This document shows positions 1-64,000 of a DNA stretch of 64,000 bases, piece after piece (positions within the stretch are counted from its first letter, which is position 1; the number at the start of each line of letters is the position of its first letter). The stretch covers positions 7,192,001-7,256,000 of the forward strand of contig OZ176052.1 of the NCBI GenBank assembly GCA_964247055.1. Direction: 5' to 3'. Position numbers and translations under genes: made by a program. The notes below the pieces were generated by a model. It was not told the origin of the DNA. It ran no database searches and saw nothing but the letters and a program-made list of their open reading frames with translations. This DNA is from Paragordius varius (Eukaryota > Animalia > Nematomorpha).

Positions 1-1290
1 TTTAATGTTATCCAATGAAAATGATCTCAATTTCATTGAATTGCGTCGTCCAGTCTTCCAAATAATCTTTGCAGTTTGTATAAAACATTTTTATATGGTA
101 CAGGATATCTTGGCGATTCATTAAGCCTTGTTTAGATTATTTATTATATTGCGGATGGTTAATGGTATAAAATTATTTTCTAACCGTTCTTGACAGTGGA
201 ATTTTAGGTTATTAACTTCATTGGCTACTTCAATTGACGAAATTTTGTCACCTTCTATAAACTTATTAACAATTTGAAAGAGAGAAGCTTGATTATGTAA
301 GAATTCTAACCATATTTTTGAAGAATCACTTTCAAAAAACTTTTTTAAAGCTGTAGGACATTTGTCCTGTGATAAAAAAAGATTTTAAATACATTTTCGA
401 TAGCTGGCATAAAAGCTAACCAACGAGTTTCACAATATCCAAGCATTTTTTGATATTGAACTTCTGCATTTTCACAGAATTCTTTAAGCGTTTCAACACG
501 TACCGTGTATATATAAAAATAAGAATATATTTTGACAACTACATTTTCCACATCTAGGGGTAAAAAATCAGCAGCTGTTTGAATAGCGTTGTGTATTATA
601 TGCGCTGCACACCCTACGCCAATAAGGTTTTGATAAAATCTGCTAATTTATGAAAAGTATTTTTTGCTCCCCTCCTTGCTTTTCCACCGAAGTTCGTATT
701 GGTGTTGTCAGCGCAATATGCGATGATTTTGTCTTTTAAATTTATTTTTAGAATATGCATTATTGAAGTAAATATTATTTCGGAATTTTCACCGGGTAGA
801 GAATTAAATCTAAAATTTTAATTTTTACTCCGGTTTCTGGAATCAAAATTTTATTAAAGTGGGAAATAATTTTGTTTCATGGTGATTTGATGCATCAGAG
901 TATAGGGATAAGAAATTAATTTTCAGCACTTTTTGTATTTCAGAAAATGCATGTGGCGAAAGGACATTGCACACAATGGCTTCAGCCTTTGTACGGGCAC
1001 ATAAAATTTTTTTATGGGTCGAATAACCTGTGAGGTACAGTCCATAGATCTACAGGAATGATTGTGATTAACGGCGTGAAAAGATAACACGCCCTCAGCT
1101 AGTGCCAAATTCTTTTCTTCCTCTCCAAAAGCGATTTTTCGAAAAAAATCGCTCATTTTGTAAGATGATGCCGCCATATCTAAACATTTTTTATGTTTCT
1201 GTGTTTCCATTGTTCTAGGGTGAATTCCCCCTCGCATAAAAAACATTTATAATTGATTCATTCTTCGTTTTGATAAGGAAATTTTTCATT
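1..1290 (-). pseudogene. Fragmented hAT transposase (Blackjack copy 1)
   Basis: ORF pieces 923-1246 and 345-551 (YCETRWL motif) are interrupted by stops and frameshifts and are colinear with copies 2 and 3. Confidence 0.85.
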
Positions 1291-1750
1291 AATTAATCGT
1301 TGAATTTACAACCTCTTTTTGTGCTCATATTTATAAACTACTATGAGTATAATAAATATTATATTACCTTAATTTTCTGGAATAAACGTGCAAGGTACCG
1401 ATTTGTGTTATCAATTTGTCTTTTAAGCTACCGATTTGTGGTATTAACTTGGTTTTTTTATAATGATGACAGTAGTAGTAGGAAGCAAAGTGTATAATCA
1501 TATCATATAAATCCGAAAAAAATAAATATTTTTAATTTAAAAATAAAAAATTTTAATTTAAAATTTATATAGATTTTAAAGATATTTAATGATAAAAAAT
1601 TTAAACGGATAAAAAAATTTATTTGTATTAAAAAAATTTTTTTTTATATAATCGTGAAAAAGCGGGACATTTTAAAAACGTAGCGGGACGCGGGACAAAG
1701 TGTGAAAAAGCGGGACTGTCCCGCCAAAAGCGGGACGTCTGGTCACCTTA
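1..1750 (-). mobile_element. hAT-Blackjack-type DNA transposon, decayed; runs off the window start
   Basis: Terminus ...gcgggacgtctggtcacctta ends at 1750, with subterminal gcgggac repeats. Minus-strand hAT fragments (GYCETRWLA; RSMDCTS; CAHIIHNA-like). Near-identical terminus to the complete copy at 16710-18789. Confidence 0.9.
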
Positions 1751-1815
1751 GTCTTTGAACACTTCAAGTTGGTCTTTGAACACCATAAGATGGTCCTTGA
1801 ACACTTCATGTTGGT
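1751..1815. repeat. Three tandem 21-bp units (gtctttgaacacttcaagttg-like)
   Basis: Read directly; starts immediately after the hAT terminus. Confidence 0.8.
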
Positions 1816-1829
1816 TTTTATTTTAAATT

Positions 1830-2916
1830 TTGATTTAACCATAATTTTTGCATGTATATACTGTCGGAAAATAATATCTAAACAATTTTTTTAGATAAAT
1901 ATGTTTTTGATTTAAAAATATTTTTTAAAAAACGATATTCTAATACAATGGCTTCGCCGGCCGCATTTTTAAGTCAAAAAGCACGGCGTTCCGCCTTCGA
2001 AATATATACCGGTATTCATAAATAATTTATTCGTTTTTAGACATAAGGCTGTAAAATATAAACACAATATAAAAAATTTTTAATTCCTTGCCAATTTAAT
2101 ACTCATTTAGAATAATTGCATAAGAAATATGAATTTTACTAAGATTTTGTGGGTATATTTTTGCATATGGATTTGCAAATTTTTGTAGGTCGCACAAAGA
2201 ATCTCGGAAGGCCGCGTTTGGCCACTCCCGAACCAAATAACAAATATTATATAAAGTAGAGTAAATTTTATGTTTAAGATCCAATATGAAGCGTTAAATG
2301 ACCAATTTGAGATAAAAATGGCATAATATTTCTACTTTAAATTTAGTTTAATTTTAATTTATATTTTAATTATATTTTTAACGTTTGACAAAGATTACTA
2401 GTAGTAATCGAAAATTACAATAAATTCATATAATTTTAGCTGAATTATAATTGCAATATAATTTATAATTTTTATTATCCGTAACTATAGACTTTATAAG
2501 TTAGCCTCCAATATTAATGCGAACCATCGATAAAATAAAAAAAATATTAAATATTTTCTTCTTAAAAATTCTTAAAAGCCATAAAATATTCATTCAGTTT
2601 ATAAAATATAACTTTTAAAGAATAAGTCATAAATGATTGTGCATGGGAATATAATGGGAAAAACTGTCATTTAATAATTCTGATTTTATGATAAATAATA
2701 TCCTAATATAACGCTGATAATGGTTAAAAATTATTTTTATATCTTGTTCTGATATTTATCATCTAAAATAAAACCGTTTTATTGACTGGGAAAACGTTTT
2801 TATTGACTGGGAAAACGTTTTTATTGACTGGGGGAACGTTTCGATTGACTGGGAAAACGTTTCGATTGACTGGGAAATTGATTGACTGGGAAAACGTTTT
2901 TTTGACTGGGAAATGG
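1830..2916. mobile_element. 5'-truncated MITE, family M2 (21-bp ttttcccagtcaatcgaaacg arms, AAATGG|TA end), carrying a nested hAT MITE at ~1943-2230
   Basis: Tandem gactgggaaaacgtttcgatt units at 2780-2910 end in aaatgg|ta. The interior is colinear with the complete copy at 23408-24998. Confidence 0.75.
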
Positions 2917-3139
2917 TATAAAAGAATTAACAATATGTGCGTGATAAATAAAAGCTTTTTACGCGAAAAAAATAAGTTTACACATGTTGAAGGGAATACC
3001 TACATGAAAGTTGTTTTTTCATAATGTTTGCTCGTGATCTCATTCATATAATTTTTATATTATTTTCGGAAATTGCTGAAAAATCTTACTTGGAAGTCGT
3101 TATTATTTTTGCATGATATAAATTTAAATTAAAAAAAAT

Positions 3140-3203
3140 CATTAAGGCGCCCCTAAATAACGGCGCCCGGGTGCACCCCCTTGCCCCCCTCGGTACGCCA
3201 CTG
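3140..3203. mobile_element. Solo GC-rich hAT-like terminus (reverse complement CAGTGGCGTACCGAGGGGGGCAAGGGG)
   Basis: GC island ending ...ggtacgccactg; no partner end found. Confidence 0.45.
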
Positions 3204-5166
3204 ATTGCCAATATCGCCAACATGGGCTTCGAAAAATTTAATGATAATACCAATTATCATTTTTTAACGATTTCAATGCAAAAAGGATGTTTCCGTTAGA
3301 AAAGGATAAATTTTTAATTAACTTAGCTGTTTGTTTTTTGTAGATTATGCTATCTATCGCTAGGCTAGTTTAACACAAGAATTCCTTTGCGTGTAATCAG
3401 CAGAGGGTTGCATTCCAAAACAAAATAAGCGAATTCTTAGATTGTAAAGGAGTTTACAAAAATTCATCACCAATTGATAGTTAGTCCTTTGCCAAAATTG
3501 TAAAGAATTAATTCGATTAAAATTTCATAAAATTACCTGGATTATAAAATTTTGTAATCTTTATTTCACTCCTCTAACAATTGCAATGCTGCCAAATATT
3601 TAAAAGTTTATTAAATTTTGCGGTATTTTTTAGCCCTGATCGATTTTGAATTCGAATATCTTATAGAGTTTTTAAGAAATTAAGCCAAAAATATACATTC
3701 TTAGCCTTTTAAGCGCATGATTTTGTTAGAATGCAAAATTGTAAATAATTCTCATCTATTTTCCGCCATTTTTTGAATTAATTTTCAAATCGCTAATACA
3801 GCAGGCATATAAGTGTATATATTAGTTAAAAAAGAAAAATAATTCACGCGCTAAAGCTTTTGAATTAAATTTCATCGGATTTCGAAGCTATCTTTGGACT
3901 CTATATATAGAAGTTATTAAATAGAATTTCTATAAGAACAATGTTTGTTAATTAAATAATTAAAACAATTTTCATACATTAGTTATTTAAAAGTAACATC
4001 TGGGGTACGAAACTACCCAAATTGGTCGCCTAAATAACGAAAGGTTTCATGATTACACTGTGACACAACTTTTTCTGGACTCGATTTTCTAAATATTTTC
4101 TGATTCCTTATAGTATTGTGATCAGATTTGCGTAAAAAATTTTTTTACTTTCCCAGCTCGTTTTCGAGATATGGGACTTTTTCCATATTTGGACATATCC
4201 AAAATTTTCTTGTTTGTAAATATTTTTCGCTATGTAAACGAATAATATGTGGCTTACATAAGTATTTTTACAAGAAATTACCAATTTATCTTCAAAATAA
4301 AAAAAAAATTTACTTAAAATATCCAATACTTTTTGTTTTAGGGGGCAAAAACCCTCAAAAATTGGGTAACTTAACATTTTTTCACACAAATATTTTTTAT
4401 CAATTTATTAAATCAAAACAAACTTTATTATATGTTCTTGGATGTTTATAATGTTTGTTTAAATATAAATATCACTTTGTAATAGCTTTGTGGACTTTTA
4501 TTTTTAAAAATAAATTTAATTTTTACAGCTTTTTTGTTGCTTTTTTTATGTAAAAAATAATTTAATTTAGTCAGCTGTAAATACTAATTTCATTTTTTCA
4601 TCTGAAATTTTTAAATTTTGACCATATATGGTGGCAGATATGTAGATTCGTTTGCTTTATTTTTAAATATTTTAAAATAATATAAAATGGACAATGATTC
4701 TTATATAAATTTGTGATTGAATTCTGAATCGGAAAAATCGTCTGCCTTTTAGATAAGAGAAGAAAACACCTTGATACCATCAAATACATTATATATATAT
4801 ATACTTTAGGGATATGGATGATTTCCTCTTTGTCAAGAGTGCAATCTAAAGAAGCTTATTACCCTGATGAAGTTTTACGATACTCGGAAATGAATTTTTT
4901 TTTAAAATGTTTAATCACCCATAAAATATCAGTTGTTTAGGGAACAGGTATGCTACAGGGAAATCAAAGGAAAGCACCCTCATATACTAAATTATATTTT
5001 TAATAATTTTAACCATATATTCTTAAAAATTTTATTTGGGTTATCGTCTCTTCAGTTAAATTATTTTTTGTCGTTAACGTTTCATTTAATTTAAACTATT
5101 GTCGCTTATCAACAACTCTAATCAACCTTTGTTTTTTGCTGATATATGTTTAAGCATAAATTTAAG

Positions 5167-5365
5167 TTAATGATATTTTACCCCAACCTGTTGGGATCTA
5201 TATTTAACTGATTTGTTTATTCCACCTAGACAATGTATGACATCGCCCAAGTATTTAAAATTATTTACCAATTCGATTTTGGCGTCTGCCACATAAAAGT
5301 ATTTTATTGATAGGTAGTTATATTATCATGACAAAGTACCCAATCGCAACAATTTGTATATCACA
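5167..5365 (-). pseudogene. Decayed non-LTR (RTE-like) reverse-transcriptase fragment inside the Chapaev3 element
   Basis: Minus strand reads KIELVNNFKYLGDVIHCLGGINKSVKYR, resembling the RT C-terminal E.V..F.YLGD.I...GG motif; preceded by a CCDWV-like stretch in another frame. Confidence 0.5.
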
Positions 5366-5612
5366 TCAGCTAATAGATTAGCTTTCAATATGGACGACTG
5401 TGCAGAGAAAATTGAAGAATATGCCTAATAAAATATACCATTAATAAATAATTTCATCATATTATATTGAACTATATGCAAATCCTAATTATAATCAGTT
5501 ATTAGAGTGAATATTTAGAATATATTTTGGTCAAAAGATTTTAAGACATGGATAATCTAATCTAAAATAATAAAGTAAATTAGTAGAAAAAATAAAATAA
5601 TAATTTATTTAT

Positions 5613-7495
5613 TCATATATATATATAATCGCAAATTAAATTTATATTGTTTCGATAGGTTTTTTCGAAGGGTTTCAGAAGCTGGTGACCCTTTTCTCCT
5701 CTTTGGTCACTAATTGAGTCTTTTGGAAAAAAATGTAGATGGGAATCCACCATATGGAGCTTTAGACTCATGCGGCATCCTATAGGATAAAAATTAATAT
5801 AAATGTTTAAAAAACAAATGTATTATAACATACATACCCATCCTATTGAAAGAATCGATTAAACGATTGCCTAAATCCAGATGGTTCTTATTTTTTGTAT
5901 TTCCCAAAAAATTTTGAGAAAAAGTTCGCAATGCAACCCATGCCGCTTTTTCTTTAGGTTGCATTTTAGATTCAAACATAACATCATTGAAAAGATTCGT
6001 AACCTAAAATTAAAAGTATAATACCTGCGGCCCTATCAAAACTGCGGCGTTAATTTTGGCAGGCGTCATCCTGAACTTCCTGAAGTAATGGGCCCAAGCT
6101 TCGCCATTTTTATCGAGACTGCACAAAAATGTTTTGGCCAATCCAAGCAGTGTGTGCAATGGCGGCAAAACAAATTTGTTAGCTGATATTAATGGAGAAT
6201 TAGTTTGATTCTTGGGCCCAACTTCATAAGTTCTGGCGGGCCATTTTTTTTTGTGTAATGGTTATCGGTGTCCCGCGAGTCCCACTCACACAAAGGACAA
6301 AAGAATTTAGGAAATCCTTTCTGTATTCCGTAAAGCAGTCCCATGACCTATAAAAATATTAGAATTTTAGAAACTTTATAATCCCCTGTTACATGCCAAT
6401 AATGGAAGTTGTATCGGAGGAGTTGCAAAATATTTTCAAAATTATCATAGGTTTCCCTATAAACTCGGCTGAATGCTATTAATATTGGCCTGTGCTCTCC
6501 GGCACGGTCCAATAAAAATGCCTTCAAACTTTCCTAAAGATGTAAAATATTATATACCTGAGAAGCGTCTAGAAATAATACCCATTGCGATGAATCATAT
6601 GGATAATTCATTTCCTGCATTAAGCCAATTATATCATGACACCATGATAAATAACTGTTTTCGGAAAAATATTTTCGGAAATTTATTCCTCTATTCCGAA
6701 AACTGGTTATATTGATGTCAGTTAAATTCTTTCGATTAAGAGTCCTCACCATAAGTTCGGACGACCTAATATAATAATATATTAAAAAAATATTTAGCGT
6801 AATCAAAGATAAATACAAAATTTAACTTATATATTTAACGCATTTCAGCTTAAGAAAATTAAAATAAATTATAAAATGCGCAAATCTATTATTTTTTCTA
6901 AAAATACCGTTTTGAGAGATGCAACTTTTTGATTAGAGATATCACCTCAGTGCCACTTAACTTATGAGTATCCTTTATATCTTGCTGATAAAACTCCAAA
7001 TCAGTATCATCCATCATATCAAATAAATCGATATGAATGGTTGGAGATGGTGGTACGGGAAGATCAGTGGAATGATAAACAGGACGAATTGCGCAGGAAA
7101 AGTTTGGATATTCGATAGGTTTTTTATTTTTTTTATTAATATTAATTATATATGCTTTTGGAACTGCACAAAAATAGCATTCGGAGAGATTTCGGTTCTC
7201 GCCATATCATAGGGATACCCCAAGGGAGTCCAGGTCCGGTTTTGTGGTACCAAGCTCCTAAACTAAAGCTACATGTCCAACATACGATGTTCGGGGAACT
7301 CTTATCGAGGTCCCCCATAATAAGTTTGAAATATAAAAAAAAGAGTTTTTTTATGTAAATGGTAATGTTTAGCCGATTAGTTTTTTTTTAGTATTGTCCA
7401 CAGATGTGGCAAACTATATTTTTGTCGGTTGGACACCCTATATATATAGATATATATATATTACTTGGGTTAGAATTATATTTTTTTTTGTACAT
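5613..7495 (-). pseudogene. Chapaev3 transposase, 7 exons (7495-7465, 7437-6908, 6765-6558, 6533-6375, 6347-6025, 6003-5838, 5779-5613); introns 27, 142, 24, 27, 21, 58 nt; about 3 lesions
   Basis: The spliced product shows VCHICG, PNIVCWTC, IPMIWREP, CYFC, WVLFLDASQ|ESLKAFLL, GDYK|VMGLLYGIQKGFPKFFCPLCEWDSR, PPLHTLLGL, GPQ|V, NFLGN, MG|CRMSLKLHMVDSHL, GEKGHQ. Lesions: in-frame TAA at ~7390, indel at ~7183, 1-nt shortfall in the A-run at ~6244-6252. Confidence 0.88.
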
Positions 7496-9075
7496 ATTGA
7501 TATAATAAAATATTCTTGATGAAAAAGATGATATAAAGTGTATTAAAATGAAGGAAATATTTAAAAATTTCAGATGAAAAAATGAAATTAGTATTTACAG
7601 CTGACTAAATTAAATTATTTTTTACATAAAAAAAGCAACAAAAAAGCTGTAAAAATTAAATTTATTTTTAAAAATAAAAGTCCACAAAGCTATTACAAAG
7701 TGATATTTATATTTAAACAAACATTATAAACATCCAATAACATATAATAAAGTTTGTTTTGATTTAATAAATAGATAAAAAATATTTGTGTGAAAAAATG
7801 TTAAGTTACCCAATTTTTGAGGGTTTTTGCCCCCTAAAACAAAAAGTATTGGATATTTTGAGTAAATTTTTTTTTATTTTAAAGATAAATTGATAATTTC
7901 TTGTAAAAATACTTATGTAAGCCACATATTATTCGTTTACATAGCGAAAAATATTTACAAACAAGAAAATTTTGGATATGTCCAAATATGGAAAAAGTCC
8001 CATATCTCGAAAACGAGCTGGGAAAGTATAAAAAATTTTTACGCAAATCTGATCACAATACTATAAGGAATCAGAAAATATTTAGAAAATCGAGTCCAGA
8101 AAATTGACCCCATATTTTGTTGCACAGTGTTATAAAATAAATATTGAGGTCAAAATATTAATTTTATCACATATTTGTAATTTTCGGGAACACCACAAAG
8201 AGTAGGGGGAGGCGGCTAGTGGTCTGCATGTAAGTTTATAATGTTTACAATATGGTAAAAACTAAAGTTACTAATATATGTTTGATAATAATAATTTTTA
8301 AAAAGTTTATCAGAAATCCACAGTATCTATTCTTAATTTATTATTAAATATAAATTGACTTATAAATGATATTATAAAATCAAAGCGGTCGGTTTTATGC
8401 TTCCTAGTCTATATATTTATATCCGATAACTTATGATATGAATTTCAATGTTTAATTTGCTAAGATAATTTTGTAAATTGGTGGTCATATATATATATAT
8501 ATATATGATATAATTTGTCACTTATCCTAAAACAATGCAATTTATGATATATAGAATTGCGTTGCGAGTCGCATGGAGTTAAAATAATTAATAACAAACT
8601 CTTATACAAAGTTAATGGATATTAAGAAAAATACTCTTGTCTCAATTTATTATACTTTTATCTCAAAAAATAAGCTAAACCATCGATATAAACTTTAATT
8701 GACAAAAAAGTTCCATATCAAACTATTTCGGAGCCATTCTCCATTATTTTCGAAAATGATTTTGGGGATTGGGTTAATATTTAAGGGGATCTTTAATTTA
8801 GGTACTTTGAAATCATTAGGACATAAGGGAAGATAGGATAAATTATTTTTTTCTATTTTAGCTCGCTAAAATTTTTGATGAGTGTGAAAATGAGAAATAA
8901 CGAATCATTTAATTTTTTGTATTTTGGAGCATTAATGCTGTATAAGTGTTTTTTGAAATAATTCCCATTAAATTTTTGAAAAATTAATTTTGACAGGCTT
9001 GGGGTTGCCAATTTGTACAAGGAGATTTGGACAAAGTATTAGATTTCTTTTACCGCACTTTGGAAAGTTACCTGT

Positions 9076-12000
9076 ATGGAAGTTTTATCATGCTTTACCT
9101 GGGTACCTCCAGGTTTTGCAGCTGAAAAACCATTAAGAGTAAATATAAATTAATTCTAGATTCAATTGTCTAATAAAGATTTAGCCCAAATATACGAAGA
9201 TGAAATTGAAGATCAAAATGATAATGAAAATATTGAAAATGAGTCAGACTTGGAAGAATTATATCATTTAAATGATTATGATGATACTACCAATTCTAAA
9301 GATAAGTCTTTAAAATTATCAGACATATGCCAATTACAAAATTATAAAAATATATCGTCTGATGACGAGGACTTGGAAGATTGGCTTATTAAGCCCAATG
9401 ATTATTTGATCCCTTGTGGAATTATAGACGAAGTCGGGCAGGGTGTTGTTGAAATTTATGGTATTTATCTTTAATTAGTCAAAATATTTTCTTTTAGAGA
9501 TTGTTTATATATAAATTATACATTATAACAAATTTTTTGTTAAAACAATTTGTTACCATATGTCAGTATTGAAGATATACGACGCCTGTAGGAATTTTGC
9601 AATATATTTTTTTACCAATGTTAAAATGCCTTATTTTGATGAACCAGCTTCTATAGGACCGTTTAGATTAGTCTACTGAATGTTACATTTCTACACCTTC
9701 CAATTATTTGAAAATTGTATTAAATGTCTAACCTATTATAACTTATTGTTTTTAGAATTAATTGTTAGTATTAAAAAAGCATATGTAAATATATATATAG
9801 TAATTAAAATATGCTATGAAGCTTATCTTGATTAAAATGCCAATTAAATTGCTTGTAACCGATGAATTTATAATCGATTTGACATAGTGGTGTTTCTAAT
9901 AAAAATATTTATGATAATATAGGGATCGAATTTGTGTTTAATTTGTTAGGTTTAGGGTTGTTTATTATAATAAAGATTGTAAATAATTTGTTACCGATTA
10001 TCAGATAATAGTACTATATGACATTATTGAGCATTAGTATCATTTTGGATTTTACGCTTAATGTAATAATTATTCAATAATATAATATTCATATTCAAGT
10101 ATATGATAGTTTGTGTTAAGCATTAAGATAAATATAATGATTTTACGTTACCTTAATCTGTCTTAGTTTTTAACTGATTTTGTTACTAAAAATATTATAA
10201 AAAGGGAAGTTGTAGCATTTTTTTGATATATATATATATATATAATATTTGTTTTAAATTTATAACCAGACTTTCGTAGTTTTTTTGAAAATTTAAATCA
10301 TTTATTGATTTATCCCAAAATTAAAATGCAAAACTGGAAATTAAAAATTTGAAATCGTATTGTTATAATATATTTTTTGCAAAAAAAATATTTATACATA
10401 TATTTATTACAACAGTTTACAATGAGGTCGAAGATTCCTTTTACGTACACCATGATATATCCCTCGATTCGATTCCCTTATCATGTGAATGGCTTTCTTT
10501 ACCTTCTTTGGGAAAGACCACTAATCAAGAATTCAAAAGCGGTATATATTTAACATGTATAAAATATTTTAAATTCTTTTATTTCTTACAATATAAGTCG
10601 TAATGTTCTACAAATTCTTATATTTTACGTTCATATCTTTTTTCCATTACAGTTTATATGATTATGTTAACGATAAATAATTTTTACACATATAACAAAC
10701 TAGAAATTTTTAATTATATTAGCAAATAAAAAATTTTTGACTATGTTCTTATTAATCATTATTTTGCCACTTTTTTGGTTTAGTGATTGACTTAATTTTG
10801 AATATATCAAATAATTATTATAAAATGGCAGAAATCGGTAAAGGACATGTGGAAAATATCATTAAATAATTATTCATCATATGTAAAAAAATTATGTCAA
10901 ATGCTTTAAAAATATATTATATAAAAAATATATTATAATACTTTTTTCTCGTCTAAATAGTTGGATCATTGATATAGAAATATTTTAGATTTTAAATTTA
11001 TTACATATTGGACAAGACAGATAAATTGATAATAAAATTAGATATCGGTCCATTACAACTTTAGAAATTCACAATTAAACCAGTCAATTATTACTTAGAC
11101 AAAATATGTTGTAAAATATTTTAAATTAGCCTATTAATAAATTACATATATAGATTTGTTGATATTTGAACCCATTTATCAAATTTTTAAACATTACATT
11201 TTACATTTTTGTTACCAAATTAAAATTTTTGTCACATTTTAAAACGGAACACAATCATTGAATTTAGCAATTCACTCGTAACAGGTCATATTTGATTCTC
11301 TAATATATATATATATATATATATATATTTATTTTCTTTATATTCTAGAGATTGAGAATAACGAAAAAGATGCAAAAAACCTTTTAGCAATCGGTTTAAA
11401 ATCCTGTTCTTATATTGGCGTTTGGGATTTGGATGTTGATGGAGCATTAGAACCGATTCTCAAATTACGTTTCGTTGGCAAAGATAATGTATGTTATATG
11501 ATTTGTGTTAATTTTAATAACAATTAACATACAAGTTTTATGTATGATTAAATGAAATATCTTTTACCATAAATTAATGTAGAAACGTTTTTATCTTGTT
11601 TTTAGGGATAGAGACCGGTCCTGTTAGACCGTGACTGTGATTGTTTTAAAATTATATAGTAAATAAAAAAATTCTGGTATATTTGTATTACATTATATGG
11701 AAAAAAACAAAATAGTAATGGTACAACACCGAATAAAATTAGAAATTTCTCACATTTTTGCAACAAATTATTAACATTCATAAAAACAAATCGATTGGCT
11801 AATTTTGCTCTGTATTAATATTCAATACAACTTATATTTTAAATTATGTTGTGTTTGATTGAATGGTTATAACCTTGGAGTGAATAACTAGTATAATTTA
11901 AAGCGGTCACAGGCCAGATTTTTCAATCACCGGTCAAAAAATCCAACCCTAGTTTATATTACTTACCATGTTTTTAGAAGCGTGTAAAACGTGACATAAC

Positions 12001-15000
12001 TTGCATGAGTTGGAATCGATTTGTCGGAGGCCACAAAATGGCTTCAGGAGGTGCTGATGGGATTGTCTCATTATGGGATCTTAATGAGGGCAAACAACTC
12101 GGCACTCAATTGCATATCCATAAAGCCAAAGTTTCTTAATTATTTAGACCTATCACTAATTTACAGAATAGCTGTTTTTGTTAAAAATAGTGTTGAAATT
12201 TAACTGATATTTGTAGATTTAAGCGCACTTAAATTGGTAGTTATAAAATGAATATCTAAAGGAACGATTGTAATGTAAATCTATAGGATAAGTAAATTTA
12301 AGTTATAAGTGGATCCCATATAACTGAAATATAGTATATAATTTAATAAAATCTTACTATTCAATAATTTAACCTGAATAATTAAAAATTATAAAAAATA
12401 CTTTATAAATGCTACGGAATTAAAAGAATTTAATTTATTGATTTTTACAAAATTATATTTTTATCGGTTTATATTTTAATGGTAATAATGTCTTTTTGAT
12501 TTAAATACCGATTATAAACTTACAGTTAATATTTTTTAGCTAATTTTTTATCTAAGTAATTATAACTATACGGTTAATTTATTTTATATTAGTTCACTGT
12601 TTCCAATGTTTATAAAAATATGTAGTTTTTACGCTAACAATTAATCAATATTTATAATTTTGATATTGTTTATTCATTGAACTACTAATAAAATGTTAAA
12701 GTATAAGTTTGAGTTAAATTTATAATTAAAATATATCAAGGCCATCAATTAGAAATTTCATAACCTTTCTCTCTTGCGATAATTATATTGCATAGTTTAA
12801 TTTATATATTGTGTTCTTATCATATCCAGATTTATTCCATTATTTTTTTAATATAAATATCGTCCATCATAATTAATTACATGTTTAACCTATTTTTCTG
12901 TTCAAATAGATTAATTCATTGGAGTGGCATCCCTCAGAATCACATTTACTTTTATCTGCTGCTTCCGATGGGTAATTTTGAAATTTTAATCCATTTTTTA
13001 ACTTATTACTTACAATAAATTTAGCCTTTTATACTATTGTTATTTTATAATAAAAATTGAAGTTATACAAAACGTTAAAACTAAAAGACAACTCACTGAA
13101 AGGCAGCCATACTCCGTTATTTTTTAATATAACCTAACCTCTCGTTCTGGGTCGCAAGAAAATGAATAAGATATGTAAATTCACAATTATAATTATAAAG
13201 GTTTATAATCAGACTAATGTTTAGAATGCTATAAGTTTCTTTAAAAAATTGGTCTTTTAGTTTTCAGATTTTCCTTTAACATCTATATTTATTGTAAACT
13301 TATAAAAAAAGTCAAATAGTGGTTTTGGATGGAAGGCAAGCAACTGAGGAAAATGTCACTTTGAAAGATGCATGCAAGAAAATTGAGCTGAAAAACGAAG
13401 ATATTGAGGGTGCCTATTGGAACCCACATGAATCATTCCAAATCATTGTATGTATGTTTGTATATGTAAAATTGATCAATAATAAGCTTTTCAAATTTAA
13501 ATATATTTTATTTTAAGTTGATATAGTTCATAATAACACTATCCTACAAATTTACTAATTTTTGGGTATTATTGAATGAGTCAATAATTTAAAAACTTTT
13601 AATCATTTTTAATTGTTTTTTTCAAATATGTGTAGGATTTTAATTATTCTTTACTAATATAAATTATATATTAATTTAATTTTACATATATCTTTAAAGC
13701 AGGGTATGCGGGTAATGAACCATTTATTTTTTGCACAATCGAAGTTATTTTTGGGGGAGTCCATTTTATTATTATTTATTCAACACAAAATTAAGAAATG
13801 TGAAATGGTATATCTGATGCAATTATCGTAAAGCTTTGTTTATCATTGTAATGCATTAAACACCTAAACTATTGCAATTTTATTTACGAAGTTTTTTAAA
13901 GCAATTTTTTTAAAGATAAAAATTTTAAAGCACCGAAGTTTTAAACTTAAAGATTGGCCTTAATATGTTATCAATTGTCAAAACCTTTATCATTTAAATT
14001 ATTGTTAAACAAATGTCTTTCATATTTTTTTTTACTTTTCAGCATATTTATTATTTTACTTTAATGTTGTTGACTTATTTTTGTTATATAATTTAGATAT
14101 TTTTTATTTACAAATTCCATTCACTAGGCAGGAACAAACTCTGGCTATATACATATTTACGACTGTCGAAATTTAAAAGAATCACTTTTTACCATAAATA
14201 CCTTATCATCCGATATCATATCCAATAATGCTGCCAACATAGACATCAACGAAACTAGAACAACTGGAAAAAAGAAACGGAAGGTTGAAAAGCAAGCCCC
14301 TTTAGATTTTGAAAGTAACTTGTTTTTTATCAATATTATTTGTCTAAAGAGATTATCAAGTATTACAAACTAGTTTTTAAGTTTCTTATTAAAACTATAT
14401 AAAAAATTTTTTAATTCACATACAAACAAAGAATTTTATTCTCGTGTTCAGATAGTTTTATATAAAAATTACTTGCAATTAAAAATAGGCTAAATTTGAG
14501 GCATAAAAGGTTTTGTTGCTAAAAAATTTACCATAATTATTATTTTAATTAAATGAAGCTTAACAGAAGATCTAAAATATACCATTTTTTCAGCCATTAT
14601 TTTAAGTATTTTTCAATTACCAATCTTTCTAGAACCAACTTAAACGTATTAAAGCATCTTTTTGCTAATTTAAACGCGGATACGAGATTTTAATTAAAAT
14701 GTTTAAAAGTATTTTAATTATACATATCTACTTTTTAGCGTTTGCCTTTGATTTATGTTACCCGGCCTTGATAACATCTCATAGCAAAGAATTTTGTATC
14801 AAATTATGGGATGTATCAAAATTCGATGGTTCAACACAAGTATCACCCGAACCAATCAAAGTTGTTAAAAGTTTAGTTCGTAATATACACACTCTTAAAT
14901 TCGCCGTTCAAACTGATGATAATAATAATAATAATAAAATAAATAATACATTACTAAAAAGCTCTTATACCCTGGCATATGCTGGATTCAGTAAAAAACC

Positions 15001-15031
15001 ATTTGTTAAAACAATTAAATTGATGCAATAA
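9076..15031 (+). CDS. PWP1: Periodic tryptophan protein 1 homolog (WD40, ribosome biogenesis/chromatin), 486 aa; exons 9076-9138, 9160-9460, 10416-10541, 11349-11488, 11978-12130, 12910-12971, 13312-13447, 14128-14314, 14739-15031
   Basis: All introns are GT-AG and phase-compatible; CDS 1461 nt. The product has the PWP1 N-terminus (SCFTWVPPGFAAEKP), an acidic region, IKPNDYLI, YVYNEVEDSFYVHHDI..DSIPLSCEWL, VWDLDVDGALEP and WD repeats (MASGGADGIVSLWDL; INSLEWHPSESHLLLSAASDG; YWNPH; IKLWDV). Confidence 0.93.
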
Positions 15032-15701
15032 ATATATGTATTGTTATATGTCGCTTTGCGAAGACATTTTTCTACTCGCATAAATATTCTTTATGTTAAG
15101 TAAAAGAAAAATATATCATTTGGTGTTAGTAACAGTTTGAAACGAATTCGGATAGTTGATTACATCAAGTCAACTCAAGATTGTATAATCTTAACATATG
15201 TAAGGGCCATGTGAATGAGCCGGTTAAAATGGATGTTATGACCTATATTTTACAAGTTGAGGGAGCCCCCATTTTTGTGGATTTAGATAGTTTAAATACC
15301 TTATATATAATTCATAAAAGGAGGGTTATAAGTTTCAAAAATTTGATAATTGGTTTAGGGTAATCGATCATTTCAAATAATATTAAAAGACACGTTCTTT
15401 ATCTTAATGCTTAAAATTTGTTCATTAACGTTAAATTCATTTATCGCAAATGTAGAATTAGTTATATTAATTTTTAATTAACATGATAATAGATTGGTTT
15501 TTGACCCATTCAACTGTATTATATAATTTAAAGCACCATTTATAAAACAATAAGAATGAAATACCATGATAAGTTATCAAGAGCAATACTGAATCATTTT
15601 TTATTTATTAATTATTATGGATGTGTATTGACTATTCTATAATGTTATAACTTTAATTAGATGATGTATTATAGAGCCCCATAGTAATAGTTTATTGTTT
15701 A

Positions 15702-18700
15702 TTAAAAAAATGTATTTGGTTTAACGGTATTCTCACATGTCTTGATTGCGTTCGTCCTATATAAGACGACCTGACCTCTCAATGACTGTGAATGATCTGG
15801 TCTTGGCACCGAGGCGACCCAGTTTTGGAAGGTTAAGACGACATAATTTTTGTAAAAAGTAGTGTCAACTTGATCATCTCCCTTTGTTATGCTTACTTCC
15901 ACACCTCTATTGCTTTGATGGATCACCATCTATGCATTGCATTATATTAAATATATATTTGTTTAGCTATTGGCATTTTTTACCACAGAGCGATTTCGAA
16001 TATACATTTAAAAATATCTAGGATATTTTGGTCCAAATTTAAAAATATGTTAGATTAGGCGCATTATACAAAAAAATATTTTTTAAAAATGTAAAAAATC
16101 TTATTTCAATATTTTAATCCCCAAATTTTTTGTTTTAGACAAAAAAACTTGGAAATAAAAATGTTTGGTTTACAAAAAAATTATAAACTAATTTTTAATA
16201 ATTCTAATTTTGTTATCATTTTCAGTAGATTTTAGAGATTTTTATCTTATCTTTATTGTATAATAATACCTTTCAGCCTTATTTTTTGTTACAAAATTTA
16301 ATCTCTGGGATTTTAGGCTGAAAATTCTTACATAAAATTCAAAATCAAATGTACTGTTAATAAAGTATACCTTTTTTTGTTTGTGTGCTTGCAAATCGAT
16401 TTTGTCAGAGCTGTTAAAAAGATTAACTATAGATAGATAGTTATAGGTTCCTGCAGCATCAAATGTTACCTATCAATAACATATTAAGATGCAAAAATTG
16501 AATATAGAAAAAATACCTTAAACAGGACATATAGATTATAATTATTATTTATCCTGCTTAGATAAATTTTTAATTTAGCGAAATTCTTACCATTGAAACC
16601 ATCAAGTGAAAATGACTAAGATAGTTTCATATATTAGTTATTAGGAGTATTGTTAAATTTTTTTGTGAGAATGCATTATATTAACGTAATTTAACAATGG
16701 CTATATGTCTAAAGTGACCAGATTTTTTGAAGAAAAAAGCGGGACAAATCTGAGAAAGGGGGGCATGGGGTTCCAACCAAAAAATTTTATACAAAAAATT
16801 TATTGTAATATTTATTTATTTTTAACACAAATACATTATAAATATATATAAATATTTTATTTTTTGGTATATTTTTTTATTTGAGGGAATGCGTTTTAGC
16901 AGATTCTCATCCTTTTTTAAAATATAAGTCTTCACAAGTATTCGTCAAATTATATTTGACAGATAAAATGGCCTTTAAAGTTTCGACATGTAAATTTGAT
17001 TTTTCCGATGTCCACACCTGATTTAGTGTGGAAAAAACGTTCTCAGTAGCAGCGGTTTTAGGTAAAGACTAATTCCACAATTTTTAAAATATTGTATGGA
17101 ACATAGTTTGTTTCAAAATGATGAAATATTTCTAACAATTTCTTTTCTACTGTATTTTTTGTAGTCCATAATTTAAATTTGTCATTATTAATATATTTTT
17201 TAACTCTTCAGAAAAAGGATGATTTTCTGAAAGATTACTTTTTGGGAATTTTTGGGAGATGCAGATGTAATCAAATGATTTTTGAACATCGCACCAATTA
17301 AATTCTGGTTTTAATGTTATCCAATGATCATTGGATTGCACCGTCCAGTCTTCCAATAATCTTTACAGTTTGTTTAAAACATTTTTATATGGTACAGGAT
17401 ATCTTGGCGATTTATTAAGCTTTGTTTTTATAAATTAATTATAATATTGCGGATGGTTAATGGTATAAAATTATTTCCTTGACATTGGAATTTTAGGTTA
17501 CCAACTTCATTGGCTACTTTGATTGCCAAAATTTTGTCACCTTCTATAAATTTAATAACATTTTGAAAGAGAGAAGCTTGATTAAGTAGGAGTAACTATA
17601 TTTTTGAAGAGTCACTTTCAAAAAACTTTTGGAAAGTTGTAGGACATTTGTCCTGAGATAAAAAATAGGATTTTAAAGGATCGCACATTTTTAATGGCAG
17701 AAGAGCTAACCAACGAGTTTTACAATACATTTTTAGATAATAAACTTCGGCATTTTCACAGAATTCCCTTAAGCGTTTCAACGCGTACCATGTATATATA
17801 AAAATAGGAATGTTTAACAACTACATTTTTAATATCTAGGGATATCATATCAGCTGTTTGAATAGCGTTGTGTAATATATGTGCACACCCAGCGCCAATA
17901 ATGTTTTGATTAAGATTATCTGCTAATTTATGAAAAATATTTTTTGTTCCCCTCCTTGCTTTTCCACCGAAGTTGGTATTGTTGTTGTCAGCGCAATATG
18001 CGATGATTTTATTTTTTAAATTATTTTTTTCTAGAATATTCATTATTGAAGTAAAAATTATGTCGGAATTTTCACTGAGAGAAATAGAACTAAAATCTTA
18101 ATCTTTACTCCGGTTTATGGATAGGGATAAGAAATTAATTTTCAGCAAATCTTTTTGTATTTCAGAAAATGCATGTGGCGAAAGGACATTGCATACAATG
18201 ACTTCAGCCTTTGTACGGGCACATGTAAATTTTTTATTGAATAATGTACGAATAATCTATGAGGTACAATCCATAGATCTAAAGGAATGATTGTGATTAA
18301 CCGCGTGAAGAGATAAAACGCCTTTGGCTAGTGTCAAATTCTTTTCTTCCTATCCAAAAGCGGTTTTTCGATAAAAATCGCTCACTTTTAAGATGATGCC
18401 GCCATATCTAAACAATTCTTATGTTTCTGTGTTTCCATATGCTTTGTAAAATCATGCTTGCTGCCATGTGTTAGGGTGGATTCCCCTTCGCATAAAAAAC
18501 ATTTAACAAATGATTCATACTTCGTTTATTTGATAAAAGAAAATTTCATTAATTTATGGTTGAATTAATAACCTCTTTTTGTACTCATATTTTTTTTACT
18601 AATATTAGTTAAGATAACTAATGATAAAAAATTTATACGAATTTTTTAATAAAAAATTTAAATGTATTAAAAAAAATATTTTTTATATAATCTTGAAAAA

Positions 18701-21700
18701 GCGGGACATTTCGAAAACGTAGCGGGACGCGGGACAAAGTGTGAAAAAGCGGGACTGTCCCGCCAAAAGCGGGACGTCTGGTCACCTTATATATGTCTCA
18801 GGATCTGAAAGAATGTAATAAAATAACACTTATAATTTGTCCGATATTGTGATAACTATTTCTTAATTGTTATTTATTATTTTATCGAAAAATGTTTTAT
18901 AATTAAGGTTGTATATTAAAACAAATTTAAAAGTTTCATTTTGATGTAGAATGTTTATGACGTTTTATTTAAATAAATAACCTCATTCAAAGCAATTTGA
19001 ACATTCTCATCATTGACATAGTCCTTTAATAGGTCCGGGTTGAATGGCGTAAAATCGTCAATGATTTTTACCCCCTCCAAACTGCCTGATGAATATCGAG
19101 AGGCAATCCCTTCATACAGTGTATTATTGATGCGCACCAAATTTACACGGCTATTAATGAACAAGATGTTCTTAGTCACTTATATAAAACTTTATTTTTT
19201 ACTGAAATATATAGTTTTAAAAATTGTCAACATTAATTTATACCCAAAATCGGGGGCTATAATAACCTGATGAAATATATATATTCTGATAGGAAAATGG
19301 ATTATTATGATGCTTTTGGTTTTTGGCCCTTACGAGTGATTTACGAATGTTATACACTTTGTGGTAAGTGCTCCATATCAGAAAATGGCAAAATTTGCGC
19401 ATATTTTTTAAAAAAATTTTTTGGTGAAAGCTAGAGACTTGATTCCAATAAATATTTCTAAAATATATCATACTACATATAAAGAGCAAAAAAAATTTTA
19501 GATGTGGGCTCCAAAAGTCCCAATATTTTTTGCTCTTCTAGAATGGGCTAATCCTCTTAAAATAAACGCAAAAATGCGGGGATCGAGCGATAAAACTTTG
19601 GAATATATGCTATATTTTGACATCAACAAAAAATATTTTTTTAAAAAAAAGCATAATTTTTGAAAAACTAATTTTGAAAATTCTGTTGAGGCGTACTTCA
19701 CACTATTTTGAATCATGATGGAAACGGTTTGGCTTTAATATATAATAAAATTCGATGATGATGAACATTTTTATTACCTCAGAATTTTGATGAAAACATT
19801 CGTTTGTCCTAAAATTTATGTTTTATTATTGTTTTTTTTACTGAATTCATCTAATTTTCTAAGCTAACAAACCGTAATATAAAAACTCTGAAGTGTTAAA
19901 AAAAGTGTTTTTATAATATACCATTTACAGTTCAAATTCACACTTGAACAATTCAAATTCACCCTCCAACATTTCAAATTCACCCTTGAACAATTCAAAT
20001 TCACCCTTAAACAATTCAAAATCACCCTCGAACAATATAAAGTTACCCTAAAATAAATATGTGTTTTAAATTAAAAATTACCTATATTTTTTATATTTTT
20101 ATGAAATGAAATTTTCTTTAAAATTAATATAATACTGAAAAAAAATAAACTATGCCATAAGAATATATTTCATATTAATGATGAGTTATATTAGCCAGAA
20201 AACACATAATTTATTTTTAGGGTGAATTTGAATTGTTTAAGGGTGATTTTGAATTGTTTAAGGGTGAATTAATTGTTTAAGGGTGAACTTAAATTGTTTA
20301 ATGGTGAATTTGAATTGTTCAAGGGTGAATTTGAATTGTTCGAGGGTGAATTGTAAATGGTATATCTAAAAGTTTTATACCGTTTCGAGCATGCCACACA
20401 CAAAAGTATGAAGTAGCTTCAACAAAATTTTGCTAAATATTAATTTTTTTAAAGTATACAATTTTTAAAATTTTGGTAAATATCAAATTTAGCATATAGT
20501 TAAAGTTTCGTCACGCAATACCGGCATTTTTGCGTTCATTTTAAGAGGACTAGCTCATTTTAAAGGAACAAAAAATTTGGGACTTAGCCCACATCTAAAA
20601 AATTTTATTAAAAATATTGTTTTACTTTTTATATGTTATTTATGATGTATTTTAATGATATTTTTTGGAATGAAGCCTCTAGCTTTTACCAAAAGGCTTT
20701 TCTTAAATCACTCGTAAGGGCCAAAACCAAAGGAACCATCATAATCCTGATATATTTCTCTATCAGAATATAATTTCATCAGATTATTTTTTTGTGGACA
20801 CTGTGCTTTGTCAAAGTATAATTGGTAAAATTCATAATAAGTTTATATAATGGTATTTAAAATGTTTCATGTATATTGCAAAAGTACCTGTATAGCACAC
20901 CATCGTTATAGATATTATAAGTATCAGATTCAGTCAAAAACGCGCAAATATCTTTCATATCATAGTACTGATCTATAAAAAAACAAAGAATATCGCATCT
21001 TTGTAATAAAATTACACATGTTCTTAGTCAAAAAATTATAAATATTATTATTCCAATTTTGTCAAAAAGTTAGAAACCCCTATAAATGATCAATTGAGTA
21101 TTTAAAAATTGATATAAAATAAATAAAACCTATCTAATACTGTTTATAAATATATTTTTTGACATTTAGCTGACAGTATGTAAACATAATTCTATCATAT
21201 GGGTAAAACTGCTCTCAAAGGCCATGTACATTAAACTCTTAAAATATTTAGAAGTGTATTTCAGGATAGATGTAAACAAAACTGCTTAAATAGCTGTGTA
21301 ATCCTTTACAGGTTTTTTGGTAAAAAAGCATATAATTTTGAAAGGATTCAATTATATATATATTGTTCTAATGGCCATCGGCTTACACATTTTGTCGCTG
21401 CCCTCTTTCACATTAAAGCCACAACTTTTAAATTTTGGAAACCATGACATGTTCTAATCGATGGAGCATGATCACTATATGTTTTACCAACAAACGACAT
21501 TCAGCAGCCTTTTCCTTCTGATAAAATAAGAAGATCAATGATGCCGCAATAGGCACAAATTTCGACATGATTATGTATGATAAAAATAAGACGTTACCTT
21601 TTGGCAGACTCATATTTTGTGTTAGTTTAATAAAGGATGAACAACATGAGATGCAACAAAACGTTAACGACATATGACTATACCTGGTATAGTCCGGTTT

Positions 21701-24700
21701 AATTATGCTTTGTGTTGCACGTTAAGAATAATTATTGCATAATATGTAAAACAATATCATCACACCACAAATTAAAGGGAAATATAACTAATCATTAATT
21801 AAAGGTTTAATCGAAAGAGCTTTATTTACAAAATTAATCATAATAACAACATTTCCTTTTCTAAAAAGGTTAATAAAGCTCTATCAAAATCTATTTTCTA
21901 TGAGGAAATATTAAAAACGAACGGCCAAGGACAGTAAAAAATATTTCATTTTTTTTTAAGTTTTAAACTTTTTGATTATAGGAAAATCAAATATTAATTC
22001 AGAAATTAATTATTACATCTTGATAATTATACAATATTCCCAATAATTAACTATGTTTTCAAAAAAGACTTTTATAATTAACACAAATATTTAATCTTCC
22101 CACAACCGAAGAGAAAATCTTTAGTTTTATTGTGCCGTTTTGCTCAAAAAGATACCTTATAAAAGCATGAAATTTAATTCTGACATTAATAGGATCTTAA
22201 TTTCATAATCCATGTTTAGCAATAGAGATCATCTCTATTGTTAAATCACTTTAAAAAAAAAATTAAATTTAATGAGACAACTTCATTTAACATTTTGTCA
22301 TATGCGGATACTGTTAATTTAAAATAACATGGATATTATTTGAATACAATAGGATTTTGATTGGATTAATTAAGTTTGAGTACATATACATTGCTAGGTT
22401 TTCATCAATTATTACCGGATAGTATATGCAGCAAAGGGAATATTATTGGCTGTGCTTTTACTACTATTTCCAATAATAAAATTCTTTGCTCTATATGCTA
22501 TCGGGCAATGTATAATAAAAAATTAGCAACTTATATTTATATATTACTGGGTTCAGCACTAAGGAATTTGCGATATGAGCGCGTAATATTGCTGGACGTA
22601 TCTGTAGTTTGTGGAGCATCAAGAGCCTTTAAGCCTCCAGATTGTGAGTGAAAGATTTTTACGACATAATAATTTTCATAAAATTCTTTAACCATTACAG
22701 TACCATCAATGTTTTGGGCTTGGATCTAAAAGAAAATATATTAATAACTGTTTAATGTTTTAATATAGTTTCTTTGTTAACAAAGTTGCTTTAATAAATT
22801 TTATATTTTAATAATTTTTATCATATTTTCAGTCAAAAGCAACATTTATAAAAGCAAAATTATTTCGGTTGTTTTTGCTTGAAAAAATGTTGCGTTTGGT
22901 TGCAAATGTTACTTTTGTCTAAAAATGGCATAACATTTAAAATAATTTTTTTAATGTTTGAATTTAAGTTTTGTGTAACCTTCCTGATGGCATCTGCATA
23001 ATAGCTGAAAGATTGGCCTTTCATTTCAAAGCAATCTTCACCATTTTCTCGGTATCTCATAAAACACATTGGATAGGATTCGTTGAGAGGAAAAGATTGC
23101 CAAGTTTTTCCTAATTCAATCTGTTTTTAAATGATATGGTTATTACTTTCAAAAATATTTAAAAAATTTAAATAAAATTTATTTGTCCATACAATAAGTA
23201 TAAAAATAGATTATTTAAAAGGTATTTCTGAAATTGGCTTTTTACATTAAAAATTTATCTTAAATTGTCTTAAACAAGATGGCCCTTATGTGTTTTTGAT
23301 ATGGAAACTAGTGGTTATTCAAAAGTACATATCATATATGTGGTTACCTCAAATCAAATAATGATTTGTGTAGATAGGTTTTGAACAGAATTATATCTCA
23401 TTATATACCGTTTCCTCAAAGTTTTCCCAGTTAATCGAAACGTTTTTCCAGTCAATCGAAACATTTTCCCAGTCAATCGAAACATTTTCCCAATCAATCG
23501 AAACGTTTTCCCAGTCAATCGAAACGTTTTCCCAGTCAATAAATACTTTTTCCTAATAAAAAAACGGTTTTATTTTTCATAATAAATATCAAAAGAAGAT
23601 ATAAAAAGAAGTTTTAACCATTATCAGCGTGATATTAGAATATATTTTTTGTAAAACACAATTATTGAATGGCAATTTTCCAATTTTTGTCGATAATATT
23701 GTCGGGAAAAAATATCTAAACAAAAAATTTTTTAGATAAAAGTTTTGATTTGAAAATATTAAATAAAAAGGATATTTGACTAAAATAGTGGTGTCCTACA
23801 CAAATGGTTTCGCGGGCCACATTTTTAACTCAAAAAGTGGCGAGCCGCATTCGAAATATATACGGGCATTCATAAATAATTTATTCGATTTTAGACGTAA
23901 GCCTGAAATTACAAACACAATATAACAATTTTTTTCAAGTTCGTTGCCAAACATACTTATTCAGAAAAATTGCGTAAGAACTATCAATTTTACTTAGATT
24001 ATGGCCATATTTTTGCATATGGGTTTCCAAATCTTTCGCGGGCCTCAGAATCTCCCAGGGCCGCGTGTTGGCCACCTCCGGAATAAAGGTTAATTATATT
24101 ATATAAATTATGGCAAAGTAGAGATGTTTAAAATCCAATTTAAAGCGTTAAATGACCAATTTGAGACGAAAATGGTATATTTTAAAACTTTTATTATTTC
24201 AGTCGTGTAGATTTTAAAAGTTAGCCCAAAATATGCTTGCCATTGATAGAATAAATATTATTATAAATATTTTATTAAAAATACTCAAATTCCACAAAAT
24301 ATAACCTTTATAGAATAAGTCATTAATGATTGTGATTGGAATGTAATTGGAAAAATTGCCATTCAATAATTGTGTTTTACAAAAAATAATATTCTAATAT
24401 CACGCCGATAATGGTTAAAACTTCTTTTTAAATTGTTTTGAATACCATTTACAGTTCAAATTCACCCTTGAACAATTCAAATTCACCCTCGAACAATTCA
24501 AACTCACCCTTGAACAATTTAAATTCATCTTTTAACAATTCAAATTCATCCTAAAAATAAATTTTGTGTTTTTGAACTAATATAACTCATTTATTAATAA
24601 GAAATATATGTTTATGGTATAGTTTATTTTTTTTTAGTATTATTTTAATTTAAAACCAAATTTTAATTTTTAAAAATATATAAAATATAGGTAATTTTAA

Positions 24701-26426
24701 ATCTTAAAAAACATATATTTTATTTAAGGGTGAATTTGAATTGTTCGAGGGTGAATTTGAATTGTTTAAGGGTGAAATTGAATTGTAAATGGTATATTTA
24801 TTATGAAAAAAACCGTTTTTATTGATTGGGAAAACGTTTTTATTGAGTGGGAAAACGTTTCTTTTGACTGGGAAAATGTTTCGATTGACTAACGTTTCCA
24901 TTGACTGGGAAAAGGTTTCGATTGATTGGGAAAACGTTTCGATTGACTGGGAAAATGTTTCGATTGACTGGGAAAACGTTTTTTTGATTGGGAAATGGTA
25001 TAGTTATTTTCCGTTTAATGTGCCAAAATAAAAAACCTGTATGCTCTCAAGTTATATAAAGTCTATACAGTATTTAATTAAATATTAAAAAAAGCTTTTT
25101 AAACTTACAGTAACAATGGCGACTCTCCGAGAAGAATAACGTCTATATGTGTATAAAAAATGCATAGAATATGGGTTTATTAAATGTTACAGTCATGTAT
25201 CCTTTATTTTATCAAAAATTAATTTTCTTCGTTAAATGGGCATAAATATTTGTTAAAAATGGGAAAACAAGAGCTCTACGGTATTAACAATATCATTTTA
25301 TTTAAAAAGTATAAGAATTACCATAGAACTTTTGTTTCTTCCATTTATTACCAAATATTGTACCCATTTAACGAATAAAAATAAATTTTTGATAAAATTA
25401 AGGATACATGACTGTAATTTATTAAACGAATACTCTATTTATAGAAAACGCTTACGTTCTTTCCAAATAATCAGATATAATCTGGAATGGATTGGGTTGA
25501 GGTGCCGTTGCACTAGTAGTAACTTCTGTAAATATTTTAAATTAATGGATATATGCTGACGATATCTATACATCCAAAAAATTGAACCTAGTTGAGAATG
25601 ACTTATTTTGAAGCTTAGAATACACTTTTGCAATTACGAATTGGGGAATTTTAGAAAATAATTTACGATTCAATTACATACACAAAACGAAAAATTAAAG
25701 GACAAATATTTTTTTAAAAAACAACCATAAGTTTTTAAAGTTTTGTTATTTCCTCAAAACTAAATAATTACATTTTAAATAATATAATTGAGTTTATTTC
25801 CAATTTATATCTCTATAATCCCCATTTCAACTCAAAACGATCAGTTGAACTTAAAAAATGTTAAAAAATATGGTTGCCTTTTTTAAAAAAATTCTCTCCT
25901 ATTTTTACATTTTGCCTGTAAATTTCAATTTTTACTGTACTTTCTACTACTATCAATATTTAAAATTAGGGGCCATAATCAGAGGCTATTACTAAAAATA
26001 TCTGCGAATACAAATTAAGAAATTAATAGATTTACAAAAACCTATCCATTTTTAAATACATAGATACGATTTCTAAAACGTTTTTGTTATTTACATATAA
26101 TGGGGGCAAACCTAAGAACTACAGAATATTATATATTATATAACCAAATTTTCAACAAGTTTTAATTCTTCCTTTATAAATTCAGAATAAACCAATGAAT
26201 TAGTTATCTTTATTAATGTTTTCAATATTTAATTTACCAACATATATTTTATAGGTTAACCACAGATACCGTATATATTATGACAATTGTTCTTGATTTA
26301 TTATATTATAAATAAATTTTTTACACCTACATTTAAAAAAATTTAAAATATAAGAGCGTAAAACTTACCTTGATTAGAAATACAGCGAACCAATGTATAG
26401 AGTAATCCGACAAATAGAACGTACAT
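15702..26426 (-). CDS. Unknown secreted protein, tandem paralog 1, 353 aa; exons 26426-26369, 25525-25456, 25142-25109, 23120-22980, 22725-22548, 20972-20888, 19150-18982, 16469-16371, 15929-15702
   Basis: GT-AG, phase-compatible chain of 1062 nt. Hydrophobic N-terminus MYVLFVGLLYTLVRC. Exons are homologous to paralogs 2 and 3 (PMC, CFEM, HSQxGG, YYDxKDICAFL, YEG, FDAxGxYN, terminal Cys). Confidence 0.85.
16710..18789 (-). mobile_element. hAT-Blackjack-type transposon copy 2 (2080 bp), perfect 8-bp TSD TATATGTC, in intron 7 of paralog 1
   Basis: tatatgtc|taaagtgaccaga ... tctggtcacctta|tatatgtc, with gcgggac subterminal repeats and a decayed transposase. Confidence 0.93.
16880..18500 (-). 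pseudogene. Fragmented hAT transposase (Blackjack copy 2)
   Basis: ADNNNTNFGG, GCAHILHNA, YCKTRWLAL and a C-terminal dimerisation-like TAA.E.VFS region, spread over several frames. Confidence 0.88.
19262..20805. mobile_element. Foldback/MITE family M5 (long imperfect inverted arms ~19262-19740 and ~20370-20805, ...CACTGTG end)
   Basis: ggcccttacgagtgattt at ~19326 mirrors aaatcactcgtaagggcc at ~20705; tagatgtgggct mirrors agcccacatcta. The left end is degenerate. Confidence 0.7.
19921..20360. mobile_element. MITE family M1 (TA|CCATTTAC...GTAAATGG|TA, arms of 21-bp ttcaaattcacccttgaacaa units), nested in M5
   Basis: TA on both flanks and inverted tandem arrays read directly. Confidence 0.88.
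21200..21690 (+). pseudogene. Possible decayed SWIM-zinc-finger transposon fragment
   Basis: YCSNGHRLTHFVAALFHI followed by TCSNRW in another frame resembles the SWIM C..H.AAL motif; multiple stops. Confidence 0.25.
22822..22928. mobile_element. Short decayed MITE, family M3 (21-bp gaaaaaatgttgcgtttggtt unit)
   Basis: Similar to 42729-42925, with inverted ends cagtcaaaagc / cttttgtctaaaaatgg. Confidence 0.65.
23786..24080. mobile_element. hAT (Charlie-like) MITE nested in M2
   Basis: Ends TAGTGGTGTCC / ggccacctccg; degenerate 8-bp TSD gactaaaa/gaataaag; same family as 48288-48578. Confidence 0.75.
24445..24792. mobile_element. MITE family M1, second copy, inserted in the right arm of M2
   Basis: TA|CCATTTACAGTTCAAATTCACCC ... 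GAATTGTAAATGG|TA. Confidence 0.88.
25165..25437. mobile_element. ~273-bp foldback MITE filling most of intron 2 of paralog 1
   Basis: acagtcatgtatcc (~25190) mirrors ggatacatgactgt (~25402); the arms are inverted along nearly the whole length. Confidence 0.75.
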
Positions 26427-28603
26427 TTTATTTTATATTTAAAAAAAATTAAAAACTGATAATATTATAAGGTATCCCTAATTTTATTTTATATGATATT
26501 AAAGAAGTTGACAAATAATTTATCATTATTGATATAATATTCAAGTTGGATCCAGTAATTTTGATTGTTCAAGGGCAAATCGGTAAAAATTTAGTTTTTT
26601 AGACATGATGAGACGACAATTAGCAGGTATTTTAAATTATATATATATGCACATTAGTAACAAATATTTATTTTATATTTATGTTGACATTGCATAAACT
26701 ATATAGTCAGTTTGTGTAAGTGATATACAATTTAAGGGAACTGCCACAAAGTAATAATTTTGTCACGAATAACCCAGATAAATATTTTAAACGTAATGTA
26801 TCAAATTTGTGCAACTCTCATCGAATATGGTGTTTTTTTGTCTTTACAATTAGATATTTATTGGCTAAAATTCATAATTTAACGAATTGGATCATCTTGT
26901 AAATTAATTCATAGGTTTCATTGGTAAAGTTTAAATTATGAAAAAATAATTTTGACAAATATAACTCGAAAATTTGAAATTTCTAAAATCAGTATTAAAA
27001 AAAAAAACAATGCCACACTAAATAAGAATCAAGTGAATTTATAATTAAAACTTTTGTTACGAAATAATTATAAAATTATGTGCCCGCTCTCTATACATTT
27101 GCGCCTTTTTTAGCCTTAAGCAAACACCAATTTTTTTTAGAATGTTCATCGTTTGCAAAAGCTAATTGAATTCCATTTATTTTAAATTAACAATTGTTGT
27201 TTTTTATTCGAAATTTAGACTAAAATATCGCGGCCTTTGTCTAATGTTTGATGAATAGAGTTATGCTTTAGACCGGTTAAAAAATATAAACCAGTTAACT
27301 CCTTATAAATGCAGTCACTCAATTCAAATAATTAATAAGAAATTATGCAAAATTAGATCAAAAAATAAGAAATCAATGCTCTAACATTAAGACGGACATA
27401 CATTATGCTTAAGTTTGATACGATAATTTATAATATTTGTTGGGCGCCTTGAGATAGACACATGTTATAGCTTTGAAAGGGTATTCATACTTCCACACTG
27501 TTTTTTACAGGTTTTTAAATGCAAAAACCCAAAAATATCATTTTCAAAACAGGAGGATCTTACAAACTAAATAATTTGACAGTATAAGCGGTTATGTTTT
27601 TTGTTTTTAAAAATATAAATCCCCTTTATCTGCTATAATGAGTAGTTTTATTTCTCAAATGCGACTTATTTATCAATGTTACATATATATGCTGAAACTA
27701 TGTTAATGGACCTTAAATTACTATGGTTAATATTTATTGTTAGTAAGTACAATCGCGAGCCACCTAAAATGCACCATCATAAAATGACATACTTAATGAC
27801 ATTTAATATTGTACCCTTACACTAAAACCTAAACGCTATATATGTATCATCGCTCTAAAGCCTAAAAGTGCTATAAGGGCCTAAGGAATGCTTTGGTCAG
27901 ATTGCGATAATTATCAAGTGACAAACATATGTTTTAAAACTGAGTAGTAATTTTATATAGTTGACTAAGTTACGGTCATTGATGCAAAACCTATCAGACT
28001 TTATATATGACTAACACAAAGGGGTATAATTTTGATGTGCAATATTTATTTACTTGGGAATGATTTGGGAGAAGACCACCCATAGCATTTATCATTTATT
28101 TGATTTTTGGACATTAATTTGTCCAATTTTTGTAGACTAATTAGTTATTTCTAGCATTAGATATATAATTTCACATTTGGCACTATGAGCATTAGACTGT
28201 AAAAACAATTACATAATAAGTCCCTCTTAAATTACTACTTCATAGCAATGTTCCTATGCTATATCGATAAACTAAAATTTGTGTATATTCCTAATATATC
28301 AATATCGTATTTTTTTATACACTTTTGCATTCACTCCTTATAAAATGAAATTTTTTTGGGTTCCGTCAAGCATACCAAGAAGGGTTTGTATAGAAACCCA
28401 ATGTTTTTTGTTAAATGTGTATTTATTTTTTTATTTATAGTATTTATTAAAATAATAAAAATGTACAATCACAAGACCGTTTCCATTAGTTTATTTGATT
28501 TGATTGGACATAATTATTTAAAGTATTACCATCCCTACTCAATTATTATTAATCAAAAACTATGTTTATTCCAATTTGGGTTAATTAAAACATAACTGAT
28601 TCA

Positions 28604-31600
28604 TTAATGTCCCTTTTTACATAGAGCTAATGGTTTTGGAACGTAGATATAGATTGGATCAAATTTAATTGCCGGGATATCTTGATTTTCAGTTATCCTT
28701 TGTTCATAATTCGTGACAATGTAAGATTCATAAAAATTGAATTGAGTTCGACCATTATGTTCTGCCGTGTATACGTTAACTCCATCCTTATTTTGTTTCA
28801 CTATAATCTAAACATATTTAATTTTTGTAAATTGGAGATTATAGAATTGTTGGTGCTTTATTAGCAATTACTCCGTGAAATAATGTAATAAATAAAATTA
28901 AATGAAAATTAATTGAATATTATCCAACTGTGCAATTGTAATCTAAATGCAGTTGATACTACGAATTTTTATTAAATTTATATAAAATTTACGAAATTAA
29001 ACTAAAAAGTTTGACATAAATACTAGGTTTTAACCATCCGTTTTATTTTTTGGAGATAATAACTGTTCATATTTTATTATTATATTGATACAATATACCA
29101 ATAAAGCGACAAAAAAATAAAGTTTATATTTATTAAGCTATATCAATAAAGGATTGTCGGTTTTTTACTTAATAAATATTACAAGCATCATTTACAAGAG
29201 TAATCTAGACAAAACGTAAAAATATAAAGACAAATATTTTTTTTAAAGATAACCATTTTTCAATCTTAATTTTTTATATATAAATTAGTGTTTAGCATTT
29301 CTAAATATGAAATTGAGATGTTATAAATAACATAATCAATTACATATAAGATTGTATAAATAATTTATTTTGGAAATATATAGAGTCTTGAAAAAGGATT
29401 GTTGTCTTTTGAAAAAAAAATATTTGTCTTATATTTTTACGTTTTGTCCGGATGATTTTCATTTTCATTGTAAATTGACTATTAGTCTAATAAGCCATTT
29501 ACGATATGATTCACTTATATTAATAAAAAAACTGTAATATATACTTGTTTATATTTATAGGTATCAAATTTTTTGAATTCAGACGTGTTGTAAATATTGC
29601 TAATCGTGAAATGGTTGTATGGGCCGGTGGCATCAAATGTCGTCTAAATTAAATTATTGATGATATGATGGAAATTTTTTAGAGTATAATAAAAAGCCAA
29701 TAAATTAAATTTACACACTACTATGCATATGAGCGTGTTTGAAAATCTCTGAGGAATTTTTTGTCATAATTATTTTATTACTTGGCAAGTGAGTGAGTGT
29801 CTAAAGATTTCAAGCTTCCAGTTTTACTATATTTATCGAACTATGCGTTTTATTTATATATATTAGGAGAAAATTTTAAAATCGGTTAAAGTTTTTTGTT
29901 TGGTTTATCAAAGAAAAAATCTAAATTTTAAAAAACATTTTTCCATATAGGACATTCACATTGATAATGATAAAATGAATATAATAGAAGATTAATTAGC
30001 CAAGATAGTACAAGATTTTAACATAAATAATAATTTTCATTTTTTTATTCTTCTTTTTTAATTCATTTTAATCAACTTAAATCGAGTCGGGTAATAATAT
30101 TTATTTATATATTCGTTGCTTGAATTGGAGTGGTTAACATGAGAATCAAAAATAAATTCAATAGAATTTAATGTTATTTTGGTTGTAAAACTACGTTGGA
30201 ACTGGTCATAAAATGGTTTTATAGTCAAATTTTTTTTACGGGAAACACTTCACAGTTTTTCATCTTAAGTATGGTTAAAAATAAATTTTTGGCGTTTAAA
30301 TATGTTGTATTAACAAACGTAGTCAAATTGAGTCATTGGACAATTATTTAAGTAAATAGCCTGAAATAGTCATATTATAAAGTGAAATACATCTAGTAAA
30401 AGCGCTTCAAAAAATATATAGTTGATTGTATAGGAAAAAATATAAATTTATATGGTTGTGGTTAATGGTATGATATAGAAATAATAGGATTATAATGGGA
30501 CAATATCTAGGGTGACCAGATTTTTCAATGAAAAAAGCGGGACAACTCTGAACGGAAGGGGGAGGAGGTTACTATCAAAAAATTTTCAACAAAAAATAAT
30601 GTCATAATATTTTAAAAATAATACAATTTATAAGTATAAAAAAATGTATATGTCATTCGTTAATATATTTTTTATTTGAGTGAATTTGGAGCAGGTTGTT
30701 ATCATTTTTTAATATATTATGAAAATCTTCACAGAATTTGTTAAATTATATTTGACAATAAAATGGCTTTTAGAGTTTGAACATTTAATTTTAATTTTTT
30801 TAATGTCCACACTTGATTTACTCTAAAAACGCGTTCAATCGCAGCGTTAGTTCCAGGTAAAGGAGATTGTGAATTTCACAATTTTTAAAACAATATTGTG
30901 AGGAATGTAGTTTCTTTCAAAATGATGAAATATTTTCAACCATTTGTCCTCTACTGTTATTTTTTCTGATGCCCAATATTTGAGCTTTTCCTTATCAATA
31001 TATTTTTAACCAATGATACTTTAAAAAGATCATTTTCAGAAATATGACTATTTGGGAATTTTAAAGAAATATAACAAATGGTATAAAGCCTTTTTATATA
31101 GCTCAGAATATCCTGACGGTTTATTGCATCTTGCTCTTCGAGCTCGTTAATACTATTGCGAATAGTAAATGGCAAAAAATTATTTTCTAACCTCTCTTGA
31201 TATTGGTATTTTAAAAACTTCATTTGCTACTTCGATTGCAGATAATTTGTCACCCGTTTTAAAAAAGAGCAGCTTGATTTTGTAAATATACTAGCCATAT
31301 TTTTGAAGATTCACTTTCAAAAAACTTTGCTAAAATTTTAAGACATTAATCTTGCTATAGAAAGTAGGATTTCAAGGGATCATACATTTTCAAATTTCGA
31401 GAGTTGGCAGAAGAGCTAACCAACGCATTTTACAGTCCAAGTATTTTCTGAAATTCAACTTCCTCATTTTCACAAAATTCTTTAAGCATTTCAATGCGTA
31501 CAGCGTATATATGGAAAAAAGAATATATTTTAACAACAACATTTTCCACTTCTTCTGGTAACAAATCAGTAGCTGTTTGAATAGCGTTATGCATTATATG

Positions 31601-34600
31601 CGCTGCTCACCCAACACCAATAATATTTTGATTCAGATCTTTCGCTAATTTATAAAAAAATATTGTTTGTGCCTCTTCTCGCCTTTCGTCCGAAATTAGT
31701 ATTCGTATTGTCAGCACGGTATGCGATAATTTTTTGTTTTAAATTATTTTTTCCAAAATATCAATGATAGAACTAAAAATTATTTTAGAATTTTCACCGG
31801 GTAAAGGAATAAAATCTAAAATTTTAATTTTAACCCCAGTATCTGAATCAAATTATCTTATGATGCTTGGAATTTTTTTTATATATTTATGATTGCGTCA
31901 GAATATATGGATATGAAATTAATTTTTTGTAAATTATTTTTTATTTTTGAAAATGCGTATGGGGAAAGCACATTACATACTATTGTCTCAGCCTTTGTTC
32001 TAGCACAAATAAATTTTTTATTAAAAAGCTTTCTGATAACTTGTGATGTACAATCCATAGATCTAAAGGAATGATTGTTATTAACAGCAGCGTGAAATCA
32101 TATAAGTTCTGCTAATGCTAAATTATTTTTTTAACTTCATAAGTTGTTTTTTTAAAAAATCTGGCATTTTGGAAGATGATGCAGCAGTATTTAAACATCT
32201 CCAAATCTTTTGATATCTCATTCTTTCCGCCGTGAATACCAAATTCGCCGTTACATGTTTGACATTTAATGTAGTTTTTTTAGATTTTTTAATAAAGGGA
32301 TCACTTCTTAAATCATCGGTGAGTTTACATCCTCTTCTCGTGCTCATTTTGTTAAAAATATCAAATAAATTATATCAATATATATATAAATAACTATTTT
32401 TTATGATAAGGGTAAGTAGCAGACTTGATTTGTTCAATTAGCACGGACACAAAAAAGCGAAAAACAATAAGTTTAATATAAAATTATCTGGATTTTAAAA
32501 GTCGGGACTTTTAAAAAAAGTAGTGGGGCGTGGGACAAATGGTAAAAGGGGACTGTCCCGCCAAAAACGGGACGTCTGGTCACCTTAAAAATATCCCTTT
32601 CACCGTCAAATAAACTTTCCGTTATTTCATAAACTAGATTTGATTTTACTAAAATATGTATAGGGTCAGTACCGTAATTTTATTTTGTTTTTTGTTATAA
32701 AGAATAACCTAACAGTTAATTTACGCTTAATGACTGGATTGAAAAATTTAACGCTAAATTTTTTTCAAATTATACACAAACATAAAAACTTAAAGACAAA
32801 AAATATTTTTATTTAAAAGACAACAACTTATCATCTTGCGTTGCAAAAAAGGGTATTTAAATTATACACTCAGTTATATACAGTATGAGTAACTATATTA
32901 ATTATATATTGCCAGATAACATATGCGGCAAAGAGCCTTATTATTGGCTAATAGAGTAAAAAGCAAAAATTACAATTACACGATATCATTTATGCTAGCC
33001 TATTCACATTATTGTTGGTCGATTGGCGCACTAGAGTATGGGTAAAAACGAAGAAGTGTTAAAATTAAACAATTGTTTTCATTTTTCTTCATTTAAATAT
33101 GGACCAAATTTGTTTTATAACACACGCTACTGTATTACCAATTGGCGAATAGTGCATAAATGTGATAGTGTGTTTTGTCCTTTTAATATTATCTGGTAAT
33201 AATTGATGAAAAACTAGAAATGAATTTTTACTCCACGGTAATTCATAATTGTAATTATAGTAAACACATCTATTCCGGATTATTTACATTATAATTGGTC
33301 AATTGGCAAAACAGTAGTGAGAAAATTTAACAAAATATTTGATATTAAACAATTATCTTTTATAAAATAATATGAATAGGCCTGCATAAATGTGTATACC
33401 GAATATAGTTTATATAGGGAAACAAGGTTTGAAAAAGTATGGTTATTTGTCTTTTAGTTATGTTTTATCTGTATAGGTTTATTTTTTACTATATTTATTT
33501 TATTCTTGTTAAATTAGGTTAGGGTTTAGTTTTGGCCATGATTGCTACATTTAAATGTGACAAGTGTTTTTTGTATTTTTTAGCATAGTTTATCTTTATT
33601 GTAATCGAATATGTGTGAATTATATATTATATAAAGTAAACATTGCTAGTATTCATCAATTATTGCTAGTCAAAAACAGCTATTTTTGTTTTTAAAGCTC
33701 TTCGCTGTAATGCTATCCAGAAATTATTTGATGAAAAAACTAGCAATTTATAGTTACTCACACTGATTGAAAAATTTTACCAGGTATACCCTTATAAACA
33801 TCTCACCTCTTTAGTGTACATAACGAAATCGCCTTTCGCTTCAAAGTTTTTGATAGGTTCTAAACTCAAGGTATGGCTTCTTAAATGTTTGTCCAGCGGT
33901 AATGTAAAGTAATGGGACACAACTCCTTCATAAACTATATCGTTGGTTTTGCTTAATTGCAAATTTCTAAATAGTGGTATAAATTTAGTGAGTCTCCTAA
34001 AATTAGATAATAAATTATAAAAAATAATAATTTTTTTTCTCCAAAATATATTTTATAATTATTGGCTATATTTAAAAAGGTAACAAATTAATTTTTTAAA
34101 ATAGAACCACTAATAAAATGCTTTTGGATTGTTTTAATATAATGAAAAAATATTATGCATGTGAAACGGATTATATTTTTTCTTTATTCACCAATTAAAA
34201 GACCATTATCACTAATAATTTTACTGTTTAATATTCTAAAAAATATCCAAAATTATAATAAGAAAAAAGATTTGGCACTTATATTGCTATCAGTGGTAGT
34301 TTCATAACTGTTTTTTAATTTACAGATATTTATACTTTAAATAATTACGTCGAACAAACTTAAAAATAAACAAACCATAAAAAAGCTCTTTTAGGGCCGC
34401 TTAAGCATCACTCGTTTAAATTATTAATTATCTGAATCGTAACATTTTAAATAAATTTATTTCTGCTAAAACAGTATAAGCGGATTATGCTTATGTAATT
34501 AGCAACATATTTAATTTTTATATTTATATAGGTTTCGATATTTATCGATTGATTTAATAAAAAATGATATTAAACCTGTATAATACGCCATTACTATAGA

Positions 34601-37600
34601 TATTGTAAGTTTGTGAATCAACCAAAAAGGCACAGATATCTTTGATGTCATAGTATTCATCTAAAATTAGTAAATGTCATATATTATTATATATGTGTAT
34701 ATTTTGTAAATATGGTTTAATTATAATAACAGTTGTTAAAATCCGTAAGATAGCGATAAAGGAAAATTAAAAAGAATTAAATGAAAGTATAAATAGAAAT
34801 TATAAACGGTATGTAAAACCCTTCGTCAATAGTAATCGCAGACTAGTTTCGTGCTTGTTAGCACTCATCAGTAGGACACAACTATTTGACTTTGGGTTTT
34901 CACATATCGCGTATATATATCCAACTTTGCAATTTTGGTATAAATGCAGTTGGTTATACGAATTTAAATTAAATTTAATGAAATATTACAATTATTAGAC
35001 CGTACAACTTCTAAAAACTACAGATAGCAATAATTTATTCTGATATATTAGGTATCTTTGTTTGCAAATGATCGTTTTAGTACAGGGCTTCTTAGGACGC
35101 GAGTTACAAAAATACAATTTAACAAAAAATGTTTTTCAACTTGTAAAATTATTGTTATAAAGAAAAATAACAATCATCGTAGATAAATATATCATAAAAT
35201 TTTCTGGTTCGGAAAGACTGTTTATACCAGCATTTCTATTCCGATCATTTTAATCTATATAATTATAAAAATAAAAAATGCTGGCTTTGTGATCTGTTTC
35301 CGGAAAACCGGTCGACCCATTCAAATCCAAATGTCGAAAAATATAATTATTAATCAACGCCCTGACAATAGCTCGTCCTTTTTTGGATTAGGCCCCAGTT
35401 TGGGCCCACCCAGTGTAAAAAACGGGTTTTTTTGAAAACAAAAGTCCCATAAATCATGTATTTGAGATAATTTTTAGGAAACCGTCCTGGACCATTCAAT
35501 TTCAAATATATTTTTTTTTACTTTTTTTGATTGCGCCGAACCTAGTCGGCTTACTTATTTAATTTAGGCTCTCTTTTTACCCGTTCCCCCCGTAAAATGC
35601 CATTTTTTTAAAAAAAACTAAATTTTTTGCCCAGGGTATGAGATCGTTAATATTCACTGAGGATTCGAGTTCTCTGCTAAAAGGAAAAAATTTTAGTCTT
35701 GCGTTTTTTAAATATTGGCTGCTGGGTAAACAGATCGCCGCTAAAACTGCGCCACTATATAGAAAATGCGTTGTTTTGGAGCTAATTTACAGAAAATTAA
35801 ATCCATATGAGCTCATTAAAAGCTTGAAATATTACCCGTAACTAGGTAAAAATTAAGGTCGGGTTTTTTTATTAGCCGTTAATTTGGGGCCTTTATGCCC
35901 TAAAACGCCATCATATAACGATTTTTTAGTGTTGAGGTATTTTTTCGAATAACCCATGAGACGATGGTATCAAAGATGATTCCAAATATTTGCCCTATAA
36001 AGGCAAAGAATTTACAGCGCTTTTTCCATACAGGTCTATGGTTAGGGGTCTACCGGTTTAAAACTGAGATGTCATACAAAATAGGCGTGGCTTTGGAGCT
36101 AATTAAAAAACTTAAGAAGCCGAAGCCATATTAGTTCAGTTATATACACATTTCTGGGGAATTTGTATAATATCATTCTTTCCTTTAAAAAGGGATTACA
36201 AATGATTTACTTTTTATATCTCTTGATCCCAGCTGTATGAACACAATTTCAAATTAGAACTTTTAACCATGATTTCGCTAAACCAAAATCTTAAAATAAA
36301 TCTAATGATAGTTGAATATTAACTTTAATAAGGAACAGATATGGTCAATTTCGAGTAAACAATATTTCAGCCTATGCAAAAACCCGTAAAAAAATAATTA
36401 AAGACATTCTTTTTATTAAATAAAAGAATCATATTTAAAATTGAATGGTCCAACACGTTCTCCGGAAAATTGTCTCAAAGACACGATTTTTGTGGACTTC
36501 TGTTTTCAAAAAAAACCCGTTTTTCATACGGGGTGGGCCCGAACTGGGGGCCTATTTCAAAAAAAGGGCGAAGCTATTGTCGGGGCATTCATTAATGATT
36601 ATATTTTTTCGATATTTGGATTTGATTGGGTCTACCGGTTTTCCTGTAGCAGATCACAAAGCCAGCATTTTTCATTTTTATAAATATATAAATGTTTATT
36701 ATTATTTTTTATCTCCATTAACTCTATTTATTGCAATTTATTAAGAATAATTATCGGTGAGACTACGCCACACCAAAGCGTGACAGGGCCAGCTAGTATC
36801 TTGTATAAATTTACAATGAATCAGAAAATGTTATAGAAATTTATAAAAAATTTTGATTTATTTTTGTCCTCTCATAACCAAAATAATCTTGATAATATTA
36901 TTAACAAAATTTCTAAGTGTTATTTCGAACAAATTATTATTTTATATTTGGTGGGGTCGTTAAGAAACTCGCAATCATAAATGGGGTCGTGAGCTACAAA
37001 AGTTTAAGAAGCCCTGTTTTAGTATTACAGAGATTTTAAAAAATATATATTATTATATTCCATATTAAATCAAATTTAAAATTTTTTCGCACTTTTAGTA
37101 ATAAATTTGTAAGGAGGCAAATTCCATACAAACCGATTTTGAACGAATTCATTTACCGCGTTTTAGATAGTATAATTTCTAAATTACATTCGATTTAAAT
37201 AATCTTAAGCACTTATTTTTATATAAAAACATTTGGCTTTGGTTAAAGATTAGACGACATTTTATTAAGTTCTAATGTAAATGATTTTCTATCATAAAAA
37301 TAAATTTACTTCGTGTGGGTTTTAAGAAATATTCGAAAGAAAGTGTGACTGAAACGTTTAGGTCGTTGTTATATTGTGGATATGGCAGCACTCCAACCCC
37401 TCCTTCTTGAGAATGCAAAATTTTTATGATGTTAAAGTTTTCGTAATATTCTCGCATTATAACTACACCATTTAAGTTCAATGCAACAATCTAAATTTTA
37501 CAAAATTATTAGAGATTGTCCACTAGTATTTCAATCTGAGAATCTTTTTACCGCTATTTATATTGGATTAAGCTAAAAAAATATATAAAAAGCGAAGGTC

Positions 37601-40284
37601 GCCATTTAATTTTTACCAAATATTTCCGACCAAATGAATAATTTTTGATTACAAATTTTTGGCGAAATGATTTTGGTTCTTGTACAAATAATAACAAAAT
37701 ACAGAAATTTATACGCTGGTTTATTTAGACATTTATTCAAAAATAATCGTTTTAATTAAAAATAAAAAAATGTACTATGTGGAATTTGTTTTATAAAATT
37801 TAAATATACGAACAATTTAATTATTATGTAATTGTATAAAATCTCGTATTTTAACCATAATACTTTGAAATACAATAGTTTTTTAGTAATTTTTTTTCAA
37901 AATACTATTAATTTTAAAAGTGTAAAAATGACAATGACAATAACACGGGGTGCACCCCTTTGTACAATTGGTGAACCAATTGTCAGAGTACCGTGAGCTA
38001 TATAAGTATTTGGAAAAAACCTTTTAAAACTTTTTCTAATAAAATTTTTATGATTGCAAACGTTTATAAGCTTTTAAAAAATTAAGGCATATATGTTATT
38101 TTTTTCAAACAAGTTTAACACATGTTTTAATATTCAGGCAATAAAATGCACACAATTCTAAACGATCATCCCTTTGATACAATTATCATTATCGGATTAT
38201 TTTATGAAATTTTTACTTTTTAGATGCACCGCTTTTGAATGTTCAAAGTTACTGAAACACAATTACCTAATATTTTTAATACTCTACATGAATTGCGATT
38301 TGCTATTTAAAAAAATTCTCTAAAGCAAAAAATATTTTGCTGGAAAAAATTACCAATTTATAATTAATAATAATATTTGGTCTAATGTAAATTTATAATT
38401 TTGATAACAGATTTTATAAATTAAAACCTTTGTTACAGCTTCAGGGTAAAAACTAAATGTATGTGTATTCATTTCAAAGCAATTTGCTAGTCTGTCATAA
38501 GTAAAAGGTGTAAGACACATTGGATTAGATGATTTTTCTGGGAATAATTCAGCGTTGGTTGGGGTTATCTGCATAATAATAATAGTTGAACATTTACACG
38601 GCAAGGGTTACTTTTTCTAAATAAAAGCAATTAACATTTTAATGAGATGACTAATATATATTCTAACAATTTAAAGGAATCAAAATTTGTTTAAAAATAT
38701 TATGAGATTTCGTATTAAACAGTCAAATCGCGGATATTTGTATTTATTTGGGAGTTTGTGAATTTCACATGCTAAATACTTGAAGGATATGGCATGTGGG
38801 CGGCCTTTGAACACTTATGTTTTAACAATGATTACTGGAACATATTTTGCTTATATTTTTTGACATTATATACTCAAGATCCATTAATAAAAAGTTATTT
38901 TATAAATGAATTATTACTTATTGTTTTATGATTATAGAATCAATTGAGTTTCATAATTACCTAATTAACACATTGAATCATTAATTTTTATGGACATATT
39001 TCAAAATATATATTTTACACAATATGCGATGTCTATTCTTTGCTGGGATAAAGCTTTATATTTTAATAACTGGGGCAATTGATTCATTTACAACGTGTAT
39101 TTACTTCCAATTAGCTTTTTTAAACTTAACTATTGTGATACCCTGATTTTAAAAGGATTTAAGTTATTTTCTTAATATTTAAGCAAAATTTATATTAAAA
39201 TACACATACTAACCTAGTGCCCTCAAAATATCCTGATGAAATACATAAATTCTGGTTATAAAATGTATCATATCATGGTGCTTTTGGTTTTAGCCCTTAC
39301 GAGTGGTTTAAAAAAGTTATTAAGACTTTTATGGTAACTAATATGGGGGTGCGCACATTTTGTGAAATAATTTTTTTTGAAAGCCAAATGCTTTATTTAA
39401 AATTACTAAAATATGTTATAAACTACATAAAAAGCAAAAAATATTTTAAAATTTCAATTTTTAGATGTGGGGTCCGAAAGATCCAAATTTTTCCCCCCTT
39501 CTAAAATTAGTACTTTAAAATAAACGCTAATATGCCAAGATTGCGCGATATTACATATGCTAATTTTTGACATCAAAAAAGTTTTTTCCAAAAAAATCAA
39601 TAATTTTGCATGAAATTTATGGCAAAATTTTGTTAGGGCATACTTCATTCTATTATTAGGCATGATGGAAGCGGTATAAAAACGCCTTATAGGAACACTG
39701 TTTAAAATTATCCCATGATGCTGAACATTTATATCACCTTGGAATTTTGATTTAATTATTCAGTCTTATAATTAATCAAAAATTCACCCAAAAAGCAAAC
39801 GAGAACCTTACTGTGGTGATTAAAATGTTCAGTATCATCGAATTATATAGAAAACGTGTATTTAATTTTCACTAAAAAATATATTTTCAAACAAAATATG
39901 CATTTTTTCGAAAATAAATATTAATATCATAATCTACCACGTATTAAAAATTCTTTTCTGGCTTTTTTGCTTCTATTTTAAAAATCTAGCCTATTTTGGA
40001 TGGGGACAAAATTTAAAAATTTTGGTGCCCACATCTAAGATTGAAATTTTATAAAAATATTGTAAAGAACTATACTATATTTTAATAAATAAATAAATAT
40101 TTATATATAATGATATTTTTTGGGATGAAACATTTAGGCTTTACCAAAAAAAATAATTAGTACAGTGTGCGCATGCGATTTTTCGATATATATAGAGCAT
40201 TTACTACAATTGTTTATTTTCTTATATCAAACCAAAAGGCTCATGAGAATCCTAAGACATATCCTAAGACATTTATCTATCAGC

Positions 40285-40315
<31 letters not shown>

Positions 40316-41558
40316 CCAGATTTGTCTGCACTGTGTTAGATATGTTTTTATAAAACTTTAATAATACATTAAAACAAATATATTTAACGACCACCCTATC
40401 GCTATGCCCTGATTTTTGTCTAATTGCAAAATTTTCGCTAGTTTATTTCGTTATCAATCAAAATTTCATATTATTGTATATATATTATTTTCTATACGCA
40501 TAAGTAATTCAAATTTGTGCCTTCAGGTACAATCGCAAAAGTTCGATTATTTTTATTTTGTAAAATAAGGTATATGACGATTTTTCTAAATGGCCTAGGT
40601 CTTACCCCCAAATGCATTAAGTAAATGGACGATTGGTATTGATGTTATATTATTATAAACGGTGTTTTTAATTTCAGAATTTTGTGTCAATAAAAAAATG
40701 TCGGTGCATAAACACAAAAATGTTTTCCACCATGTATTCAGTATTTTTAATTTAATGCGTGCTAAAAATTGTAAAATTACCGTAACTATAGCGTTTCCTC
40801 CGTAATGGCTAAATGTAATAAAAATAAATGAGACAAATATATACTCAAAAACTCTATCAATATAATATGTGTTTGCAATGGATAATAAATTTGCCAAAGT
40901 TGAATGGACAAAATGACCAATTTATTTATCATCACTATCAGCCCTGAGGGTATAAAAAAGCTTTTAAGTAATTATCCTTAACATTTATAAAAAATGAAGA
41001 AGAAAGATGCCATAAATTGTATAATTTAATATCCTTACAAATGAGTAAAGAATACACCAGAAATTATGAATCAGTCAAATAATATTTTGAAATTCGCTAC
41101 AATTGGCTAAGTCAGTGTATTTCAAACGGATTCGGATTTTATCCTTTTAGGGTAAAACCAGTTCCGAAATTCCAGACAAAAAAGTACGGTTTTTTGTGCG
41201 GCTTAAACGATTCTATTATCTATATCTAATAAGTGCATGCGATTACCACATAAGCATACATGGTTTTAAACCCTACCATTTTAAACCAAACAAATATGAT
41301 TAAAGCATGACAAATATATATCATTGTTATATAAATTTTCTAATAAATAATAATAAAATATGATTACTAGGTGACCTAAAAAACAATATAAAACTTTTGG
41401 GGTTGGCTTTTAAATGTGTTTTAATAGAGTTAAGGGTTTAAAAAACCACTTTCATGATGGTATATTGACAGGCTTTTATTCATTTTACATGAATTACTTT
41501 TTGAAAAACCTGTTTAATATCATCACATCCCAAATTGGTACAAAAATAAACTCTTTTT

Positions 41559-41602
<44 letters not shown>

Positions 41603-43187
41603 AATGGTAATAGTTATAAACGGCCTTCTTCCAAAAAAGGTAATTGGATATGAAGGTGTCTAAAAGAAATTTTTAACATTAAACAATCAGTAATTAATTT
41701 TGCTGATAAATAAAAAAGTAAATTCTTTAAATTTAATATATCTGGCAAGCTTTGAGATATAGAAACATATAGTAAAGCAAATAAGAAATTAAGTGTAGTA
41801 AAATAATGCAGATTAATTCCTACAATTATAGTTCATATACAGTATAATTGAAATTTTTTTCGTTTAAAATTTAACATTTTCTGAATTTTTCTAAATAAAC
41901 CATTTTGGTGAAAATGTCACTATCTTTTTAACAAAGATTTCTGTTATTTGTAAAGAAATTAATACGTAAAAAAGATTTTAATGAATTGACTCCTAATTTG
42001 GCCACAGTTATAGAACTGAAAATAATAAAATGTATTACCGCACAGTTATGTGGTTAAATTGATTTAAAAGATGCTTATTTTAGAATTCGTAGATTATAGG
42101 AACTTTCAAAGGCTCTTTTAAGTTAACAAATATAACGTGGCAACAATAACGCGGTTTTTAGTTACTCCTAATGCACAAGCCTGAAATGATATTTTTTAGA
42201 TAGCATTTCAAATTGATCCTTAAAAATAAACAATTGGTTTTTAAAGGCATTTTAGTTCATCCGGTTATATTGGTGCTTGACCATTCTTCCGCCAATAATC
42301 GATTTATGTTTATATTATTTATCAATTTTATCAATTTAGTCTAATGGTTTTATCTAGCATATACCTTTTCATTCAAGATATATACATTTTTCTATTTAAC
42401 AACATTTTTTTACATCTTGAAATAGTTTAATATGAATTAGGTGTTGAACTAAAAAGATATAATAAAAAACTTATTAATACGACTAATAACTTTAACTATA
42501 AAAACCAAATTATATATACTATGTGAAAAATGCTGTTAAATTGAAGTTTGTTAATAAAACATTTTCAATTGCAAATATTTTATCAATATTTAAATAAATA
42601 TATTGAGTTAAAACAGGTAGACATAGAATAATTTAATAGATAGGAGTTATCACTTAACTATGTTAAAATGGCTTTGTTTAAAAACCATTTTTAAATTTTT
42701 AAGAATTATCTTGAGGTGTTTATGTATACCATTTTTATACAAAAGCTATATTTTTTAACCAAACGTAACATTTTTTCGAACAAACGCAGCATTTTTCGGT
42801 TGTCTTTGCTTGAAAAAATGTTGCGTTTGGTTGAAAAAATGCGGCGTTTGGTTGAAAAAATGTTGCTTTTGCTTAAAAAAATGTGGCGTTTGGTTGAAAA
42901 AATGTTGCTTTTGACTAAAAAATGGATACAAACTCAAGTTTGTTACCACAAGCGCAAATGGTATAGGTATTCTACAAAAAATACTCTTTAAATGCAAATA
43001 AATACCCGTCTCCCAAGTACTGTTGGACAATCTCATGAGGTGTTTTCGGCACGGATTCTTACATTAAAATAGCATAACAAACATATATAATATAAATTAA
43101 AATATTTTTCATTTATTAAACAAAAATACCTTGAGCCCTGGCATAAATAATGATTGAAATTAAAAAAGTTGCGTAGAGCGAAATCAT
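28604..43187 (-). CDS. Unknown secreted protein, tandem paralog 2, 334 aa; exons 43187-43130, 43057-43006, 38616-38592, 38568-38428, 37490-37310, 34660-34576, 33966-33807, 29643-29545, 28807-28604
   Basis: GT-AG, phase-compatible chain of 1005 nt. Signal-like MISLYATFLISIIIYARAQ. Exon 4 is 33/47 aa identical to paralog 3. The 25-nt exon 3 with its 23-nt intron is the least certain part. Confidence 0.83.
29193..29472. mobile_element. MITE family M6 (Tc1/pogo-like, decayed copy)
   Basis: gacaaaacgtaaaaatataaagac mirrors gtcttatatttttacgttttgtcc; homologous to 57565-57851 and 60253-60539. Confidence 0.7.
30508..32587 (-). mobile_element. hAT-Blackjack-type transposon copy 3 (2080 bp), TSD acaatatc/aaaatatc, in intron 7 of paralog 2
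   Basis: tagggtgaccaga ... tctggtcacctta; 7/8 TSD match; decayed transposase starting MSTRRGCKLTDDLRS at 32347. Confidence 0.92.
30680..32347 (-). pseudogene. Fragmented hAT transposase (Blackjack copy 3)
   Basis: Colinear with copy 2, with many stops and frameshifts. Confidence 0.85.
34825..34890 (-). ncRNA. Minimal type I hammerhead ribozyme motif (Penelope-like pLTR/retrozyme type) in intron 5 of paralog 2, sense to the pre-mRNA
   Basis: Minus strand: gtcaaatagttgtgtccta-CTGATGA-gtgc taacaa gcac-GAAA-CTAGTC|tgcgattactattgac. Intact core, 4-bp stem II, palindromic ACTAGT stem III, GUC cleavage triplet at 34841. Confidence 0.85.
35083..37016. mobile_element. hAT MITE (391 bp without its insert), 12-bp TIR CAGGGCTTCTTA, perfect TSD TTTTAGTA
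   Basis: ttttagta|cagggcttctta ... taagaagccctg|ttttagta. Confidence 0.9.
35254..36796 (+). mobile_element. Non-autonomous Helitron with ~240-bp internal inverted arms, nested in the hAT MITE
   Basis: A|TCTATATAATTATAAAA 5' end; gccacac-caaa-gcgtgac hairpin about 10 bp before CTAG|T; no TSD. Arms at ~35270-35505 and ~36415-36670. Confidence 0.82.
39214..40335. mobile_element. Foldback/MITE family M5, second copy
   Basis: Colinear with 19262-20805 (agcccttacgagtgg, tagatgtgggg); ends ...cactgtg|tta. Confidence 0.65.
40560..40960 (+). pseudogene. Decayed retroviral-type (DDE) integrase core fragment
   Basis: Plus frame KVYDDFSKWPRSYP resembles the integrase vD.FSKW..a.P motif, with a downstream NG-like motif; many stops. 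Confidence 0.35.
42729..42925. mobile_element. MITE family M3 (TA|CCATTTTT end, 21-bp units)
   Basis: ccatttttatacaaaagc mirrors gcttttgactaaaaaatgg; tandem gaaaaaatgttgcgtttggtt units at 42811-42915. Confidence 0.8.
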
Positions 43188-44417
43188 AAATAAAAAATAA
43201 AATTGGACAAGAATAAAAAAAATAAACTATTTATAAAATGATCATTGATAATTTAAAATTTAAGGACACTCAACAATATTTGTTTTATGTCAAAAAATTT
43301 CTTGGTTCCATAATTTTATCCAAAAAAGTCTAACCTTCAAACGTTTATTTATTTGAATCGCTTATTTTAGATTCTCTAATACCTTGAAGATTTATTTGGT
43401 GTTTATATAAGTTAGGTAAATATTATGATTGGAGTAAGGTTAAGGGCCTATTTTATAAGAAAATTGAAATAACTGAAACAATAAAACTATAAGTTATCTT
43501 ATGAAAGTTATTGATCAAATATTGTTTCTCGATTTGTTTTTTCTTTCATATTTTTTTAGGGTGTCAAGATAAAAATACCTTAACCTTGAATATCATATTT
43601 ATTATTTCTCAAAGAAGAAGGCCTATATTTTTTGAGCAAAGGATGTATAATTATTTTATATTCAACTCATAATATTATTTTTGATTATTCCCATTAACTA
43701 TAATACAATTTTTTTTAATATTTACTTTAAAATATTTAATTTTAAATTTCCTATCTTTCTTATTAAGACCTTCCTTTATAAACCGTAGAATATGGAGAAA
43801 TAATCCTTAAAATCTTATTATCTAATAAAATATTATATTATCAGCAATCGATTATTCTGTTTAAATTTACAAGCAGCCAAGATAGTAATTCGATTATATA
43901 TTTAAAAACTTTTTTTCATGTTAAATTTATATATCAAGTGTGTTGGATTTTGACCGGTAAAAAAGACTGGCCGTTATTATAAACAGTCATTATTATATTA
44001 ATAAATATATTGTAACCAAATTAAACGAAATTAAGTTAACCTTTCAAATCGTTTTTATAATGTATTAATAAAAATCATTAATTAAATACAATTTTACAAT
44101 TTTATACATTCTTTTTTTCGAATTTTAATAAACAGGTGTTTAAAGTTTTTAACTGATTAGCTTATGCGGCCAAAGTCACGGATTACGGGTCAAAATAAAC
44201 CCTTATAACATATACGGCACATTTTTTGACACGTATGTATATGTAAACAGTGACAATTTTTGTTAACTTCCATATTTGAAAATCTTAAATTCACTTTATT
44301 TGAATACATAATAACAAACATGGAAAAACACAATCCCTATCTTGTTAAAGTTTTTGCAAAACATTAGGCTTTTTTAAATTCAAACATTACGGCATAAGTC
44401 TTAAAAGATGCACAATA

Positions 44418-44821
44418 CATAATAATTTGCTATACATTCTTTGAAACTTAATGCTTCACAGCTACAATATAGAATATTAAAGAATAATGGGATGGTAGTT
44501 TCTAGAAATAAAAATCAAAATTTATGAACGATTTAAAAGCTATAAGTGAGCCCATATACAAATATTATGAATATTTCACGCAATTTATTAGTTTAAAATA
44601 TGGGCATTAAAAAGCATCATAATAATTTGCTATACATTCTTTGAAACTTAATGCTTCACAGCTACAATATATTATATTAAAGAATAATGGGATGGTAGTT
44701 TCTAGAAATAAAAATCAAAATTTATGAACGATTTAAAAGCTATAAGTGAGCCCATATACAAATATTATGAATATTTCACGCAATTTATTAGTTTAAAATA
44801 TGGGCATTAAAAAGCATCATA
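44418..44821. repeat. Tandem duplication of a 200-bp unit (2 mismatches)
   Basis: cataataatttgctatacattc starts at 44418 and at 44618; the copies differ only at aga/att. Confidence 0.95.
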
Positions 44822-46290
44822 GCGCTATTTTTATTGCTCTTATCTCCAATATTAACCATCGATCGACAAATATATATAATGCATATATTCGAAATTGTAT
44901 AAGAAAAAATAATTAGCAAGGATATTTTGATAAAGAGTGGGAAACTTATAAAAAGTGAGAGCACAAACTTAATTAAATTACATTTTTTTCTATTTAGTGC
45001 GTTACAATGATATTTTAAATATATAAAAATGCAAAAGCCAATGGCAGAAAATTATTTTGTTTTCTAATATTGTTAATGTAATATTAGGGTTGAATGAGCA
45101 CTTATCAAGGAATTTGGATTGTAGCTAGGAGCGTTTCTTAAAGCTGGTATATTATTATTTTAATGATTAAAACAGAGTGTGTGGGAAATTTGGGTTTTTT
45201 GGAACTCTACATATTTATGTAATAAACCGATCTAGCATAACAAATTTTTATGGCCATAATCTCTATATTTAGTCGGAATCAAGTTTTTGAGTTACATAGT
45301 AATTAAATGCAGATGAATCTGGTTTAATTCACTATCTTATATATATATATAATATATAAGATATATTATCTCATAGAAAAATAAGAAACCTTTAAATAAG
45401 TAGCGAAAAACAAAAATATTAATGTTATCAACCCATAGATAAATTTTGTTTCTTATCCATTTTTATCGTGTTGGCAATTCTCAGTTTTTTAGGGCCAATA
45501 GAGGTTTCTTTCAAAGATTAAAGTATATAAAACGAAAACCAGGGTGGTTACTGACGGTTAATATTAAAACTTGAGTTTACACATCTTACGCAACGGACTT
45601 TTGTATAGTTATGATAAAATGTTTTAATTATTTAAACTCATATATTTGGGATGCGTTGGCCTTTTAAAAATTTTATATTATTTTGATAATAATATATAAC
45701 TCAATACAATTCTTTTGGGAGTATACAACTTTATACCATTATTTAAAAAAATTATCTAACTTAGTTTCCTATTCAAACAAAAATACTCACAACAGAAAAC
45801 CTTAATTAATTTTCAATTAGAATATCTGAAATCCCTATTGTAATAATCTATGAATAATCTCTGTAGCTTTTATTAATTCACTTTTTATTTTTTAATATTT
45901 GCTCTTAGTATGGCTGTTAAATTTAATTATAGAATCAATACATATTGATTAATTGGTTATGATTCCTTTGATACTAAATAATGATAAAAAACTATGTAGC
46001 TTATGGCACAAATCCAAAAATGAATCTAATATCATTTATTTTAAAAGAAATTTACCATGCTCTCATTTTAAAGTGGAGGTTTTTAGTCAGCCTCAAATAT
46101 ATATAATTTAAGTCATACTATAGTTGACTATGTAATATATAATATGGGTATACCAAGTTTTCTATATTGTAACTCTTCATTAATTAATTTATTTATTGAA
46201 TTGGACATATATATAGTCAATAAAAATTGAAGCGCAATCATTTTTAACCCCATTCGATTTAAATAAAATGGCGTTTCCTTATTATTGTTC

Positions 46291-49200
46291 TTATTTACAT
46301 GATATTAATGGTTTTCGATTATAAACATAAACTGGCTCAAATTGGGCTGCCGACCGATCATCATTTCTGTTGATCCATTCTTCATATTCAGTTACGATGT
46401 AAGATTCATAAACTTTGACTTCGGTTGTGTCATTTTTTCCTGTGATGGTTAATTCAACTCCATCTTTAGATTGTTTAACCAAAATCTATTAAAGGTATAT
46501 GAGATATTAAAATAAAGTCTAAAAATATATAAGTTTTGAAAATTTATCCGCTTATATATATTTTTTTATAATATCCATAATATTGAATAATAATTAGAGT
46601 TTTTAGTTAAAAATGTACTTGTTTATAGTCTTTGGTATCAAATGTTTCGTATTCAGACATGTTAAAAATATTGCTAATTTTGAGATCGTTGTAAAGACCG
46701 GATGCATCAAAAGACACCTAATTGATAATAACTTATATGTCATGGGTTATGGGAATAAATAAGTTATCAAGTTTTATTTATTACCAAATTTAGAAAATAC
46801 ACGTGATATAAATTACATGTTAGCATTGTAAGAAGGATCGGAAATCACTTTTACAATTAAAATACACATTCCTCATTAAAACCTAGATAAACCCAGGTCT
46901 AAGAATTATAATTTAAATTTATATTGGCTTTTTAACAATCAATAACAAGAAACTAGAGTTTAGTATCCAAGTATTGGGATAATGTTACAAACGCAGCTAA
47001 CAAATCCGAAAATGGCTTACGTTGTATTTAAACAACCATAAACAGCTCTATTTACAGAATATTTATTATTTATTTTTTTACCAATGAATGTATTTGGCTA
47101 AAAAATGCAAATACAGTTAGACATTTGTTCTGATTTTTATTGTGATTTGATATTTTTACATCTTTTTGTCCAAAATAAACTTTTTGATTTTCTTGTTAAC
47201 GCCACCATTTTGTAACTATATATAAAAAAATGATTCTGTTGAAACAATTATTTTATATGCACGTTTAAAAAAATAAATTGCTGAAATTGTTTCAAAGGAT
47301 AATCGTTTTTTTATAAAAATATGATGAATGTTATCAACTATATTAAAAATTTAAATATTATTTTTGTCATATAATGAGTCATCAATAATTTTTTTTAAAA
47401 TATTTGGTGTTTTAAGGTTTTTAATAATGAAATTAAAATATTATAATATTTATGCTATAATTGAAAATTTTCCTCACATTAGCACCGTAATTTTTAATAT
47501 ATTTAATTTTTTCGGTTTTGTGTAAATTAATTAGAATTTATCAAGCATACTTTTGAATGATAACTAAATTCTATTATATCGATGAATAATGATAACACAT
47601 TAACATACTTATTGAAAATTAATCAAGCTTATTATGGTAATTTATAAATGCAAATATACGTCTTTTATGCATAACTATTGTAAAATGTTTAACCTCTTTA
47701 GTATCCACAACGACATCCTCTTTACTTCTAAAGTCTGTGGCCTCTAAATACAAATTGTGGACAACCAAAACACCTTCCATAGGAGATGCAAAATAATGTG
47801 ACACTACACCCTCATAAACTGTATCATTGGTTTTGATTAAGTGTAAATCGCTAAATGGCATAATAAAAATTTTAACATATTATTGCCAATTACAGATCTT
47901 GTGCTAACAATTGTTAAACTCTGTTAAATAACGTTTTAAACAAAATAAATATTGAAACTAAATTAATATTGAAAATACAAAGTGATGTGTGAATCTCTTA
48001 GTCAATAGTAATCGCAGACTAGTTTCGTGCGTGTTAGCACTCATAAGTACGACACAACTATTTGGCTTGGGGTTTTGAATGGAAAAGTCTTTTATTATTA
48101 TCGATTAAAAATTTTAACCGAAAATTGTTTATGTTCAACTAATATATTACAGCTCCTCATCATTTAGAAAAAAATTTAATTTACGAAGATGGTTTAAAAT
48201 TTTAACATTGAGCGACGATTCTCATGAATCTGTATTATATAATTACATTTTTAAAAATCTTTATTTGCAAAATTTTACCATTTAAAACAGGGGCATCCAA
48301 ATGGGTTCACGGGCCGCATTTTCGGATCAAAAAAAGTGGCGGGCTGCGTTCGCAAAATATATGGGCAATAACAAATATTTTATTAGATTTAAACATAAGA
48401 TTGTAAAATCTACTATTTATTTCATCATTTTTTGGTTATTTCATGGCCAAAATTCAAAAAAATTTATTAAAAATTTGCTCTAGTAAATGATTCTACTGAT
48501 ATTTTGCTAAAATTTTGTATCTGAAATTTCTCGCGGGTCGCAAAAATATTTTGGAGGGCCGCATGTTGGACATTCCTGATTTAAATAGTATGATGCGTTA
48601 GCTGATTTTAAAATCCTTTCACTTTAATTAGTGTATTTTCGAGAATTCGTTCTGAATCGCTTTCAATTAACCGAAGCAAATTTAGTTACTTAAACATGCA
48701 TTAAACAATAAGAAAGTGATCAATGATTATAAATCGGAAAACAATTATTTCATATTAGAATTATTTTGCCAAGGTTTTTAACATATACAATTCGAAAAAA
48801 TAGAGAATATTTATACCTGTATAAAACGCCCTTATCATAAATATTATAGGTTGCTGATTCATGCAAAAAGGCGCAGATATCTTTGATGTCATAATATTCA
48901 TCTATTATAGAACGCATTTATTAGAAAAAGATTATATATTTGGTGTAAAATTGTTGAAAGCAATATAGGTACAAATTAATGGCATGCGATCTATAAAAAT
49001 ATAATTATTAAATTTATAAATTCCGAAGATTTTATCATGTGAAAATGTATGTGTAAATGTAGGTTTTAATTTGTTTATGTGGTAATTAATTGTATTGTAA
49101 AAATTATATATAGTTATAGTACTAAAAACCGGATAGAAGGTACTTATAAACCAGGGGACAAATGACTTCGTGGGCCGCCTCTCCGATCAAAAAATCCACG

Positions 49201-52200
49201 GGTCGCATTCAAATTATATATAGGTAATTAATTTTTTATTAGATTTTATACATAAGAATATAAATTAATATGAACACAATATCAAAACTTATTTTCACTA
49301 ATATTTTATTACTTGCCAAAATTTGGGAAAAGCTTATTCAAAAATTGTTTTTGAAATAATAATTAAATTTGAATAGAGTAGATTTTTGCAAATTATAGTA
49401 TATGCGAATTTATTTGGTAATTTTCTAAATATTTTACGGGCCGCATTTTCACCCCTGTTATAAACCATCATCATTATTTTGAGTTCTTTTCTTTATTTCT
49501 TAGTATTTGTCGTTTTTTGGTCCGAGTGATTTTAGCTAATACCGTTTATAATTTTTTCTCCAATATTCATTATATTTTTCCAGTGGGTATAATGTTTTTA
49601 TGTATATGATATATGCTCCGATATTTTGAAATGCTCTTTCAGGCTCGCCTAACATTCATCACATAAAGAGTGGTTGTTTGAAACACCCGACTGTCATGGA
49701 CAATCTTTTCTTTGTAGTTAAAATATTTTAGTTAAGTTTTGAACACAGTTTGCAGTCATTTGTATATAGTATTTTTTTAGAATATGTATTTTGGTAGTTA
49801 CGATTTTAATGGATGTAGGAGTTTTGCTTAAGAGACATTTTTGTGTTTTTATTATGGTGTAATAAATTATTGGGGAGATCACATTTTTTAAAAAGATTTT
49901 TTTCTTAATTTCAAATACTGCTGGCATCTATTGTATGAGCTGTGTGAAGGATTTGGATAATCGATTATATCTGTGCAGGATGGTGATGGCTTACGATAAA
50001 CTTGTTTTATTTGACCCTAACTTTTTGTGAGATCATCTAAAAATTTTATTGTATTTAGACTGTGCTTCATAGAAAATGTATTAAAATTGTGATTTAAATT
50101 GCATTAGCAGTCCATTCTATGTCACCAAATAAAATATATCAATCCCTTTGCTTATGAAACATCACATCATATTCAAAATAGTTATAGCACCAAACTTGGA
50201 TTTACAACTATTATTTACCAACATTCCCAGATTAAACTTAAAACAATTGATTAACTTACAAACCCCCCAGCGTGTGGGACAGTTATGTCGACACAGAGTT
50301 TTTCCTAAGCCTAACCATGCAGACCTTTATATGATTCAAATGCATGACCACCCTCCACAGACACAATCTATTTGCCAAACTCTATAATTACATACAATAT
50401 GGATGTCAGCAGTATTTAATCTGAACTGTACCTCAAAAAAACGTTATTCAAAAATGGTCATTCCAGCAATGTAAAATTGTTAAATAACAAATGTAAAATA
50501 AAGATAAAAAATTTCTACAAATTTTAAAAAAAACATTATAGAGTATTAAACAGAAAAATTTATAAACTATGCGAAAAAGAAATATTTTATGAGTTTACTT
50601 AGCCTAACAATATAGGAATACAAAATGTTTATAAGTGAAAAGTGGATTAAAATGTTAAAGGGTCATTTTAGGTAGAGTATTAATTTATATATATTGCTAG
50701 CTTTTCAATTGCGAGATAGCATATACAGCGAAGACCATAATTATTGGCCAATTGCAGTCCAACCATGATAATATCCTTAATGCTATCTGGCAATAATTAA
50801 TGCACAGCTACAATGTATTCTTACTCATACTGTATATACCAGGGGTGGACCGCCTGAAAATATTTTTTTTTTAAAGATTTTATTGATTTTTTTCAGATAG
50901 TTGGCTACTTCTGAGCGAATTTAAATTTAAAATACAAAAAAATACGGTTTAAATTAAAAAAAAACGTCTAAGAAAAGAATGTAAAAAAATTATTTTATTA
51001 ATTATAATTCATATGTTTTGGAGCATTTGCATTAAAACTTAAAATCAGTCATTTCCCTTGAATATATCAAAACTTTGAGCAAAGCTTATTCATAAATCAG
51101 AAGCATAATCGTGAAGTTAGATTTGATTTGATACACCAAAAGTAGGTTTTTAAAACTTATATTTTAGAATGAGCCAAAAAAAGTTGCACAGATACAAGAA
51201 AGATTGGGAGCATGAATACTTTTTTATTATGATAAATGAAACATGCACCTGTCTAATATGCAATAGTACTGTTGCTTTGCCCAAAAAGTCAAATATTGAA
51301 AGACATTATAGATCTCTGCATCCACATTACTCCAAAAACTACCCCTTACAAACTCAAGAACGCAACATTAAAGTAAAGGAATTAAAAGAACAATTATCCG
51401 CCTCACAAAATAGCATACTTAAATACAACAAAGACTATAAAAATGCTACGATTGCTTCATTCAAGGTAGCGGAAATACTCATTCGGAACAATAAGCCATT
51501 CCAAGATGGTGAAATATTTAAAGAAGCCTTTATTAGCGCTTGTGCTATTTTATTTGAAAATTTTGATAACAAAAATAATATTATGACAGCTATTAAAAGC
51601 ATAAGCTTATCGAGAAATACCGTTATGCGCAGGGCTGAAGATATTGGTAATAATCTTGATGAAATTTTACATGAAAATAACTGTATTTTTTTTCCTTGCA
51701 ACTCGATGAGTCCACCGATTATGTTGGAATCGCCCAATTATGCATTTTTATTCGTATGATATTTAGTGATTTATCTGCAAAGGAGGAATTATTAACTATA
51801 ATACCTCTCCACGAACGAACCAGAGGGCAGGATATTTTTGACTCTTTTTATAAATTTATCACAGATACGAAACTTCCCATCGTAAAACTCGCATCTATAA
51901 CTACTGATGGAGCTCCAGCTATGATTGGCGTTAACAACGGCTTTATCGCTTTATGTAAAAATCACAGTGCATTTCCCAAGTTCATTGATTACCATTGTAT
52001 AATCCATAATCAAGTTTTATGTTCAAAAGTTTTAAAATACCATCATGTAATGAACCCCTGTTTTAAAATTGTTAACGCCATTCGAACAAAAAGCTTGTCC
52101 CGCCGCCAATTTCGAATTTTGTTAAATGAGTGCGGCGTGGAATATGGAGAACTTTTATTACATACTGATGTAAAGTGGTTGAGTCGTGCCGCATTTTTAA

Positions 52201-55200
52201 TTAGATTTAGGCAACTTTTACCACAAATAGAAATTTTTTTAGAGAATTCTAAATTTTCATACCCTGAATTGAAAGATCAAGATTGGCTGCTTGATCTTGC
52301 ATTTTTATGCGATATCACGGAAAAATTGCATAAATTAAACATCCAATTACAAGGAAAAGATAAAACAATAATGGATATGATGGGTGCTTTAAAATCTTTT
52401 AAGGAAACACTCAGAGTAGTAGAAACACAATTAAAAAACCGAGATTTAAAACATTTTTTTAATCTGGCAGCGGTGTCTGAAAAAATAGAGAATCTCTCTT
52501 TTGAAAAATATGCAGATGATATTGGTCTGCTTATTAATGATTTTGAAAAACGATTTTCATCTATAAATAAACTTGAAGACATCGCTATTTTTTATCATGC
52601 CCATTTAATAATAATAATAATGTTGAATATATTGCTCAAAACTCAGCCACTTTCTTGGTGTACCAAATTTAGCAGAGTTGGAAGAGGAATTAATAAATGT
52701 TAAATGCGATATCCATCTAAAATCATTAGGATCAGATATATATAAATTTATAAATAAAGATAAATACCCCCATATTTGGAAAACCGCTGCATTATTCAAT
52801 TCTTTTTTTGGATCCACATATTTATGTGAATCGGCTTTTTCAATTATGAATGCTATCAAAACTAAACAGAGGTCACAATTAACTAATAAACATTTAGAAT
52901 CATGTTTGAGAATTGCTTTGACTTCATTTGAACCTAATTTAGATAAACTTTCTGAATTTTTTCGCAGTCGGGCGTTTTAAATATTTTTTTCTTTATTAAA
53001 TATGGATGTTTATCGAGTTGTATTTTCGCTTAGGAAAAAGCCGATTTACTAAAAAATATGTGGATAGAATTAAAACTGATACAATTTTAATATACTCTTA
53101 TTTATGTTCAAATTATGGTTCTAAATTGGAATGCTATTTTTTATTTCTTTTATTTTTTGTATCATAATGTATTCTCCCCTGTAATTTCAAATGCATTGTT
53201 TAAATTTTTATATTGTAAAATTTCATATAATAGAAATTTAATAAATAAATATTTTGAAGTGTTTTATGTTGGTTAAAAAATTAAGGTAGTTAATAACCCG
53301 TTGTCTTTTAATTAAAATTATTTTTGTATTTGGTTGATAGATAAAAAAATTACAATTTTAAAATGGTTTAAACAAGTCACTCTAATCTGTAAAGCAGGTA
53401 TATACATCATTTAAAGTGTTGATTAAGTTTTTTTGATAAATATTTCTGGGTGACCGCGAACTCTTTTTTTAACAAAAAAACCAAAAAAAAGCTCGCGACA
53501 AAAAAAGTGTGGCCACCCCTGGTATATACCATTTACCAGTCTTAGAAAACGTTTTCTCAGTCAATCAAACATTTTTTCAGGCAAACGAAAACATTTTCCC
53601 AATCAATCGCAACATTTTCTTAGTTGATAAAAACGCTTTAGTTTTTGATGATATATATATATAACAATAGGATATAAAAATACCTTTGTGTATGTATAAA
53701 ATTTGTTTCGTTTAACAGTTTGCATTTTAATGGTTGTTTATATCAAACTCTAGTTGCCAATTTACAACACAGTAATGTATTAAAAAACAAAAAAAAGTTG
53801 AATAGATATTTTTTTTCTTTCTTTCATTCATTAAAATGTTTATTGTATTTTGACTAAATGTAAAACAGTGGAATAACTCTCAGTCTTATGGCAAAAGAAT
53901 TTAAAAAATATAAATCGGATATTTAATTGAAATTTTACTTTACGGAATATTTAATATTTAGGGTGCGTAATGTATATATATATATATATTTTGTGAGTAT
54001 TTTCAATACAAAAATTATTTTTAATAATGAAAAAAGAGGTTTAAAAAATAATTACTTTGTTCGAAATTAAGAAAGTTTTGGTAAGAAACAGTAACAGAAA
54101 CGTTTAAATCGCTGTTATTTTGAGGTGATGGCAATGCTTTAACGCCTCCGTCTTGAGAATGCAAAATTTTAATAAGGTTAAAATTTTTATAGTATTCCCT
54201 CATCACAACTATTCCATTCAAATTCAATGCAACAATCTATATTTCCAGATAATTGATTAATTATTCTTTGCAGCATATTTTCTTGTTATAAAGTATTGAA
54301 AATTAAAGAATTTTTTTAATAAACAAAGCTGTTACTGTAAATATTAGTGAATTAAATATTTTTTTTCTTTATGATTTTACGATGAATATTCTTGATAAAA
54401 TATAAAGAGCAATCTTATTTAACTGTATCTTCAAGGGCAATGATGATGTCATTAAATGATTTTATTTGCGATCTGGTCCGATCGGTATTTTAGAACAAGT
54501 ACTTATACTACATTTATTTATAAACTATATGTTTTTTAAAATACAGTGTTTACATGGATCATAATAAATTTCTAAATGACCTGTGTATAGTAGTAACTTT
54601 TAAAACGTTTTTTTAATCCAAAGTCTCCCATACTTTGCCCCACATAATTAATCCTTAATAAAAGATGATAATTTTATGTATACTGTCGATTTTCGTTCTT
54701 AATTCAACATTTTTTTATATTTATTAGATATCCATTCGTAAATCCTATCACAAAGGGTATGGGAAAAGATTGGAAAACAAGTTGTATTTGTACGCTAAAA
54801 ATTGTAATAGGGCAATTTATGGAATTGATAATGCTTTGAACTCTTGAAACTCTCTATTATAATCGTAAAATTAACGATAAAAATATTTTTAGTTAATAGT
54901 TTAGTTTTTTCATTATTTTCATTTATACCCATAAGGGAAGGCGATAAAAACTATTGTTTAATATCATTATTTATATTTAATTTTTGATAAATGTAAATGA
55001 AGTATGAACCTACCTTTGTTACAGCTTCAGGGAAAAAACCAAATGTAAAGTTATTCATCTCAAAGCAGTTCTCTAATCCTTCATTCGTATAAGGTATTAG
55101 ACACATTGGATTAGATGGTTTTTCTGGGAATAATTCATAACTCTTGGGTGTTATCTATAATATAATATATAAAAAAATAATAAATTAACACTTGGATACA

Positions 55201-58200
55201 CACACTCATTTTAGTCTTCGATTCAAATTGGGGTAGTTGGATACCCCAGGCCTGTTTAAATTCAAATACTTTAAAACGAAGGAATCAAAACCATGGCAAA
55301 ATTTTGCACTTATATAACATTAATAAATCGAAATATATAAAAAATTTTATTCAAAACTTGATAATATTTATTTTAAGGTAAAACCGAAAGGTATTGTCAA
55401 CGTAACATGTGTGATATGGTAAAATTAAAAAATAATACAAATTAAACCGCTTTTTCTATTTCTATCAATGTTAGATGTAATTTAAATAAAAAATTAGTTT
55501 TAATTTTACCCTTAAAATTAACACTTCGATTCAAATTGGCGTATCTAAATACCCCAGACTAAATTAGAGTTAGGATTTTTATAAAACTACTGAAGGAAAC
55601 GGTCCCAATTTAAATTTATGCTTCTATCCTAATAAAAATTATATAAATATGCCAAAATATCTCAATAAAATTTTGTTTTGAAAAAAAAAGGTTCCATGTC
55701 AAACTACTTCGACGCCATTTTTATTTTACAAAATTTTTGCAAAATATCGTCTTCATTTAATTTTAAGGGTAAATTTAAAGGTAATTTTTTATTTAAAATA
55801 TATCCAACATTCATAGTAATAGAAAAAGCTGTTTAATTTGTATTATATTTCAATTTTACCATTGCACGCATGTCATGGTGACCAAATTTTTACCTCTCGG
55901 TTTTAGTTCAAATTAAAAAATATCAAGTATTTTTGAATAAATTTTTTTTATATATTTCGGTTTATTAATGTTATATAAGTGCAAGATTTTGCCATGGTTT
56001 CGATTCCTTCCACATTTTTTAAAGAATTTAATTTTAAACAGGCCTGGGGTATTTAACTACCCCAATTTGAATCGAAGGACTAAAATGAATGTGTTGTATC
56101 CAAGTGTAATGAAGACGATAATTTGCAAAATATTTGTAAAATAAAAATGGCGTCGAAGTAATTTGTTATGGAACTTTTTTTAACAAAATTTTATCAAGTA
56201 TTTTAGCATATTTATATAATTTTTATCAGGAGAAGCATCAATTAAAATTGGGACCGTTTACTTTAGTAGTTTTTCAAAAATATTAACTTAAATTTAGTCT
56301 GGGGTATTTAGATACCCCAATTTAAATCGAAGTGTTAAACAAATTTTAGGAAAGGGCAATTTCTGTTAAAAAACATCATTCATACGCTTGAATAATGACG
56401 CAAAAAATTGTTTGATGTGTTTGGACAAGATTCTTATGCAGTCCAGAAATGGGGTTATTTCAGTATTTAATTAATTAAAGAAGATTTAATTTACATGTTT
56501 GTTGGAATGTATAAATATTTTCTTATATTTAATAATTACAATAAAATTATAGATGCCACTGTATTTCAGCCCCCAATTTCAATGTATATGTAAATAAAAT
56601 TAAAAAACCACCTCCATGGCAACAGACATATAGCCAATTAGAAAACTGAAATGGCCAATTTTAGCTCTCGTTTGTATATCTTAAACTAAACATCCGGTTA
56701 AAGGGCGCACGGTTCTTATACTGTGCTGGAGTGCCAAAGTTTAACACCCAATGAAATTTTACCATCAGTGTCAGCCCTGGACAGGCCAATGTAAAGGCCT
56801 TAACAAGTCCTGATATAATTTAAACCTTAGCCCTTTGATAAAAAAGGGTAAAAAAGGACTATTTATATAGCTTACACACCCATTTTATTTTTGTTTACAT
56901 AATTAAGGTCAATGATTAATTCCGTCATTGAATAATTAAAAGACCTTACCCTTTGATAAAAAACTAAAAGAGATACTACACACCCTTTATTTTTTAAGTT
57001 AATTTTACACAGCTTTTTTTGTTTACACAATAAAGGTCATTTATAAATGGCTTCCAATATATCGAGTATTTAAAAGACATTAGATTTTTTAATTAAATTT
57101 TTTCATAAAATTGTGTGTTTAGGGATGGGAATTTTTGGTTCCGACTCCATATACTTTTTTGTGATTGTAAAAAAACGGTCCTGTAATATCGGCTACAAAA
57201 TATTTTTGCATAATATTTTAGTTCGGGTTTCGATTTTGTTTTTTGAAATTGGGTTTACTTTCATTGTGATGGTTTTAATTAATTTTTTATAATAGCCTAA
57301 TTATTCTGATACAATGTGAAAATGAAAAATAACACATTTAGTATAGGCTTCTTTTTAGCCAAAAACTAAATTTACTTTAAATTCAATAAAAAGAATAATA
57401 CCAAAATAATTATTTAAAAAAAATCATTTTTCGGAGCCGTTTGTGTGCAGGTGTTCTGGTTTTAAAACGATTAAATAGCTAATGCTATTTTTAATTAACA
57501 TTGATAGGATAATTCAGCAATAATCAAATTTATTTAAAGCATGAAGTTTCGATTGCTACAAGTACAGTAAAAACTGAAATAATACGGACAAAATGTAAAA
57601 ATATGAATACATATATTTTTTCTAAAAGACAACCATACTTTTTCAATCTAGATTTTCAATATAACTTATTGTTTTAAATGGCAAAGTGTGAAATAGAGAT
57701 ATATAATACTAACACAATCAATTTTATATTTTAAATTGTAACTAAGTAGATTATATGAGAAACATTAAGGTTTTAAAAAGTATGGTTGTGTTTTAAAAAA
57801 ATTTTTCTTTATATTTTTACCTTTTGTCCGTATAATTTTATTTTTTACTTGTCAAATGTAAAATCTAAAAATATTATATGGAGAATTGCATTGTGCCAGC
57901 TAAATCAAACCATAACGTCATTTAACAAATAATTTATTATAGTATAAAAAGATGGCTTTGGATAAATTTTATTTTTTTATCGAATATTAAACATTTGATA
58001 TTTAATATGCTGCCTTATTATCATATTCGCTTTTTTGGGTATTACAAAATTTATTAAAAAAATTACCGTAATTATAGCGTTTTCTTGATAGAACTGGCTA
58101 AACAATTTGACAAATATATATAAATGATTTAATTGGCCAATTTCGATTTAATCGAAATTGAAAAAAGTACCTGTTCAACAAAAATTGGCGTACGATTTCA

Positions 58201-58353
58201 TGTGGCTTGTGTGGCACAATTGATTCTATACATATATAAATTTTAATAAAAAATATCGTTTGAAATATTTTTTTTAGATTAAACATCTTTACCTTGAGCC
58301 ACAGCATTAAGTATAAGTGGAACTAAAAATATAGTTAAGTATAGCGAATTCAT
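46291..58353 (-). CDS. Unknown secreted protein, tandem paralog 3, 331 aa; exons 58353-58293, 58225-58171, 56362-56341, 55154-55014, 54236-54056, 48901-48817, 47850-47694, 46717-46619, 46485-46291
   Basis: GT-AG, phase-compatible chain of 996 nt. Signal-like MNSLYLTIFLVPLILNAVAQ. Same exon phases as paralogs 1 and 2. The 22-nt exon 3 is the least certain part. Confidence 0.83.
48001..48066 (-). ncRNA. Second hammerhead motif copy with a core mutation (CTTATGA), in intron 6 of paralog 3
   Basis: Minus strand gtcgta-CTTATGA-gtgc taacac gcac-GAAA-CTAGTC|tgcgat; about 90% identical to 34825-34890. Confidence 0.78.
48288..48578. mobile_element. hAT (Charlie-like) MITE, TSD atttaaaa/atttaaat
   Basis: cagggGCATCCAA ... 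ttggacattcctg termini with gggccgcat subterminal motifs. Confidence 0.85.
49152..49457. mobile_element. hAT (Charlie-like) MITE, perfect TSD TTATAAAC
   Basis: ttataaac|cagggg ... cccctg|ttataaac; same family as 48288-48578. Confidence 0.88.
49560..50420 (-). pseudogene. Old decayed hAT transposase relic
   Basis: Minus strand KTLCRHNCPTRW (hAT C.TRW motif) at ~50260-50300 and ERAF-like text at ~49630; heavily disrupted. Confidence 0.4.
50840..53521 (+). mobile_element. hAT-Buster/Charlie transposon (2682 bp), perfect TSD GTATATAC, in intron 5 of paralog 3, antisense to the host gene
   Basis: gtatatac|CAGGGGTGG ... CCACCCCTG|gtatatac; the central TA in the TSD is typical of the Buster group. 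Confidence 0.95.
51169..52980 (+). CDS. hAT Buster/Charlie-type transposase (GTF2IRD2/ZBED5-like), ~604 aa if three 1-nt homopolymer shortfalls are corrected
   Basis: BED-like CLIC...H..H, LQLDESTD, SITTDGAPAM, HCIIH.Q.L, V.WLSR and C-terminal FGSTYLCESAFS.M. Frame breaks at T8 (51686-51693), T6 (52588-52593) and A4 (52638-52641). Confidence 0.85.
53529..53650. mobile_element. Left arm of a decayed M2 MITE, directly abutting the Buster element
   Basis: TA|CCATTT followed by degenerate ttttcccaatcaatcg units. Confidence 0.65.
55189..56334. mobile_element. piggyBac-type MITE (TTAA|CACTTGGAT...CGAAGTG|TTAA) containing an inverted copy of itself (55522-56106)
   Basis: Segment order X-Y-X'-Y', compared with the simple X-Y' copy at 61183-61760; TTAA flanks. 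Confidence 0.85.
57565..57851. mobile_element. MITE family M6 (TA|CAGTAAAAAC end)
   Basis: tacggacaaaatgtaaaaatat mirrors atatttttaccttttgtccgta. Confidence 0.75.
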
Positions 58354-59485
58354 TGTCAAATCAAACTAAAAATAGAGGAAATAAAAATTATATGTATAGA
58401 GTAGACTATCTATGTGTGTAATGATCATGTATATATAATATAATTTACAAATATTTTACGAGCTAATATTTGTTCTGTTTTTACATATTGTCGGAAATTT
58501 TGTCGTCGGACTCATATTGAGTAAGAAAGGTGTTGTTAACCTTGAAACATATTTACACAATATGACATTTTGGATATGGAAAGCCGAAATTTATAATCAT
58601 TTGATGATAATTATGAGTTAGATATATATTATTGATTTGATAAAAGTTACTCGAAGGCAAAGGGATGTTTACCCAAAAAAAATTCAGCAAAATGTTTAAT
58701 ATCTCATGCAAATATCTTTTATAGTTTGGCGCTGTATCGCCATTAATAATCATAGAGTCAAAATTAAAAGAATCTATTATCTAAATATTTATTATCATTA
58801 AACCAAATACGATTTTATATTAGTTGTCTTTAGGAAGCATTAAATTGTACGCTAAAAAACACTTTTGTAATTTTTATTATGTGGGTTTATGCTTAATAAT
58901 ATCTCAGATACATCTGTCTGAATTATGAATTTTATATGTTAACAGGATTCTATTACTTAATAATATAATTAAATTTAGTTTTCGGGACAATTTTATTCCG
59001 ATCTTAATCAAACCCTATTTTCCGCGATTATAATTGGTTGATATTTTATTCATTGTTTTGTTCACCTCTTAATTTTTGAAATATAAATTATTTGAGACTT
59101 CAAAATAATTATACACAAAACATAAGCGGCAAATCTATAAATATCATAAAATGCAATTATCAAGGTTATCTAATGGTTTTTTTACCTTATATAATCTGTT
59201 TCGGTTGAATTTAAAAAACCTTTGTTTTATTTTCAGATGCTTGAGAGCCGGATAGGCTTCATCCCAAAATAAGTGTTTTTTGTTTATATTTAAAATTATA
59301 TGTGATTTTTTATTTATTTAAAAAACTTAATGCGTTGTGTATAATAAAAAATTGAAACAGTAAAGCGTATTATAACAATAATTAAACTCTGTAAGTTGAA
59401 ATTGAAAAGTATATTGAAAATTAAATTTATATTTAAACAGGAAATGGAAAATGGTATGTGGGACCCTTCCTCCTTTGTAAACGCT

Positions 59486-59565
59486 GATTAGTTTTGTGCT
59501 TGTTAGCAATCATCTGTACGACCACCAAACTAGTCTGCGATTACTAGTGACGAAGAGTTTCACAT
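59486..59565. repeat. Rearranged remnant of the hammerhead-bearing repeat (decayed minus-strand core joined to a plus-strand 3' half)
   Basis: gttttgtgcttgttagcaatcatctgtacgac followed by aaactagtctgcgattactagtgacgaagagtttcaca. Confidence 0.7.
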
Positions 59566-60252
59566 ATCTTAATATTTTAATTTAATTTAATTTTCTAATT
59601 TCAGTTTCATTTTCGTTTATAACGTTAATTTAAACTCTAGTTAATAAAAATTTCCATTAGTTTAATGATTTATTGTATTTAATAAAATAACAAAATTTTT
59701 GGTTAGGATTTAAAAAATATATTTTCAAAAACTGCATGTTTATCCGTGATAGCAAAATAAAATTATACAAAACTATAGGAAAACCTTTGAATTTTAAAAC
59801 CGGTTCAGGAACCAATAGATTTTGTAAACCTTTAGGTTTCCGCTCCATATTTTCCAAGAACTACTTTGATTTAGTTAAAATCATAAAATCAACTAATTTC
59901 CGGTTCCAACCGTAGTGATGGTCCACATTTGAAAAGCTAAGTTTTATAAAAATGCTGTTTTGCTTTGAAAATATCATACTATTTATGTGTCGAAAATGAA
60001 TTTTAATCTACAATAATATAGTTTAAAGATATATTTTAATGATATTTTTTGGAATAAAGCTTTTAGCTTTCACCAAAAGAATTTTATTTGATATAATGGG
60101 CATTAATTTTGCGATTTTCGATATAACCAAAAATGTGTTTTTTTTCAAATGCAGGCTTAAATCAAAAGCATTATTAGAATCATGATGAATAGTTCTATCA
60201 GAAATAATATATTTAGAGATATATATGTGAGCTTTTGTATTAATATATTTTA

Positions 60253-60539
60253 GAGTAAAAACTGAATTTTTACGAACAAAACGTAAAATATAAAGACAAA
60301 TATTTTTTCTACAAGACAACCACTTTATTACACTTAATTTTTTAAAATATATCTCATTGTTTTAAATTGCAAAGCATATTGATATGTGTATATTGGTGAT
60401 ACAATCAATTATATATTTTACAATCGTAATTATATATTTTATATGAGAAAAATAAGGTTTGAAAAAGTATGGTTTTCTTTTAGAAAAAAAATTTTCTTTA
60501 TATTTTGACGTCTTGTCCGCATAAATTTAGTTTTTACTG
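60253..60539. mobile_element. MITE family M6 copy
   Basis: TA|gagtaaaaactgaa ... ttagtttttactg|TA with the shared interior. Confidence 0.75.
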
Positions 60540-61182
60540 TATTTTGAGTTAATACATTTGGTGTTTACCAAAAAAAATTAATTTGATGTACGCTAATTTT
60601 GCCACTTTTGATATGGATCAATTGCCACAAATGTGATAACATCTTTATTTAATCACTCCTAAGTCCAAAAATCAAAATTCTGTTCTGGATCATAGTATTA
60701 CTTTTGGAATAACGGGTTATTTAAGGATGTTATTTCCAACTTGGTCGCAATTCAATACCGAGTCGCAAAATTGGTGACCACTAGATTGATAAAATCTTTT
60801 GAAAAGCTATTCATAAAAATATTATTAATATATATGATGATACGCTATTAAAAAAGAAAAACAACATAGCGCACAAAAAAAAAATGTTTTAATGAAATAT
60901 ATATTTTTTGATAGATAAAATGTATAAGGATACTCATGCTTTTTGTTTTAGGTCTTAATTTAGTAATATAAAAAAGTTATAATAATATTTCGGTAATTTA
61001 TGCCAGGCAAAATTTGCGCACATATTGCTAAATATTTTTTTGGTAAAATTCTAAAAAATATCATTAATATGCATATATTATATTAAAAAAGCAAAACATT
61101 ATTTTATAAATTTTTTATTTTTAGACGTGGGGCCCGAAAGTCTCAAATTTATGGCCCCCTTTAAAATGGGCTGTTAATTTAA

Positions 61183-61760
61183 CACTTGGATATAACACAT
61201 TCATTTAGTCCTTCGATTCAAATTGGGGTAGTAAAATACCCCATGCCTGTTTAAAATTAAATTCTTTAAATAATATGGAAGGAATTAAAACTATGGCAAA
61301 ATTTTGCACTTATATAACATTAATATACCGAAATATATAATAAAAATTATTCAAAAATACTTGATATTACTTATTTTAAGGTAAAACCGAAAGGTGAAAA
61401 TTTAGTCAACGTAACATGTGTGCAATGGTAAAATTGAAAAATAATACAAAATAACCCGCTTTTTCTATTTCTATCAATGTTAGATGTAATGTAAATAAAT
61501 AATTAGATTTAATTCTACCCTATAATTAAATTAAGACGATTTTTTTTAAAAAATTTGTAAAATAAAATGGCGTCGAAGTAGTTTGACATGGAACTTTTTT
61601 TCCAAAACAAAATTTTATTTAGATATTTTGGCATATTTATATAATTTTTATTAGGATAGAAGCATAAATTTAAATTGGGACCGTTTACTTCGGTAGTTTT
61701 TAAAAAATCCTAACTCAAATTCAGTCTGGGGTATTTAGATACCCCAAATTGAATTAAGTC
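61183..61760. mobile_element. piggyBac-type MITE, simple copy (~578 bp)
   Basis: ttaa|cacttggat ... aattaagtc|ttaa; homologous to 55189-56334. Confidence 0.82.
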
Positions 61761-62269
61761 TTAATGCGTAAAAAAGCCGAGGTTGTATGATAATATGTGA
61801 TAATAAAGGCTAGACTTTGATAGCCTAAAATTTGAAAAAAAATACTTTGTTTAAAAATTTTATTTTTTGGCAAAATTGAGAAACGTATTTTATGATACTT
61901 TAAAATGGAAACATTATAAAAACGTTATAAGATAATATATAAACACGATATAATTCGAGATTCTGAAGATTTTCATCACCTTAGATAATTGAAAGTTTGC
62001 TTTTAAAATTTTTATTTAAAATAAACTTAAAGACGAACGAATTTTTTTGATGACAATTCTGAACTATTTCTTTTTTTCTACGCGATGACATTTTACGATA
62101 GTTTTCTACTCTAGATACTGTTTTAAATGATGTTTAAAATTTAATCATAAAATTCTCTTCTATCTATTAGATAAATTAATTATGACATTTGTGATTCACA
62201 AATATTGAAAGAAAAAAAATTGCGGAGAAAAAGTGAGACATTTTTCTTACATTTTTTTAAAAAAATTGT

Positions 62270-62610
62270 ATCATGCGTCTAAAAGGCTGAAGAGAGCATA
62301 TTTTTAAATTTGGCTCAATGCATAAAATATTTTTTGAAGAAATAAAAATGGCTCTGGGGTAAAAAACTAAGCCAAAAGGTCTATCATTAAGTACGCTTTG
62401 ACAAGATATTGTTAAAAGAGGAAGGTGTGATAAAAAAATTTTTGACATGACTTGGAGGGTTTTAAATCATGGCTTGCTTTCATGTGATAAAATTTAATAA
62501 TAGAGACCTAAGTCAGGCAAGAAAACTTGGGAGGTGATAAAAAATCATATGATCAATTAAAACTTAAAGATTTTCCAAGTGTGGTGTAGGTTACACTTGA
62601 TAGAATAAAA
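62270..62610 (+). pseudogene. Possible decayed non-LTR retrotransposon C-terminal fragment
   Basis: Stop-ridden frame containing FDMTWRVLNHGLLSCDKI, reminiscent of the Tx1/L1 zf-RVT WR..H..L motif. Confidence 0.25.
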
Positions 62611-63710
62611 AATATGGATAAAATTATTTGTAAAATATTTATTTATATAATTTAGGTTTTATATGTATAAAACCTTTGTTAATGCTATAAAATGTTTGAT
62701 AATTTTTTGCTAATTTACCTACACAAATTAGGTAACTACAAAGGCGAGAAAATTCTGCTAAAGCAATACATATAAAAATGTGCTAAATTTAATTTCTATG
62801 AACCCGTAAAAAAATAAAAATATCATAGAATTATTAAATATTAATTATTTAAAATTGTCAAATCTTCGTTTTACATAAAATAATTAAAGCTATACTTCAC
62901 CATTAAAACATTTAAAGATTATACGATCATAAATTTATTTCTGTAATGTTAATATAATCAATTAAAAATAATATGTTGTATAAACAATTGGACTCTTAAC
63001 AAAATGAATAGTGTGGTAAAATAATAGAGTGTTTAAAAGTAAATGGTTTCTTCAACTTTAAAATTTCAGTTACCTGGCTCAATGTTAAAAAAATCAATTT
63101 AAATAAGATACGTGCCATTGAGTTAAAACATTTGAATAAATGCATATTGTCTTGATTATTTAACTTTTTGTGCCTTATTTCGTAAGTTTTGGCTGAAAAC
63201 GATCAAAAAGATTTCCGTATATGAATTGGGTGGCGAAATTAAGCAAAACACTTGACTTAATCGTTTTTTTATCCCCGATCTAGAAGTGTACTGCTGGCTT
63301 AAGTAAACTTGTTCAATCTAGCTTGACTTACGAGTCAAGTTGGACTTATGACCCCAACCTAAATATTTGAGCAAAGATACCATTTTTTCAAAAATAACTT
63401 TTTTCTGATGTGTATAGTATATTAGATATTGCTATGGCACTATCTCGTATATTTATGTTTACACTAAGAAAACTAGCTTACTTTGAGGGGCTAGGACGCG
63501 TAACACTTTTGAAGACCATTTAACAAATATATGTGGAATTACTCTTTAACACTTCAAATGTAATTGTAACTGGTGACTCTAAATCATCTTTAAAAATATA
63601 TTATTAAAAATTTACCGATTGGCTACAGTTAAAATTTTTGATTAATCCTAATAAATATAATAAGCCAAAATATTTAAATAAAATTTAGTTTTTAAAAAAC
63701 CCCACATTTA

Positions 63711-64000
63711 CACTTGGATACAACACATTCATTTTAGTCCTTCGATTCAAATTGGGTTAGTTAAATACCCCAAGCCTGTTTAATATTAAATTCTTTAAAA
63801 AATATGGAAGGAATATAAACCATGGCAAAATCTTGGTCTTATATAACATTAATAAACCGAAATATATAAAAAATTTTATTCAAAAATACTTGATACTACT
63901 TATTATAAGCTAAATCCGAAAGGTAAAAATTTGGTCTCAACGTGACATGTGTGCAATGGTAAAATTGAAGAATAGTATAAAATAAACACCTTTTTTTATT
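63711..64000. mobile_element. piggyBac-type MITE, left part (runs off the window)
   Basis: ttta|cacttggatacaacacattcattttagtccttcgattcaaattggg, as in the other copies. Confidence 0.8.

Follow-up and report, generated by a model that had tools for sequence, protein, structure and literature searches.

The 64,000-nt window of the Paragordius varius genome analysed here carries three head-to-tail genes on the minus strand (A, B and C), which are probably functional members of a taxon-restricted family encoding secreted, disulfide-bonded proteins. This family, found in a very AT-rich animal genome, has at least seven core and two divergent members. Each gene would give rise to a protein of about 335–350 residues, with exon 1 acting as a cleavable signal peptide.

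Blastp comparisons of individual exons, taken from stop-to-stop ORFs of the minus strand, linked the regions of A, B and C with E-values between 1e-6 and 1e-28, and exon boundaries were chosen by phase-consistent AG/GT sites. Each gene consists of nine exons (Table 1) with GT-AG borders at all 24 introns and the common intron phases 1,2,0,0,1,2,0,0, in agreement with the identical 9-exon architecture of three head-to-tail minus-strand genes described in the initial annotation. The open frames comprise 334–353 aa without internal stops, and exons 4, 6 and 8 have equal lengths in the three genes (141, 85 and 99 nt, respectively). The array spans positions 15702–58353 exactly, with the stop codon of A at the former end and the ATG of C at the latter. 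The splicing pattern is predicted on the strength of conserved sequence and consensus sites. For exon 3 of gene A (25142–25109), placement was possible only because the stretch is conserved in the copies of contig C1; a 16-nt micro-exon at 25337–25322 was discarded as a candidate for it, since those copies (D1–D3) lack this stretch and conserve 25142–25109. A repeat at 34803–34985 and 47961–48104, which resembled an exon in the initial blast, was likewise rejected. In B it is found on one side of exon 6 and in C on the other, with a further copy at 59436–59540, and thus represents an intron repeat. A search for in-frame, stop-free introns that could extend the natural reading frame found none, as every candidate contains stops.

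Table 1. Features of genes A, B and C and of a passenger transposon (window coordinates)
Feature	Position	Strand	Basis
Gene A, 9 exons, about 353 aa, contig-C1 subfamily	26426-15702	minus	canonical splice sites
Gene A exons 1-5	26426-26369, 25525-25456, 25142-25109, 23120-22980, 22725-22548	minus	GT-AG
Gene A exons 6-9	20972-20888, 19150-18982, 16469-16371, 15929-15702	minus	GT-AG
Gene B, 9 exons, 335 aa	43187-28604	minus	canonical splice sites
Gene B exons 1-5	43187-43130, 43057-43006, 40808-40781, 38568-38428, 37490-37310	minus	GT-AG
Gene B exons 6-9	34660-34576, 33966-33807, 29643-29545, 28807-28604	minus	GT-AG
Gene C, 9 exons, 334 aa	58353-46291	minus	canonical splice sites
Gene C exons 1-5	58353-58293, 58225-58171, 58097-58067, 55154-55014, 54236-54056	minus	GT-AG
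Gene C exons 6-9	48901-48817, 47850-47694, 46717-46619, 46485-46291 (incl. stop)	minus	GT-AG
Exon 1 of A, signal-peptide-like	26426-26369	minus	peptide identical to D1 exon 1; GTAAGT donor
Exon 1 of B, signal-peptide-like	43187-43130	minus	hydrophobic; tail A-R-A then Q; phase-1 donor
Exon 1 of C, signal-peptide-like	58353-58293	minus	20 codons, hydrophobic core, mean Kyte-Doolittle 2.1; tail A-V-A then Q
Exon 4, Cys 1 and Cys 2 (PMC, CFEM)	C 55014-55154; B 38428-38568; A 22980-23120	minus	paralog alignment
Exon 5, HSQxGG block	C 54056-54236; B 37310-37490; A 22548-22725	minus	alignment, 16 invariant columns
Exon 6, Cys 3 (YYDIKDICAF ... GVLY in C)	C 48817-48901; B 34576-34660; A 20888-20972	minus	alignment
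Exon 7, N-D-T sequon and YEG block, then variable indel stretch (as in C)	C 47694-47850; B 33807-33966; A 18982-19150	minus	alignment
Exon 8, invariant N-x-S sequon	C 46619-46717; B 29545-29643; A 16371-16469	minus	alignment
Exon 9, Cys 4 near C-terminus and stop codon	C 46291-46485; B 28604-28807; A 15702-15929	minus	alignment
hAT transposon coding region in intron 5 of gene C, passenger outside the family	51169-52980	plus	Pfam, three overlapping ORFs

The genome-wide copy search proposed at the outset, run with four exon profiles, returned seven core loci (A, B, C, D1–D3 and S) and two divergent members, one at 727–733 kb on contig C6 and a weaker one at 13.107–13.109 Mb on contig C2. The 110-Mb genome therefore holds at least nine family genes. 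The core copies sit in two arrays and at single loci, mapping to 7.207–7.251 Mb and 4.688–4.694 Mb on contig C3 and to 3.398–3.427 Mb on contig C1. The divergent members retain mainly C-terminal exons. D1–D3 form a tandem trio on contig C1 and have the same intron phases as A, B and C. Six copies (A, B, C and D1–D3) have open frames and canonical splice sites throughout all nine exons, as S has in exons 2–9. Between D1 and D2 there is also a stray fragment resembling exon 8. At the amino acid level, B and C are 62% identical to each other, and A shares 34–38% identity with these two and 82% with D1 and D2. The array and its shared architecture thus stand as initially reported, but its copies are not equivalent: it is mixed, with A in a different subfamily from B and C. 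The family probably grew by tandem duplication and one move between contigs, the copies being partly homogenised through gene conversion and maintained by purifying selection.

For each unsaturated pair, dN/dS (statistics summed exon by exon) was 0.22–0.34, the value for B versus C being 0.34, which indicates that the genes are working and under purifying selection. Omega was below 1 in nearly every exon as well. Per-exon pairwise values revealed no convincing positive selection in any exon; the few above 1 (exon 3; D2–D3 in exon 8) reflect very few substitutions. The comparison between paralogs called for in the initial annotation has therefore not uncovered diversifying selection. It could be argued that the proteins are parasite effectors at a host interface that diversify in an arms race, since they are predicted to be secreted, are multi-copy and tandemly expanded, and vary, with indels, in parts of exons 7 and 9. 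However, the low overall omega, the lack of any exon with a convincing replacement excess and the small substitution counts behind the few high values make this improbable. That the genes do not work, being decaying duplicates or coding-like pieces on repeats, is largely refuted and hardly credible. Introns full of transposon remnants and tandem arrays would suit such an origin, as would the stray fragment between D1 and D2, but nine open exons with canonical sites in six copies (exons 2–9 in S), the preserved phases and an omega well below 1 speak against it, and a distribution over two arrays and single loci does not resemble the dispersal of repeats.

Exon 1 (unplaced in S) has a hydrophobic composition, small residues occupy positions −3 and −1, and in gene C the phase-1 donor lies just 3' of the likely cleavage site. 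The C-termini are hydrophilic; a hydrophobic C-terminus is absent. A signal peptide in exon 1 would direct the product into the secretory pathway, and since there appears to be no membrane anchor, it should exit the cell as a soluble protein, consistent with the secreted product predicted earlier.

The four cysteines noted initially (PMC, CFEM, DICAF and a C-terminal one) do hold the same positions in all seven core paralogs, and the blocks YYDxKDICAFL, TYNIYxxGVLY and HSQxGG are all present in the alignments. Exon 6 is the most conserved exon (78–81% identity among A, B and C). The seven paralogs agree without exception in the exon 4 residues S, P, C, C-F-E, F, A and K, and all nine family members share a Q, a G-V and the terminal Cys of exon 9. 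Variable stretches and indels lie between the conserved blocks of exons 7 and 9. Two disulfides probably form: a local Cys1-Cys2 clip in exon 4 and a long-range Cys3-Cys4 staple, which would join the exon-6 block to the C-terminus and whose cysteine pair is kept in the divergent members. The several N-glycosylation sequons of the initial annotation are there, 2–7 per protein, but this is about the number expected from the Asn-rich composition alone. What stands out is the exon 8 N-x-S site, present in 7/7 core copies, and the exon 7 N-x-T site, present in 6/7; the mature chain would thus carry one invariant and one nearly invariant glycosylation site.

This chain is probably at least partly beta-stranded. 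AlphaFold predicts a three-stranded beta meander both for exon 5 alone (strands at residues 2–6, 9–15 and 20–26) and for exon 9 alone (2–6, 9–15 and 21–27), with moderate confidence (pLDDT 66–82, roughly 70–80 for the strands; the mean for the fragments is about 60). The beta-rich character claimed before gains from these strands, but composition alone leans only weakly to beta. Although the similar strand patterns pointed to an internal repeat among exons 5, 7 and 9, hhalign gave probabilities below 1%. In our reading, the products are soluble, secreted, beta-rich glycoproteins and the family is taxon-restricted.

With exon-wise queries, no relative was found in Pfam, among PDB sequences or by word search, and profiles run against 1.84 billion representative proteins yielded none either. 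The single match there, P0001 (3442 aa, E/K-rich and repetitive), is a compositional artefact that also matches many unrelated Pfam families. Matches in metagenome contigs were short chance similarities, the one inspected apparently lying in a bacterial periplasmic solute-binding protein. Exons 5 and 9 were poorly recognised in the ESM Atlas, which offered phage tail-tube look-alikes or nothing. The view that the family is not a recognisable one has thus held up for exon-sized queries, and with no relative in any database searched it appears to be new, if ordinary in kind. These queries were single exons of 27–75 residues with little power for remote homology. Full-length proteins were searched only with exon 5, which is unrecognisable in the two divergent members; exon 9 would have been better suited. 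Moreover, the absence of any self-hit shows that the libraries lack this genome's own proteins; with the lineage unsampled, "restricted" could simply mean "not yet sequenced". Lineage-specificity is in this sense a limit of detection, not proof.

Less probably, the genes encode highly diverged members of an already known beta fold of extracellular proteins, for instance a lectin-type sandwich or a lipid carrier; they would then function as that fold family does, probably through binding of a small ligand or glycan. Exon-sized fragments are blind to a remote link of this kind, exons 5 and 9 have predicted beta strands, and known folds include many secreted glycoproteins with four Cys. Yet no exon gave a consistent sub-threshold match to one family, and exon-versus-exon profile comparisons show no internal repeat. 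The sole repeated match, to the Tc toxin repeat PF18807, spans residues 1–24 of exon 9, at 13–16 bits, in A, D2 and D3; the best score (15.7 bits, E 0.014) falls short of the curated cut-off of 29 bits. The matching stretch is a beta hairpin in the AlphaFold model. There is no match in B, C, S or D1, and other Tc-like features are absent. We regard this similarity, confined to near-identical copies of the A/D subfamily and below the cut-off, as chance.

Ependymin-related proteins (PF00811) are secreted, beta-rich proteins that carry N-glycans and four conserved Cys, and the family described here resembles them in its predicted secretion, N-glycosylation and beta strands and in its four Cys. 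However, no exon of any paralog matches PF00811 even at E 5–10, and the proteins exceed them by roughly 100 residues. Their cysteines are spaced by about 12, 95 and 170 residues, which is not the spacing known for ependymins. The fungal CFEM domain (PF05730) shares only the letters C-F-E-M in exon 4. It is an eight-Cys module, whereas exon 4 holds two Cys and the whole mature protein four; with no Pfam match either, this identity was rejected as a coincidence of letters. Schistosome-type micro-exon genes contain a run of symmetric micro-exons in multiples of 3 nt, mostly ≤36 nt. The exons here are of ordinary size (28–228 nt; internal exons 28–181 nt) and their phases are mixed. In contrast to families of short or disordered peptides, the product is 335–350 residues long, probably folded and Cys-stapled. 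Like other lineage-restricted secreted gene families, this one has a signal-peptide-like exon 1 ending in phase 1, occurs in tandem, is under purifying selection and has no relatives in the databases searched.

As to function, our guess is not an enzyme but an extracellular binder that serves as a carrier, as a lectin-like protein or in a matrix. Rather doubtfully, one might go further and see an undescribed fold or domain family of a barely sampled animal lineage, with the conserved C-terminal half, encoded by exons 6–9 and stapled by Cys3-Cys4, as an old module reused by the copies on contigs C6 and C2. If the animal is parasitic, that module might serve in host-contacting secretions. Orphan secreted families often reflect lineage-specific biology such as cuticle, eggs, secretions or host contact. 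By itself this family is an ordinary find for a poorly sampled animal genome, but it adds a well-defined, selection-supported family to a genome seemingly without public annotation. Exact exon maps are given for six copies and for a seventh minus exon 1, and the two divergent relatives are partly mapped. With such clean models, RNA and proteome data can reveal where and when the genes are used, and folding of the full proteins can address the novelty of the fold.

The window also contains sequences outside the family. A neighbouring plus-strand gene had been considered PWP1-like, but Pfam searches of its ORFs gave no confirmation. The hAT transposon within gene C is a passenger, its coding region matching zf-C2H2_12 (E 3.8e-10) and Dimer_Tnp_hAT (E 1.9e-5).

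The assembly that holds the window (C3:7192001-7256000) comprises 110.5 Mb in 44 contigs. G+C content across the whole window is 23-30%, and kilobase-scale introns packed with transposon debris indicate an animal-type nuclear genome. Genes were sought by translating all minus-strand stop-to-stop frames and comparing them against one another. Six exon-sized frames recurred three times with their order kept (E 1e-6 to 1e-28), and in nucleotide alignments that included the flanks, similarity stopped at AG and GT dinucleotides. Among all frame-consistent AG/GT sites, exons 4 to 9 each had a single sensible acceptor and donor. The three small 5' exons of genes C and B were located via tblastx and sequence reading and exons 1 and 2 of gene A via local protein alignment, while exon 3 of gene A was placed because it is 82% conserved in the contig-C1 copies. 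All three genes have eight GT-AG introns with phases 1,2,0,0,1,2,0,0, zero internal stops when every exon is read in its own phase, and exons 4, 6 and 8 of equal length. These splice sites, phases and open frames show that the initial annotation was correct in describing three nine-exon genes, including their ends. All searches, folds and statistics described below were run one exon at a time.

Coordinates of the family genes and of other features (numbers without a contig are window positions)
Feature	Position	Strand	Remarks
Gene C	58353-46291	minus	334 aa, nine exons
Gene B	43187-28604	minus	335 aa, nine exons
Gene A	26426-15702	minus	about 353 aa, nine exons
D1-D3	C1:3.398-3.427 Mb		second tandem trio
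S	C3:4.688-4.694 Mb		single copy
T	C6, about 727-733 kb		divergent gene
C2 gene	C2, about 13.107-13.109 Mb		more distant than T
Exon-8-like fragment	C1:3405549-3405602		stray, between D1 and D2
Thr-rich open frames	C2:13106.2-13106.7 kb		mucin-like, upstream of the exon-9-like exon of the C2 gene
Convergent gene	9166-15031	plus	convergent with gene A
hAT transposase	51169-52980	plus	intron 5 of gene C
Second transposase-like repeat	about 16684-18800	minus	intron 7 of gene A
Second transposase-like repeat	about 30410-32680	minus	intron 7 of gene B
Second transposase-like repeat	1-1900	minus	window start
21-nt arrays, inverted pair	19927-20053 / 20215-20358		intron of gene A
21-nt arrays, inverted pair	23421-23557 / 24810-24995		intron of gene A
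Further 21-nt arrays	42805-42924; 2782-3024
HH9 match	34819-34889	minus	intron 5 of gene B, sense to gene
Repeat around the HH9 match, second copy	47961-48104		intron 6 of gene C
Repeat around the HH9 match, third copy	59436-59540		downstream of array
Duplicated 200-nt unit	44418-44821		between genes B and C

Profile searches of the own genome with exons 4, 5, 7, 8 and 9 each recovered the same seven loci, three of them in the window. D1-D3 are complete, with nine exons and the same phases as A, B and C; in the single copy S, exons 2-9 are present and no convincing place was found for exon 1. This genome-wide search, suggested in the initial annotation, added two divergent genes to the seven core loci. 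One of them, T, was detected with the exon-9 and exon-8 profiles and has exons 6-9 with phases identical to those of the core copies; the other, on contig C2, retains exon 9 and possibly exon 6. When exon 9 is aligned across all nine genes, every one of them has the same Gln, the same Gly-Val dipeptide and the terminal Cys, which suggests that the C-terminal half is the family's old core. Given the Thr-rich frames upstream of its exon-9-like exon, the C2 gene may combine this C-terminal module with a glycosylated stalk.

Nei-Gojobori counting, with the exons added up, gave amino acid identities of 62% between B and C, 82% between A and either D1 or D2, 93% between D1 and D2, and only 34-38% between A and B or C. 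Judged by these values, the window array is a mixture of two subfamilies, with the nearest kin of gene A on another contig. The family probably grew by tandem and inter-contig duplication. The paralog dN/dS comparison proposed earlier gave 0.22-0.34 in every pair with unsaturated synonymous sites, which indicates that purifying selection maintains the copies; per-exon ratios are below 1 almost everywhere, and the few higher values represent one to three changes each. The members of this family are working protein-coding genes. Neither the summed nor the per-exon ratios between paralogs revealed an arms-race signal. The initial annotation had raised the idea of a role at the host interface, and the data speak neither for nor against it. 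D1 and D2 show zero differences at any site of exon 4 and differ by 10 synonymous and 11 replacement changes in exon 7, a mosaic that suggests gene conversion inside the second array (C1:3398-3427 kb).

Exon 1 encodes a hydrophobic stretch of 19-20 residues with small residues at -3 and -1, followed by Gln-Glu, and the phase-1 intron coincides with the likely cleavage site. Each of the seven core copies has exactly four Cys in its mature chain, always in the same places; the initial annotation had named four conserved ones in A, B and C. Two lie 11-12 residues from each other in exon 4, the third is in exon 6, and the fourth precedes the C-terminus by a few residues. The last two are retained in T and the C2 gene, which fits a Cys3-Cys4 disulfide; by elimination, we infer a local Cys1-Cys2 bond. 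No hydrophobic tail was found in the family proteins, which argues against an anchor. The mature chains are negatively charged (net -1 to -17) and rich in Val, Ile, Tyr, Asn, Thr and Ser. The several sequons reported earlier do exist (2-7 per copy), but their total is close to chance expectation given the high Asn content; all seven core copies share the exon-8 sequon, and six of the seven keep one in exon 7. The proposed beta-rich character was borne out in part. AlphaFold models of exon 5 alone and exon 9 alone, from seven-sequence alignments, both begin with a meander of three strands that covers residues 1-27 (pLDDT 66-82, the remainder of each model being unreliable). Chou-Fasman averages lean only slightly towards beta. 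Profile comparison revealed no internal repeat among exons 5, 7 and 9.

The family had been described as unrecognised, and our exon-wise searches likewise found no relative. Single exons of B and C had no Pfam match at E up to 10, nor did any sequence in the alignments of exons 4, 7 and 9 at E up to 5, except for PF18807 (Tc toxin repeat). The PF18807 match spans 24 residues at 13-16 bits, below the cut-off of 29, and is confined to A, D2 and D3, which are near-identical copies; it is attributed to chance. PDB sequence profiles gave nothing better than E 0.26 for exons 4, 5, 7 and 9, and the alignments of exons 5 and 9 gave no match in a word search, which reaches only proteins of query-like length. 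Exon 5, for which T and the C2 gene show no conservation, was compared as a profile with 1.84 billion representatives and matched 14 short stretches of one 3442-residue Glu/Lys-rich repetitive protein; this is a compositional artefact, as the same protein also matches eleven unrelated Pfam families. For such a full-library search, exon 9 would be the probe of longer reach. A metagenome scan yielded four loci with a 25-residue match at each, and the one inspected was a high-GC bacterial contig whose ORF reads as a periplasmic solute-binding protein. The family fragments went unrecognised in the ESM Atlas. None of these libraries returned the own-genome proteins, so the lineage is unsampled there.

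The best-supported reading is that these genes form a taxon-restricted family whose products are predicted to be soluble and secreted, to carry N-glycans and disulfide staples, and to have beta structure in at least part of the chain. A distant relation to a known beta fold, which full-length models would be needed to see, is quite possible. For the taxon-restricted family, the absence of an enzyme signature and the general character of such proteins lead us to guess, loosely, at a putative role in extracellular binding or matrix. The family appears to be new, though ordinary in kind; the initial observation is confirmed and extended, and its interpretation is partly supported.

The window also contains a gene convergent with gene A, whose reading as a PWP1-type WD-repeat protein was unsupported by Pfam on three of its frames. 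Across the window, Rfam families all stayed below their gathering scores. One such sub-threshold match is to the hammerhead ribozyme HH9, at 27.8 bits where the gathering score is 52 (E 5e-5 for 351 nt searched), and the repeat around it occurs at two further sites. The hAT transposase is spread over three overlapping frames and carries a Spin-doc zinc finger and a hAT dimerisation domain. The second transposase-like repeat is present in decayed copies with 50-90% peptide identity; A and B are old duplicates, yet both carry it in intron 7. The 200-nt unit is a tandem duplicate with 99% identity. The units of the paired 21-nt tandem arrays are mutually reverse complementary, with 160-1250 nt between them, and the pairs look like arms of foldback or MITE-like elements.
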